A DNA stretch of 54,996 nucleotides from contig CAVZMS010000062.1 of the NCBI GenBank assembly GCA_963776085.1, positions 1 through 54,996 of the forward strand, read 5' to 3'. This document shows, piece after piece, positions 1-54,996 of the stretch. A model generated the notes under the pieces. It saw only the letters and a program-made list of their open reading frames with translations. It did no database searches and was not told where the DNA came from. Source of the DNA: an uncultured delta proteobacterium. GTDB taxonomy: Bacteria > Desulfobacterota > DSM-4660 > Desulfatiglandales > HGW-15. A program made the translations under genes and the position numbers. Numbering within the stretch: the stretch's first letter is position 1; each line of letters opens with the position of its first letter.

Positions 1-64
1 CTTCATATACTCGGCCGGCCAAAAAAAAACACTTGTAAAACGAAAACAAGGGAGGATCATCACC

Positions 65-456
65 GTGGAGAAAAGTACGTGGGACCATTAAAAGAGGCCA
101 TTACAGGGGTGTTGCACGGACGGGCGGGAACATTTCGAATCCTTATGATGAAGAAACCAGCGGGGCCAAGTATTTTTCTCTGCTCGTCAATACCATGAAC
201 GCCGGGGTGGTGGGCGACGAACACAAACACGATGTGGAACATTGCTGGTACATCCTCTCCGGAAAAGGGACGATGACTGTGGACGGCAAGTCTTTTCGCG
301 TCGAGCCCGATATGGCGGTTTTTGCCCCAGCCGACAAGTTGCATAAGATCGTTGTCGATCCTGACCAGGATCTCACCTATATCGTGATCTATGCCCTCCG
401 GGACCCGAACAGAAACTCAAAAACTCGGTGAGCATGCCTTCGATACTCCTAAATAG
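65..456 (+). CDS. Cupin domain protein (frameshifted in this sequence)
   Basis: ORF 195-431 has cupin motifs HKHDVEHCWYILSGKG and PADKLHKI; GGAGGA RBS at 51-56; N- and C-termini lie in other frames. Confidence 0.7.
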
Positions 457-522
457 GATCCGTCGAATACCTTTCGTTCTTTATTCTATGCAGGGAGATC
501 CTGAGTCAAGAGGAGGAAAAGC

Positions 523-1652
523 ATGAAAGCGAATGGAGAAAAGCGGAAAGAGATCGGCTTGGCCGTTGTGGGAACCGGGACGATTGGAAAGATACGGTCG
601 GTCCTTGCCAGGGATTACCCGGAGTGGGGTGGCTCGGCGTCTGTGACATCAATGAGACGCTTGCCAAGAAGGTGGCCGAGGATGCCGAGGCGGATTTCTA
701 GACGACAGACTACAGGGAACTGCTCAAACGCAGGGAGGTCAACGCGACCATCGTCGCCACCGATGAGAACAACCATGTTGGACCGATCCTTGCCGCCGTG
801 GAGCAAGGGCATCGTCTGTTCATCGAAAAACCCCTCGCGACGGATGTGAAGGATTCCCGGAGGGTGTATGACGCCATCCAAAAGAGCGGGGTCGATACCG
901 TGATCGGCTACACCAACCGGTTCCGGAGACGGTTTCTGGCCATCAAGGAAAAGCTCCGCACCGGGGATATCGGGGATGTCACCACGGTCACAACCCGGGC
1001 CTTCATGAACCGGATGGTCCCCCTCGCCACGTTACGACGGACCAGCGAGAGGGTCAACCTGCAGCCGATGGTCGTTTCCGGGACCCACAGCCTGGACATG
1101 TCGATGTGGCTGATGGAGGGGAAGGAGCCTGTCGAGCTCTATGCCCGTTCCGTTGATAAGGTCCTGGGGTCCATCGGAACGAAGGACGCGACCTTCGGCA
1201 TCTTCACCATGAGCGACGGCACGATCTGGAGCATGAACATCAGTTGGGCCCTGCCCATCGTCTGGCCGGGGGCGGTTTACGGCCTGGAGATCGGGATCGT
1301 GGGCACCAAAGGGGTGATCACGGTGGACGACACCCATCGCGACCTGGTCCTCGCCTCGGAAAAACCGCAGTGGGCCGGTTACCGGCCGGAGGGTTACCAC
1401 CCCGAGTATGAACGCCACGTCGAATTCCTCACCAGTTATCCGCCCGGCGATATCGCCTTCGGACAGTTGTGGGGACCGATGCGCGAAGAGACCAATTCCT
1501 GGTTTACCCGTATTTATATAGGCGTCGAGACGCCCCATGCAACGGCGTGGGACGGTCATCGCAACCTCGTCCTGACGATGGCGATGGGTCTCTCGGCGGA
1601 GCGGGGCGTCCCATTGAAGTTCCCCCTCGATGAGGAAGAGTTCTACAAGTAG
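523..1652 (+). CDS. Gfo/Idh/MocA family oxidoreductase (frameshifted)
   Basis: GTGTIG Rossmann motif in ORF 523-849; IEKPLA and SGTHSLD motifs in ORF 798-1652. Confidence 0.85.
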
Positions 1653-1662
1653 GGCGCTTTGA

Positions 1663-2070
1663 ATGACCCATTCCATTCAATACGCATTAAATGGCCCGTT
1701 TCGACCGGAAGAGATCCAATCGCTATTCCAATCAGCAGGATTCAATGTCCTGCCGTTGTCAAAGCTGGTCGGCGCGATTTCGGGTTCAACCGCTTACGTT
1801 ACGGCTAAAGACGGCGATAAATTAATGGGCTTTGGTCGTGTACTTACAGACTATCATAGTCTCCTATATCAACTACATGGCCGTGGATCCCGCCTATCAG
1901 CGAAGAGGTATCGGGAAGTCTATCCTGCAAAAGCTTGTGGAAGCTTCAGGTGATGTGGAACGAATATTTCTGTATACCGATACCGCGGATGCATTTTACA
2001 TGCACTGTGGTTTCACTCCGCTTTGAAAAACGCTTGTATCTGTTTCGCAAGAAAGGAGGCCGACCCGAAT
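1663..2070 (+). CDS. GNAT family N-acetyltransferase (frameshifted; end approximate)
   Basis: Motif A MAVDPAYQRRGIGK in ORF 1832-2026; N-terminal half in ORF 1663-1953. Confidence 0.75.
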
Positions 2071-2073
2071 CTT

Positions 2074-2821
2074 ATGGAAAACATCCCCTTCATGCTCCTG
2101 CTCTACGTTGTCGGCATCGTCGCCGGGGTTCTCAACGTGATGGCCGGGGGGGTCGGCCATCACCCTGCCCATGCTCATCTTCCTCGGGCTGGACAGCCCT
2201 CTGGCCAACGGGACCAACCGCCTGGCCGTCTTCATCCAGTGCATCGCCACGGTCATCTCCTTCAGGCGGGAGAACTATTCGGACCTCAAGACGAGCATGA
2301 GGCTCGCGGCGTGCGCCCTTCCGGGGGCGGTCCTCGGGGCCGTCGCGGCCGTCAAAATGGACAGCCTCCTTTTTCAGAAGGTGCTCGGCATTTTCATCCT
2401 CGTCATGGTTGCGACGGTCCTCTTCCCCAAATCCGGGAAAAACGAGACTCGGACCGGGGAAACGTCGGGCGGATGGCTCATCTATCCCGTCATGCTCGGG
2501 ATCGGGTTTATCGGGGGACTGCACCAGGTGGGGATCGGTTTTTTCATGATTGCGGCCTTGAGGCACCTGATGAACATGGACCTCGTCCGGATCAACATGC
2601 ACAAGGCGGCCGTTTTCTTCATTTACACCATCCCCGCCATGGCCGTCTTTGCCATGACGGGGAATATCGACTGGACGCTGGGATTCGTCCTGGCCGCCGG
2701 GAACGCGACCGGGGGATGGTGGGCGGCAAAGATCTCCGTCAGACGGGGTGAAAAGGTCATCCGGATCGTCCTGGTGATCGCCATGATCATCATGGCGGTC
2801 AAACTGCTGATCAGTTTCTGA
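2074..2821 (+). CDS. Sulfite exporter TauE/SafE family membrane protein (frameshifted)
   Basis: NVMAGG start, ANGTNR motif, hydrophobic helices and GGWWAAKISV. Confidence 0.85.
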
Positions 2822-2865
2822 CCGCCTTCAAGCGTGCGGAGGGAGCATGATTTTCAAAGCCCTCC

Positions 2866-4193
2866 TTATTTTTTCGGATGACGAGGGTCCGTCACCCCCT
2901 CGGTCGGCCGTCCGAAAGAGGCCGTATCCAGCCCCTTGAGGGGATGGTTCTTCGCGTACATCGCCTTGAGTTTTTTCGCGCGCACCTCGGGATATAAGGC
3001 GTTGATCGCCGCCTGGCTCCGATCCAGGGGAACCTCCTCAATCTCGTATTCGGCCGAACCCAGGCCGTTGGCCACGCCGCCGTGAATCTGGGCCTCGATG
3101 TCCTTTCCCTTGATGATATTGAGTTTTTTCGCGCCCGTCGCCAGGGCGCCGAACTCCTCCGCCTCGGAATTGAGGAGGCCCGGAGCGGCATTCATCATAT
3201 CGATACAGGCCTTGTCGACGGCCACCGGATCGTAGGAAGCCAGGATCCCGAGACCGTTGACGATGGGGGTGTCGGTCCAGCCGTAACAGTCGCAATTGGG
3301 GCTGATGTCCATGGCGAAATTGAGGAAGAAGGCCTTCCCCTCCTCCTTCGTCATCATGGCGGCCAGCGCCGAATCGGCGATGCGGCGCCCGAGGGTGGGC
3401 AGGTGGTCGAAACGCTGGATGCTCTTGACGCCCGCCATGTTGATGCAGAGATTGGCGCACGCGAAGCAGTAGACGCAGCTCTCCAGGTCCACCTCCAGGC
3501 CTTGATCCGTCACCTTGATGGACCCTTCGGGGCAGCAGTCCTCGCAGACCTGCCACCATTCGCAACTGCGTCCCGGGCAGAGTTTGGCGTCGATCACGGG
3601 TTTGTCGCCGGCCAGGGCGCCGTGCAGATTCATCTTGCCCCGTTTGCTCGCCCCGCCCACGCCGATATTCTTGAGCGAACCCCCGTATCCGCCGGCCGGG
3701 TGCCCTTTGAAATGGGCCACCGACAGGAGCGCATCGGCATCGGCGATGGCGCGGGCCACGAACTGTTTCTTCAGGTAATTTCCCCTGCCCCTGGAGATCG
3801 ACGATCAACGTCATCGGTCCCGAGCCAGCCGTCCGCCATGACGATCGGGCAGCCGACCGTTCCCTGGTTGAAGCCGTTCTTGTTCGCGGTCTCTAGGTGA
3901 TCCATCGCCAGGGTCCGGCTGATCCAGGGGTGGTAGGGCATGGTCGTCGTATCGGTGACGAAGGGGCGCAGCCCTCTTTCCTTCAGAAGATCGACCAGGG
4001 TGCTGATGATCACGGGCCGCAGATAGCCCACGTTATAGGCCTCGCCCATATGGGTCTTCACCGCCACGATATCGCCCCGTTTCAATCGATCCAGCCAGCC
4101 GGAACGCTCGATGATCTGGCGGCCCTTGATGGCCGTCGATTCAAGAAAACGCCTCGCCCGGGCATCCATATACCAGACTTTTGATGGACCCAT
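2866..4193 (-). CDS. DUF362 domain iron-sulfur protein with ferredoxin insert (frameshift near 3770)
   Basis: VAVKTHMGE, HFKGH..GGSLKNIGVG, CxxCxxC clusters, SPNCDC and DPVAVDKAC motifs. Confidence 0.85.
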
Positions 4194-4374
4194 GATTCCT
4201 CCTCCCTAAAATCTTGACTGCACATTGGCAGGTCCTGCGCGTTCAGCCTGACTTCTCCTTCCGTCCCTCGCTGTTTGTAAAGAAAGTATATGAAGAATGA
4301 TTTTTTGTGTCAATGGAATATTGTCTATGGTTTGGCAGATTTTGGTGATTTTATCACAGTACAACGCCCCACAA

Positions 4375-5275
4375 CTAACGCGGAAAACCATAGAGGGCCG
4401 CCGGGTTGTCGACCAGGAGTCGTTGCCGGAGCGCCTCATCGGGCGCCCACTCGGCGGTCAGGTCGAAGAGCAGGGCGTCGTCGGGCTTCTCGTCCCGCTC
4501 CGTCGGGTGGGGCCAATCGCTTCCCCAGACCATCCGCTCCGGCGCCGCCTGAAGATAAGCGCGGGCGACCTCGGTCTGGTCCGCGTATGTCGGCGGGCCG
4601 ACCTTGGTGTCCTGGTAGACGCTCGAGAGCTTGACCCAGGTTTTCCCCTTGTCGATCAGCCTGCGGATGATCCCGAAGGCGGGGTGATTGAGGCCCTGCG
4701 GCTGCGGAAGACGGCCCATATGGTCGAAGACGATCGGCGAGACGATGCGCATGAGCAGCGCCTCGTATTCCGCGATCTGGTCCCCCGCCAGATGGAGCTG
4801 GACATGCCAGCCGAGGTCGTTGACGCGCCTGGCCAGGGGTTCGATCATGTCGAAGCCGGTCACCGACGTGGTCGGGATCGAAGAGGGTGAAGCGGATTCC
4901 CCGGATGCCCCCGTCGGCCATCTTCTTCAGCTCAGCGTCGGTGATCCCGGGGTTGACGACCGCGACCCCCCGGGCATTGGCCGGCCCGAACTGGGCGATG
5001 GCGTCGAGGGTGACGGCGTTGGCCGTGCCGTAGGCGCTGGGCGTCACGATCACGGCCCGCGTCGTTCCGATCCGCTTCTGGAAGCAGCGGTATTCCGCCG
5101 CGCTGGCGTTCGTCACGAGCCGTTTGGCAGGCCCGGGGGGCGGGAAGCGGCTGTCGTAGATGTGGAAGTGGCAATCGCAGGCGTTCGCCGGCGCCTTGAG
5201 TTTCGGCGCCCCTGCCGCCGGAATTGGCCACCCGGAATTCTGCAGGAGATCGAAAGGCATCTGAATCCATATCAA
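4375..5275 (-). CDS. Amidohydrolase family protein (2-pyrone-4,6-dicarboxylate lactonase-like; frameshifted)
   Basis: DCHFH, VFDHMG and WGSDWPH motifs split across ORFs 4436-5275 and 4375-4863. Confidence 0.85.
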
Positions 5276-5364
5276 TCTGGTTCCCTTGCGTCTGAATCAT
5301 GTGTATCCAATTTGAGACTGTTAAAAAAATGTGTGATGATGAGGTTGACTTGACACCTTTCTAT

Positions 5365-5527
5365 GGAGCCCCACGGGTAAACCCGTGGTCCCATTAAAAT
5401 ACCCGTCTTCGCCTCCGGCTACGACGCGGTTATCCGCCTAAATTGTGGGCGACATCGCGCCGTAGCAAGCGATCATTTGCGCATTCAACCACGGGCAAGC
5501 TCGTGGTCTTCTGCGAAGGCGGATAAA
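5365..5527. mobile_element. Non-coding palindromic element resembling IS200/IS605 end hairpins (REP/PATE-like)
   Basis: Hairpins CCACGGG-TAAA-CCCGTGG (5371-5388) and CCACGGG-CAAG-CTCGTGG (5489-5506); inverted repeat TTATCCGCCT (5430-5439)/AGGCGGATAA (5517-5526). Confidence 0.5.
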
Positions 5528-5563
5528 GGGACTGAATATACTGGCTCAAAGCTGATGTTGGGC
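5528..5563 (-). other. Truncated terminal attC (R'' box only)
   Basis: GCCCAAC (5563-5557) is the exact complement of the GTTGGGC that opens this cassette (6747-6741); no R' box found. Confidence 0.6.
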
Positions 5564-5588
5564 GGTGATTCTTGTCGAAATGAACTTC

Positions 5589-6737
5589 CTATAAAAAACC
5601 GTATCGCTTGCGCAAGGCTATGGACAGTTCGCATAATAGATCCAGTATTCGCTCAGCTAATGGCACTGTAAGCACACCTCCGGCGCCGCAGCTTGGAGTG
5701 ATAAGGGCTCGTTGCAAAAGTTGGTCCCGGTCGAAACCCTTGCTTACTAAAGATTCCACACCTTCTTCGAAGCGGGCTATTAGCGAAGGAATCGTTTCGG
5801 ATGCTGCGGCCTCTATGTCAAGCGTCGGCACGATCCCCCAGCCCAGACAACCGCCTCGATCAAAGAATTTTCTAAGTTGGGTAGGATAAAGGGTGATTCC
5901 TTGCATATGATCGTAAGCATCGAAGTCAAGGATATCAAGATCAGTCTCCATTAGCAACGACCAGTCGGTATTCTCCTCGCAGTGGATACCGGCCAGACCA
6001 CCGCGGCTATGGACAGCTGCTACCACCTCATTTATGTCTTTTATAACATCTTCTCGACTTATTGTGATAAAGGTCTGTTTCCCAAATCCAACTAACGACG
6101 GTTCATCGAGAAAAATCATAACCGGAAGACCGAATTCGCTTAAGTGAGCAACCTGCCAAAGTGCTTTTAAAACTATCGTTTTAACGACCACATCACGGAG
6201 TTGATCGTCGTAGTAGGAACAACGGCCATTCTGGTCCAACATGTTAGTGCCGAGGGTAATTGGTCCGGTAACCTGCCCCTTGAGCATTAGCGTTCTGCCC
6301 AAGGCAATTTGTTCGGGTAGACAAGCCACAAATTCGGAAAAACCACCCGCATATTGTTGCGAAAGGTGAAAATTTTCAAGCGCATCAGAATTTTCATCCT
6401 CGATTACGGCCAAATAGCGCTCATAGAAATAGGTCAATTGCCCTGAAAAGTCATTGATTGAAGTAGAAAAGTAAGTTCGATCTCCGTCTTGAACAAGTGC
6501 CGGCATTCCTTCGGTGAACTGCGTCATCATATTCTCATATCGGTTACGTTTAGGAAACTGTGCCCAGGATGGAATCTCAGGTGTGTGCCTAAATATCAAA
6601 GCAGTGCCACGCACCACATCGGTATGCGGTAAGCTTCCAATCGTTGTAGCAAGACAAAAAGGCTCAAAAACCGGCTGTGCCACTTTTGTATATTGCATTT
6701 TCACCTTTATTTTAGAATAGTTCGAAACTGATTTCAT
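5589..6737 (-). CDS. Cassette: core (MetE C-terminal-like) methionine synthase family protein
   Basis: IGSLPH, KGQVTGP, DEPSL, GIHCEENTDW, DFDAY, WGIVPT and ITPSCG motifs. Confidence 0.8.
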   Translation of the reverse strand: MKSVSNYSKIKVKMQYTKVAQPVFEPFCLATTIGSLPHTDVVRGTALIFRHTPEIPSWAQFPKRNRYENMMTQFTEGMPALVQDGDRTYFSTSINDFSGQLTYFYERYLAVIEDENSDALENFHLSQQYAGGFSEFVACLPEQIALGRTLMLKGQVTGPITLGTNMLDQNGRCSYYDDQLRDVVVKTIVLKALWQVAHLSEFGLPVMIFLDEPSLVGFGKQTFITISREDVIKDINEVVAAVHSRGGLAGIHCEENTDWSLLMETDLDILDFDAYDHMQGITLYPTQLRKFFDRGGCLGWGIVPTLDIEAAASETIPSLIARFEEGVESLVSKGFDRDQLLQRALITPSCGAGGVLTVPLAERILDLLCELSIALRKRYGFL

Positions 6738-6740
6738 GCC

Positions 6741-6815
6741 GCCCAACGCTCCTCATAACCGGCTGGCAATGGAGTGCAGCGGAATTGCCAGTCCGAGTTA
6801 ATGCTGTTGTTAGGA
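6741..6815 (-). other. attC site
   Basis: TCCTAAC...GTTGGGC on minus strand with imperfect internal palindrome; overlaps upstream stop codon. Confidence 0.9.
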
Positions 6816-7508
6816 GCTTTTCTCAAATTCCGGATGATACTGTTTCATACATTCGGGACAAATGCCGTGGCTGAAGTCAGCTATGGGATGCTTGATAAGA
6901 TAATACTCAATAGGATGCCAATTGCCTTGATCGTCTCGGATGCTCTTGCAGTTTGCACAAATAGGTATCAGACCTCGAAAGGATTGAAGCTCCATTAAAT
7001 AATCTATCAGTCTTCTGTTCTTGTCTCCGAGGCTTTGGTTAATATGAATCATGTCAAGATGCGACTCAATCAAGTTACGGAACTTCAGCATGAGTTTTTC
7101 TGTTGTTTCTGAATACTTGTTTGCCTTGTTATCCAAGACACAAATAGTTCCAAAAGGCGTTTTGTTAGGCCAGAAAATGGGGAATCCCAAGTAGGAAATC
7201 ATATTCAGCTTGATATCTGGGTTGTTTTTCCAGTTTGCATCTGCCAGGGCGTCAGAAACGAGAAGCTTATCTTGTGTCTTTAGCACTGTCTCACAATACA
7301 GACCGGAGCCGAATAACACTTCCTTATCTCCGGGATGGTAAGGGTTGCCCTCGCTATTGCTCGAAACGAAGACCTCAATATGAGGATCCTGAAATCGCAT
7401 GATCAATGCGACAGGAATCCGAACTATTTGAGTCAAAAGGTTGACCATTTCCTGCCAATTTTCCAGAATGTGTGTCGGCACTTCAATCTTAGAGCTATTG
7501 TCTATCAT
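6810..7508 (-). CDS. Cassette: GAF domain protein with C-terminal Cys/His motif
   Basis: SYLGFPI..FGTICVLD GAF signature; C-terminal PICANCKSIRD...FSHGICPEC. Confidence 0.8.
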   Translation of the reverse strand: MIDNSSKIEVPTHILENWQEMVNLLTQIVRIPVALIMRFQDPHIEVFVSSNSEGNPYHPGDKEVLFGSGLYCETVLKTQDKLLVSDALADANWKNNPDIKLNMISYLGFPIFWPNKTPFGTICVLDNKANKYSETTEKLMLKFRNLIESHLDMIHINQSLGDKNRRLIDYLMELQSFRGLIPICANCKSIRDDQGNWHPIEYYLIKHPIADFSHGICPECMKQYHPEFEKSS

Positions 7509-7515
7509 ATTCTTC

Positions 7516-7576
7516 TCCTCACTCCCCGCCTCACAGGATGCGGTGTTTGCGTTCCTTGTGCAGGCGCATGTTAGGC
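7516..7576 (-). other. attC site with non-canonical R' (GTGAGGA)
   Basis: GCCTAAC-ATGCG-CCTGCAC...GTGAGG-CGGGGA-GTGAGGA on minus strand. Confidence 0.8.
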
Positions 7577-7583
7577 GGCAGAC

Positions 7584-7805
7584 TCAAACAACATGACTCT
7601 CACGTTTCCTCCACCCGAGCACACGGGCTGGAAGAAACAGTAAAGCACGAACCAGCGCGAATACCGCCTCAATCGAGATCCCGATAAGCCGCAACGGCAA
7701 AGACAAAAGCCAAACGACTGGAAAGAGAACCAGCGCAAATAAGGCAATAGGCCAACAAAGCAAGAATAGTATACACCATCCGACAAACAGTATCAAAGCT
7801 TTCAT
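7584..7805 (-). CDS. Cassette: small hydrophobic membrane protein
   Basis: Single ORF between two attC sites; long hydrophobic stretch. Confidence 0.7.
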   Translation of the reverse strand: MKALILFVGWCILFLLCWPIALFALVLFPVVWLLSLPLRLIGISIEAVFALVRALLFLPARVLGWRKRESHVV

Positions 7806-7844
7806 AGTCAAATCCTTTCAATTTTGTGTCGAGCTTCACCCGCC

Positions 7845-7975
7845 GCCTAACGCCCCGCATCACCCGCTCGGCGCGACGGTCGAACTGAAACCAACTACAC
7901 GACAGGAATCGCGTTGGCTCTAAGTGCATCCCACAAGGCGCGCAGCGCCGGGTCAGCTGCATGTGGTTGTTGGGC
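7845..7975 (-). other. attC site (131 bp)
   Basis: GCCCAAC...GTTAGGC on minus strand with paired L boxes. Confidence 0.85.
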
Positions 7976-7996
7976 CACCTGCTCCAATTTGTTGTG

Positions 7997-9202
7997 TCAC
8001 TGCAAACCAATAGCAGGTGTACTCTCTTCAATAAAAATCACTCCGTCATACAACTTCAGCCAACTTGTGTAATTGGTGTGCCACCCCGGATACAGTCGAT
8101 ATATAGCATGCAATTCTGCAAATTCATGCGAACTCTGATCCTTCTCTAACCATTCCTCAAGAACTCGGTCCTGCGACATCGTCTGAAAATCCAGGAATTG
8201 GATCGGCTTACCGACTTCGCTGAGCGCATAAGCATAATATGCCATGGATGCTGGCCCCACGCTGTATGTGTGGATAGTACTCATCCGGGACGTAAAGGCG
8301 CCATGATTAAATTCAAATCCGAGGAGATATGCCTGATCACCAAATTGCTGCTTGAGATAGTGTCCCATCCAGCCCTCACTATTAGAAATATGCGCATTGT
8401 GTGCCCATAACATAATCTTACTCTCCGCCCCAATTTGCTCCAGTATCCGGCTAACATTTGCGGCCATCACAAGGTCACGGTCGCCAATTCCGGGATCAAT
8501 ACCATGAAAAGTGATCTTACGCGTGGTGCGGGGGTCCGCATTATAAGTGCGCATCCAATCAAGCATGTCCATGACTTCCACTGTCCCCCATGGCCAATAG
8601 AGTACTTCTCGAGGGTTTCCAGACCCACCGGCAATGTAGTCATTGATCACTTGTGCAGTCTCGGCACTCGTTTCCATACCAAAATGCTCATACCCCATTT
8701 CTCGCACAAGGAATTCCAGCATACGGTGTTTCATCTGAAAGAATTCTCTCGTACCATGCGTCGCTTCGCCAAGTGCAACAATGCGCTTCCCTTCCAAGAT
8801 AGATTTAAGTGGCTGTAAATCTTCGAAGCCACTCCCGGCCTGTACAGTGTCTATAGCTATGGTGTGTTCCCGCAAAACGTTAATCACGCCGCCGGTTGCA
8901 TTGTTGGAAGCAGGGGTAAACAGTTCCAACAAAGTAGGAAAGGCGATAACGACAGAAATGACAAATGTAGAGATTAAGCTCACCGTAGCCGTAAATCGTT
9001 TAGGATGACCTAGCGCGAGCCAACCGGCAAACATCCGAAGCAGACTAAAACAGATGATTCCAAACGCAATGGCTGAGGCAAATAAGTTGATAGCAATTAG
9101 GCCGGTCATCAAAGCGGAAACAAAGTAAACTATCGCTGTACCTACACTAGCTACAGCAATTGCTAAAAGGATAAAAAAACAAAACAAGACGTTACGTAAC
9201 AT
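7997..9202 (-). CDS. Cassette: erythromycin esterase family protein with N-terminal membrane helices
   Basis: IVALGEATHGTREF, FHGID, LWAHNAHI and YDGVIFI motifs. Confidence 0.85.
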   Translation of the reverse strand: MLRNVLFCFFILLAIAVASVGTAIVYFVSALMTGLIAINLFASAIAFGIICFSLLRMFAGWLALGHPKRFTATVSLISTFVISVVIAFPTLLELFTPASNNATGGVINVLREHTIAIDTVQAGSGFEDLQPLKSILEGKRIVALGEATHGTREFFQMKHRMLEFLVREMGYEHFGMETSAETAQVINDYIAGGSGNPREVLYWPWGTVEVMDMLDWMRTYNADPRTTRKITFHGIDPGIGDRDLVMAANVSRILEQIGAESKIMLWAHNAHISNSEGWMGHYLKQQFGDQAYLLGFEFNHGAFTSRMSTIHTYSVGPASMAYYAYALSEVGKPIQFLDFQTMSQDRVLEEWLEKDQSSHEFAELHAIYRLYPGWHTNYTSWLKLYDGVIFIEESTPAIGLQ

Positions 9203-9261
9203 GTTACGATTCCCTTGTCTGTATAGTCTGAATCATTCTGTCCCCGCTGTTGAAACACGCG

Positions 9262-9324
9262 GCCCAACGCAAAGGTCACTAGGAGCTGGATTTATCGGCG
9301 ATCCGGTGCAACGACTGATTGGGT
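9262..9324 (-). other. attC site
   Basis: ACCCAAT...GTTGGGC on minus strand. Confidence 0.85.
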
Positions 9325-9481
9325 AATCTCTTTCCTGTACTCATCCCGCTGTCGCAGTCTGTGCTTGCCACCATTCAGTATGCTATCTGCCTGTTTACGG
9401 TCCTCTCCTCCGTGCCCCTTTTTCCATTAAGATAGGGAGAATCTCATGCCGCCGACTCATCTCCACAGACCTTTGTTCCAG

Positions 9482-9982
9482 CTACTTCTTCTTGTTAATG
9501 TGTATCCATACTTGGCAATGGTAGTCCTTACTACTCGTATCTCCTGGTAGATAGACCTCAAGCTCATGAGTAGGGTGTTCGTAGCCCGTAGACGGGAACC
9601 ACTCGCTGAAGATCCGTGTCGTGACGTCGTGTATCGCGTCCGGCATCGGTCCGATAGAATCGAATACTGCCCAAGTGGCCGCTGGAATATGAATAACCTC
9701 GAAACCCGGCGGAACCGTTTTTGCGGTTGTCTCCACTCCAATAGCGTACGTAAACTCATCCATTCCTAGTTCGCACATCGATACACCCAAGGAAATGGAC
9801 CCGCTAACCGACCCTGGTTTGTTCTGGGTCAACTTCATGAGAACCTTGTTTCCCTTCTCATCGTTTACAAATTCGTCCCAGAACTGCGGGATTTTTATGA
9901 CATTTTCACCGTTCGCCTCGGCAAATTTCCTAGATCTGCCGATGATGTCAAACACTGGTTTCTCGATAATCTGGCAGTCCAT
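9482..9982 (-). CDS. Cassette: GyrI-like/AraC effector-binding domain protein
   Basis: IPQFW, IPAATWAVF, IFSEWFPSTGYE and LEVY motifs. Confidence 0.85.
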   Translation of the reverse strand: MDCQIIEKPVFDIIGRSRKFAEANGENVIKIPQFWDEFVNDEKGNKVLMKLTQNKPGSVSGSISLGVSMCELGMDEFTYAIGVETTAKTVPPGFEVIHIPAATWAVFDSIGPMPDAIHDVTTRIFSEWFPSTGYEHPTHELEVYLPGDTSSKDYHCQVWIHINKKK

Positions 9983-10037
9983 TTCGTTACTTCCCCCTTA
10001 CCTAAGATTTGATCCTGTGCTGTGTCTTGTTTCCTTT

Positions 10038-10093
10038 ACCCAACGGGCTGATCAGCGGAGGCCCTAGCCTTCCGCTGAATTAGCTAGTCAGGC
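10038..10093 (-). other. attC site
   Basis: GCCTGAC...GTTGGGT on minus strand; TCAGCGGA/TCCGCTGA stem. Confidence 0.85.
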
Positions 10094-10097
10094 GTAT

Positions 10098-10976
10098 TTA
10101 CTCGACATACTTTGAAACAATCATGACCTGTCGAGAGTAATCAACAGTGAGAATTACTTGTGAAAGAATGTCAGATCCGATGCCAAGCAATATCGGTTCT
10201 GGTAGACCCTCACTGACACCTTTGAAATCAACCTGTTTCGCCGATGGCACGGAAAAGGAATATGGACCTATTTTGACTTCGTTAAGTCTATATCCATTTT
10301 CTGCCTCTGGCAATTTATCAAAAACCACTAGACTAGGATCAACGCATGTACGACTCTTGCCGGTGTCAATCTCCATCAGCACTTTCCGACCATTCACTGA
10401 ACCACGTACGAGAATATACCCTTGTAGTTGTGGCGACTGGATCAAAGGGAGGACACCGTCCGCCTTTGATCCTCTGAGGAGCGGCGTTTTGGAGATTGCG
10501 ATCACTTTATTCCGGTAATCCAGAGTAAATCGTTTATTAAGCACAAAACGCGGCCCAATTAGGCCAACAAAATCGCTTGTTCTGAATTCTTGTGTTGGTA
10601 CTTCGGTCCAAACCTCTCCGAAAGCGATCAACTCGCTTACATTGAATACGTTGAATGTTCCAATCACCTCTCCAGAAGAGTCAAAGGATTTACTTTCGCC
10701 AATAATAGGTAGCTTCATACGTTCTGCTATATCAGAATTCAGCGTTAATCCAGCCATATTACCTGTGTCCCATACCAAGTTCAATTTTTGTCCGTTCACA
10801 GAAACCGTCACATAAGGGACTCCATACTTACCAATTGAGATTGGGTAAATATCGTTCGTACTGTAACCCAGGTCCTGCTGCCAAGGAATGGGAAACTCAC
10901 CAGCATGTAAAGTGCAACTGATCAATGATAGACATATAATAGTTATTTGTAACATGCTATTGAGAGGGTTATTCAT
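10098..10976 (-). CDS. Cassette: retropepsin-like aspartyl protease with two DTG motifs, probably secreted
   Basis: LVWDTG and MEIDTG motifs, GLIG and LGIGSD; AGGAG RBS before ATG at 10976. Confidence 0.8.
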   Translation of the reverse strand: MNNPLNSMLQITIICLSLISCTLHAGEFPIPWQQDLGYSTNDIYPISIGKYGVPYVTVSVNGQKLNLVWDTGNMAGLTLNSDIAERMKLPIIGESKSFDSSGEVIGTFNVFNVSELIAFGEVWTEVPTQEFRTSDFVGLIGPRFVLNKRFTLDYRNKVIAISKTPLLRGSKADGVLPLIQSPQLQGYILVRGSVNGRKVLMEIDTGKSRTCVDPSLVVFDKLPEAENGYRLNEVKIGPYSFSVPSAKQVDFKGVSEGLPEPILLGIGSDILSQVILTVDYSRQVMIVSKYVE

Positions 10977-11005
10977 CTTTAGCTCCTGTAAGTATTGAAT
11001 CAGAC

Positions 11006-11065
11006 GTCTAACGCCGCTAATCAGCCGTGCGGTTTTTTGCGTCGGCTGCATTTGCAATGTTAGGA
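11006..11065 (-). other. attC site
   Basis: TCCTAAC...GTTAGAC on minus strand; CAGCCG/CGGCTG stem. Confidence 0.9.
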
Positions 11066-11078
11066 TTATTTCATAAAT

Positions 11079-11411
11079 TCACTCAATAAATCGCCCAATT
11101 ACACTATGTTTTAGCTTGATTTCATGAATAAGGCGATCATAGCGTCGCATTCGAATTATTGAACGGATTATCAGATAAGCACCAAAACCAATTAAAGCAA
11201 GACAAAGTGCTCCTAACGGAATGAGAAAATGTATAACATGGAGGACATCATAATATTTTGATGTAGCGATCAACACACTCATAACTGACAGGGGCAAAGC
11301 TAAAACAGCTATACCTGTACGCATCACAGCTAAAGATGTGCGTTTTTCTGCTAATATAAGTTGCACTTCATTGATTACGATTGAATCAATCGTGTTTTTA
11401 TCGTTGGTCAA
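11079..11411 (-). CDS. Cassette: DUF202-like membrane protein
   Basis: LAEKRTSLAVMRTG motif followed by two TM helices. Confidence 0.75.
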   Translation of the reverse strand: MTNDKNTIDSIVINEVQLILAEKRTSLAVMRTGIAVLALPLSVMSVLIATSKYYDVLHVIHFLIPLGALCLALIGFGAYLIIRSIIRMRRYDRLIHEIKLKHSVIGRFIE

Positions 11412-11445
11412 ATCTTATACCTTTTAAATAGAGCTTTTGTTTTGA

Positions 11446-11530
11446 TCCTAACGTTAGTGATAACCCGTGAGTAATTAGCCGGCCCGGAAGGGCCGGCTAA
11501 TTGGGAATCGGGTTAATTGCATTGTTATGG
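11446..11530 (-). other. attC site
   Basis: CCATAAC...GTTAGGA on minus strand; perfect inner hairpin AATTAGCCGGCCC/GGGCCGGCTAATT. Confidence 0.9.
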
Positions 11531-11537
11531 GTATATG

Positions 11538-11915
11538 TTACACCCCGTAATTCACTAGCCAGTCGATCGCTTCTTGCCGTTCAGCGAACATTCGCGCGTT
11601 CCATCCCCTATTAAGACACACAGTTTCATAGAATCGCGCATCTTCTCGGGCTTCTTCTGAAACAGGCGCTACCACCGCTATAGATATTCGCCTAGTGGAC
11701 TTCTCGTCGTAGGAAGATACTCCGTCCAAGATGTTGATAGGAGAGAGAGAACTTTCGTAGTTAGTGAGGTCGAGCAGGAACCTGTCAGTGTTATGCTCTT
11801 CGGCTAAGGCAAAGCTCGGCGCCTGCTCGGCTATCAACTCATCAGAGGAAGCCTCTCCTTTGCAGGTAATTTCGATTATGCATAAGTCGGCATTGTACGT
11901 AACAGTAATAGCCAT
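11538..11915 (-). CDS. Cassette: STAS/SEC14 (SpoIIAA-like) domain protein
   Basis: FLLDL, IAVV, F.ETV..NRG and EAIDWL pattern. Confidence 0.6.
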   Translation of the reverse strand: MAITVTYNADLCIIEITCKGEASSDELIAEQAPSFALAEEHNTDRFLLDLTNYESSLSPINILDGVSSYDEKSTRRISIAVVAPVSEEAREDARFYETVCLNRGWNARMFAERQEAIDWLVNYGV

Positions 11916-11934
11916 GTCCTATGCCCTCCTTTCT

Positions 11935-11999
11935 TCATAACAGCTTGATAACCAGCTTGGCAGTTTTGTAGCCAAGTCTGGTTTATTAAGAGGTTATAT
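11935..11999 (-). other. attC site
   Basis: ATATAAC...GTTATGA on minus strand. Confidence 0.85.
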
Positions 12000-12001
12000 A
12001 A

Positions 12002-12439
12002 TTACATACGCCTGTATTCAATAAAAGTTAAGTCTTTGGTATCATGCCAAGTTGTTTCATCATACTTAGAGTATCCATTGTACCCCATGATTCCACTAAC
12101 TTACCATTGATGATTCTCTTTATACTTGTATTTATCATTTCAATCTTGTTGCCAGTTGGAGCGATACCCATAAAAGGACCTTTATGTGTCCCTTTTTATA
12201 GTCGCCTGGTAGGCAACTTTATCTTTTTCAGCGACTATATTCTCAATAGTAAAAATACTATCCGGGAATGCAGTGAAAAAAATAGAGGTAGTTTTTTTAA
12301 GTTGCTCTAAATTATAATCCCCATTTCGTGTGTGTTCAATGTAATCGGGGTCATAAAGTTCAAATAATGCAACCATATCTTTTTGAGAGCTGAGTTCATA
12401 AATACGACGAATAAGGGCTTTGCTCTCTTCGATAGACAT
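12002..12439 (-). CDS. Cassette: SnoaL-like ester cyclase (frameshift near 12195)
   Basis: AFPD..FTIENIVAEKDKV, then GTHKGPFMGIAPTGNK..GKLVESW in the next frame. Confidence 0.85.
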
Positions 12440-12468
12440 CGATAATACCTCCTTTTAATACTTTTTTG

Positions 12469-12564
12469 ATATAACGATAGAACTGAGCGACGCGGGCGGC
12501 CCAGCGCGTCCACTTCGCCAAGCGAGGTGGCCCGCCCGCGTTCTCTCCAGTGATCTTGTTCGGC
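12469..12564 (-). other. attC site
   Basis: GCCGAAC...GTTATAT on minus strand; CGCGGGCGG/CCGCCCGCG stem. Confidence 0.9.
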
Positions 12565-12571
12565 AGCATTT

Positions 12572-12949
12572 CTACATTGACCCGCCGGACGTCTTTGTGA
12601 CTGTGTCGCGCTGCGCTGCTCTGTGCAGCCACCAACTTGACAAGAACAATATGGCCGCGATCGCCCATAGGAGGTAGGGACTGGCAAGAAGCCTCCAATC
12701 GAAGAATACAACTAGAACCACATACGCCACGAGCGCCGTGAGTCCTCCCAAGAGTTCCCATTTCCACGCAACCGCGAGGCCCAACAGCGAAATCCCCATC
12801 GCCGTTAGACCGATGTAATCCCTTGTCTTGAGAGATGGTTGCTCTCCATACCCGAGGAGGCCCGTGATCAGGAAAAGGCCCCAGAGAAGGATGATGGGGG
12901 TGCTGACTATGCGAGCGAGCCACCGAACCGTTTTAGCCGTTCTGTTCAT
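12572..12949 (-). CDS. Cassette: four-TM hypothetical membrane protein
   Basis: ATG at 12949 after AAGGA; AWKWELLGG motif. Confidence 0.7.
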   Translation of the reverse strand: MNRTAKTVRWLARIVSTPIILLWGLFLITGLLGYGEQPSLKTRDYIGLTAMGISLLGLAVAWKWELLGGLTALVAYVVLVVFFDWRLLASPYLLWAIAAILFLSSWWLHRAAQRDTVTKTSGGSM

Positions 12950-12997
12950 AGTTGCTTCCTTTCTTGCGTGCATGACCGATGCGCCGCATCGCGCTCT

Positions 12998-13114
12998 GCC
13001 GAACGACGCGGTTGAGTTGCCGCGCCGAATTACTCTTCCGGCCACCGATATGACAGACACAGTCAGCCGGGTCCCCATCCAAGCCCAGCGGTCAACTCCA
13101 ACCGCATGTTAGCC
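12998..13114 (-). other. attC site
   Basis: GGCTAAC...GTTCGGC on minus strand; GCGGTTGGAGTTG/CAACTCAACCGC pairing with an extrahelical G. Confidence 0.9.
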
Positions 13115-13127
13115 TGTTATTATATTC

Positions 13128-13880
13128 CTATATCCTTCTAAAGCGTATGTTGATTACTTTCAGAGTTATATAGACCTTATTCTCAACAATTTCTACTTCA
13201 TATTCGTTTTGAATCAATGATTCAGTACGTTTGAGAAGAGATTCATAGCTTTGATTCATTTCCCTTGGAAACCTAATTGTACTATAGAATTTCTTATCTA
13301 CTAGGAAGTGCCCTTTTTCAAACAGATCAATGAGTTCACTTTCTCTGTAATATCTTACATGTCCATCGTTTTTCAAGCTTGCGAATGAATTCACAAAATC
13401 TGATGCATCAACAGAACTGGTAATCGGATCTGCAACAATACAATAACCATCTACTTCTACTATACGATATATCTCATTTATTGTTCGTAATGGTATGGGA
13501 AAATGATGAAAAGCATAGCGGCAGATTACTGTATGAAATAGCTGGTCTTTGAATGGGAGTGTCATTCCATCGAATAGCATAAACTGTAGATTGTTTCGGG
13601 ATTCATTTTTTACTCTAGCTTTATTATCCGTGATAGCCTTTTCTACTATATCAATTCCATAAACAATCGATTGTTTGCTAGAATTTGAAAGATAGAATGC
13701 AACATATCCAGTTCCTGTCGCAAGATCTAGATAGTATTTGTTTTCCAATAGATCACAGAGTTCTGTCAGCTTGATCAATTGTTCTGGATCAGATGTCACT
13801 TGTATATGAATTGGATCAAATAGATCCTTTTCGAATCCATTTCTTGCATACTGGATTACTTCGTTCTCTTCAGTTTTCAT
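13128..13880 (-). CDS. Cassette: class I SAM-dependent methyltransferase
   Basis: LDLATGTG, GIDI, LPF..F..VICRYAFHHF. Confidence 0.9.
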   Translation of the reverse strand: MKTEENEVIQYARNGFEKDLFDPIHIQVTSDPEQLIKLTELCDLLENKYYLDLATGTGYVAFYLSNSSKQSIVYGIDIVEKAITDNKARVKNESRNNLQFMLFDGMTLPFKDQLFHTVICRYAFHHFPIPLRTINEIYRIVEVDGYCIVADPITSSVDASDFVNSFASLKNDGHVRYYRESELIDLFEKGHFLVDKKFYSTIRFPREMNQSYESLLKRTESLIQNEYEVEIVENKVYITLKVINIRFRRI

Positions 13881-13923
13881 AATAGAATCTGTTTGCAAAA
13901 TACTTTATTCTCTCTCAATAGTA

Positions 13924-13994
13924 GGCTCACAGTGCGGATAAGCTGCGAGGCTCCGATATGCTCAGGCTTCGTCAGCTTCATCCGCTTGCTAGGC
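13924..13994 (-). other. Degenerate attC site (R'' GCCTAGC, R' GTGAGCC)
   Basis: GCGGATGAAGCTG/CAGCTTATCCGC stem intact but both core triplets altered. Confidence 0.75.
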
Positions 13995-14387
13995 TGCGTC
14001 ATGTTTCTTCTCACTGGCCGACTTGGGCTTGTCGTCCTGCTCCCAATGAAACTGGTGAAGCAGCCGATGGATAACCGGAGCCAGGATGATCCCCGCTGCG
14101 ACCAGGAAGACCAAGCCCGAATAGAGAGCGTACAGACCAGCGAATAGCTTCCCGCCGAAGGTAGCGGGAGACTCGACCGGGCCCATCCCTCCGAGCAGCA
14201 TGGCCGCGTTTAGAAACGCGTCTGCTAAAGCCAAGTGTTCGAAGTACATGTAGCCTATCATGCCCAGGCCAAGGGAGCCCACTACTAGAGCAATGGCCAC
14301 GCCGAAGTGAACTGCAACACGCTTGATGAACTCGCGCATCGTGAGCGGTGTCGTACCTTTTGGTTCGTAGATCCCCACTCTCCTCAC
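13989..14387 (-). CDS. Cassette: two-TM channel-like membrane protein (KcsA-like layout, atypical filter)
   Basis: TM1-GYMYFE-DAFLNAAMLLGGMGP-T..GKLF-TM2 layout. Confidence 0.6.
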   Translation of the reverse strand: MRRVGIYEPKGTTPLTMREFIKRVAVHFGVAIALVVGSLGLGMIGYMYFEHLALADAFLNAAMLLGGMGPVESPATFGGKLFAGLYALYSGLVFLVAAGIILAPVIHRLLHQFHWEQDDKPKSASEKKHDAA

Positions 14388-14412
14388 CCTCCAATCGCTC
14401 TTCCTGCAAGAA

Positions 14413-14470
14413 GCCTAACGCTGAACTATGCGGTGCGTCTTTCTGCATCCGCACCAGTGACAGGTTAACT
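14413..14470 (-). other. attC site
   Basis: AGTTAAC...GTTAGGC on minus strand. Confidence 0.9.
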
Positions 14471-14485
14471 GGTCATTTAAGTCAT

Positions 14486-14785
14486 TTATGCATGAGCGTA
14501 TGTTTTTACTTCCCGATCCAACCTTTCTCCCAATGCCTGTGAAGTTACATCAAGATCATATTGGGCCTGTAAGCCCAGCCAAAACTCCGGTGAGTTCCCA
14601 AAATATTTTGCCAGCCTTAGAGCAGTATCAGCCGAAATACTCCGTTTTCCAAGAACGATCTCGTTTATTCTCCGTGCAGGGACACCGATGTTTAGGGCTA
14701 GCCTGTTCTGGCTCAAGTTCATTGGCGCAAGAAACTCCTCAGCCAGGACTTCCCCAGGATGTATTGGTTTAAGTGTTTTTTTCAT
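14486..14785 (-). CDS. higA: HigA family antitoxin (Xre HTH)
   Basis: IHPGEVLAEEFL, RRINEIVLGKRSISADTALRL, FWLGLQ. Confidence 0.95.
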   Translation of the reverse strand: MKKTLKPIHPGEVLAEEFLAPMNLSQNRLALNIGVPARRINEIVLGKRSISADTALRLAKYFGNSPEFWLGLQAQYDLDVTSQALGERLDREVKTYAHA

Positions 14786-14796
14786 GGTCTTCCTCC

Positions 14797-15078
14797 TTAA
14801 TGGTAGTCGACTATTTCGACTGAATATGCATCTCCGTTTTGCCATACGAAACAGATACGCCATTTATCGTTAATTCTTATGCTAAATTGCCCTTCGCGAT
14901 TGCCTTTCAGCTTCTCTAACCTGTCAGCTGGCGGGATTTTTAAATCAATTAAGGTTTTTGAATTATTAATCATCCTTAGTTTCCTTAGTGCCACCTGTTG
15001 GATGTCCCGAGGCAGTTTATTTGACCCCGCTCGGCTATATATCTTTTCAGTTTCTATGTCTTTGAATGATTTGATCAT
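14797..15078 (-). CDS. higB: HigB (RelE-like) toxin
   Basis: MIKSFKD, PPADRLEKLKGNREGQFSIRINDKWRICF; toxin precedes antitoxin. Confidence 0.95.
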   Translation of the reverse strand: MIKSFKDIETEKIYSRAGSNKLPRDIQQVALRKLRMINNSKTLIDLKIPPADRLEKLKGNREGQFSIRINDKWRICFVWQNGDAYSVEIVDYH

Positions 15079-15094
15079 TTATTTGCTTGCTATA

Positions 15095-15129
15095 AGATTA
15101 TACCTATCTGCGTTTAACGTCAAGCGTTA
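15095..15129 (-). promoter_or_regulatory. Putative higBA promoter/operator
   Basis: TTGACG -35 lies inside palindrome TAACG-N5-CGTTA (15115-15129); TATAAT/TAATCT downstream. Confidence 0.6.
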
Positions 15130-15162
15130 TATTATTGATCCAACTTATATATATCATTTGAC

Positions 15163-15291
15163 AGTTAACGTTCCAAAGCTGAGCCACAGCCACCGGCGGC
15201 CAGGCTCCGAATGCAATGTTGACTTCCAAATCTCATAACTCAATCGCAAACTGAAGGGGCAGTGGCTGTTGGCTCCAGCGCGGTGTTATGC
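15163..15291 (-). other. attC site (129 bp)
   Basis: GCATAAC...GTTAACT on minus strand; GCTGGAGCCAACAGCCAC/GTGGCTGTGGCTCAGC stem. Confidence 0.9.
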
Positions 15292-15711
15292 ACTTGGGGT
15301 CGCTCTCCTTTTCTTGTACCAAGAAACGATGAATAGTATTCCTATAACCAACAGTGGAATTGCCATGACTATAGCCATACCGCTGTCTCTATGCAAAGTC
15401 GTCGAGACCCAGATGGCCATACAAACCATCAGAATGAACCAAAATAGGAATATCAGCCCAGCGATTCTTCCGTTCTTCCAAGTATAGAAATACCCAACAA
15501 GGAAAACGACAAAAAGGAGTTTGACAAATATCATTTCGAGATCCCACGGATCAAAATTCGGGTTGTCGCTGATAGGATTTCCCGCGCCGGATGGACTGAA
15601 ACTCACAATAAAGAAGATCAGGTACAACAGTCCATAGATTGTGGTGGCTACTTGAAGCGCAGAGGGAAATCTTCTCTTCTTTGCGTTTGGTGTGCCAATG
15701 AGATCTACCAT
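15286..15711 (-). CDS. Cassette: four-TM hypothetical membrane protein
   Basis: ATG at 15711 after AAAGGAG; hydrophobic helices; stop codon inside R''. Confidence 0.7.
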   Translation of the reverse strand: MVDLIGTPNAKKRRFPSALQVATTIYGLLYLIFFIVSFSPSGAGNPISDNPNFDPWDLEMIFVKLLFVVFLVGYFYTWKNGRIAGLIFLFWFILMVCMAIWVSTTLHRDSGMAIVMAIPLLVIGILFIVSWYKKRRATPSA

Positions 15712-15768
15712 TGGATAACTCCTTTCTTTGTTTGATTGTGAATGATAATTACGACGCAAAACATTGAC

Positions 15769-15838
15769 GCATAACGGTCGGGTTCAGGCGTGTTGCGGAG
15801 CGCAGCGGAGTAACGTCGCCAGTAATCCGGTGTTAGGC
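15769..15838 (-). other. attC site
   Basis: GCCTAAC...GTTATGC on minus strand. Confidence 0.85.
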
Positions 15839-15902
15839 CGCCTGGGTTACGAAGGCCGGAACTCTAGCGAGCTGCCTGACGCCCAATGGAGACACCTATC
15901 AG

Positions 15903-16283
15903 TCAGGTCGCTAGCATGTGCAGGACGACCACCGCCAGGATCAGCCCAGCAGCCAGTGTCGCCGCTGCAATCATTAGCGTGGCAAGCTGCCCTCGGAGTG
16001 CGCCAGATGGTTGCCGGGCGGCCCGGCGCCGTTCAGTCTCATCGTTCCAGATCCCTAGCAGCGTGACGCATCCGATGAACAGGGCAGCAAGTGGCAAGCC
16101 GATGAGCAACACCCAGAGCGTCCAATACCGAACCGAGTACCAGCTCACGATCTGTTCAGCGATATGTGCCAGTTCGGATTGCGGCGGCTGCAGGTAGCGT
16201 GCAAGGACCGCCGTCAAGAACAGCGCGGCCGGAAAAATGAGCACAAATTCCGTGGCTGCGAGGATGCGCTTATTGGTCACCAT
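15903..16283 (-). CDS. Cassette: three-TM hypothetical membrane protein
   Basis: GAGGAGG RBS; only plausible ORF between two attC sites. Confidence 0.7.
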   Translation of the reverse strand: MVTNKRILAATEFVLIFPAALFLTAVLARYLQPPQSELAHIAEQIVSWYSVRYWTLWVLLIGLPLAALFIGCVTLLGIWNDETERRRAARQPSGALRGQLATLMIAAATLAAGLILAVVVLHMLAT

Positions 16284-16331
16284 AGCTAATCCTCCTCTAT
16301 CACACTCGCCTCAATGACGGTTTCGGGCGCA

Positions 16332-16396
16332 GCCTAACGCCCGGTTTCACAGGGCGCGACGATCTATCAGCGCTCCTGTGCAAACCGATGTTATCC
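16332..16396 (-). other. attC site
   Basis: GGATAAC-ATCGG-TTTGCAC...GTGAAA-CCGGGC-GTTAGGC on minus strand. Confidence 0.9.
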
Positions 16397-16408
16397 TTTT
16401 CCCCCATA

Positions 16409-16690
16409 TTATCGGTTTTTCAAGTATTGCTTTAAATCTCGATAGTAGTTTTCATGCGGTCCAAGCATAATAAGCTCTAAGTCTCTTTCAACCTTTCGAT
16501 ATGCAAGCAGGTACTGCGTTGTTTTGGTTTTAAACTTGTAAACGAACATACCTCGTAGATCACCTTTCTTTTCTTCCCCAATAGCCGGGTCTTCCACTAT
16601 CTTATTTATTTCTCTATCTAAAATGTCCTTTTCGGTCTTGGACATCTTCTTAACTTTTTTTTCAAATGACCTCGATTGGTATATTTTCAT
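16409..16690 (-). CDS. RelE/ParE family toxin
   Basis: GEEKKGDLRG..VYKFK, LLAY, GPHENYYRDLK. Confidence 0.9.
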   Translation of the reverse strand: MKIYQSRSFEKKVKKMSKTEKDILDREINKIVEDPAIGEEKKGDLRGMFVYKFKTKTTQYLLAYRKVERDLELIMLGPHENYYRDLKQYLKNR

Positions 16691-16696
16691 TGCCCA

Positions 16697-16915
16697 CTAT
16701 CCAAACTTATATTCGGTTTTCTCGTTTTCATCCAACTCATCCAACCCAATAAGTATCTCCTTTATAAGGGAATATGGCAGGTCAGGATTTTCCTCAGCAC
16801 ATTTGCCCATACGAGCCCAATGTTCAATCTGACCAGCTAGAGACCTATGATCAATCCGCCCAAATCTTTTTGCTTCATCTACAAGTTTTTCAGATATTCT
16901 TACTGCTGTGGCCAT
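16697..16915 (-). CDS. ParD-like antitoxin
   Basis: VRIS..L..EAK, RSLAGQIEHWARMGK..EENPDLP. Confidence 0.9.
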   Translation of the reverse strand: MATAVRISEKLVDEAKRFGRIDHRSLAGQIEHWARMGKCAEENPDLPYSLIKEILIGLDELDENEKTEYKFG

Positions 16916-16942
16916 GATAGCTCCTCCAAGTAAAATTGTTGC

Positions 16943-16968
16943 AATATGATATTCTTTTATATCATATT
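16943..16968. promoter_or_regulatory. Putative TA autoregulatory operator
   Basis: Perfect inverted repeat AATATGATAT-N6-ATATCATATT upstream of the antitoxin. Confidence 0.5.
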
Positions 16969-17005
16969 ATTGCATTATGCAACTATAGATTGCTATCAAT
17001 TTTAG

Positions 17006-17035
17006 GGATAACAATAATTAGATTGATCCATATAA
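17006..17035 (-). other. attI site (crossover G/TT at 17012)
   Basis: AATCTAA-TTATT-GTTATCC on minus strand; GTTATCC matches R'' GGATAAC of the first cassette; no attC hairpin upstream. Confidence 0.8.
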
Positions 17036-17064
17036 AATGAATATCTTCAATTTACTATAGATAT

Positions 17065-17093
17065 AATATGCCATCGATTCTTCAGAAAATCAA
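17065..17093 (-). promoter_or_regulatory. Candidate cassette promoter Pc
   Basis: TTGATT-N17-CATATT on minus strand between the intI stop and attI; AT-rich context weakens the call. Confidence 0.3.
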
Positions 17094-17138
17094 GCTATAA
17101 TTAATGTAATCTTAATCACTTATGACTCATAGTACTAT

Positions 17139-18158
17139 TTATCTCAGCATCTTATGCGGATCGGCATAAAACAATCTCCCTAAACCGGTGCAAAGACCGT
17201 CTATAGGACTGCGGACCCCTGCCGGTCCACGGTTAAGCACATGGGTATAGATCATCGTTGTCTTCAAGTCGCTATGACCTAAAAGCTCCTGGACGGTTCG
17301 GATGTCATAGCCGCCTTCAAGCAAATGGGTAGCGAATGAATGCCTGAAGGTGTGGCAAGTTACACGTTTGGTCAAGCCGACCCTCACCACTGCGTCCCGC
17401 ACGGCCTTCTGAATAAGCGATTCATCCACGTGATGACGCCCTTGTTCCTTTGTTTTTAGATTCATCCAGCGATTTTCTTGGGGAAAGACCCATTGCCAAC
17501 GCCACTCTTTCGGGGCATTGGGATATTTGCGGTCCAAGGCATCAGGCATCAAGACGCGGCCCCAACCTTCGTTCAAATCCTTTTCATGAATTGTATTGAC
17601 CTTCTTGAGGTGGTCCTGGAGCTGCGCTTTGAGCGATTCCGGGAGCATAGTAATTCTGTCTTTCGCACCCTTTCCGTCACGAACTAGGATCTCGTTGCGG
17701 GAGAAGTTAATGTCCTGTACCCGCAGGCGCAGGCATTCCATGAGGCGAAGACCGGCACCATACATTAATGAGGCCATGAGACATTTGTCACCAGTGATCT
17801 GCGAAAGCACAGCCTTTACTTCATCCCTCGTCATGACTTCTGGTAGACGTGTAGGTTTGCGGGCACGTATGACCTCGCCTAAGTCGCCGACTTCGTGACC
17901 GATCACGTGACGATAAAGGAACAGTAGCGCAGAAAGGGCCTGGTTCTGTGTCGAAGCGCTGACCTTCTTCTTGACTGCCAGGTGCGTCAAGAAGGCATTA
18001 ATCTCAGGCTCGGCCATCTCAGCCGGATGGCGGACTTTGTGGAAGTGGATAAATCGCTTGACCCAGAGGATATAGGTTTGTTCTGTGCGATGGCTGTAAT
18101 GGCGCGAACGCAAGGCAGCGCGAAGCTGGTCAAGGAGCCTCGGCTTCTCGCTGTTCAT
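17139..18158 (-). CDS. intI: Integron integrase
   Basis: [38 protein letters not shown], IntI-specific insertion [32 protein letters not shown] and TTMIYTH. Confidence 0.97.
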
Positions 18159-18600
18159 TGATATAGCCTTTTGATTACGGGATCTAATCTCTCCAAGGAT
18201 ATGGGTTTCTGTTGTCTTCACAATTTTAGAGTCCTTCTTGTATTACCACCAAAACGGTATTCTTAAATATAAATCTTTTTACAATATCTGTGCCAGAAAA
18301 CATTTGTCAGGAAATTTTTTAAAAAATATATTATTATCGAACAAGCGATACCGATATAATTTAATTTAATCTCATGGCAGTTTAGCAAGATTCGGGATCA
18401 TTGGATGTCTTGATTAATAATTATGGATATTTTCATTGAGAGAAAAATTGCACATTAAATTGTGTATTAAGACATCATAATTTGTGCAAGCACCCCTGGG
18501 AGCGCATTCCAAGGCATTATTGTCTTGCGCAGGATAAGGCTAAGTGATAAAAATTTATTAAAAACAATCAGTAAAGGAATCGAAAGGTTCAAGTAGTCAC

Positions 18601-19611
18601 ATGAGACCGTCATTTCATCCCAGATTAATAAACGGGCCATTTTCCGACCCCGGACTATTTATACCCTTTCTTTTCGAAAGAAGGGCCCTTATCTTCGACC
18701 TTGGCGAACTTCAACCCCTTTCATCGAGAGATCTCCTGAAGATATCCCATGCCTTTGTCACACATTCACATATGGATCATTTCATTGGGTTTGATTATCT
18801 CCTCAGGATATTTTTAGGACGTGAAAAAGAGCTTCATATATTCGGACCGCCGGATTTTTTCAGCCGCGTGGAAGGGAAGCTGTCCTCATACACATGGAAT
18901 CTTGTGGCTGAATACCAGAACAATTTCAGCATCAGGGTAACCGAGGTCCACCCGGAGAGGACCCTGACAAGGGTCTATTCATGCCGTGACCTGTTCGGCT
19001 TTCAGGAAACGGAGACGGACGAATCCTTTTCCGGGATCCTTTTAAAAGAGCCGTCCTTTTATGTGGAAGGGGTCTTGCTTGACCATCGCGTCCCTTGCCT
19101 GGGACTTTCTCTTACAGAAAATTTTTCCGTAAATATAATTAAACAAGGTTTAAATAACCTGGAACTCGATGTCGGCCCATGGATTAACCGCTTCAAGAAG
19201 GCCCTGTATGAAAAAGATGATCCGGAGGGGACATTTATTGTCACATGGAAAGATAAAGGTGCAATAAAAAGGGAGAAGAGATTTGTGCTAGGTAAACTGG
19301 CAGAGGAGATAGCGCAGATCTCACAGGGACAGAAGATAACTTATATTTGCGATGTAATCGCCAGCGCCGAGAACAAGGACAAGATAATAAATCTTGCAAG
19401 GGATGCCGACCAGTTATTTATCGAGGCCGCCTTTTTGGAATGCGATCGAGAAACGGCAAAGGAGAAATATCATCTTACAGCCAGGGAGGCCGGGGAACTG
19501 GCCAGGGAGGCAGGCGTAAAACACTTCACGTTGTTCCATTTTTCCCCCAGGTACACCCACATGGCCGAAGAGATTCAAAGGGAGGCAATGGATGCATTCT
19601 TAAAGAGGTGA
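18601..19611 (+). CDS. Ribonuclease Z-like metallo-beta-lactamase
   Basis: THSHMDH, LDH, HLTA..AG and FHFSPRY motifs. Confidence 0.85.
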   Translation: MRPSFHPRLINGPFSDPGLFIPFLFERRALIFDLGELQPLSSRDLLKISHAFVTHSHMDHFIGFDYLLRIFLGREKELHIFGPPDFFSRVEGKLSSYTWNLVAEYQNNFSIRVTEVHPERTLTRVYSCRDLFGFQETETDESFSGILLKEPSFYVEGVLLDHRVPCLGLSLTENFSVNIIKQGLNNLELDVGPWINRFKKALYEKDDPEGTFIVTWKDKGAIKREKRFVLGKLAEEIAQISQGQKITYICDVIASAENKDKIINLARDADQLFIEAAFLECDRETAKEKYHLTAREAGELAREAGVKHFTLFHFSPRYTHMAEEIQREAMDAFLKR

Positions 19612-20376
19612 AATAACCTCAAGCATCTTCTGGTGTATAAAAGGATTTGCAGCCACAATGCTCTTTTGAAAGGGAGAATATTTCTCCCCTTCGTAGTTGC
19701 TGACCATTCCCCCGGCCTCCATTACTATCAGGCTCCCGGCGGCCGTGTCCCAGGGCTGCAACCCCTCTTCCCAAAAGCCGTCCAATCTGCCGGAGGCCAC
19801 GTAGCAGAGGTCAATTGACGCTGAACCCGGCCTTCGAACCCCCTGAACAAGGACTATCATCCTTTTTAACAACTCGATTATCGATCCGGGCTCTTTATAC
19901 ACCCTGTAAGGAAATCCGGTGGCCACCAGGGATTCCTTGAGATCTTTGGCCGAAGAGACCTTGATCGGGGTCTTATTCAGAAATGCCCCCTCCCCTTTTA
20001 CGGCCTCGAAATATTCGTCCATCAATGGATTATAAACCACGCCCAAGACAATTTCATTATCCACCTGCAGCGCTATGGAGACGGCGAAAAATGGGAAAGA
20101 GTGGGCAAAATTGGTCGTTCCGTCCAATGGATCAACTATCCATAGACGCTCAGAATTCCTGCCATGTTCACCCGATTCTTCCGTGAGGATATTGTCCTGA
20201 GGAAAATTTCTGCCTATTATCTCAACGATAATATTTTCAGATAACAGATCCGCCTCTGTTATGAGGTCTATCTCACCTTTTTTCCCTATCTTGGTTATCT
20301 TGCCGAATAGATCATTTAGAATCATGCCAGATTCCCTGGCAGCCTGTCCTGCAACGACCAGTTCTTTTTCCCACAA
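19600..20376 (-). CDS. suhB: Inositol monophosphatase family protein
   Basis: WIVDPLDGTTNF and WDTAAG. Confidence 0.9.
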   Translation of the reverse strand: MWEKELVVAGQAARESGMILNDLFGKITKIGKKGEIDLITEADLLSENIIVEIIGRNFPQDNILTEESGEHGRNSERLWIVDPLDGTTNFAHSFPFFAVSIALQVDNEIVLGVVYNPLMDEYFEAVKGEGAFLNKTPIKVSSAKDLKESLVATGFPYRVYKEPGSIIELLKRMIVLVQGVRRPGSASIDLCYVASGRLDGFWEEGLQPWDTAAGSLIVMEAGGMVSNYEGEKYSPFQKSIVAANPFIHQKMLEVISPL

Positions 20377-20517
20377 AGTAGATACCTTTCTTCTAATAAA
20401 TTCAAAAAATTAAATAGATTAAAGAACAGAAAATGGGGAGATACGTTACAAATTATCATTCCCAAAATTACTTGACAATAGGCATTTTCAATGGTAGCCA
20501 GAGTAACTTAAGTTTAT

Positions 20518-20655
20518 CAGCTCCTTGTTCCGTCTGACCGAAAATTCGGCCCTTGGCTGTCAATTAATTCGCTCGGTTACGAGGTTTAGCACCAAAGGGT
20601 GAAAATAAAGCCATCGCGGGACCAAATATCTTTAAATCAAAGTCCGAAAGGAGAG
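20518..20655 (+). promoter_or_regulatory. Probable rpsF leader (S6:S18 autoregulatory RNA)
   Basis: Anti-SD CTCCTT (20521-20526) can pair with AAGGAG before rpsF; internal stems; TTGACA upstream at 20472. Confidence 0.45.
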
Positions 20656-20662
20656 TTTGTGT

Positions 20663-21112
20663 ATGAGACATTATGAAACCATCTACATTCTCAACCCCGA
20701 CCTCAGTGATGAAGAGTATCATGAGATAATCGATAAATTCAATAAAGTGATAGAGAACCAGAAGGGGATCATCATCAAGAGACAGGAATGGGGTAAGCAG
20801 AGATTGGCCTACGCGATAAACAAGTTTAATAACGGCTTCTACGTCCTAGTCGGTTTCTGTGCGAACCCGGGTGTCACCGCTGAACTTGAGAGGAACTGCA
20901 AGATCGACGACAGGATTCTCAAATACCAGACCATAAAGATAGCCGACAACGCGGATCCTCAGGAACTGCTCCTGAAAGAGAAAGAGGCCTCAAAGGAGAT
21001 CAAAGAGAAGGCTGTTGATAAGGAACAGGATATGGATGAGGAGTATGGGTTCCAGGAGGATGAGGAACCCGTAGAAGATGTAGAAGATAGCGAGGTGGAA
21101 AATGGAGATTGA
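20663..21112 (+). CDS. rpsF: 30S ribosomal protein S6
   Basis: [24 protein letters not shown]; acidic C-terminal tail. Confidence 0.95.
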
Positions 21113-21362
21113 TAATGAAAAGCGTCCTTCTAGGGGAATGGCCTTCCACAGGAGAAAGGTATGCAGATTTTGCGCGGACAGCAGTCTTGCAATAGATTAT
21201 AAGGATGTGAAAATGCTGAGGATGTTCACCACAGAGCGTGGAAAGATCGTCCCTAGAAGGATATCAGGTAACTGTGCCAAGCATCAACGAATAATTTGCG
21301 TGGCCATAAAAAGGGCCAGGGATATCGCCCTCTTACCACATACAACAGCGACTATCAGGTAA
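21102..21362 (+). CDS. rpsR: 30S ribosomal protein S18 (Zn-binding type)
   Basis: [33 protein letters not shown]. Confidence 0.97.
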
Positions 21363-21375
21363 TCATATCGGAGAT

Positions 21376-22324
21376 ATGATAATTTCAAATATAATCGGGT
21401 GTACCGGAGCAGTTATTTTTTTCCTCTTAGTCTCTGTCTGGGTACCTCTTGTTGGGCCTCTTTTTAGCTTACTGATACCGTTACCATTTCTATATTATTT
21501 AAGCAAATCGGGATCTTAGTCAGGGGTGGAAAACCGGTTTAATATCCCTCTTAATCATAGGCCTGATTGCAAGGCTGGCAGGTTATCCCCAGTTAATATT
21601 ATTTTGTATTGCATTAGGCGTAATCGGTCTGATTATTTCCGAGATATTTAAAAGGGAATTCACATTCGGCCTGACCATATTATGGGGGACTGTACTTGTG
21701 TTATTCATCGGCGCGGTCTTCCTTTTTTTTATAGGTCTTTCCAAGGGAACGAGCGCCGTTGAACTGATCGTAGACTATCTCCAGGGTAATGTTAATAGAT
21801 CCATTAGCCTTTATGAGGAGATGGGATTGGATCAGGAGACAACAATCCAGTTAAGACAGTTTGGAACGGTACTGAACAGTATAATTGCACGAATCTATCC
21901 GGCCTTGTTAGTAATCGGTGCAGGGGTTATAATATGGATCAACGTGGTGGTAAGCAAGCCGTTATTTAGGCTGGGGAGGGTTAAATATCCTGATTTAGGT
22001 CGAACGGACATGTGGCATGCCCCGGAATTTATGGTATGGGGTGTAATTGCTGCGGGATTTTCTTTATTTTTTCCAATAACGGGTATAAAATTCATAGCAT
22101 TAAATACCCTGATCGTCCTACTGGTTATATATGTCTTTCATGGCCTGTCCATTATTATGTTCTTCTTTAACAGGCACAATATTCCGCTATGGGCCAGATT
22201 CGGCGTATATCTCCTGATCATGGTCCAGCTGATTTTCCTGGTTGTTCTGGCCCTCGCCGGACTTTTTGATCAATGGATCGATTTTAGAAAAATTCATAAA
22301 AAAGGGTTGGAGGAAATTCAATGA
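21376..22324 (+). CDS. YybS/DUF2232 membrane protein (5' part frameshifted)
   Basis: Position between rpsR and rplI; GLFDQWIDFR C-terminus. Confidence 0.85.
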
Positions 22325-22767
22325 AGGTTATCTTAAAAACAGATATGGATTCTTTGGGCCTGGAAGGCTCCACGGTTAATGTGGCCAAAGGCTATGCCAG
22401 AAATTACCTGATTCCGAATGGGTTTGCCATAGAGGCCAACAATCAGAACATCAGGCTTATGGAGATGCAGAAGAAAAAGATTGATGCCAGGAGAATCAAG
22501 ACGAAAGAGGATGCTGAAAAGATCAAGCTGGAGATAGCGAATACTGTGGTTACCCTGACCCAGAAGGTTGGTGAGGAGGACAAGTTATATGGTTCGGTAA
22601 CCAGCATGGATATAGCCGCCCAGTTGAAAAATCTGGGAATCGACATCGATCGAAGAAAGATACAACTGGATAAACCGATCAGGACTCTTGGTGAATATAA
22701 TGTGTTGATAAAACTCCATCCGGAGGTAACCGGCTCAATTAAGGTGATAGTGGCCCCTGAAGAGTAG
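22321..22767 (+). CDS. rplI: 50S ribosomal protein L9
   Basis: MKVIL, VAKGYARNYLIP, KLYGSVT. Confidence 0.97.
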   Translation: MKVILKTDMDSLGLEGSTVNVAKGYARNYLIPNGFAIEANNQNIRLMEMQKKKIDARRIKTKEDAEKIKLEIANTVVTLTQKVGEEDKLYGSVTSMDIAAQLKNLGIDIDRRKIQLDKPIRTLGEYNVLIKLHPEVTGSIKVIVAPEE

Positions 22768-22854
22768 ATCCCGTCTGTTGATCAGGGTATTGGAATTTAT
22801 AATGAGTCTTCAACTTATAACTCTTTAAAAAGGCCTCGGTAAGGATAATTGTTT

Positions 22855-24217
22855 ATGGCTCAAGCAAAAGAAAAGACCGTTATAGACTCCATCAAGATCC
22901 CTCCCCACAACATAGAGGCTGAACAGGCCATATTGGGCGGCATACTCATCAATAATGATGCCATGAACCAGATCATGGATATCCTGTCCCCCGAGTGTTT
23001 CTACAGGGAAGCTAATTCATGCCTGTTTCAGGGTATGGTCGATCTTTACAATAATAATGAGCCTATCGATCTTATAACACTTTCCCATCATCTCACTGAG
23101 AAAAACCTGCTGGCAAAGTCCGGAGGAACCGATTATCTCACGGCCCTTGTGGACGCGGTCTCTACTTCAGCCGGTATCGTCTCTCACGCAGAGATCGTGC
23201 GTGACCTTTACATGAGAAGGAGGCTGCTTACCCAGTGTTCCGCTATCTCAGAGTCATGCTTCCAGGGCTGGCAGGCCACCGATGAATTGCTTGACGCCGC
23301 TGAACAGTCAATCTTTGATATAGCCGAGGATAAGGTCGGTGAAGGATTTATCCAGCTAAATGCCGTTATCAAGGAGAGCTTTAAGAAGCTTGAGAGCGTG
23401 TCGGAACATGAAGGTTTTATCACCGGCGTGCCCACGGATTTTTATGAAATGGACCGTCTTACCGCCGGTCTACAGCCCTCGGACCTGATTATTATCGCCG
23501 GCAGACCCAGCATGGGGAAGACGTCCCTAGCCATAAACATTGGTTATAACGCGGCAAAAAGGACCAGAAAAGGAGTTGCGATATTCTCCCTGGAGATGTC
23601 AAAGATGCAGTTAGGCCTGAGATTGCTGGGGTTCGAATCCCTTATCAATGCCACAAAGCTCCGCACAGGGACCTTAAGGGATACTGACTGGACAAAATTG
23701 ACTACTGCCGCCGGCAATCTTGCGGAACTACCAATATTCATCGATGACTCTTCCGGACTAAGCGTCCTTGATATGAAGGCAAGGTGCAGGAGGCTGGTTA
23801 AAAAATCGGATTTAACCCTTATTATTATCGATTATCTTCAGCTGGTACAGGGCAGAAGGTCGGCGGAATCCCGACAGATCGAGATATCGGAGATCTCCAG
23901 GTCGCTCAAGGCCCTCGCAAAGGACCTCAATGTGCCTGTTATAGCGATCTCCCAGTTGAACAGGAAGATTGAGGACCGCCCGAATAAAAAACCCCAGCTG
24001 GCCGACCTGAGGGAGAGCGGGGCCATTGAACAGGATGCCGACGTAATCGCGTTCATCTACAGGGATGAGGTGTATCATGGCCCAACATGAAGAGAACCGG
24101 AATGTGGCAGAGATCACTCTTGCAAAACAGAGGAACGGACCCACCGGCTATTTTAAATTAACCTTTCAGCAGGAATTTACCCGTTTCAGGGATTACGCCG
24201 AAGAAGAGCACATATAA
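22855..24217 (+). CDS. dnaB: Replicative DNA helicase (frameshift near 24085)
   Basis: PPHNIEAEQAILG, GRPSMGKT, DYLQL, DLRESGAIEQDAD; KQRNGPTG continues in the next frame. Confidence 0.95.
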
Positions 24218-24242
24218 TCAAGAGGCCTGAACCATAGAGAAA

Positions 24243-25887
24243 GTGCAAGGCAAGACCGGCGGCCTTAAGGCCGGTCAATTAAAATACCTCCAGAATATCT
24301 ACCGACGGAGGATATCCCGTCATGATATCATACCACGAGAACTTCTGCGCCTGATAGCCTCCATCTCATCCGAAATAAAGAGACAGATCGCCCTGATCGT
24401 AACGCGGCGGGGTGATATAGTCTATGTGATCGTGGGAGATGATAGGCATATATTGATACCTGACCTCGGCAGGTTCAGATCCGGGGCCGGCCGTCTCAGC
24501 GGTCTCAGATGCATACACACACACCTTCACGGCGAACCGCTTTCAAAGGAAGATATGACGGATATGGCCCTTCTGGGCCTGGATATCATGGCATGCGTCC
24601 AGGTCAACGCTGAAGGGATCCCCGGTCCTATTCATTATGCCCATATCCTTCCTGAAAACCGCCAGAATCAGCAGTGGCAGGTAACAAGCGTCCCTGACGT
24701 GGGGCAATTAGACATCGATTTTGAAGAATTGATACAGTCCCTTGAGGATGAGATCGGAAGGACCGGCAGGAAACAAACTCCGGCAAAAGGCGAGAAGGCG
24801 ATACTTGTTGGTGTAACCGCCGGTCCTGTAACGGATGCAATGGAATCATTGGAGGAGTTGAAGGCACTGGCGATCTCAAATAACCTTGAGATAGCGGACA
24901 TCGTCGTTCAAAAGATAAAAGAAGCCTAATCCCCGGTTTTTAGTGGGCAGGGGCAGGTTAAGCGACCTGGTCCTCCGATGTATCCAGACAGGGGCTAACC
25001 TGATGGTATTCGACAATGAACTGACCCCTGCGCAGGTAAGAAGTCTGACCGACTACTCGGAGATGAAGATCATAGACAGGAGCCAGCTCATCCTTGACAT
25101 CTTCTCCAGGAGGGCGGTTACAAGGGAAGGGAAGATACAGGTGGAACTCGCGCAGTTGAAGTATCTCCTGCCCAGGCTGGCGACGAAGAACAGCGCTATG
25201 TCCAGGCTGACCGGAGGGATCGGCGGCAGGGGTCCTGGAGAGACCAAGCTGGAGATCAATCGCAGGAGGGCAAGGGAACGGATCTCAAGGTTGAACAAAG
25301 AGCTTTTAAAGATAGGCAAGCAGAGAAAAGAAAGGAGAAGACTCAGAAATGATACGGGGATTCCTGTCATCTCAATAGTGGGATATACAAACGCCGGCAA
25401 ATCAACCCTTCTTAACAACCTGACCTACAGCAGTGTCACTGCCGGGAGCCGCCTTTTTGAGACGCTGGACCCCAGCAGCAGGCGACTCAGGTTTCCCAGA
25501 GAGAGGGAGGCCATCATCACTGATACGGTAGGTTTTATTCGAAATCTTCCGGAAAGCCTTATGGAGGCCTTTGCATCGACATTAGAGGAACTTCATGACG
25601 CGGACCTCCTGCTTCATGTGGTCGATGCGGCGAGCCCAGTGATGGAAGAGCAGATAAAGGTCGTTGAAGATATACTGACACAACTGGGCCTGCAAGATGT
25701 CCCCTCTATCCTTGTTCTTAACAAGGCCGACCTATTAACCGAGGATCAGGCGGCCGCCCTGTCCAGGATGTGTAATGGCATTGCCGTATCCGCCCTTGAT
25801 CAGAAGACATTACACCCCCTGCTTTTAGAAATTGAAGGCTTTATCTCCTCTTTGCCTGTCCCTGAAAAGATGTATAATAATGCTTGA
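24243..25887 (+). CDS. hflX: GTPase HflX, long form (frameshift near 24925)
   Basis: GGRGPGETKLE, GYTNAGKST, DTVGF, NKAD. Confidence 0.93.
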
Positions 25888-26040
25888 CTTCTATTAGGAA
25901 ATAGATTAAATTGCACTAACCTAATAAAGGCCCGCCTTTTTTAGCGGGCCTGTTTCGTTCTGAAGGAAAGACCCGTTTGTTAAAAGTGGCATCCTGAAGT
26001 AAGGAACATTAGAGTAAATTTTTGAAAGGAGGATGTCATC

Positions 26041-26241
26041 ATGGCAAACGGAACCGTAAAGTGGTTCAGTGACAAAAAGGGATTCGGTTTTATTGAACAG
26101 GAAGACGGTGGAGATATATTCGTTCACCATACAGCCATCAACATGACCGGATTCAAGAGTCTTCATGAAGGTGACCATGTAAGCTTTGAAGTAGAACAAG
26201 GCGCTAAGGGTCCCTCGGCCAAGAACGTCACTGTGGTGTAA
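26041..26241 (+). CDS. Cold-shock protein (CspA family)
   Basis: GTVKWF..KGFGFI and DIFVHH RNP motifs. Confidence 0.95.
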
Positions 26242-26260
26242 TCCGTAGAAATACACTCAT

Positions 26261-26298
26261 AAGGGCATCTTGTCGCATATAGACAAGATGCCCTTTCT
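26261..26298 (+). terminator. Rho-independent terminator after csp
   Basis: AAGGGCATCTTGTC-N7-GACAAGATGCCCTT followed by T-rich bases. Confidence 0.8.
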
Positions 26299-26477
26299 GT
26301 CTCTTACCTGATCCATAAGCTTCAACTCGCTCTCCTCTCTTGTCCCCTGGAATTCCCTACTTAGGCATTTCGCTTGGGCCCTGGAATCCTTGACTCCTTG
26401 AATCCTCTACTTATTTATTCCATTTTTGTTTTTTCTCCATAATTTTGATATAAATATCTCACGTTTCAAGAAACCCT

Positions 26478-26512
26478 AATTATCATGTTTCATGATAATT
26501 TATATGTTATAC
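26478..26512 (+). other. Entry site (attI-like or secondary site) of array 2
   Basis: GTTATAC (26506-26512) matches R'' GTATAAC (27453-27459); preceded by palindrome AATTATCATG-TTT-CATGATAATT. Confidence 0.65.
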
Positions 26513-26531
26513 CGTTAGAGAAAGGTAGTCG

Positions 26532-27449
26532 ATGAAACTGATTGTTGCAACATGTCAATTTCCTACTAGTGCAGACACCAGCCGGAACTTACGTTACGTG
26601 TTGAAACAGATGCATAGTGCTAAGTACAAGGGAGCACATGTAGCGCATTTCCCGGAGGCGTGTCTGTCGGGGTATGTTGGACATGATACCGAATCCTATA
26701 AGGACTTTGACTGGGAATTACTTCATACATCCATTCTTGAGATAATTAACCAAGCTCGCAAGCTGAAGCTCTGGGTGATTTTAGGGTCAATACACCGCCT
26801 CACTGGTCGACATAAACCTCACAATAGTCTCTATATCATCAGCGATCGAGGAGATCTCGTCGACCGCTACGATAAAATGTTTTGTGCAGGAGATCGTTCG
26901 GGTAGATCCGGTGAGTTACTCCACTTCAGTCCTGGAAATCATTTCAGCGTTTTCGACATTCGGGGAGTTCGCTGTGGAGCAATCATTTGCCACGAATACC
27001 GTTATCCTGAGCTTTATCGGGAGTACAAGCGCAAAGGTGTAGAACTTATGTTTCATTCCTATCACGCTGCCAATATTGGGCAGAATCGTTATCGGGCGAT
27101 GCAGAAACAGGTCGGTGGTGAGTTCCATAAATTGAATCGAGGTTCTACCTTACCTGAAATTACTATGCCGGCATCGATGCAAGCCGCATCTGCAAGTAGT
27201 CACATTTGGATTAGTTGCAGCAATTCTTCAGCAAAGGAAAGCTGCTGGCCTAGCTTTTTTGTCCGACCGGATGGTGTGATTATTGGCCGTCTTCGGAGGA
27301 ACATACCAGGAGTTTTGATTTCAACGGTAAACACTAAGCAGAAGTTGTATGACTCCACGGCCGCATGGAGAGATAGGGCAATGCGTGGTATCTATTATAG
27401 TGGCAAATTGATTAAGGACAAGCGTTCAGATGAGCGGAGATTGCTGTAA
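26532..27449 (+). CDS. Cassette: carbon-nitrogen hydrolase (nitrilase family)
   Basis: HFPE, RYDK and IICHEYRYPE catalytic triad motifs. Confidence 0.9.
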   Translation: MKLIVATCQFPTSADTSRNLRYVLKQMHSAKYKGAHVAHFPEACLSGYVGHDTESYKDFDWELLHTSILEIINQARKLKLWVILGSIHRLTGRHKPHNSLYIISDRGDLVDRYDKMFCAGDRSGRSGELLHFSPGNHFSVFDIRGVRCGAIICHEYRYPELYREYKRKGVELMFHSYHAANIGQNRYRAMQKQVGGEFHKLNRGSTLPEITMPASMQAASASSHIWISCSNSSAKESCWPSFFVRPDGVIIGRLRRNIPGVLISTVNTKQKLYDSTAAWRDRAMRGIYYSGKLIKDKRSDERRLL

Positions 27450-27452
27450 TAC

Positions 27453-27514
27453 GTATAACCTTTCACTGCAGCCGACCGCAAAAAGGCAGTGCCGGCTGAG
27501 TTCGGGCGTTAGGC
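27453..27514 (+). other. attC site
   Basis: GTATAAC-CTTTC-ACTGCAGCCG...CGGCTGAGT-TCGGGC-GTTAGGC. Confidence 0.9.
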
Positions 27515-27540
27515 GCAATCTTGTTGTCTTGGGAGCTTAA

Positions 27541-28659
27541 ATGACATCCGAGCCATCACAACGGGCGACACGTTCGAAGTGGAAGAAGCTGATCGCAGTT
27601 GCGGCTATCTTGTGCATCGTAGTTGTCCTACTGCCCCAATGTGGCGGGCCTAGAGACTCGGACCGTTCCAGCCCTCCCCCTCGTGCTCCAAAAGGAACCA
27701 CGGTTACGTCGATGAGCGTCAATGGGCTGGACGGTGATTTCTTCCGCCGAGCTTCCAAGAAGCCGCAAAAGGCGCTGATCCTTTTGGGAGGATCAGAAGG
27801 AGGCAAGAGTTGGAATGACCAGACTGAGTTCATTGAAGAGCTGGTTGAGCAGGGCTTCTGCGTGCTGTCGCTGAGCTACTTCGGAACCGGCAATCTCCCA
27901 AGAGACCTCCGAGGCATTCCGCTGGAGTATTTTTCCAAGGCGTTTCTTTGGCTATCGAAGCAAGAGGGCGTCGTGGTTCCCAACGACTACGCAGTGATGG
28001 GCGTTTCTCGCGGAGCAGAGTTGGCATTGCTTCTGGGCAGTCGTTACTCTGATGTTAGTGCGGTCATCGCAATTGCACCGAGTTCAGTGGTCTTCCCGGG
28101 ACCTCCGACTGGCACACTAGATGCCTTGCGGTCCCAGCATTCGGCTTGGAGCTTCAATGGCCAGGAGTTGAAGTTCGTGCCAATGCCGTATTCCTGGACC
28201 ACGCTGCGAGGCTTGATCACCGGTAAGCGGACGCGGATGTTCGAGAAAGCACTCCGCAACTCCGGGCGTGTAAAGGAGGCGGCGATTCCCGTCGAGAGAA
28301 TCCATGGTCCGATCCTTCTGGCCTCATTCACACGAGATCAAATCTGGCCTTCCACTCTCATGTCCGAGCAGATCGTGCAACGCCTGCGTGAAAACCAATT
28401 CCGTTTTCATTTCGAGCACGCAGCGTACGACGCAGGCCACTCCCAGTGGTCCATCAAGCCATGCCACACCAACATCTTGAACTTCCTGAGGGAACAAGTA
28501 TTGACTTCAGCCCGGGAGGGCCTTGCCCCAGCACCAAAGGACGTGCTCGACCCGTCTGCTCAAAAACGCATGGCCGAACCAAGCGGTCCAGCGAACGGGA
28601 GCCAGCCGATTACCCCAGAGACAAATCGAACGTCATCGGCGATTCGCTCCCGTCGCTGA
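27541..28659 (+). CDS. Cassette: acyl-CoA thioester hydrolase/BAAT C-terminal family hydrolase
   Basis: LLGGSEGG, IPLEYF, GVSRGAELAL, DQIWPS, AGH. Confidence 0.85.
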   Translation: MTSEPSQRATRSKWKKLIAVAAILCIVVVLLPQCGGPRDSDRSSPPPRAPKGTTVTSMSVNGLDGDFFRRASKKPQKALILLGGSEGGKSWNDQTEFIEELVEQGFCVLSLSYFGTGNLPRDLRGIPLEYFSKAFLWLSKQEGVVVPNDYAVMGVSRGAELALLLGSRYSDVSAVIAIAPSSVVFPGPPTGTLDALRSQHSAWSFNGQELKFVPMPYSWTTLRGLITGKRTRMFEKALRNSGRVKEAAIPVERIHGPILLASFTRDQIWPSTLMSEQIVQRLRENQFRFHFEHAAYDAGHSQWSIKPCHTNILNFLREQVLTSAREGLAPAPKDVLDPSAQKRMAEPSGPANGSQPITPETNRTSSAIRSRR

Positions 28660-28673
28660 CCTTTGTGTTAGCG
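28573..28673 (+). other. attC site (overlapped by upstream ORF)
   Basis: GCCGAAC...GTTAGCG; GGTCCAGCGAACGGGAGC/GCTCCCGTCGCTGACC stem. Confidence 0.9.
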
Positions 28674-28733
28674 TCGGTCGGGTACAGTAAAGTATGATAC
28701 TTTGCGAACATAGAATTCGAATGGAGGAAAGCA

Positions 28734-29351
28734 ATGTTGAATGAACTAAATACTGATAAATTGGCGATCCGCGAGATTGTTGAGAACTGGGTATTGTGGC
28801 GAGACGCCGGCGATTGGGAGCGGTTTGCGACGGTCTGGCATCCAGACGGCTGGATGACGGCCACTTGGTTCCAAGGGACGGCACAAAAATTCATAGAAGT
28901 GAGCCGTGAAGGTTTCATTAAGGGCGTCAACATCTTGCACTTTTTAGGGGGATGGACGTGCGAGGTTAATGGTGATCGTGCCATCTCGCAAACCAAGATG
29001 ACGATAAACCAGCGCGCTCAGGTGGATGGTGTTCTCGTCGATGTTGTATGCACCGGACGTTTTTACGATTTTTTTGAGAAGCAGAAAGGACGCTGGGGCA
29101 TTGTCCGACGGCAACCCATTTACGAGAAAGACCGGCTCGATCCGGTAGATCCATCAGCGGTTCTCAAGCTCGATCCTGAATGGCTTGCGCGCTTTCCCGA
29201 AGGATATCAACATCTTGCTTATCTGCAGTTAAAGAATGGTTTCAAAGTTAAGAGCGATCTACCCGGCTTACGTGGCCCTGTGGTCGAGAAGCTTTACGCA
29301 GAAGGCAAAGCTTGGCTATCTGGTTCCGTCCAGCCCGGCGAGCCGCTTTGA
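28734..29351 (+). CDS. Cassette: SnoaL/NTF2-like family protein
   Basis: WRDAGDW..F..VWHPDG, HFLGG, GRFYD..EK..GRWGI. Confidence 0.85.
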   Translation: MLNELNTDKLAIREIVENWVLWRDAGDWERFATVWHPDGWMTATWFQGTAQKFIEVSREGFIKGVNILHFLGGWTCEVNGDRAISQTKMTINQRAQVDGVLVDVVCTGRFYDFFEKQKGRWGIVRRQPIYEKDRLDPVDPSAVLKLDPEWLARFPEGYQHLAYLQLKNGFKVKSDLPGLRGPVVEKLYAEGKAWLSGSVQPGEPL

Positions 29352-29464
29352 ACGCTTTATCTAAACATTCCCACTGCATTTGAGCTGGGATTGTTCGGAG
29401 GTATTGATGTAAATTGATAACTGGTTGAATAATTTACGGACTGTAGAAAAGAGAAATTAAAAAA

Positions 29465-29596
29465 CGCTAACAGCCGGCTCCAGCATGATAACTGCTTATG
29501 CTGGTAATGAAACGGAAGTCCTGAGTTGCACAAAGCGTATTGGGTTTTGGTCGTTGATCTCAGAAGTCGCATTCACAGCTGAGCCGTTAGTTGGGC
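29465..29596 (+). other. attC site (132 bp)
   Basis: CGCTAAC-AGCCG-GCTCCAGC...GCTGAGC-CGTTA-GTTGGGC; R'' matches the opening GTTAGCG. Confidence 0.85.
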
Positions 29597-29652
29597 ACAT
29601 GGATCCAGCTGGCTAAAAATGTGTCCTGTAGTGTCAAAAAAGGGAATATATT

Positions 29653-30192
29653 ATGCTCAAGATGGAAAACGTCGCCTTGTTAATTGTTGATATTCAAGGC
29701 AACTTAGCACACGCGATGCATGGGAAAGAACTTCTGTTCAAGAACGTGCAAAAGCTTATCAAAGGGATCCAGGTTTTAGGAATTCCTATTCTCTGGACAG
29801 AGCAGAATCCTCAAGGCCTGGGGCCGACAATTCCTGAAATTGCAGACATCTTGTCCAATATTAAGCCTATCAGCAAGATGAGCTTTAGTTGTTGCCAGAA
29901 TAACCTCTTTGTACAAGCACTGAAGGCTCTGAATCTCAAACAGGTCTTGATTGCAGGTATTGAGGCACATGTCTGCGTCTATCAAACAGCGGTAGATCTA
30001 GTAGACCTAGGGTATGAGGTTCAAGTTGTGACTGACGCTGTATCTTCAAGAAACATGGAGAACAAGGAAATCGGTTTACAGAAAATGAGAGATTCTGGTG
30101 TCAGTTTGACGAGTGTCGAAACTGCTCTCTTTGAACTGCTTAGGGTGGCGGAGGGAGAACAGTTCAGACAGATTCTCAAGATTGTGAAATAA
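29653..30192 (+). CDS. Cassette: isochorismatase family hydrolase
   Basis: LLIVDIQ, TEQNPQGLGPT, KMSFS, GIEAHVCVYQT. Confidence 0.9.
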   Translation: MLKMENVALLIVDIQGNLAHAMHGKELLFKNVQKLIKGIQVLGIPILWTEQNPQGLGPTIPEIADILSNIKPISKMSFSCCQNNLFVQALKALNLKQVLIAGIEAHVCVYQTAVDLVDLGYEVQVVTDAVSSRNMENKEIGLQKMRDSGVSLTSVETALFELLRVAEGEQFRQILKIVK

Positions 30193-30199
30193 TTGGCTT

Positions 30200-30262
30200 G
30201 TATAACTTGTTACTGCACGAGACGGCGCGACAGCCGCGCCGGTTGTGAGTATGGCGTTAGGC
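30200..30262 (+). other. attC site
   Basis: GTATAAC...ACTGCAC...GTGAGT-ATGGC-GTTAGGC. Confidence 0.85.
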
Positions 30263-30281
30263 AGAAATAGGAGGTGAAAAC

Positions 30282-30611
30282 ATGGAAGATCAAAGACACT
30301 CAGGGTTTGGAATCGCATCGTTCATTACAAGTATCGTTTCAGGAATTCTGATCTTTCTGGTTATAATTACTGCCGGGGTAATACAGGTATCTACGCCGAG
30401 GGGGTTGAACGAACAATCCGCTACTGCGATGACGATTGGCATGTTTCTATTTGTATTCTTATTCGTGTCGCTTGTAGCACTTGGGCTCGGTATCGTAGGG
30501 CTCTTGCAGAAGGAGCGGAAGAAGATCTTCGCTATCCTTGGAACTGTGTTCTCAGCGGTAACGATAGTAGCAACGATTTCCATAATTTTCCTCGGGATTG
30601 CAATGAAATGA
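30282..30611 (+). CDS. Cassette: three-TM hypothetical membrane protein
   Basis: GGAGG RBS; HSGFGIASF and RKKIFAILG pattern. Confidence 0.75.
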   Translation: MEDQRHSGFGIASFITSIVSGILIFLVIITAGVIQVSTPRGLNEQSATAMTIGMFLFVFLFVSLVALGLGIVGLLQKERKKIFAILGTVFSAVTIVATISIIFLGIAMK

Positions 30612-30628
30612 CCTCAGGAGGGCATTAT

Positions 30629-30687
30629 GTCTAACATCGGTTTGCATAGGAACGCAAAACACCGTCCTGTGAGGTGCGACATTGACA
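30629..30687 (+). other. Degenerate attC site (R' ATTGACA)
   Basis: GTCTAACATCGGTTTGCATAGGAACGC...CCTGTGAGG, closely related to the attC sites at 16332 and 7516. Confidence 0.75.
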
Positions 30688-30700
30688 GGAGAAACGGATA

Positions 30701-31120
30701 ATGATCACGATAGGAATTTGCGGTGATGATTGTCTTTACTGCCCCCGATATATAGCCACAAAAAACGGAGGCAACAAAGAAATGGAGGAAGTCAAAGAAT
30801 TGTGGGTTCGTCTTGGATTGAGAGAACCAGCCTTTCCCGCCAAGGAGCTGGCTTGTTTCGGGTGCAGGCCAGAAAACAAATGCGCTTATTTGGAAGTCCG
30901 CACTTGTGCCTATGAAAAAGGAATTGAAAACTGTGGTCTTTGTCAGGTGTATCCGTGCGAATTGATAAATACGGTATTCGAGAAATCTGAAAAACTATCC
31001 TCTCTTGCGACCAGAATTTGTACATCTGAAGAAATAAACAAACTCCAGAAAGCGTTCTTTTCCAAACGCCAAAACCTCAATCAAATACATTTCGAGAAGC
31101 ATGAGGACGAAAGAAAATAG
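30701..31120 (+). CDS. Cassette: DUF3795 family Cys-rich protein
   Basis: CGDDCLYCP, CFGC, NCGLC..YPC. Confidence 0.85.
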   Translation: MITIGICGDDCLYCPRYIATKNGGNKEMEEVKELWVRLGLREPAFPAKELACFGCRPENKCAYLEVRTCAYEKGIENCGLCQVYPCELINTVFEKSEKLSSLATRICTSEEINKLQKAFFSKRQNLNQIHFEKHEDERK

Positions 31121-31121
31121 A

Positions 31122-31143
31122 CCGGCTGATTTCTACGTTAGCA
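31122..31143 (+). other. Half attC (L' and R' only)
   Basis: CCGGCTGA-TTTCTAC-GTTAGCA; GTTAGCA matches the next R'' TGCTAAC. Confidence 0.65.
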
Positions 31144-31179
31144 TCATGACCAAATCAAAATTACGCGAAGGATATATTT

Positions 31180-32073
31180 GTGACATATAATTTACATGAC
31201 TCTCAATTGTCGAAAAAACTCATACCTACAAAGGCGATGACAGATATGGGAGCCGTGGAATATGTGGAAATTGGCGACGGCCCGGTTGTCGTTGCTTTAC
31301 ATGGCGCAATGGGCGGCTGGGACCAAAGCCTGATTCTTGCCCAAACCATTGGCGATTCTGACTATCGCTATATAGCCATGACCCGTCCTGGATATCTCGG
31401 TACACCGATGAGTTCAGGAAAAAACTCTGAGCAGCAAGGTGACCTTATTGCATCATTATTGGACACGCTTAATGTCACCAAAGCAGGTGTAATGGCTGTC
31501 TCAGGAGGGGGACCTGCCGCAGTTCAGTTTGGCCTCCGACATCCTGCCAGATGCACAGGGCTCGTATTGATATCAACTTGTGCTGACAAGATTAATACCC
31601 CGATTCCTTTTTCTTTCAAAGTAATGAAGTATCTCGCTCGCTGGTCTTTTTTTGCCGATAGGTTCCGCAAAAAAGCCGAACAAGACTTGGAAGCCGTGGC
31701 CAAGCGCTCTATTCGAGACCCTGAAATTCTAGCTCGCACGGTCAATGACAATGACACATGGCCATTATTTACGACAATGTTACTCAGTACTTTCGACCGA
31801 ATGGGGCAGCGTATTGAGGGTACCGAAAACGACATTAAGATTAGCCATACCACGACGTATTCGTTAGAAAATTTGAACGTACCGGTCTTGGTTGTTCATG
31901 GGACTGAGGACCAACTAGTGCCATTTGAAACGAACGCGAAGATATACAAGACGCGTGTGCCAAATGCTGAACTTCTGTCGATTGAGGGTGGCGAGCATGT
32001 CGCTATTTTCACCCATCGTAATATGGTCAGACCGAAGGTAATTGAATTTATGCAGCATCATTTCAAGACATAG
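31180..32073 (+). CDS. Cassette: alpha/beta hydrolase
   Basis: LHGAMGG, RPGYLGT, VSGGG nucleophile elbow, HGTED, GGEH. Confidence 0.9.
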   Translation: MTYNLHDSQLSKKLIPTKAMTDMGAVEYVEIGDGPVVVALHGAMGGWDQSLILAQTIGDSDYRYIAMTRPGYLGTPMSSGKNSEQQGDLIASLLDTLNVTKAGVMAVSGGGPAAVQFGLRHPARCTGLVLISTCADKINTPIPFSFKVMKYLARWSFFADRFRKKAEQDLEAVAKRSIRDPEILARTVNDNDTWPLFTTMLLSTFDRMGQRIEGTENDIKISHTTTYSLENLNVPVLVVHGTEDQLVPFETNAKIYKTRVPNAELLSIEGGEHVAIFTHRNMVRPKVIEFMQHHFKT

Positions 32074-32104
32074 CTATTGAATGGGAACATATTGTAATTC
32101 CATA

Positions 32105-32165
32105 TGCTAACCAATCACTGGTGCGGACGCAAAAAAAGCCGCGCCGCACAGTTCAATCGTTATGT
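32105..32165 (+). other. attC site
   Basis: TGCTAAC...CTGGTGCGG/CCGCACAG...GTTATGT. Confidence 0.9.
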
Positions 32166-32209
32166 GTGAATATGGTAATCCGGAAGTTGAGCTTCAAAAA
32201 TATTACCCC

Positions 32210-32237
32210 TTGACATTGATACCAATATTGATACTAT
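32210..32237 (+). promoter_or_regulatory. Putative hicAB promoter
   Basis: TTGACA-N16-TACTAT with extended TG; repeated TGATAC motif. Confidence 0.55.
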
Positions 32238-32243
32238 TATACC

Positions 32244-32504
32244 ATGTCTAAAATCAATGAAATAATATCTGATATGAGTCGAAATCCAAAGGGAATCAGT
32301 TTCAGCGATTTATGCAAGGTTTGTGATCATTATTTTGGGAAACCGCGTCAAAGTGCCACCAGTCACAGGGTCTATAAAACGCCCTGGCAAGGAGATCCTC
32401 GAATAAATATCCAAAATTATAAAGGGAAGGCAAAGTCATATCAGGTGAAACAGGTGCTTTTGGCGCTTGAAAAATTGGAGGTAAATCATGGCATTAAAAA
32501 ATGA
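32244..32504 (+). CDS. hicA: HicA family toxin
   Basis: NPK..F.DL.KVC..YFG.PRQ..TSH.VYKTPWQGDPRINIQ. Confidence 0.85.
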   Translation: MSKINEIISDMSRNPKGISFSDLCKVCDHYFGKPRQSATSHRVYKTPWQGDPRINIQNYKGKAKSYQVKQVLLALEKLEVNHGIKK

Positions 32505-32817
32505 TCGATATACATACAGAGTAACATGGTCAGAGGATGATAAAGAATATGTGGGTTTATGTGCAGAATTTCCAAGCCTGAGTTGGTTATCTGCTACCCC
32601 GGAGGCGGCATTAAAAGGTATCCGAAAAATAGTAGCTGAAACCATTGCAGATATGGAATCAAACGATGAGATTATCCCCGAGCCAATTGCTTGTCGACAG
32701 TATAGCGGCAAGTTTATGGTTAGAGTTCCTCCAGATGTTCATCGTAATCTTGCCATTCGGGCAGCTGAATCCGGAATAAGCCTTAACCGGGTTGTTAGTT
32801 CAAAACTCAGCCAATAG
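32488..32817 (+). CDS. hicB: HicB family antitoxin
   Basis: YRVTWSEDD.EYVGLCAEFPSLSW, YSGKFMVRVPP.VHR. Confidence 0.9.
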   Translation: MALKNDRYTYRVTWSEDDKEYVGLCAEFPSLSWLSATPEAALKGIRKIVAETIADMESNDEIIPEPIACRQYSGKFMVRVPPDVHRNLAIRAAESGISLNRVVSSKLSQ

Positions 32818-32826
32818 ATCAAAACC

Positions 32827-32890
32827 TTATAACCATCTGCTGCACCTGATCGCTGAAAAAAATCGGCTCCAGGCAAACCGTGCGTTAAAC
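32827..32890 (+). other. attC site
   Basis: TTATAAC...CTGCACCTG...CAGG...GTTAAAC; related to the attC at 9262. Confidence 0.8.
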
Positions 32891-32909
32891 TTTTTCTCTA
32901 GGAGACATA

Positions 32910-33407
32910 ATGACACCCATCACGAAATCTAAGCAAATCCTCGGTCTCATCGGGTGGCTAATACTTACCTTTGTTGCGGCGGCCATTGGGGCTGTCGCGT
33001 CCGCTGAAGCCGGCCTCTTTTATCAGCAACTTACTCGCCCCGAATGGGCGCCGCCAGCATGGTTATTCGCCCCGGTCTGGGCTGTCCTGTACATCCTCAT
33101 CGGTATTGCTGCCTGGCTCGTTTGGCGAGTCCACAGCTTCCATGCTGCGCGCAGCGCCCTGTCCCTGTTTATCGTCCAACTGGCCGCAAACGCGCTTTGG
33201 ACGTGGATCTTTTTTACCTGGAGACAAGGTGCACTGTCGTTTGTTGAAATACTCGTCCTTTGGGCCCTTATTCTAGTCACGGTTGTTTTCTTTTGGCGTA
33301 CGCGACCGCTTGCAGGGATTTTACTGCTCCCTTACCTGGCGTGGGTGACTTTTGCGTCCGTACTCACATTCACAATATGGAAACTTAATCCTCTTCTCCT
33401 GGCCTGA
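32910..33407 (+). CDS. tspO: TspO/MBR family protein
   Basis: L.RP.WAPP.WLFAPVW..LY, NALWTWIFF, LLPYLAWV.FA. Confidence 0.92.
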   Translation: MTPITKSKQILGLIGWLILTFVAAAIGAVASAEAGLFYQQLTRPEWAPPAWLFAPVWAVLYILIGIAAWLVWRVHSFHAARSALSLFIVQLAANALWTWIFFTWRQGALSFVEILVLWALILVTVVFFWRTRPLAGILLLPYLAWVTFASVLTFTIWKLNPLLLA

Positions 33408-33418
33408 GACGGAAAATC

Positions 33419-33853
33419 ATGCGACTCTGGACGCTTCATCCAAAATATCTTGACCGTGCAGGTCTCGTCGCGCTTTGGCGGGAAGCCCTCCTGGCAAGCG
33501 CTGTGCTCAAAGGAGAGACCCGGGGCTACCGCCGTCATCCGCAGCTTTATCGTTTCAAATCCATCGATTCGCCGCTTTGTGCTATTAACGCATACCTCAG
33601 CGCCGTTCTCCTTGAAGCCGATTCGCGTGGATACTCTTTTAACCGCAATAAAGTGGGGCAGATTCACAGCCGCGTTCGGATAACCAGCACCGACGGCCAG
33701 CTGGCGTACGAATGGCAGCATCTACTGGGAAAATTGCAGACCCGGAATCCGGATATTTATCAAACACTGCTGAGTGTGGAGGCCATCGATCCGCATCCGT
33801 TATTCATTATCGAGCCCGGCCAAATAGAGCACTGGGAACGCCTTGGTTCTTAA
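33419..33853 (+). CDS. Pyrimidine dimer DNA glycosylase/endonuclease V-like protein
   Basis: MRLWTLHPKYLD..GLVALWREALLA..VL.G.TRGY..HPQL.RF. Confidence 0.85.
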   Translation: MRLWTLHPKYLDRAGLVALWREALLASAVLKGETRGYRRHPQLYRFKSIDSPLCAINAYLSAVLLEADSRGYSFNRNKVGQIHSRVRITSTDGQLAYEWQHLLGKLQTRNPDIYQTLLSVEAIDPHPLFIIEPGQIEHWERLGS

Positions 33854-33902
33854 GGGGGTTGCAGCGGGAATTAAGCGAGAGAGGGAACAACCTTATAATT
33901 AT

Positions 33903-35061
33903 ATGACCGCAAATACCAAAGCCAATATCAAAATACTCTTTGCCTTGACACTGGTTCATTTTACAGGCGATTTTTACAGCTCTTTCATAAGTCCGCTGTA
34001 TCCCCTCTTTATCCAGAAGATGGGGTTATCCCTTACTCAGATCGGGTTCATATCAGGGGTCAACCTCCTGTTGGCCTTTATCGTCCAGCCTTCTGTGGGA
34101 TACCTCGCCGATCGCTATGCCACACGCAATTTTATCCTGTCTGGGCGTACTTATGCCCGTGATATTTATCCCCCTTTCCGGTATTACTTCCGGATTCTGG
34201 GCCTTGCTTCTTGTTGTAGCCCTGGGGTCCATCGGCTCATCCATGTTTCATCCCTCGGTAACAGGCATGGTCCCGCTCTATTCCGGGAATAAGGCCGGAT
34301 TTGCGATGTCCATATTCAATACCGGAGGGACCCTGGCCTTCGGTGTAGGGCCGCTGTTCATTACCTGGTATGCCGAACGCTTCGGACTGAAAGCGCTGCC
34401 TTTAACCATAATCTTGGGGCTTGGCGTGGCCTGGTATCTGTACCTGATTGTGCCGGTTCCCCAAAGCGAAGGGCTGCGCCGGCTGGGTTTCCTGGGGTCT
34501 GTCCGGGAAAGCCTGGGCAGCGTCTGGAAGACAGTTATATGCATATGGCTGGTAATGGTATTAAGGGCGATCATCTCGCAAGCCTTCTCGACCTTTATAC
34601 CGGTCCTCTTTGTCCAGAAAGGCTATTCTGTCATGGCCGCGGGGGTAATAATATCCATCTTTACAGTGGCCGGTTCTATAAGCGGTCTTATTGCCGGTCA
34701 CTTGTCCGATCGCATAGGATATAAGCCTGTTTTTCTTTTTACCTATGGTCTCATGGCGCCTGCGCTTATAATATTTTTAAGACTCCAGGGCGACTGGGTC
34801 TATATCGGGGCCTTCATTGCCGGTGCCATGATATTAGCCACAATGCCCCTGGGCGTGGCCATGGCCCAGATCCTCGCGCCAAAGGGCAGATCAATGGTAG
34901 CAAGCCTTATGATGGGATTGGCCTTCGGTGTGGGCGGTGTTGTATCTCCTGTAGTGGGCAAACTGGCCGATATCTATTCCATACATAGTGTACTGGTCGG
35001 TGTATCTTTCTTGCCCCTGCTGGCGCTTCCGCTGATAGCATTTTTCCCTCGTGTAAGATAA
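33903..35061 (+). CDS. MFS transporter (Fsr-like; frameshifted)
   Basis: HFTGDFY, QPSVGYLADR, FHPS, GHLSDRIG. Confidence 0.85.
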
Positions 35062-35237
35062 CCTTGCGTGTCTTGTGATATCGTAAGCTCTTAATATGCC
35101 AATTCTCTATTTATTGGTGTAAAAATAACGTATTCAAGAAATGGCGCAAATTTAAAAATTATGTAATAATAACAAAAAAATTTGAAACCTAAACGCGCCC
35201 CTCATTCCACGACTAAATAATAAATAAGGATGATAAT

Positions 35238-36038
35238 ATGAAATTTAACGAACAAGTCGTACTGGGGAGGACCGGACTCAAGGTCGGCCGCCTGGGCGTA
35301 GCTTCAGGCTATGGCGCGCCGGCCATGGCCATTGAAGAGGCGTTTGAACGCGGCTGCAACTACCTTACATGGGGGACATTTATCAGAGGTTATTCGCCCC
35401 ATATGCGCGAAGCCCTCCGCAATATTATCGCCAAAGGCCGGCGCGACCGCCTGGTGCTTGCAATGTTCAGCTATGCCCATCAATCATTTCTGACCGAACA
35501 TTTTCTTTCAAAGGGTCTGAAGTCCGCGGGGCTGGATCATGCTGACGTCCTGATCTTAGGCTTTTCCCTCGGAATGCCTTCGAGGCGGATAATCGACGGC
35601 GCCATGAGACTCAGGGAAAAAGGCCTGGTGCGCTTCATAGGCCTTTCAGGTCATAACCGGAAGTTGTTCCCCCGGCTTCATAAAGATGGGATATTTGATG
35701 TCTTTCATATACGCTATAATGCCATGCACAGGGGCGCGGAGGCTGAGGCTTTCCCGTTCCTGACGGGACAAACAAGGCCCGGAGTTGTAAATTTCACAAG
35801 CACAGCCTGGGGCAAGCTCCTGAATCCCAAGAAGATGCCGCCCGGCGAAAAAGCACCCACAGCCTCCGAATGTTACCGCTTTGTCCTCTCTAATCCCGCA
35901 GTCGATGTGTGTATGACCGGCGCCAGAACTATTGACGAGATGAGGCAGAACCTGGCAGTTCTCGAACAAGGGCCCATGACGGATGAGGAGCTGGCCCGCA
36001 TGCGCCGTATAGGAGACCATATATACGGCCGGCGATAG
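35238..36038 (+). CDS. Aldo/keto reductase family protein
   Basis: LGRTGLKVGRLG, GLVRFIGLSGH, RYNAMH, RFVLSNPAV. Confidence 0.85.
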   Translation: MKFNEQVVLGRTGLKVGRLGVASGYGAPAMAIEEAFERGCNYLTWGTFIRGYSPHMREALRNIIAKGRRDRLVLAMFSYAHQSFLTEHFLSKGLKSAGLDHADVLILGFSLGMPSRRIIDGAMRLREKGLVRFIGLSGHNRKLFPRLHKDGIFDVFHIRYNAMHRGAEAEAFPFLTGQTRPGVVNFTSTAWGKLLNPKKMPPGEKAPTASECYRFVLSNPAVDVCMTGARTIDEMRQNLAVLEQGPMTDEELARMRRIGDHIYGRR

Positions 36039-36301
36039 TAATAGTAGCTTAGTCAGGTTGGAAAGCAGACAAAGTTTATTGAAAATATAAATGCGCATAA
36101 ACCTTTAAAACACATTTTAAAAAGGATAAAATACTCGGCAGCACAGTTTAACCATTAGTCAGGCCGGGAGAAAGTGCGATCTTTCATGTCTATGGAAAAG
36201 GCGGTTGAGTGGCTTGGAGTCATTTCCCCTGAAGAATGAGGGCAAGTTAGAAGAGATGAATCGGAAAGTAACATTAATAAGTCTTTTATAAAAGGAAATC
36301 A

Positions 36302-36592
36302 GTGACCATACAGACCCCGCCAAAGACTATTGAGGATGCCTTAAAACTTTTATTAAGCATCCTGGATAATGAAACCAAAGAGATGTTTGGAAGCAGGTCG
36401 GAAGAGGATATCAAACACTATCACTGCACTGCGGGGGTTCTGATAAGAAAACAGTTTAGACTTACCGACGGGAACGATGAACTTATAGAATCCTGTCGAA
36501 AATATTCGGGGCAATATGACCTGGATGGCAAAGGCGCGTCCATTGTTATTCTGGAAGCGTTATGGAAGAGCCTTAGGCATACGACGCATTGA
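36302..36592 (+). CDS. Hypothetical protein (DUF6794-like)
   Basis: PKTIEDA, H..G..IR..F.L..GN.EL, AS.VIL..LW pattern. Confidence 0.6.
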   Translation: MTIQTPPKTIEDALKLLLSILDNETKEMFGSRSEEDIKHYHCTAGVLIRKQFRLTDGNDELIESCRKYSGQYDLDGKGASIVILEALWKSLRHTTH

Positions 36593-36630
36593 AGGGTTGA
36601 TATAAAATATGCTGATCCCTTTCATATATG

Positions 36631-36700
36631 TCTTCGCCTCTAAAAAGAGATCTTATAAGACATACCTGAACTTAAATTTTTATGCAAAATCCTAAACCGG
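36631..36700 (-). repeat. Partial (left-arm) copy of the ~300 bp palindromic element
   Basis: TCTTCGCCTCTAAAAAGAGATC..GACATACCTG.ACTTAAA..TTATG is the reverse complement of about 41718-41787. Confidence 0.8.
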
Positions 36701-36764
36701 ACAGCTATTATGATAGACACACATTTAAACATTATCAATTTAATATATACTTGGAGGTAGGCAC

Positions 36765-37727
36765 ATGATTAAGGAAATCACCGCGCAGGGGCTTAATACG
36801 GAGCGTTTCATCAACGAGAAGGTCAAAGAGATCAAGGATATTGTCGGGGACGGAACGGCGATCAACGCCCTCTCAGGAGGAGTCGATTCTTCCACCGTCA
36901 CGATGCTCGGGCACCGTGCCCTGGGGAAGCGCCTTAAGACCCTATTCATCGACAACGGCATCATGCGCGAGGGCGAGGCTGAACAGGTTGTGGGTCTTTT
37001 CAGAAATCTCGGCGTCAAGGTTGAAGTAATCGACGCACGCAAGGAGTTCTTCTCGGCATTCAAGGGAATCACTGACCCGGAAGAGAAGCGTGAGGCCGTT
37101 ACCCAGACCTTTTACCGGGACGTGTTCGGACGGATGGTTAAGGAAAGCGGGGCTAAACACCTCCTTCAGGGGACTATCTTGACTGATGTCGATGAGACAG
37201 TCGCTGGCATCAAGCGACAGCACAATGTCTTTGAGCAGCTCGGAATAGACCCGGAGGAGACCTTCGGCTACCGTATTATCGAACCTCTTATCCAGCTTCG
37301 CAAGGATGGTGTCAGGAAGATAGGCAGGGCCCTCGGCCTTCCATCTGAGATTTTCGAACGCATACCGTTCCCCGGGCCGGCGCTCGCGGCGCGCGTGATA
37401 GGCGAGGTAACACCTGAGCGTATCGAAACGGTCCGTAAGGCAACCGCCGTTGTGGAGGAGTTGTTAAAAGACACCAGTGCATTTCAATATATGGCGATCC
37501 TTCATGAAGACCGTGTCACCGGCATGCGTGACGGCAAACGTGATTTTGGCCAGCAGATCGAGTTACGCTGTTGGGATAGCATTGATGCGCGTATCGCGAC
37601 ACCAACGCGACTCTCCTTTGAAATACTCGAAAAGATCGCCGGTGAGATTATCCGCAAAGTACCCGGCATTGTAAGCGTCACCTATAATATTGCCTCCAAG
37701 CCTCCCTCAACGATCGAGGCAGTCTGA
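36765..37727 (+). CDS. Stand-alone GMP synthase ATP-pyrophosphatase subunit-like protein (no glutaminase domain)
   Basis: ALSGGVDS PP-loop, TDPEEKR, QGT, PFPGPALA.R, KPPSTIE. Confidence 0.85.
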   Translation: MIKEITAQGLNTERFINEKVKEIKDIVGDGTAINALSGGVDSSTVTMLGHRALGKRLKTLFIDNGIMREGEAEQVVGLFRNLGVKVEVIDARKEFFSAFKGITDPEEKREAVTQTFYRDVFGRMVKESGAKHLLQGTILTDVDETVAGIKRQHNVFEQLGIDPEETFGYRIIEPLIQLRKDGVRKIGRALGLPSEIFERIPFPGPALAARVIGEVTPERIETVRKATAVVEELLKDTSAFQYMAILHEDRVTGMRDGKRDFGQQIELRCWDSIDARIATPTRLSFEILEKIAGEIIRKVPGIVSVTYNIASKPPSTIEAV

Positions 37728-37794
37728 TCTCTGTTGATAATTAAGGGTTAAGAATTCAAGGGGTCGAGGGGTCGAGTTGAAAATCGTTAAAAGA

Positions 37795-37884
37795 GAATGT
37801 TGAATATTGAACAAGGAATTTAGAATTTCGAATAGCAGAAAAAACTTCAAGATTGAATATTCCCTGTTCAACATTCAACATTTC
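37795..37884. repeat. Heptamer-built palindromic intergenic repeat
   Basis: AATGTTGAATATTGAACAAGGAAT / ATTCCCTGTTCAACATTCAACATT; sister copy at 50615-50706. Confidence 0.75.
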
Positions 37885-37931
37885 ATTTTTTTAAGGATAT
37901 GGGCGTTTAATCATAAATACAGAAAGGTAAA

Positions 37932-38699
37932 GTGATGGGTATTATAAAAATCATGCCGTGCCTTGATATGAAAGACGGCCGCGTAGTGAAGGGGATCCAT
38001 TTTGTCGATCTTAAAGATGCGGGCGACCCTGTTGAAAACGCTGCCTTTTATCAGCGTGAGGGCGCTGATGAACTGGCTATGCTGGATATAGCGGCAACAG
38101 TGGAAGACAGAAAGACGAGGCTTGAATGGGTTAAAAATGTCTCTTCGGTAATTGATATCCCTTTGACAATGGGCGGAGGTATTTCCACTTTAGAAGATAT
38201 CGAGATGGTTCTAAACGCCGGCGCAGACAAGATCTCCATGAACAGCGCCGCAGTTAAAGACCCTGAACTTGTAAAAAAGGCATCGGCGCAATTCGGTCCT
38301 GAAAAGATTACCGTGGCCATCGATGCGAGAAGGAACAAAAAAATGCCCTCCGGTTTTGAACTTGTGGTCTCCGGGGGCACAAAACCGGTTGGAAAAGACG
38401 CTGTTGCCTGGGCAACCCAATGCCAGGAACTTGGGGCAGGGGCAATCCTGCCGACAAGCATGGACGGAGACGGCACGCAGGCCGGTTATGATCTGGAATT
38501 TACCAGGGCCATCTCAGATGCCGTGGACTTGCCCGTTATTGCCTCGGGCGGGGCAGGAACCCTGGAGCATTTCTACGAGGGGGTTATTCAAGGAGGGGCA
38601 CAGATCCTATTAGCCGCTTCAGTTTTCCACTATCGCATCCTGAGTATCAGAGACGTAAAGGAATATCTAAGAGATAAAGGTCTGAAAGTTATATTGTGA
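37932..38699 (+). CDS. hisF: Imidazole glycerol phosphate synthase cyclase subunit (HisF family)
   Basis: IMPCLD..GRVVKG, GDPV, GADKISMNSAA, TSMDGDGT..GYD, IASGGAG, LAASVFH. Confidence 0.92.
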   Translation: MMGIIKIMPCLDMKDGRVVKGIHFVDLKDAGDPVENAAFYQREGADELAMLDIAATVEDRKTRLEWVKNVSSVIDIPLTMGGGISTLEDIEMVLNAGADKISMNSAAVKDPELVKKASAQFGPEKITVAIDARRNKKMPSGFELVVSGGTKPVGKDAVAWATQCQELGAGAILPTSMDGDGTQAGYDLEFTRAISDAVDLPVIASGGAGTLEHFYEGVIQGGAQILLAASVFHYRILSIRDVKEYLRDKGLKVIL

Positions 38700-38723
38700 T
38701 AAGAATAATTTTGGAGGTTTCAG

Positions 38724-40571
38724 ATGAAAGACTTGCGAATAAATGGCGCCCGAACCAGCAATAAACTCCTGATAAGGTGGATTAAAGAGATAGCTGAACT
38801 ATGCACGCCAGACCTTGTGTATATCTGCGACGGCTCACAGGATGAAAACAGCCGGCTCTGTGAACAGATGATCCAAAACGGTACTTTTATAAGACTCAAT
38901 AAAGAGAAACGGCCAAATAGTTTTCTATGCCGTTCAGACCCTAAAGATGTTGCGCGAGTTGAAGACCGTACATACGTTTGCAGCATCAGTAAGGATGACT
39001 CAGGTCCCAATAATAATTGGATGAGCCCCCATAAGATGAAAGAAAAGCTTACCGCTCTTTTCAGGGGATGCATGCGCGGACGGACAATGTATGTCATCCC
39101 GTTCAGTATGGGACCTTTGGGTTCCCCTATTTCTCATATAGGGGTGGAGATCACTGATTCCGCTTACGTTGTAGTTCATATGAGAATCATGACAAGGATG
39201 GGACAGCGTGTGCTCGATGTCCTGGGAGAAAAGGGGGGATTTGTACAATGTCTCCATTCTGTGGGCTCACCTCTCAATCCGGGCCAGAAAGATGTGCCAT
39301 GGCCATGCAACCCTGATAACATCTTTATCACCCATTTCCCCGAGGAAAGGGCTATCTGGTCGTTCGGCAGCGGCTATGGGGGAAACGCCCTTTTGGGCAA
39401 GAAGTGCTTTGCATTGAGAATTGCGTCAGTTATGGCCAGGGCTGAAGGATGGATGGCTGAGCATATGCTTATCATGGGACTCGAAAACCCGAATGGAAAA
39501 AGGAGCTATGTTGCTGCCGCGTTCCCAAGCGCATGCGGAAAGACAAACTTCGCCATGATGGTACCTCCTAATGGATTTGAAGGGTGGAAGGTATTCACCA
39601 TAGGCGATGATATTGCATGGCTGAAGCCCGATGTCCATGGCAATCTACGGGCGATCAATCCGGAGGCTGGCTTTTTCGGCGTCGCTCCGGGGACATCAAT
39701 GAAATCCAACCCTAACGCTATGTTGACCCTGACCAAAAATTGTATCTTCACCAACGTGGCCCTTACTGATGAAGGGGACATCTGGTGGGAAGGAATGACG
39801 GATGAACCTCCGGCCCATTTAATTGATTGGAATGGCCTGGACTGGACCCCTAATTGTGGCCGGTTGGCTGCTCACCCTAATGCCAGATTTACCGCTCCCA
39901 TTGCACAGTGCCCCACCTTTGATCCCGAGTGGGATAGTCCGAAAGGGGTGCCTATCAAGGCATTCATCTTCGGAGGCAGGGTCACTAAAGACATACCTCT
40001 TGTATTTGAAGCATTTAACTGGTCTCACGGAGTATATCTGGCCGCGACCATGGGTTCTGAGGCTACAGCGGCAGCCAAGGGACAACCTCCCATGAGGAGG
40101 GATCCTATGGCAATGCTCCCCTTTTGCGGTTACAATATGGCCGATTATTGGGGTCACTGGTTAAACATGGGCCGTGTGCTGTCTGATTTTCCCCGAATCT
40201 TCCGAGTAAACTGGTTTAGAAGGGATGAGAAAGGAACTTTTCTTTGGCCGGGCTTTGGTGAAAATATGCGGGTACTTAAATGGGTCTTTGACCGTATTCA
40301 TGGCTGCGGCAATAGTGTGGAAAGCCCTATCGGATTCATGCCTCGTCACCAGGATATACATTGGGACGGGCTCGAATATGATCCCGAACTATTTTATAGG
40401 ATCATGTCGGTGGATCATGAGCAGATCAAAAGAGAGCTTAACGCACATGAAGAGCTGTTTGATAAGTTTTATGACCGTCTACCTAAAGAATTCATTTATC
40501 ACAAAGAACTCATGAAATCCAGATTATGGCGTTCCCCGAAGGTCTGGGAAATGCCAAGGCAGGTATTTTAG
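38724..40571 (+). CDS. pckG: Phosphoenolpyruvate carboxykinase (GTP)
   Basis: [35 protein letters not shown]. Confidence 0.95.
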
Positions 40572-40618
40572 AGAATAAATAACCTATCCCTAGTTATCTT
40601 TTCAGAGGAGGCCTGAGC

Positions 40619-41479
40619 GTGAGTCAACAATCCCTTTTTGATCAAAGTCGGAGTAACATTTTATCTGAGGCAAGTCGTATTTTTCTTTCCTTATTCCTGG
40701 CGTCAATTACTATTCTTACGCTCCAAGGATGCGGCACCCTCTCCAACGGTCGAGGATGGGGGCAGGATGCCACTTTTACACCCGGATGGGACCGTATTAA
40801 GGAGTCGGCGGCCAACGCCGCCTTATCGCCTGAGACCTGGATCCCTGTCGCGACATCCCTCGCATTGCAGGTTGGCGACATGGATAAACGCATATCCCAT
40901 TGGGCATCAGATAATAACCCGATATTCGGCTCTCAAAATAATGCCGCAAAATGGGGCAACTATCTGGAAGATAGTTCGGCGGCCGCCTATTTAATTACTA
41001 CCATAGCCACACCAAGCGGAGATGATCCTTCGGACTGGTTGACAGCCAAGGCAAAGGGCCTTGCTCTCGGAGTAACAGCTAGTGTGATTACATCGGGAAG
41101 CACATCATTGCTGAAAAACCTATCCGGCAGGACACGGCCTGGCGGAGGGAGTAATAAAAGCTTCCCGTCAGGTCATGCCTCCGGCACCGCTGTATTTACT
41201 ACCCTTACGAGGCGAAACCTTGAATCGATCTCATTATCTCCAGGTAGCAGGCTTTTTGCCGATATCGGGATCATAGGCATCGCTGTAGGGACAGGATGGT
41301 CAAGGGTAGAGGCGAAGGCACATTATCCATCCGATGTACTTGTCGGATACGCCCTGGGGCATTTCTTCAGCTCCTTTATAAATGACGCCTTCTTAGGTCT
41401 GGATAATGGAAAGGCACCTCTCTTGAACATGGAGCGATCAGGAAAAGGGATCTTGATCAATCTAACTTGGGTGTATTAG
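40619..41479 (+). CDS. PAP2 family phosphatase
   Basis: K..SGRTRP, SFPSGH, SRVEAKAHYPSDV. Confidence 0.9.
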   Translation: MSQQSLFDQSRSNILSEASRIFLSLFLASITILTLQGCGTLSNGRGWGQDATFTPGWDRIKESAANAALSPETWIPVATSLALQVGDMDKRISHWASDNNPIFGSQNNAAKWGNYLEDSSAAAYLITTIATPSGDDPSDWLTAKAKGLALGVTASVITSGSTSLLKNLSGRTRPGGGSNKSFPSGHASGTAVFTTLTRRNLESISLSPGSRLFADIGIIGIAVGTGWSRVEAKAHYPSDVLVGYALGHFFSSFINDAFLGLDNGKAPLLNMERSGKGILINLTWVY

Positions 41480-41705
41480 ATAGGTTTAGCAGCGAAGGTC
41501 GGCTGTCTATCTATTTTTTTAGTTGCTTTAAGAATTTTTTTTAAAAAAATGTAACCATTTCTGTAACTATTACGACCAAAAAATAAGCCTTTTGCAATAA
41601 ATTACTAAAAGCAATTCAGTCGAGAATCATTTCTTGAAGTCCAAAATCAACAGGTTATTTTAATGGTCTGGGAAATGCCAAGGCAGATATTTTAATGCCG
41701 AAAGA

Positions 41706-42008
41706 ATTCAGCGATTCCCGGTTAGAATTTCTCATAAAGGTTTAAGTGCAGGTATGTCCTACGGGGATCTCTTTTTAGAGGCGAAGAAATAATCTGCAAG
41801 GAATAGGCATAAGGATGTCGTCAGGCGGGTGGCGAATTTCCAGGTAGGTAGCTACGTATCCTTCCTGGTCTATTTGGCTGGAAGCCCTCCGCCCGCCTTT
41901 GCTACAAGTTATGCAAAGTACCGGGTACTATACATTTCGCCTTAAAAAAGAGATCCCCGTGGGACATTATATCAACATGCAAAATTCTAATCGGGAATCG
42001 CTGTGAAT
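41706..42008 (+). repeat. ~300 bp nested-palindrome element, copy 1 (core 41754-41967)
   Basis: ATGTCCTACGGGGATCTCTTTTTAGAGGCGAA...TTCGCCTTAAAAAAGAGATCCCCGTGGGACAT plus outer arms; homologous to 48078-48365. Confidence 0.9.
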
Positions 42009-42016
42009 AGATTAAT

Positions 42017-42583
42017 TTAAGGGACAGGATCAGGGTCAATTAGCTGTAGAGATACTTTGCTAACACGAGCAAGAAAAATAGTATCGTCACCGGTAAGGAA
42101 ATACTGCTCCCTGTTCTCCTTCCAAAACAGATCGAATCGCCAGGGCCTCTTCCTCGCCTTAGGATAGGGTTTTAAACGAGGCATCAGACTGTATGTGCAA
42201 GACGCATAATCCCTGTAGTCTTCGCCAAAGATGCTTTCCAGCCTTGCCATCTCTTTTCTATACTTCCGAGGCATGTAGTTGAAAAAAAACACGCCTAATC
42301 CAATAAGGAGTATAATCCAGTTATATCCCCATCCCATGACGCAAAATCCGATCAAAAGGAGCAACCTGCCTAAATAGAGGGGGTCCCTGAGATAGGCATA
42401 AGGACCGGAGGTCGTGACTTCATCATTCCTGATGAGATGGCCGCTCGCCCACACGCGAATCCCTTCACCTGCAAAAACAATGATGGCGCCGAAGATGATG
42501 GAGAACTCGTTGGGACGGGCAAGGAGAAGAACCATGGCTAATGCCAGAATCATAGGGATGGACTTCAGTAGTCTATTATTCAT
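42017..42583 (-). CDS. Isoprenylcysteine carboxyl methyltransferase/PEMT family membrane protein
   Basis: IRVWASG, TSGPYAYLRDPLYLG, E..L..FGEDY.DY. Confidence 0.85.
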   Translation of the reverse strand: MNNRLLKSIPMILALAMVLLLARPNEFSIIFGAIIVFAGEGIRVWASGHLIRNDEVTTSGPYAYLRDPLYLGRLLLLIGFCVMGWGYNWIILLIGLGVFFFNYMPRKYRKEMARLESIFGEDYRDYASCTYSLMPRLKPYPKARKRPWRFDLFWKENREQYFLTGDDTIFLARVSKVSLQLIDPDPVP

Positions 42584-43191
42584 TTGTGTCCCTTTACAAG
42601 CCGGTAGAGATAAAACATGTCAGGAGGTGTCCCTTTTCCAAAAAATCTTTTTTCTATCTTATACAAACGTTCAAGATCAAGAAGCTTAAAAATCCTGAAT
42701 AATCCTTTGTCAAGAAAGGGAAGGCGGCCTCGGGCATAGGCCGTGGAAAAATCTATAATATAAGCTATATCCTCGTGAATCAGGATATTTCTCATGTGAA
42801 GATCGCCATGGGCCACGCCCCTGTTATGGATCTGATGAACGAGGTCTTGGAGGCGATAGAGGCATAATTCGCTCAGTTCTCCTGACTTCAGTTTATCAAG
42901 AGGACTACCAGGAACCCTGGTCATCCTGATCGAATTCCTCGTCGGCCTCCCCAGGTACTCCGGTACGCCATCGATCCCTTGAAGCCTTTTCAGCGCGACC
43001 TCCTCCCAGTGGAGGCAGATTCTCGCATATAAACGAGAAGGCAAAGGTGCTCGGCCATAGTCTTTTTCAACCCATCCATCCTCAAACCTTACTTCCCCTT
43101 TCCAAAAGTTCCTTGGCCTGTAAGGGGCGATCATGTGATCCGAGGCCTCGGTTTCAAGGTCACCTGAAGTTCTATGTTTCCTGATACCCAT
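42580..43191 (-). CDS. Kdo/RIO1-like kinase family protein
   Basis: VEKDY, E..AL.RL, HGDLHMRNIL, IIDFS. Confidence 0.75.
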   Translation of the reverse strand: MGIRKHRTSGDLETEASDHMIAPYRPRNFWKGEVRFEDGWVEKDYGRAPLPSRLYARICLHWEEVALKRLQGIDGVPEYLGRPTRNSIRMTRVPGSPLDKLKSGELSELCLYRLQDLVHQIHNRGVAHGDLHMRNILIHEDIAYIIDFSTAYARGRLPFLDKGLFRIFKLLDLERLYKIEKRFFGKGTPPDMFYLYRLVKGHK

Positions 43192-43385
43192 TAGAAAAAA
43201 ATACCACTAAGGCATGATATTTTACAAGCATTTTATCATCTACCTCGATCCGATCCCTCTTATATTGACCCGGCTCCGTACATTGAGACGGATTCAAAGC
43301 CCCATCCGGAAAGCAGTGACTTCACCCATAGAACGAGGTATGCGGAAAGCCCCCTAAAGGGAGATAGATTTTCGACGTGTCCTGT

Positions 43386-44426
43386 TCAATCTGACTGCTT
43401 CAGGATATGATGCCCTTCCAGGGATCTTCTATCGGATATCCGCAACCATATAAGGGCTATGGCCCCAAAGACAATGGTTGGGAAGAAAAATGTGGCATGA
43501 AGCAGGATCGCCGCGGACAGCGCCTCCTCCCTTGCCACTCCGAATAACAGAAAGCCGTATTGAACTGCCAGATGAAATGTGCCTATATATCCAGGCGATG
43601 AAGGGATCATTACACCGAAAGCAGCTATGGCCATGATTATAAATACTGCAATGAACGGGATTGATAATCCTATAGAGGACGCGATAAGCCTAATCTGATA
43701 GAGGGCTGAAAACCATAATAGAAAAGAGTAGAATATTGCCATAGTCCATCCATAAAGGTCTTTGATAGGGACCAAACCCAGTGCAAAATTTCTTACACCT
43801 GTAATTATCCTTGACCGAAGAGATTGAGAAAAAGGGAAAAGGAGCCTTTCAAGGATGGCTACAAAACGATCCGTCCTGTATTTAAATCCTGCTAAAAAGA
43901 GTATCAACAAAATATATAACAGGAAAAGGGTAAGACCCGTGGCCCGAAGGCCGCCGGACACGGCATTCAATTCTTCCGTCAAGGTGGCGCCCAAAAGGCC
44001 GATCAGCAATATAAGGAGCAGTATTAAGCCGTCAAAGATCCTTTCAACCACGATAGTCCCGAATGCCGAGACCCGGCTTATTTTTTCTGTGTAGCCCAGG
44101 TAATTAGCCCTAATAAATTCTCCCAACCTGGCAGGTAGAATGCAGTTGGCGGCAAAGCCGATTAGGATGGATAACAGTCGATTTGAAAAATCGGTTTTTT
44201 TTACGGTCTCAAGAAGTATGTACCATCGCCATGCCCTTATAACGAACTGAAAAAAGGTGATGATAATGACCAGGGCGATAAGCCAAAGTTCAGAAGCGCG
44301 GATGACAATCCATGTCCGGTAAATATCGACTTTTCTGAAAGAGAGGTAAAGGAAAACGGCGCTTATCAGCAGCCCTATCCATAACTTCCAGTTAATGGAT
44401 CTATTTGGATTTTTGACCTGATTCAT
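43386..44426 (-). CDS. Lysylphosphatidylglycerol synthase TM-domain (flippase-like) protein
   Basis: RAWRW, NCILPARLGEFIR, VERIFD, PSSPGYIGTF. Confidence 0.85.
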   Translation of the reverse strand: MNQVKNPNRSINWKLWIGLLISAVFLYLSFRKVDIYRTWIVIRASELWLIALVIIITFFQFVIRAWRWYILLETVKKTDFSNRLLSILIGFAANCILPARLGEFIRANYLGYTEKISRVSAFGTIVVERIFDGLILLLILLIGLLGATLTEELNAVSGGLRATGLTLFLLYILLILFLAGFKYRTDRFVAILERLLFPFSQSLRSRIITGVRNFALGLVPIKDLYGWTMAIFYSFLLWFSALYQIRLIASSIGLSIPFIAVFIIMAIAAFGVMIPSSPGYIGTFHLAVQYGFLLFGVAREEALSAAILLHATFFFPTIVFGAIALIWLRISDRRSLEGHHILKQSD

Positions 44427-45354
44427 GAAGGCCGAACAGCTCTCTCGTTCTCGTGATATCTTTCATAATCTGAGCAGCCAATTCCTCTTTACTGCCGAAG
44501 ATCTTCTCTTCTCTCAGCCGGTGAAGAAACTTTATGGTGAATTCTTTCCCGAATATATCCTTGCTGAAATCAAGGAGATGTGTCTCGATTGAAAGGGCAT
44601 TTCCGCCGAAGGTCGGATTATTCCCTATGTTGCACACCCCATAATAACTCCCGTCCTCCAAATCCACGATAACGGCATAGACACCTTTCTTTGGGATCAA
44701 TTCATCGATTGCCAGAAGGTTTGCGGTGGGTATCCCCAGGAGCTTTACACCTCTGCCAGCGCCTTTTATAACCATGCCCGATATCTGGTAGTCCCTGCCC
44801 AGATATCTCTTGGCTTCGGCAAGATCCCCTTCCAGGAGAAGATCCCTGATGTATGTGCTGGACACTAATGTCCGGTCCAGATAGAACGGTTCAATCACAT
44901 GGACCTTGAACCCTAATTCCTTTCCCATCCCCTGCAGGAGTTCAATACCCCCCTGGCGCCCGCGCCCAAAGGCATAATCATAGCCCACAACGATCTCTCT
45001 AGCCCCTATCCTGTCAACGAGAATCTCCCGGACAAAATCCCGCGCCGAGATGGCCCCGAACTGTTTGTTAAAGGAGATACAGAATATAACATCGATCCCA
45101 GCATCTGATATCAGTTTTAATTTCTGCTTGATAGGGGTTATCAGAATGGGGGCGTTTCCAGGTTTCATGACCTTGACGGGATGGGGATCGAATGTCATTA
45201 CCACCGATTGTCCGTTGATGTCCTTTGCAATCTGTTTGACTTTATCAAAGAGCGCTAGATGGCCTTTATGAACTCCGTCAAAGTTTCCTATAGTTAAAAC
45301 AGGGTTTTTTAAAGGACTTTTAATCTCTTTTATATCTTTAATAATATTAATCAA
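44401..45354 (-). CDS. ribF: Bifunctional riboflavin kinase/FAD synthetase
   Basis: TIGNFDGVHKGH, TFDPHP, VSSTYIR, PTANL, NIGNNPTF. Confidence 0.95.
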   Translation of the reverse strand: MINIIKDIKEIKSPLKNPVLTIGNFDGVHKGHLALFDKVKQIAKDINGQSVVMTFDPHPVKVMKPGNAPILITPIKQKLKLISDAGIDVIFCISFNKQFGAISARDFVREILVDRIGAREIVVGYDYAFGRGRQGGIELLQGMGKELGFKVHVIEPFYLDRTLVSSTYIRDLLLEGDLAEAKRYLGRDYQISGMVIKGAGRGVKLLGIPTANLLAIDELIPKKGVYAVIVDLEDGSYYGVCNIGNNPTFGGNALSIETHLLDFSKDIFGKEFTIKFLHRLREEKIFGSKEELAAQIMKDITRTRELFGLHESGQKSK

Positions 45355-45601
45355 TTTCTTATAATCCTTATAAGTAATGAAATGTAAGTCAGCTATCATC
45401 CCGTAATCGGGATAGCTTGAGGGTTCAAGGATTCAAGGGGTCAAGTGATCATAAGTATTTTTCTATCAATCCCCAAAAGGAAATAATATACACCATAATT
45501 TGATTCTTCACCTATTCTAAAAACTAGCCCTATAAACTTCTTTATTGACAGAAATTAGGGGATAATATAAATAATTGTAAAAAATATCAACCCTAATCCG
45601 T

Positions 45602-45685
45602 GCCGAAGTGGCGGAACTGGTAGACGCGCTAGGTTCAGGGTCTAGTGGGGGTTCCCCCGTCGGGGTTCAAGTCCCCGCTTCGGCA
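45602..45685 (+). tRNA. tRNA-Leu(CAG)
   Basis: GCCGAAG/CTTCGGC acceptor stem, anticodon loop TTCAGGG, long variable arm, GGTTCAAGTCC T arm; CCA not encoded. Confidence 0.95.
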
Positions 45686-45764
45686 CTCTTATCGTTAAAA
45701 ATATCAACTATTATCCTCTTCACCGTTGCAATTGTTGAGAGACCTTTGTATAAATCCTTAATTC

Positions 45765-45808
45765 GTCATTCCGGGCTTAACTTAGCCTGCCCCGTACTGG
45801 ATACGGGG
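45765..45808. repeat. REP-like hairpin remnant
   Basis: GTCATTCCGGGCTT followed by CCCCGTA-CTGGA-TACGGGG hairpin. Confidence 0.45.
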
Positions 45809-45915
45809 GAAGCTTAAGTCGGAAGAAATCGTCTCATTACACTTGATAATACATGCCAAGATAGGATAGATATATCAAAAAAAATAATAGGGGATATTGC
45901 CCTAGCGTATAGAAA

Positions 45916-46705
45916 ATGCAACAAATGTCACGAATCCTCCTAACAATCATTTCCGTGCTTGCTCTCCTGAATTTCCCGATGGACGCTTCCTTCGGGCAGC
46001 AAAATAATGCCTCTATGAAAAGGGCAAAGGATATACTGCGCCAGATAGATGATATGTGGCGCGGCACGTCATCCCATTCCGTGCTGACAATGCAGGTTAA
46101 AACAGCGCACTACACTCGTGAGATGCGGATGGAAGGGTGGTCAAAAGGAAAGGATAAGACCCTTGTGCGCATCCTATCCCCCTTAAAGGAAAAGGACACG
46201 GCCACCTTAAAATCCGGGAATGAGTATCTACAGCTATCTGCCGAGGACCGACCGAACCATTCAAGCCTTACATCCAGCATGATGATGGGTTCCTGGATGG
46301 GCAGTCACTTCACAAATGACGACCTGGTTAAGGAATCGCGAATGGAAGAGGATTATGATCCCTCAGTCTCTTTTGAGGGTGAATAGAGACGGCATGGATA
46401 TAATTGAATTCACGCTTATCCCAAAACCTGATGCCGCGGTAGTCTGGGGCAAGATTGTGGCTATCGTGCTTGCCGAAGATTACATGCCTTTAAAATACTA
46501 CTATTACGATGAGGAAATGAATATCGCCCGCACCATGACCTTCAGCAGGTTTGAGATGCTTGGAGGAAAGATCAGACCAAAGGTCATGAGGGTAGTGCCT
46601 GCGGATAAACCGGATGAATTTACAGAGTTGGTATACGAAGAGCTTGAGTTGGATATCAGCCTTGAAGATGATTTTTTCTCTATCTCCAGTTTGAAGAGGA
46701 TATGA
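45916..46705 (+). CDS. Outer membrane lipoprotein-sorting (LolA-like) protein (frameshifted)
   Basis: Signal peptide, SWMGSHFTNDDL, PKPDAAVVWGKI, FFSISSL. Confidence 0.8.
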
Positions 46706-46710
46706 AGGAC

Positions 46711-46755
46711 AAGGTATAAGGTGTAAGGTATACGGTATAAGGTGTACGGTATAGG
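46711..46755 (+). repeat. Heptamer tandem repeat (AAGGTAT-like, about 6 units)
   Basis: aaggtat aaggtgt aaggtat acggtat aaggtgt acggtat. Confidence 0.85.
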
Positions 46756-46793
46756 ATAAACAAAATTCGTTAGAGGCTCTCCAATAGAGAAGA

Positions 46794-48017
46794 ATGAAGA
46801 TCACTTTCAATTGCATCAAGGAATGTCTTTAGAAACTGGCGAAGGACCCTGGTAACCACGCTGGCCATGGGATTTGCCGGATTCATCATGATACTGTTCG
46901 CCGCATTGATGGACGGGTTGCTCCAGGCAAGCGAACGAAACGCAGTCGCAATGGATCTCGGGGATATCCAGATACATGCCAAGACATACCTGGATGATCC
47001 CGACCTGTACAAGCGCATCGAAAATGCCGATAACCTGGTCCGCGCTCTAAAGCAGGCGGGCTTCCATGCCACCCAGAGGATCTACGGCTTCGGGCTGGCG
47101 GCAGCTGGCTCCGCATCTGCCGGGGTCCAGTTGCGCGGGATAGACCTTTCAACAGAATCTGATGTCACCCAGATCCATAATCACGTGTTGCAGGGAAGCT
47201 GGCTCGATGAAAAGGATCCCAAGGGGGTCGTGATAGGAAGAAAGCTTGCCAGGACACTCGGTGTAGGTCCTGGGGATGAGATGGTTTTCGTGGGTCAGGC
47301 TACCGACGGTTCCATGGCTAACGATCTCTACACCGTTAAAGGCATACTCAAGTCCGTTGGTGAAGAGGTGGACCGGACCGGTTTCTTACATGATCGAAAG
47401 CGAGTTTCGTAAATTGATGGTCCTTCCGACAGGGGCCCACGAGATCGCTGTTATGCGGCCTGACAGGAGCAGCGATCTCAAAGAGGCCACAGCGCGGGTC
47501 TCGGCCCTGGCCGAGGGGTATGAAACCATGAACTGGAGGGAACTTAAGCCTGTTATAGCAAGGATACTGGACCTGGCCGACTCGCAGATGATCATCTTGA
47601 TTATTATCACCTATACAGCCGTGGCTATGGTGGTCTTAAACGCCATGCTTATGAGCGTTTTTGAACGGATCAGGGAACTGGGCATTATGAAGGCCGTTGG
47701 AGTCACGCCATGGCAGCTCATGTTGCTGATATACGCTGAAATGATTATACAGGTAGCTGTTGCAAGCATTATAGCCTTCCTTTCGGGGTGGTCCCTGTCT
47801 CTCTATTTTCAGAAAAACGGCATCGATCTTTCCAGCCGTTGCCGATGGCGCCTCCTTCGGGGGGGTTGCTATAGACCCGATCTGGAGGGCCTATCTGACG
47901 CCCGAGGCCATTGTGATTCCGATAATCTTCCTTTTTATTATCGCTTCCCTGGCCGTTCTTTATCCGGCAGTAAAGGCCGCTGTTATTCAGCCTGTATCTG
48001 CTATTCACCATAGATGA
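46794..48017 (+). CDS. ABC transporter permease, FtsX/LolE family (frameshifted)
   Basis: RNVFRNWRRT start, VVIGRKLA..LG, MSVFERIRELGIMKAVG. Confidence 0.85.
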
Positions 48018-48077
48018 AGGATTGGGGAGGATGTCTGAACAGGTTTCATAGCGATGTAAAAAGATGTATCAGAAATG

Positions 48078-48365
48078 TCCTGACAGGATTTTACGTAAAA
48101 AAGATATTATTGAAAATATGTCCTACGGGGATCTCTTTTTTAGAGGCGAAGAAATAATTTGCAAGGAACCGGCGTAAGGATGTCGTCAGGCGGGCGGCGA
48201 AGTTACGGGTAGATAGCTACTTCTCCTTTGTGGTTAATTCGCTGGAAGCCCTCCGCCCGCCTTTGCTACGAGTTATGCATAATTCCAGGCACTGAAATAT
48301 TTCGCCTTAAAAAAGAGACTCCCGTGGGACATTAGATCAACATTTTATGCAAAATCCTGACGGGA
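48078..48365 (+). repeat. ~300 bp nested-palindrome element, copy 2 (core 48118-48332)
   Basis: Colinear with 41706-42008; same inner terminal repeats, covaried outer arms. Confidence 0.9.
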
Positions 48366-48425
48366 TAAATCTGGGGATGCCTGCAACTTTGAAAATTACT
48401 AACCTGTTTCGGGTAATGACTTTAG

Positions 48426-49664
48426 ATGAATATCTGTAAAATGGCATGGCGAAATATGTGGCGACGAAAACGCCGCACATATATAACGGCCTTTTCAATA
48501 GGGTTCGGCGTGCTGTTGTCAGTCACCTTTACCGGCGTCGCTGATAACAGCTACACAAAGATGATCAACACAAGCGCCGTCATGGGACTGGGGCATGTTA
48601 CTGTTGAGCCCAAAGGATATAACGAGACCCCTTCACTGGACAAGAGGCTGTTTAATACCAATAGGGTGAGGGACAGGCTCCTGCGAATACCGGGGGTAAA
48701 GGACGCCCTTGTAAGGATAATGGGCCAGGCTATGCTGGCGAGCGCCAACAAGAGTATCGGCGGAGTCTTTATCGGTATTGATCCGGGCATGGAATCCGGG
48801 GAGCAAAATCTCTTTATCCGCTCCATTGTTGAAGGGCAGCTCTTTACCGGGACAGACGGCCTCGGAGCGGTTGTAGGGAATAAGGTGGCAGAGAAGCTTA
48901 ATATAGGCATCAACAAAAAGCTGATCTACACTACCACCGATGTAAACGGAGAGATAGTAAGCGAGATCGCCCGTGTGACAGGGATATTTGAGACGGGCGT
49001 AAGCGAGGTGGACGGTTCCATGATCCTTCTGCCTATCGACAGGGTCCGCGCCACCCTGAGCTATGGACCGGAAGACGCTACACTTATCTCTGTCGTGATT
49101 GAAGACCAGCGTCGCGCCATAAAGATGCGCGATATGATCAATTCCCAGGTGGGCGACCCGGCAAGGGAGGTATTGAGCTGGAAGGAGACACAGTCTGAAC
49201 TTGCATCTATAATTACCCTCGATAAGGCAGGAAACCGCATTATCCAGGTACTTATAGGTCTTCTTATCGCCGCTGGAATCCTGAATACCCTGCTTATGAG
49301 CGTTATGGAGAGGACGCGGGAGTTCGGGGTCATGATGGCCGTTGGCATGTCCCCATTCACGCTTTTCAGGCTTGTAATCATGGAATCGATCTGGTTTGGG
49401 ATATTGGGCTTTTACTGGGTGTAATAATTACCGCGCCATGGTATGCATTTATGTATCACCACGGCATAGATTTCAGCGGCATGGTCGGCAGCTGATTACA
49501 GCGCAAGCGGCGTGCTTATCGATCCCCTGGTGAAGATCAGGCTGTTCAAGGAAAGCTCCGCGGCTATCATGACCGGGGTATTCACGCTTACTATCTTATC
49601 CGGCATCTATCCTGCCTGGCACGCCGGCAGGGTTCCGCCGGTTGAAAGCCTTAAGGCGATATAA
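48426..49664 (+). CDS. ABC transporter permease, FtsX/LolE family (3' frameshifts)
   Basis: AWRNMWRRKRRT, NTLLMSVMERTREFGVMMAVG. Confidence 0.88.
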
Positions 49665-49858
49665 AGGTATAGAATATGGACTAGGATGCTGGATTACTGA
49701 AGATACTTCAGATACTCGGAAGCAAAAATACAAAATTTTATTATCATTATCTATTACTAGTATCCAGCATCACATGTGAATTCCAATAAAGCATACAATC
49801 ACAAATAATTATTAATGGTCTTAAGATTTTTACCGATTCAGAAAGTGAAGGATAAACA

Positions 49859-50555
49859 ATGAAGGATCAGGCGATAGTCAGGCTTGAAGAGGCCTCAAAG
49901 ATCTACTGGCAGGGTCAAGATGGAGGTGCGGGCCGTGGATGGTCTATCATTTGACATCCATAAAGGGGACTTTGCTGCGCTCTGTGGCCCGTCCGGATCA
50001 GGAAAGACGACGGTACTGAATCTTATCGGCGGACTTGATATCCCTACCTCCGGAAAGGTGTTTCTGGAGGGGCAGGATATCGGCCTTTTAACACGCTCAA
50101 AGATCTCCGCCATCCGCAGGGACAGGATAGGGTTCGTATTCCAGGCATATAACCTTATCCCCGTTATGACGGCCTATGAAAACGCCGAGTTTGTCCTGAC
50201 ATTGCAGGGGGTATCGGGACGTGAATGCCGCGACAGGGTAATGGCTATCCTTAAGGAAGTCGGCCTTGATGGACTCGAAAACCGCCGACCTGATGAGATG
50301 TCTGGAGGGCAGCAGCAGAGGGTGGCCATAGCAAGGGCCATCGTCACTCAACCGGCCATAGTGCTGGCAGACGAGCCTACCGCAAATGTCGATTCAGCCA
50401 CCGCAGACTCACTTCTGGTCCTGATGGAAAAACTCAACCATGAATCCGGGGTTACATTCCTCTTTTCCACCCATGACCAGAGGGTAATGGATCGGGCGCA
50501 CCGGATTATAAGGCTGCTGGACGGAAGGATAGAAAGCGACGAGGTCCTCAGTTGA
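49859..50555 (+). CDS. ABC transporter ATP-binding protein, LolD-like (5' frameshift)
   Basis: GPSGSGKT, MSGGQQQRVAIARA, LADEPT, STHD. Confidence 0.92.
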
Positions 50556-50614
50556 GACGCCCAATAAATTAGCAATGTTTAAAGGTGTATGCACGCAGGA
50601 AAGCAGAAGAACGA

Positions 50615-50706
50615 TTGAATGTTGAATTTCCAATATTGAATTATAAATTTTGAAGTGAAGAGTAGACTTCAAGATTCAAGATTCCCTGTTCAACATTCAA
50701 CATTCA
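50615..50706. repeat. Heptamer-built palindromic intergenic repeat, second copy
   Basis: Shares ACTTCAAGATT.AA.ATTCCCTGTTCAACATTCAACATT with 37844-37882. Confidence 0.75.
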
Positions 50707-50768
50707 TTAGTTATGCTGCAAGGCTTTCTGTAGCAGAGCGATTCATCGTAGCTGAGAGGTCATAGCGA

Positions 50769-52045
50769 ATGTGCAGACCAATACCCATAAAAAACACTAA
50801 TCTTAAACAGTTGATTGCATCCATACTTTTTATGTCTGCCGTCCTCGGCGTATTTTTAACTCCCGCATCTGCATTTTATAAATGGCAGGGAGATGGAGCC
50901 AACATCGACCTTCGCGGTATGTTGCAGATCTATGGCACTGCCTATAGATATCCTGAAAATACTGTTTTTTATCAAGACCGCAATAGATCCGGTCTAGGGG
51001 GATTGGCGCGTCTTATTATGAAGGCGCAGATCGGAGATAACTTAAGTCTTGAGGCTGATGCCTACCAGACCTATATCCCTGAAGTGCTCCTGACCGGCCA
51101 GACGGCTCTAATGTTACGATCCAGGATGTGGAAAGAAGTTCGGCACTGGAATGGAGTCTGAGCGACAGAAACTACGTCCATACTGCCATAGACAGGTTCA
51201 ACATCCGATGGTCCAGAGATCGTCTTGATCTTATCCTGGGACGTCAACCCATAAACCTGGCAACCACGTTCTATTTTTCACCAAACGACTTCTTTGCCCC
51301 TTTCGCGGCCCAGGTATTCTATCGCGTGTACAAGCCCGGTGTCGATGCACTGAGGGCAGAGGTGCGGCTGGGCGACCTTTCGCAACTATCCCTGATAAGC
51401 GTCCTTGGCTACGACCGGGATCCTGATAGTGACACTGGGTGGAGCGATACCCCGGCAGGCAGTCGCACATCCCATATCGGCCGGGTCTCCACTGTATTCA
51501 AGGATTTCGAGTGGGCATTATTAGGCGGGACACTGGGTGACAGCGATGTCGTAGGCGGCTCCCTGCAGGGTGACGTTTTTCAGTGGTTAGGCATTCGGGC
51601 TGAGGGTCATATCCGTTATCCGGATGATTTGCCGCATGGATCCTATACCGAATTTACCGTTGGTCTGGAACACCATTGGGAAAACAGCCTGGATGTGAGG
51701 CTGGAATATTTCTATCACGGCAGCGGTCTTGGAGCTGGCTACGATTATTCCATCATACCGGCCCTTTTAAGAGGCAGGAGCGCATATCTGGGCAGAAATT
51801 ACACGGCCCTTGGCCTGGGATATGAGTTTACGCCGCTATTAAACGGCCAGATGTCGTGGATAGCCAACCTGGATGACAATTCCGGTCTTTGTTCATTTAA
51901 TGCCGTATACTCCCTGTCAAACGAGGCAGAGCTTGCAGTGAACCTCGGCCTACCATTCGGCAAAAGGCCTGAAGGAACCCGGATCAGGAGCGAATTCGGC
52001 CTGTATCCATACTCGATTAATCTGGAAGTTCGATACTATTTTTAG
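50769..52045 (+). CDS. Probable outer-membrane beta-barrel partner of the ABC operon (frameshifted)
   Basis: Signal peptide, GRQPI, P.D.F.PF, KPGVDALR, C-terminal YYF. Confidence 0.7.
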
Positions 52046-52051
52046 GCCTTT

Positions 52052-52264
52052 TTAAACCTTATGCACGCCCTCCATCTTCTTAAATCTATCCTCCAATAAC
52101 TCCCCCCCTACCCCCACATTCTCGGCCGGCAATTCTACGAGATAAACGACAAAGGCAGGTTTTTCTATCCCCGTTATCTTGCTGGCTGTTTCGGTAAAAG
52201 ATCTGACCATCTCCCTGCTTTTCCTTTTATCTAATTTTGGGCCATAGAAAAATATTGTCGGCAT
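52052..52264 (-). CDS. 4-oxalocrotonate tautomerase family protein (DmpI-like)
   Basis: N-terminal Pro, ENVGVGGELL. Confidence 0.88.
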   Translation of the reverse strand: MPTIFFYGPKLDKRKSREMVRSFTETASKITGIEKPAFVVYLVELPAENVGVGGELLEDRFKKMEGVHKV

Positions 52265-52306
52265 AACGCCTCACCTCCTTATTATTAAAAGTCGATACAA
52301 CGTAGA

Positions 52307-53663
52307 TTATATATGCAAAACATAATACCTAAGCCAGACATAGATCATGCAGATGATGACCGACTCGATCATAAGCGGCATGCCGTAGAGCATCCACTGT
52401 CTGAAGGGTATGGGGTGCCCCATCTTTTCCGCCATACCGCAGACGACGACATTGGCGGAGGCCCCGATAGCTGTCCCGTTCCCGCCGAGGCAGGCGCCCA
52501 GCGCAAGCGACCACCACAGGGGCATTAGATCCGGATGGTGGAGGAGTGTCTCGACACCGGTGAGATTCGGCCAGAACTGCTGCGCCATATTGATGATCAG
52601 AGGGTTCATCGTGGCGACGATAAGGGATATTATCAATGAACGCCGATGCAAAGGCAGAGAACCACATGACGATCATGCTCATACCAAAAAAATTACCATG
52701 GGAAAGATCGAGCACCTTGATGGCCATCCATTTGATGAGGCCTACCTTCACGACAGCGCCAATGATAATAAAGAGGCCGATAATGAAGAAGATAGTGCCC
52801 CATTCCGCCTCCGCAAGGACATGGCGGGGATCTTTCATCCCGGAAACGAGGAGGAGGATGCAGGCGCCGGTCAGCGCTATGGTCGCCAGTTCCAGGTTCA
52901 GGGCGCCGTGGGCCACAAATCCGGTTATTGTTATCGCCAGGACCACGAGAGATTTCCTCAGAAGCACAGGATCCTTGATCGACTTGTTCTCATCCATTGC
53001 CATAAGCTTCTGCCGCAGTTCTTCTCTGACGACCATCTTCCTGCCGAAGATAAACTTGATGCTGATGATAAACGCGATCAACACCACGATGATTACAGGT
53101 GACAGGTTGTAAATAAAGGGTATAAATCCTAGATGGGCCTTGGAGCCGATCATGATCATCGGAGGGTTGCCGTCCCCCCGATATTAGAAGCGAGGGCCTC
53201 TGTGAGGAGAAACGGGACAACATCCAGCTCAAGGGCCTGGCAGAGGACGAGTGTCACAGGAGCGATAAGGAGGACGCGGTGACATTATCCAGAAATGCCG
53301 AGGCCACCGCCGTTATAATGGAGAAGATCGCCATGATCATGAAAGGCTGTCCCTTGCCGACCTTGGCGCCCTTGATGGCGAGGTTACTCAAAACAGCCCG
53401 TAGGCCTCATGATATTGATAATGACCATCATGCCGATCAAGAGAAAGATCACGTTCCAGTCGACACCGAGATCTATGGAATGTAAAGGCCTCTTCCTGTG
53501 AGAGGATGCCCACGACAATCAGCACGGCCGCGCCGAAAAGGGCAATAATAGTCTTATGTATCTTATCCCAGATGATAAGACCGTACGCTAAAAGAAATAC
53601 GATTGTGGCAATCCAGAAGGAGGTTCCCATAACAATCTGATTGGCAACGGTTTCGTGCGTCAT
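52307..53663 (-). CDS. ArsB/NhaD family ion transporter (multiple frameshifts)
   Basis: [30 protein letters not shown]. Confidence 0.85.
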
Positions 53664-53885
53664 TTTACATCTCCATTATCTTCCTCAATCATCACTTTAT
53701 TTCTGTCTCCCGCTTTCCATTCTCTTCAAGGCAGGCGCCCCCTAACTGGAAGCGACAGGATTTTGCCCTCTGTCAGATACACCTGTCAATAAAAAAACAG
53801 TAGTAAATTATAGGAGAATTGTATGATTCTGCCAACTTAATTGGGAATGCTGGGATTTTTATCCAGGTCGAGGTTGGAGCCCTGT

Positions 53886-54639
53886 TTACATGGGCTTATT
53901 GCGCTTGTCGCGAATGTAGATTGATTTGGAATGACCGTCACTCTGTACCCTTTTATCCACATCGAAGAGTTTGATCGCTGCGGCGAGTTCGCCAAGTTTG
54001 CTGAAACCGTAGTTCCGCGGGTCAAACTCCGGGGCCTGCTTGGCGATATTACTGCCCACAGTGCCCAGATGAGCCCATCCGCTCTCGTCGGAAGCCGCCT
54101 CAAGAGCGGATCGGAGAAGTGTTACCAGTTTGGTATCTCTTTTCAGCTCGTTTGCGGTCTTCGGTTTAACGGCAGTGTCGGCATTATCCTGGAACCGAAG
54201 GACTTCGGTGAAGATAAATTTGTCGCAGGCGGATACAAAAGCTTTTGGAGTCTTCTTCTCCCCGAATCCGTACACGAGCAGACCTTCCTCCCTGATGCGT
54301 GAGGCAAGACGAGTGAAGTCACTGTCACTGGATACTAGACAGAATCCGTCAAAGCGTTTCGTATAGAGCAAGTCCATTGCATCTATTATCATTGCACTGT
54401 CTGTCGCATTCTTCCCCAAAGTATACCGAAACTGCTGAACCGGATGGATAGAGTGCTCCAGCAGGACGGACTTCCATCCGGTTAAGCTTGGGGTTGTCCA
54501 GTCGCCATAAATGCGCTTCACGCTTGCGACTGCCGTACTTTGCAACTTCAGACAGCAGGCCTTCCGTGATGGAAGGTTGTGCATTGTCAGCGTCAATAAG
54601 TACAGCAAGCCTGTTTTGAGATGTATCGATTACATCCAT
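53886..54639 (-). CDS. NYN domain protein with OST-HTH/LOTUS domain (5' frameshift)
   Basis: LAVLIDADN, GKNATD, VSSDSDF, FDPRNYGFSKL. Confidence 0.9.
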
Positions 54640-54735
54640 CTATTATTCTCCTTTGGCGCCTGCAAAGTTTCATGTGTATTTTTTCCAGTAAACCTGTGAT
54701 ACATATCTTCCCTAATTTCATGGAGAGGCCACACT

Positions 54736-54879
54736 TCAATCGGAATGCTTTTCCTCGTCAATGTCTTTTATAGTCTGATCCTTTTTCCCTTGCCGACGGG
54801 CCAGCTTTTCCTTCGCCTTTTTATCTCGCTTAAGCTCTTTCTGCAGCTTTTTAAAACTATAAGTATTGCGTTTGGCCAT
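54736..54879 (-). CDS. Small basic protein (47 aa), absent from the ORF track
   Basis: GGGAGG RBS then MAKRNTYSFKKLQKELKRDKKAKEKLARRQGKKDQTIKDIDEEKHSD. Confidence 0.65.
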   Translation of the reverse strand: MAKRNTYSFKKLQKELKRDKKAKEKLARRQGKKDQTIKDIDEEKHSD

Positions 54880-54996
54880 GATCCTCCCTTTTCAATTACT
54901 GTCCTTGATGCCGACTCTCAATTATACCCCATAGTAATATTAATAATCCGTCGGGAGATGTCAGGCTTGATCATCGATCCGGCTTATTAATAACGC

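Follow-up and report, generated by a model that had tools for sequence, protein, structure and literature searches.

How a genome with one intact integron integrase comes to carry two cassette arrays pointing away from each other, on either side of a block of housekeeping genes, is the question raised by the present locus. The window (the whole stretch of DNA analysed, 54,996 nucleotides) belongs to the sulfate-reducer-like genome of an uncultured delta proteobacterium (G000), a MAG that is 72% complete. A sequence-only reading had described a single intI, array 1 running left, array 2 running right from 26506 and a conserved block in between, and this arrangement was confirmed. It had also taken the whole for a two-attI integron, with a satellite platform of the same integrase on the right; this second claim found no support, as the site belongs to a multicopy family (platform B) tied to another integrase clade.

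A complete integron, a housekeeping block and a CALIN

The housekeeping block (18601-25887, mixed strands) comprises genes for an MBL-fold protein and an IMPase (minus strand), rpsF, rpsR, a DUF2232 gene, rplI, dnaB and hflX, the last read as two frames in the window; a csp gene completes the set between the arrays. The order of the block is common to the window, G003 and G002, and its rpsF to hflX part is also found in G009, a relative whose genome is 95% complete. The arrays are mutually inverted, and the proposal that recombination between them would invert the block is supported by this geometry and by the standard logic of site-specific recombination. A replication origin at the cumulative G-C skew minimum near 20 kb was considered and rejected, the skew simply tracking the coding strand; it is negative again at 42-45 kb, where the genes lie on the minus strand.

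The left element is a complete integron, whose parts (intI-A, attI-A and array 1) share the minus strand. The gene intI-A (17139-18221) is intact and co-oriented with array 1. Its product, assigned by Pfam, carries the IntI-specific extra domain, reaches 482 bits against TIGR02249 (cutoff 265) over profile positions 1-315 of 315, and aligns to the IntI4 structure 2a3v_A across residues 31-341. It is thus an integron integrase, the sole one in the window and the sole full-length one in the assembly. Its cognate insertion site, attI-A, occupies 17010-17138 (core 17010-17028). The core is kept beside two of the three close IntI-A homologues compared, L094 (86%) and L100 (78%), the third having just 147 bases downstream; within the genome, a motif search found it once and blastn of attI-A matched itself alone. 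IntI-A is 86% and 78% identical to genes of MAGs labelled Pirellulales and Bacteroidota, against at most 57% for any gene of 40 relatives, and its acquisition was probably horizontal. Array 1 (5483-17012) holds about 14 attC sites with their cassettes, the first starting after the G at 17012. The inverse core of the first attC (16332-16396) is complementary to the cassette start, and such agreement is seen for cassettes 1-3 (16396, 15838, 15291). The cargo includes ParDE and HigBA toxin-antitoxin pairs, Cass2, a methyltransferase and an erythromycin-esterase-like gene.

Of the automatic attC finders tried, one based on arm alignment recovered most known sites, missed the one at 28573-28673 and also matched a hairpin repeat and a tRNA. 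There is no attC model in Rfam, whose sole match in the window was a tRNA. MAFFT with RNAalifold on 11 attC sites gave 0 pairs, so that no covariance model was built, and two energy-based attC finders were discarded for insufficient specificity.

On the right, the GTTATAC at 26506-26512 is the reverse complement of the GTATAAC (27453-27459) that opens the first attC of array 2, and the pairing proposed between the array start and its first cassette holds. The heptamer count by itself is non-significant (4 vs 3.58 expected). The boundary is independently supported, since contigs of two other studies contain cassette 1 at about 98.6% identity, exactly from 26506 to 27450, with unrelated flanks. 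Cassette 1 (26507-27514, plus strand) encodes a carbon-nitrogen hydrolase and ends with attC 27453-27514. The rest of the array (27515-36210, plus strand) was delimited by attC sites and by matches between cassette starts and inverse cores, which agree for cassettes 1, 2 (6/7 bases), 3, 7 and 9. Further attC sites lie at 28573-28673, 29465-29592, 30200-30262, 32105-32165 and 32827-32890. The attC decay noticed earlier was borne out for attC5 (30629-30687), whose 3' core is mutated from GTT to ATT, and for attC6 (near 31138), of which the 3' core alone is left; the second attC (28573-28673) is intact. The array had been ended at 33853; it probably extends to a weak last site at 36146-36210. Both arrays use the same attC families (pairs I3 and I6), and no cassette common to arrays 1 and 2, or to different contigs, was found.

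At least 7 recognisable attC sites occur from 27453 to 32890, and no integrase lies closer than 4 kb. From 26506 it is 8.3 kb to the nearest intI, which ends at 18221 and has the opposite orientation; between 18222 and 36764, no intI-like frame turned up. Array 2 is thus a CALIN (cluster of attC sites lacking an integrase), one that, as read from its sequence, has kept its attI and a predicted promoter.

The array is part of an island relative to G009 (25888-36764, plus strand), with synteny on both sides: in G009, hflX is followed by about 30 bases and then by a homologue of 36765-37727. The island contains csp, platform B, array 2, a broken MFS gene, an aldo-keto reductase gene and a DUF6794 gene. 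The csp paralogue (26041-26241, plus strand) sits between terminator-like hairpins (25928-25951 and 26261-26295) and is absent from the position after hflX in G009, G003 and G002. These comparisons also bear on a more trivial explanation, an assembly or binning chimera. The contig is part of a MAG; where the G+C content jumps, at the far end of array 1, there is a 128-base stretch with an exact copy on another contig (5400-5527 = C105:2655-2782); and none of the public sequencing runs searched contains the organism or covers the housekeeping block. Nevertheless, both flanks of the island are syntenic with one G009 contig, and the intI-A side joins the MBL-IMPase-rpsF block, in which G003 and G002 have the same gene order. 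We therefore regard an artefactual juxtaposition as highly improbable.

Platform B at the head of array 2

The sequence that precedes cassette 1 (26412-26506, plus strand) is a 5'-truncated copy of platform B, which we interpret as the attI and cassette-promoter region of an IntI-B lineage. Its last base is the crossover G (26506), and its truncated side is abutted by a MITE-like fragment (26367-26414, plus strand) of a short dispersed repeat. A candidate cassette promoter (26426-26454, plus strand) is composed of TTGTTT, a 17-base spacer with a TG, and TATAAA. This box, a predicted promoter, is kept across the family and went uncalled in a consensus promoter scan. The palindrome reported at the array head is indeed present at 26478-26500 (plus strand, perfect 10+3+10) and conserved through the repeat family: 14 copies share the outer arms without a change, and co-variation is seen at two inner pairs. 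Considered as an attC-like hairpin, it shows co-variation at 2 of 10 pairs, and its symmetry is broken in several copies.

Platform B occurs at 16 sites on 14 contigs of this partial genome, 14 of them recognised by blastn and alignment and two more (C122 and C19) by motif. The paralogues are 73-87% alike. Mean pairwise identity amounts to 76% over the 60 columns before the crossover G and falls to 31% after it, so that homology between copies ends at the G|TT crossover and cassette bases lie beyond, as expected of an attI. The first 7 post-crossover bases have their reverse complement in the inverse core of a downstream attC for 8 of the 13 copies tested and for the two G009 copies read. The first cassettes all differ among the 30 distinct platform loci compared. 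One locus has orthologues in two lineages (L154 and G009:C22), which are 86% identical up to the crossover and unrelated beyond. The view that array 2 starts at an attI-type site and not at a broken attC is therefore supported, as far as comparison of sequences can tell. The possibility that platform B is itself a "promoter cassette", a roughly 100-base element inserted at an older attI, was rejected, as the short copies start at varied points and not at one G|TT.

Seeding of array 2 at a secondary genomic site (attG-type) would be another route. Passages of a recent preprint (bioRxiv 10.1101/2022.09.11.507474) indicate that integrases can insert cassettes outside att sites, and secondary sites are among the CALIN origins named in the part of Cury et al. 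(PMC4889954) devoted to them. But what lies to the left of the junction is a conserved stretch of about 100 bases, found at the head of arrays at many loci and also downstream of intI-B genes; this leaves the route with very little credit.

The link with an integrase comes from the sequences upstream. Decayed intI 3' ends precede platform B in C27, C13 and C70 of this genome and in G009:C22, G009 C39 and L163; a decayed G009 fragment still scores 285 bits on TIGR02249. At three loci of the IntI-B clade (L044, L045, L046), a palindrome directly follows the stop codon and the platform B crossover motif lies about 230-250 bases downstream of the gene. Two of these (L044 and L046, from other Desulfobacteraceae MAGs) have full-length IntI-B frames. 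Platform B thus adjoins an integron integrase gene in some genomes, as remnants or by architecture. By blastn, it was found beside none of the closest IntI-B homologues (0/80 loci), so that the connection with living IntI-B relies on shared architecture and a short motif. No platform-B-like sequence lies downstream of the one intact integrase of G009 (C46).

Integrase genes are absent at nearly all platform B copies of the genome and of the metagenomes. The latter provided at least 19 further loci; 11 of these extend 1 kb or more upstream, and all 11 lack an intact integrase. Also, locus C41 of G000, orthologous to the G009 platform-1 locus, has no platform. In the window, no intI-B trace was found between csp and platform B, and the relic history of this copy is consequently deduced from its paralogues.

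Origin of array 2

The explanation that we favour, and consider probable, is that two integrons of different lineages happen to flank the housekeeping block, the right one being a CALIN headed by platform B. We infer the following order of events. The head of the right integron would be a truncated platform B, that is, the attI and cassette-promoter region found about 235 bases downstream of IntI-B integrases, whose clade appears native to Desulfobacteraceae. Cassettes would have entered through attI x attC recombination of the ordinary kind, at the G of its conserved 3' end, and the first of them are probably driven from the promoter-like box that lies 50-80 bases upstream. The integrase gene of this copy would have been lost, leaving a truncated platform now abutted by the short dispersed repeat. 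That relatives might carry a second intI, which would make array 2 a relic, proved true in substance at platform B sites, and not at the csp locus.

The two-attI proposal, in which 26440-26520 would be a satellite attI of IntI-A loading both arrays, draws on the facts that the assembly yielded no intact integron integrase besides IntI-A, that the first-cassette junction of array 2 is precise and that both arrays share attC families. The resident attI sequence is however not repeated at the second site: attI-A is clade-conserved and single-copy here, and platform B, which is unlike it, aligns with IntI-B-linked sites. The likeness of CCCTAATTATCATGTT to attI depends on a base private to the window copy, the other 13 aligned copies having G or A. 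Long platform B copies do have an upstream box (ATCAATCT, two bases, AATTATT) resembling the attI-A core, but the window copy lacks it. In addition, attI sites are reportedly recognised by their cognate integrase only, according to a passage of PMC2095811. With about 16 arrays in about 2-3 Mb, one less than 10 kb from intI is expected about 1 time in 10, by our own estimate. Taken together, we judge this proposal unlikely.

The favoured explanation leaves room for platforms that still receive cassettes. Cassette 1 is about 98.6% identical to its copies elsewhere, versus 73-87% among platform B paralogues; this contrast may indicate that cassettes go on arriving after the integrase is lost, which would favour an active site served in trans over an inert relic. 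Live landing pads served by an IntI-B-type integrase, from the unassembled 28% of the genome or from a mobile element, would also explain the distinct first cassettes, the unrelated sequences beyond the crossover at L154 and G009:C22, and the conserved core at metagenome loci devoid of intact integrase. On the other hand, an intact IntI-B turned up neither in G000 (72% complete) nor in G009 (95% complete), the cassette differences could be older than integrase loss, and the intI remnants are, by eye, about as conserved as the platform, so that conservation alone is no proof of selection. An intact IntI-B may lie in the missing part of the MAG; still, we hold this scenario for a doubtful one. 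More broadly, we advance as a tentative hypothesis that platform B copies are dispersed, integrase-less attI and promoter pads, kept in working order and loaded in trans, whether by IntI-A, by an unassembled IntI-B or by a mobile integrase. The platforms may spread as cargo of large attC-bounded cassettes, a possibility suggested by the arrangement at G009:C22.

Comparison with known systems

The origin of CALINs, and their use by integrases elsewhere in the cell, is an open point in integron biology. In the sections of Cury et al. (2016) that treat them (PMC4889954), half of the CALINs are in IntI-encoding genomes, integrase loss is one proposed origin, intI pseudogenes lie near only 15 of 279 CALINs, and the attI search is confined to classes 1-3. 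Array 2 resembles these CALINs by its recognisable attC sites, by the lack of a near integrase and by an IntI elsewhere in the genome. It differs from them by the apparently identifiable attI and promoter-like box kept at its head, and by the membership of this head in a family of 16 sites per partial genome. To our knowledge, very few integron classes have a known attI site, and CALIN heads are for that reason normally unreadable. Here, two putative new attI families are defined by comparison alone, one of which persists and multiplies without its integrase. The signature of platform B could separate "decapitated integron" CALINs from those due to rearrangement or secondary sites, and the platform offers a natural substrate of about 100 bases, with two candidate enzymes, for the study of trans-loading.

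Our literature search on multiple, orphan or second attI sites and on in-trans use of CALINs, which excluded supplements, returned no account of a natural attI present in many copies. With active pads, the cassette expression sites of such a genome would number dozens, not one. Should an integrase encoded elsewhere keep the pads working and filled, this lineage would have, in place of one platform with one array, an "integron" distributed over many sites. Cassettes lying far from the integrase recall attG insertion as presented in parts of the preprint mentioned above (bioRxiv 10.1101/2022.09.11.507474); the target here is a conserved integron-derived platform, and not an arbitrary genomic GTT.

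The left element shares its layout, with IntI-A, attI-A and array 1 on one strand, with co-oriented chromosomal integrons, and IntI-B with platform B shows the same layout. Such "inverted" integrons, in which intI is co-oriented with the cassettes, are known from Treponema and others; apart from its likely horizontal origin, the left integron is an ordinary one. The divergent arrangement is the most frequent in the survey sections of Cury et al. (PMC4889954).

Platform B also recalls attI1 of class 1 integrons in its crossover after a G followed by TT, in its repeated upstream boxes resembling protein-binding sites and in a predicted promoter directed into the cassettes. The attI1 site consists of a core site and accessory direct repeats, with the Pc promoter. 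Platform B differs from it in lying downstream of its integrase gene and not between divergent genes, in its two 22-base palindrome-like boxes about 190 bases apart, and in persisting and multiplying where the integrase gene is gone.

Head of array 2 and its copies in the source genome

Array 2 runs rightward from 26506, and the sequence-only reading held that it does not start at a broken attC, that a palindrome precedes it, and that its first GTTATAC matches the attC of its own cassette. These observations proved correct: the head is an attI-type site, here called platform B (26412-26506), with the palindrome at 26478-26500, and GTTATAC at 26506, reverse-complemented, gives the seven bases that open attC 27453-27514. 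The heptamer count by itself was uninformative (4 observed vs 3.6 expected). The first cassette, which carries a carbon-nitrogen hydrolase, recurs at about 98.6% identity in contigs of two other studies, where the match extends exactly from 26506 to 27450 between differing, attC-like flanks. Since the match begins exactly there, 26506 is a genuine cassette boundary.

The source genome G000 (2.12 Mb, 128 contigs, 72% complete, 1.6% contamination; the window spans its entire contig C62) was found in none of the public sequencing runs. Platform B was first recognized next to a weak integrase match on contig C27, the decayed 3' end of an integrase gene; some 200 bases past this remnant, a stretch very similar to 26412-26506 precedes a DUF3024 cassette, the attC of which fits the cassette's own first bases. 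A blastn search with 26297-26531 gave 14 copies in G000, including the window's own, and a motif search added those of C122 and C19, bringing the count to 16 sites on 14 contigs (a match on C46 was left out as likely chance). When 14 copies, 12 from G000 and two from the related genome G009, were aligned, the mean pairwise identity fell from 76% in the 60 columns leading to the crossover G to 31% in the 25 columns that follow. The bases past this G are specific to each copy and resemble an attC core's right half. Their reverse complement turns up again downstream in 8 of the 13 copies tested, as the inverse core of an attC-like site at a distance of 370-1800 bases. The copy on C13 starts a run of three or more cassettes whose cores are consistent. 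Because platform B is constant before the crossover and cassette-derived after it, it bears the signature of an attI site. All attC sites were located by eye and with home-made scripts.

The constant part contains a conserved TTGTCT-type box, then after 17 bases a TATAAA box with a TG extension (26426-26454 in the window), and the palindrome, whose outer arms are invariant across copies while two inner pairs co-vary (double changes in 10 cells, a number reached by 9 of 500 shuffles). A consensus promoter scan did not call the conserved box at 26426-26454, and for this reason we only infer that it is a promoter. Two variants in G000 (C100:4771-4830 and C122:6037-6100) have two tandem palindrome boxes ahead of the crossover. 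A short dispersed repeat, about 113 bases long (at least 15 copies, 75-92% identity), was found at 26367-26414, at C105:1292-1811 and on about 15 other contigs. It adjoins the truncated platform in the subfamily of the window copy, lies directly upstream of several copies, and probably truncated them. Elsewhere in the window, long AT-rich hairpin repeats made of TTCAACATT-type units occupy 37728-37931 and 50606-50716.

The view that attC decay is concentrated in the middle and far end of array 2 was roughly right: attC2 (28573-28673) shows no decay, the 3' core of attC5 reads ATT in place of GTT, and attC6 is reduced to its 3' core. The array had been taken to end at 33853, which is probably too early. 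A weak attC at 36146-36210 agrees with the beginning of the last cassette (32884), which probably places the end near 36.2 kb. This last "cassette" is unusually long (3.3 kb); it holds an MFS transporter in two overlapping frames (33843-35061), together with TspO, a pyrimidine-dimer glycosylase and an aldo-keto reductase.

IntI-A, attI-A and array 1

The integron integrase gene intI-A (17139-18221, minus strand) has Pfam Phage_integrase and SAM_4 domains. Its product covers the full TIGR02249 profile with 482 bits (cutoff 265), and its alignment with the IntI4 structure over residues 31-341 takes in the integron-specific insertion. As had been noticed, it is a single intI: no other full-length integron integrase is present in the assembly, and the remaining tyrosine recombinases detected are Xer-like (21-34% identity over long alignments). 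After its stop codon come 126 bases of AT-rich DNA, then array 1 in the same orientation, with about 14 attC sites reaching down to 5483. Its first cassette, a ParD/ParE pair on the minus strand, begins after the G at 17012, and the first bases of this cassette recur, exactly reverse-complemented, at the start of its attC (16332-16396). A further cassette (7997-9202) carries a putative erythromycin-esterase-family gene (PF05139, E 2e-41).

The closest IntI-A homologues, 86% and 78% identical, come from MAGs labelled Pirellulales and Bacteroidota, yet the best match among 40 relatives reaches 57%, so horizontal acquisition of IntI-A is likely. Both homologues keep the core and crossover G of attI-A, the insertion site of IntI-A, at an equal distance downstream of the gene, and share two further upstream boxes with it. 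The last 20 or so codons of intI-A (17139-17200) overlap an 18-base imperfect palindrome, which is non-coding and conserved at the loci of both homologues (L094, L100), and part of which recurs beside the attI-A core; these elements are candidate accessory integrase-binding sites.

At the far end of array 1, an exact 128-base repeat (5400-5527) is shared with C105:2655-2782, about 470 bases upstream of a platform B copy. The G+C content rises from about 45% to 55-63% exactly at this repeat, which could be an element of the array end or mark a mis-join. The G+C-rich stretch 1-5400 contains broken or partial genes: a split DUF362 gene (2866-4193), a GFO/IDH/MocA C-terminal fragment, TauE and an amidohydrolase. 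These may be former cassettes or DNA of foreign origin.

A second integrase clade and its probable site

The sequence-only reading proposed that the head of array 2 is a satellite attI loaded by IntI-A. This was not supported: the attI-A core occurs once in G000 by motif search, attI-A gave only its self-match by blastn against G000, and platform B is tied to another integrase. The likeness seen between the two sites hinges on a T at 26476 that is unique among the 14 aligned copies, the other 13 having G or A. A closer resemblance to the attI-A core is that of an 8+7-base box in the upstream part of long platform copies, a part that the window's truncated copy lacks.

Integrase C-terminus remnants precede three platform copies in G000 (C27, C13 at the contig end, and C70), and they end unlike IntI-A. 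In G009, a genome of the same family with an hflX 82% identical, contig C22 presents in order a platform copy, a toxin-antitoxin cassette with its attC, a 5'-truncated integrase, a first palindrome box, a promoter-like box, a second palindrome and the crossover. The integrase fragment spans residues 134-341 by the numbering of IntI-A, with which it is 50% identical (TIGR02249 285 bits), and a second remnant lies on contig C39. On C22, the truncated integrase and its platform copy (L038, 5975-7460) lie within an array, with attC sites on either side; formally a large cassette, this unit could take a landing pad to new places. Against named genomes, the best matches of the fragment are Desulfobacteraceae MAGs (65-82% identity). 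By blastn, platform B was found in none of the 80 loci that this search returned. Inspection of the DNA beyond the stop codons did show the same layout at L044, L045 and L046, with a palindrome immediately after the stop and the same short AT-rich motif, ending in G then TTA, about 230-250 bases downstream. The integrase frames of L044 and L046 are full-length (495 and 411 codons). On the basis of this shared layout and crossover motif we named the clade IntI-B, and platform B would be its cognate attI region.

Island turnover, distribution and relation to known arrays

Between the arrays lie MBL-fold, IMPase, rpsF, rpsR, DUF2232, rplI, dnaB, hflX and csp paralogue genes, all genes of the block recognized earlier among them. 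By geometry, recombination between the arrays would indeed invert rather than delete this block, an event that is hypothetical. In the window, hflX (24243-25887) is in two frames (24243-24929 and 24943-25887), and relatives have a single open frame of about 560 codons; either a frameshift or an assembly error split it. The order MBL-IMPase-rpsF-...-hflX is common to the window and the related genomes G003 and G002. csp (26041-26241), one of four G000 paralogues about 70% identical to one another, is absent from this position in G009, G003 and G002, and falls within the array 2 island, outside the conserved block. In G009, about 30 bases join hflX to a homologue of 36765-37727 (85% identical), followed by one of 37932-38699, which makes 25888-36764 an island. 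Conversely, the G000 locus orthologous to the first platform locus of G009 has no platform; platform-headed islands are thus gained and lost between species. With about 16 islands in a genome of perhaps 3 Mb, a platform B site within 10 kb of intI-A is unremarkable, at an estimated one chance in ten or so.

Among 61 genomes of the family, three (G000, G009 and G066) gave platform B DNA, and 16 genomes of the same order outside the family gave one weak 26-base match (G037). A metagenome scan with a 19-letter pattern gave at least 119 stretches, 80 of which were retrieved; 22 of these passed a downstream-feature check and 3 evident chance matches were removed, leaving at least 19 platform loci, including one duplicate and one with an integrase fragment 100% identical over 204 residues to that of the G009 contig. 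Among the matches listed, none of the 11 metagenome loci with at least 1 kb of upstream DNA has an intact integrase upstream, and one of them (L163) has a C-terminal remnant.

The pads may still be in use, as the first cassette differs at every copy (none is shared between any two distinct loci compared) and cassette 1 of array 2 is nearly identical to copies elsewhere. L154 and G009:C22, the same chromosomal locus in two lineages, are also 86% identical through the upstream gene and platform to the crossover and unrelated beyond it. However, intact IntI-B was found in neither G000 nor G009, an attI site is reported to be recognised by its cognate integrase alone (PMC2095811), and the intI remnants, judged by eye, show about as much conservation as the platform.

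The evidence best supports array 2 as a CALIN, a cluster of attC sites lacking integrase, which would derive from an IntI-B integron and retain its attI and promoter; on this reading the adjacent IntI-A integron is unrelated to it and probably imported. CALINs are a category already known from Cury et al. (2016) (PMC4889954), who report that half of CALINs sit in genomes encoding IntI, propose integrase loss, rearrangement and secondary sites as their origins, and find an intI pseudogene near only 15 of 279 CALINs. What is new here with respect to this category is that the array head can be read, and that it belongs to a multicopy family which is almost always integrase-less.
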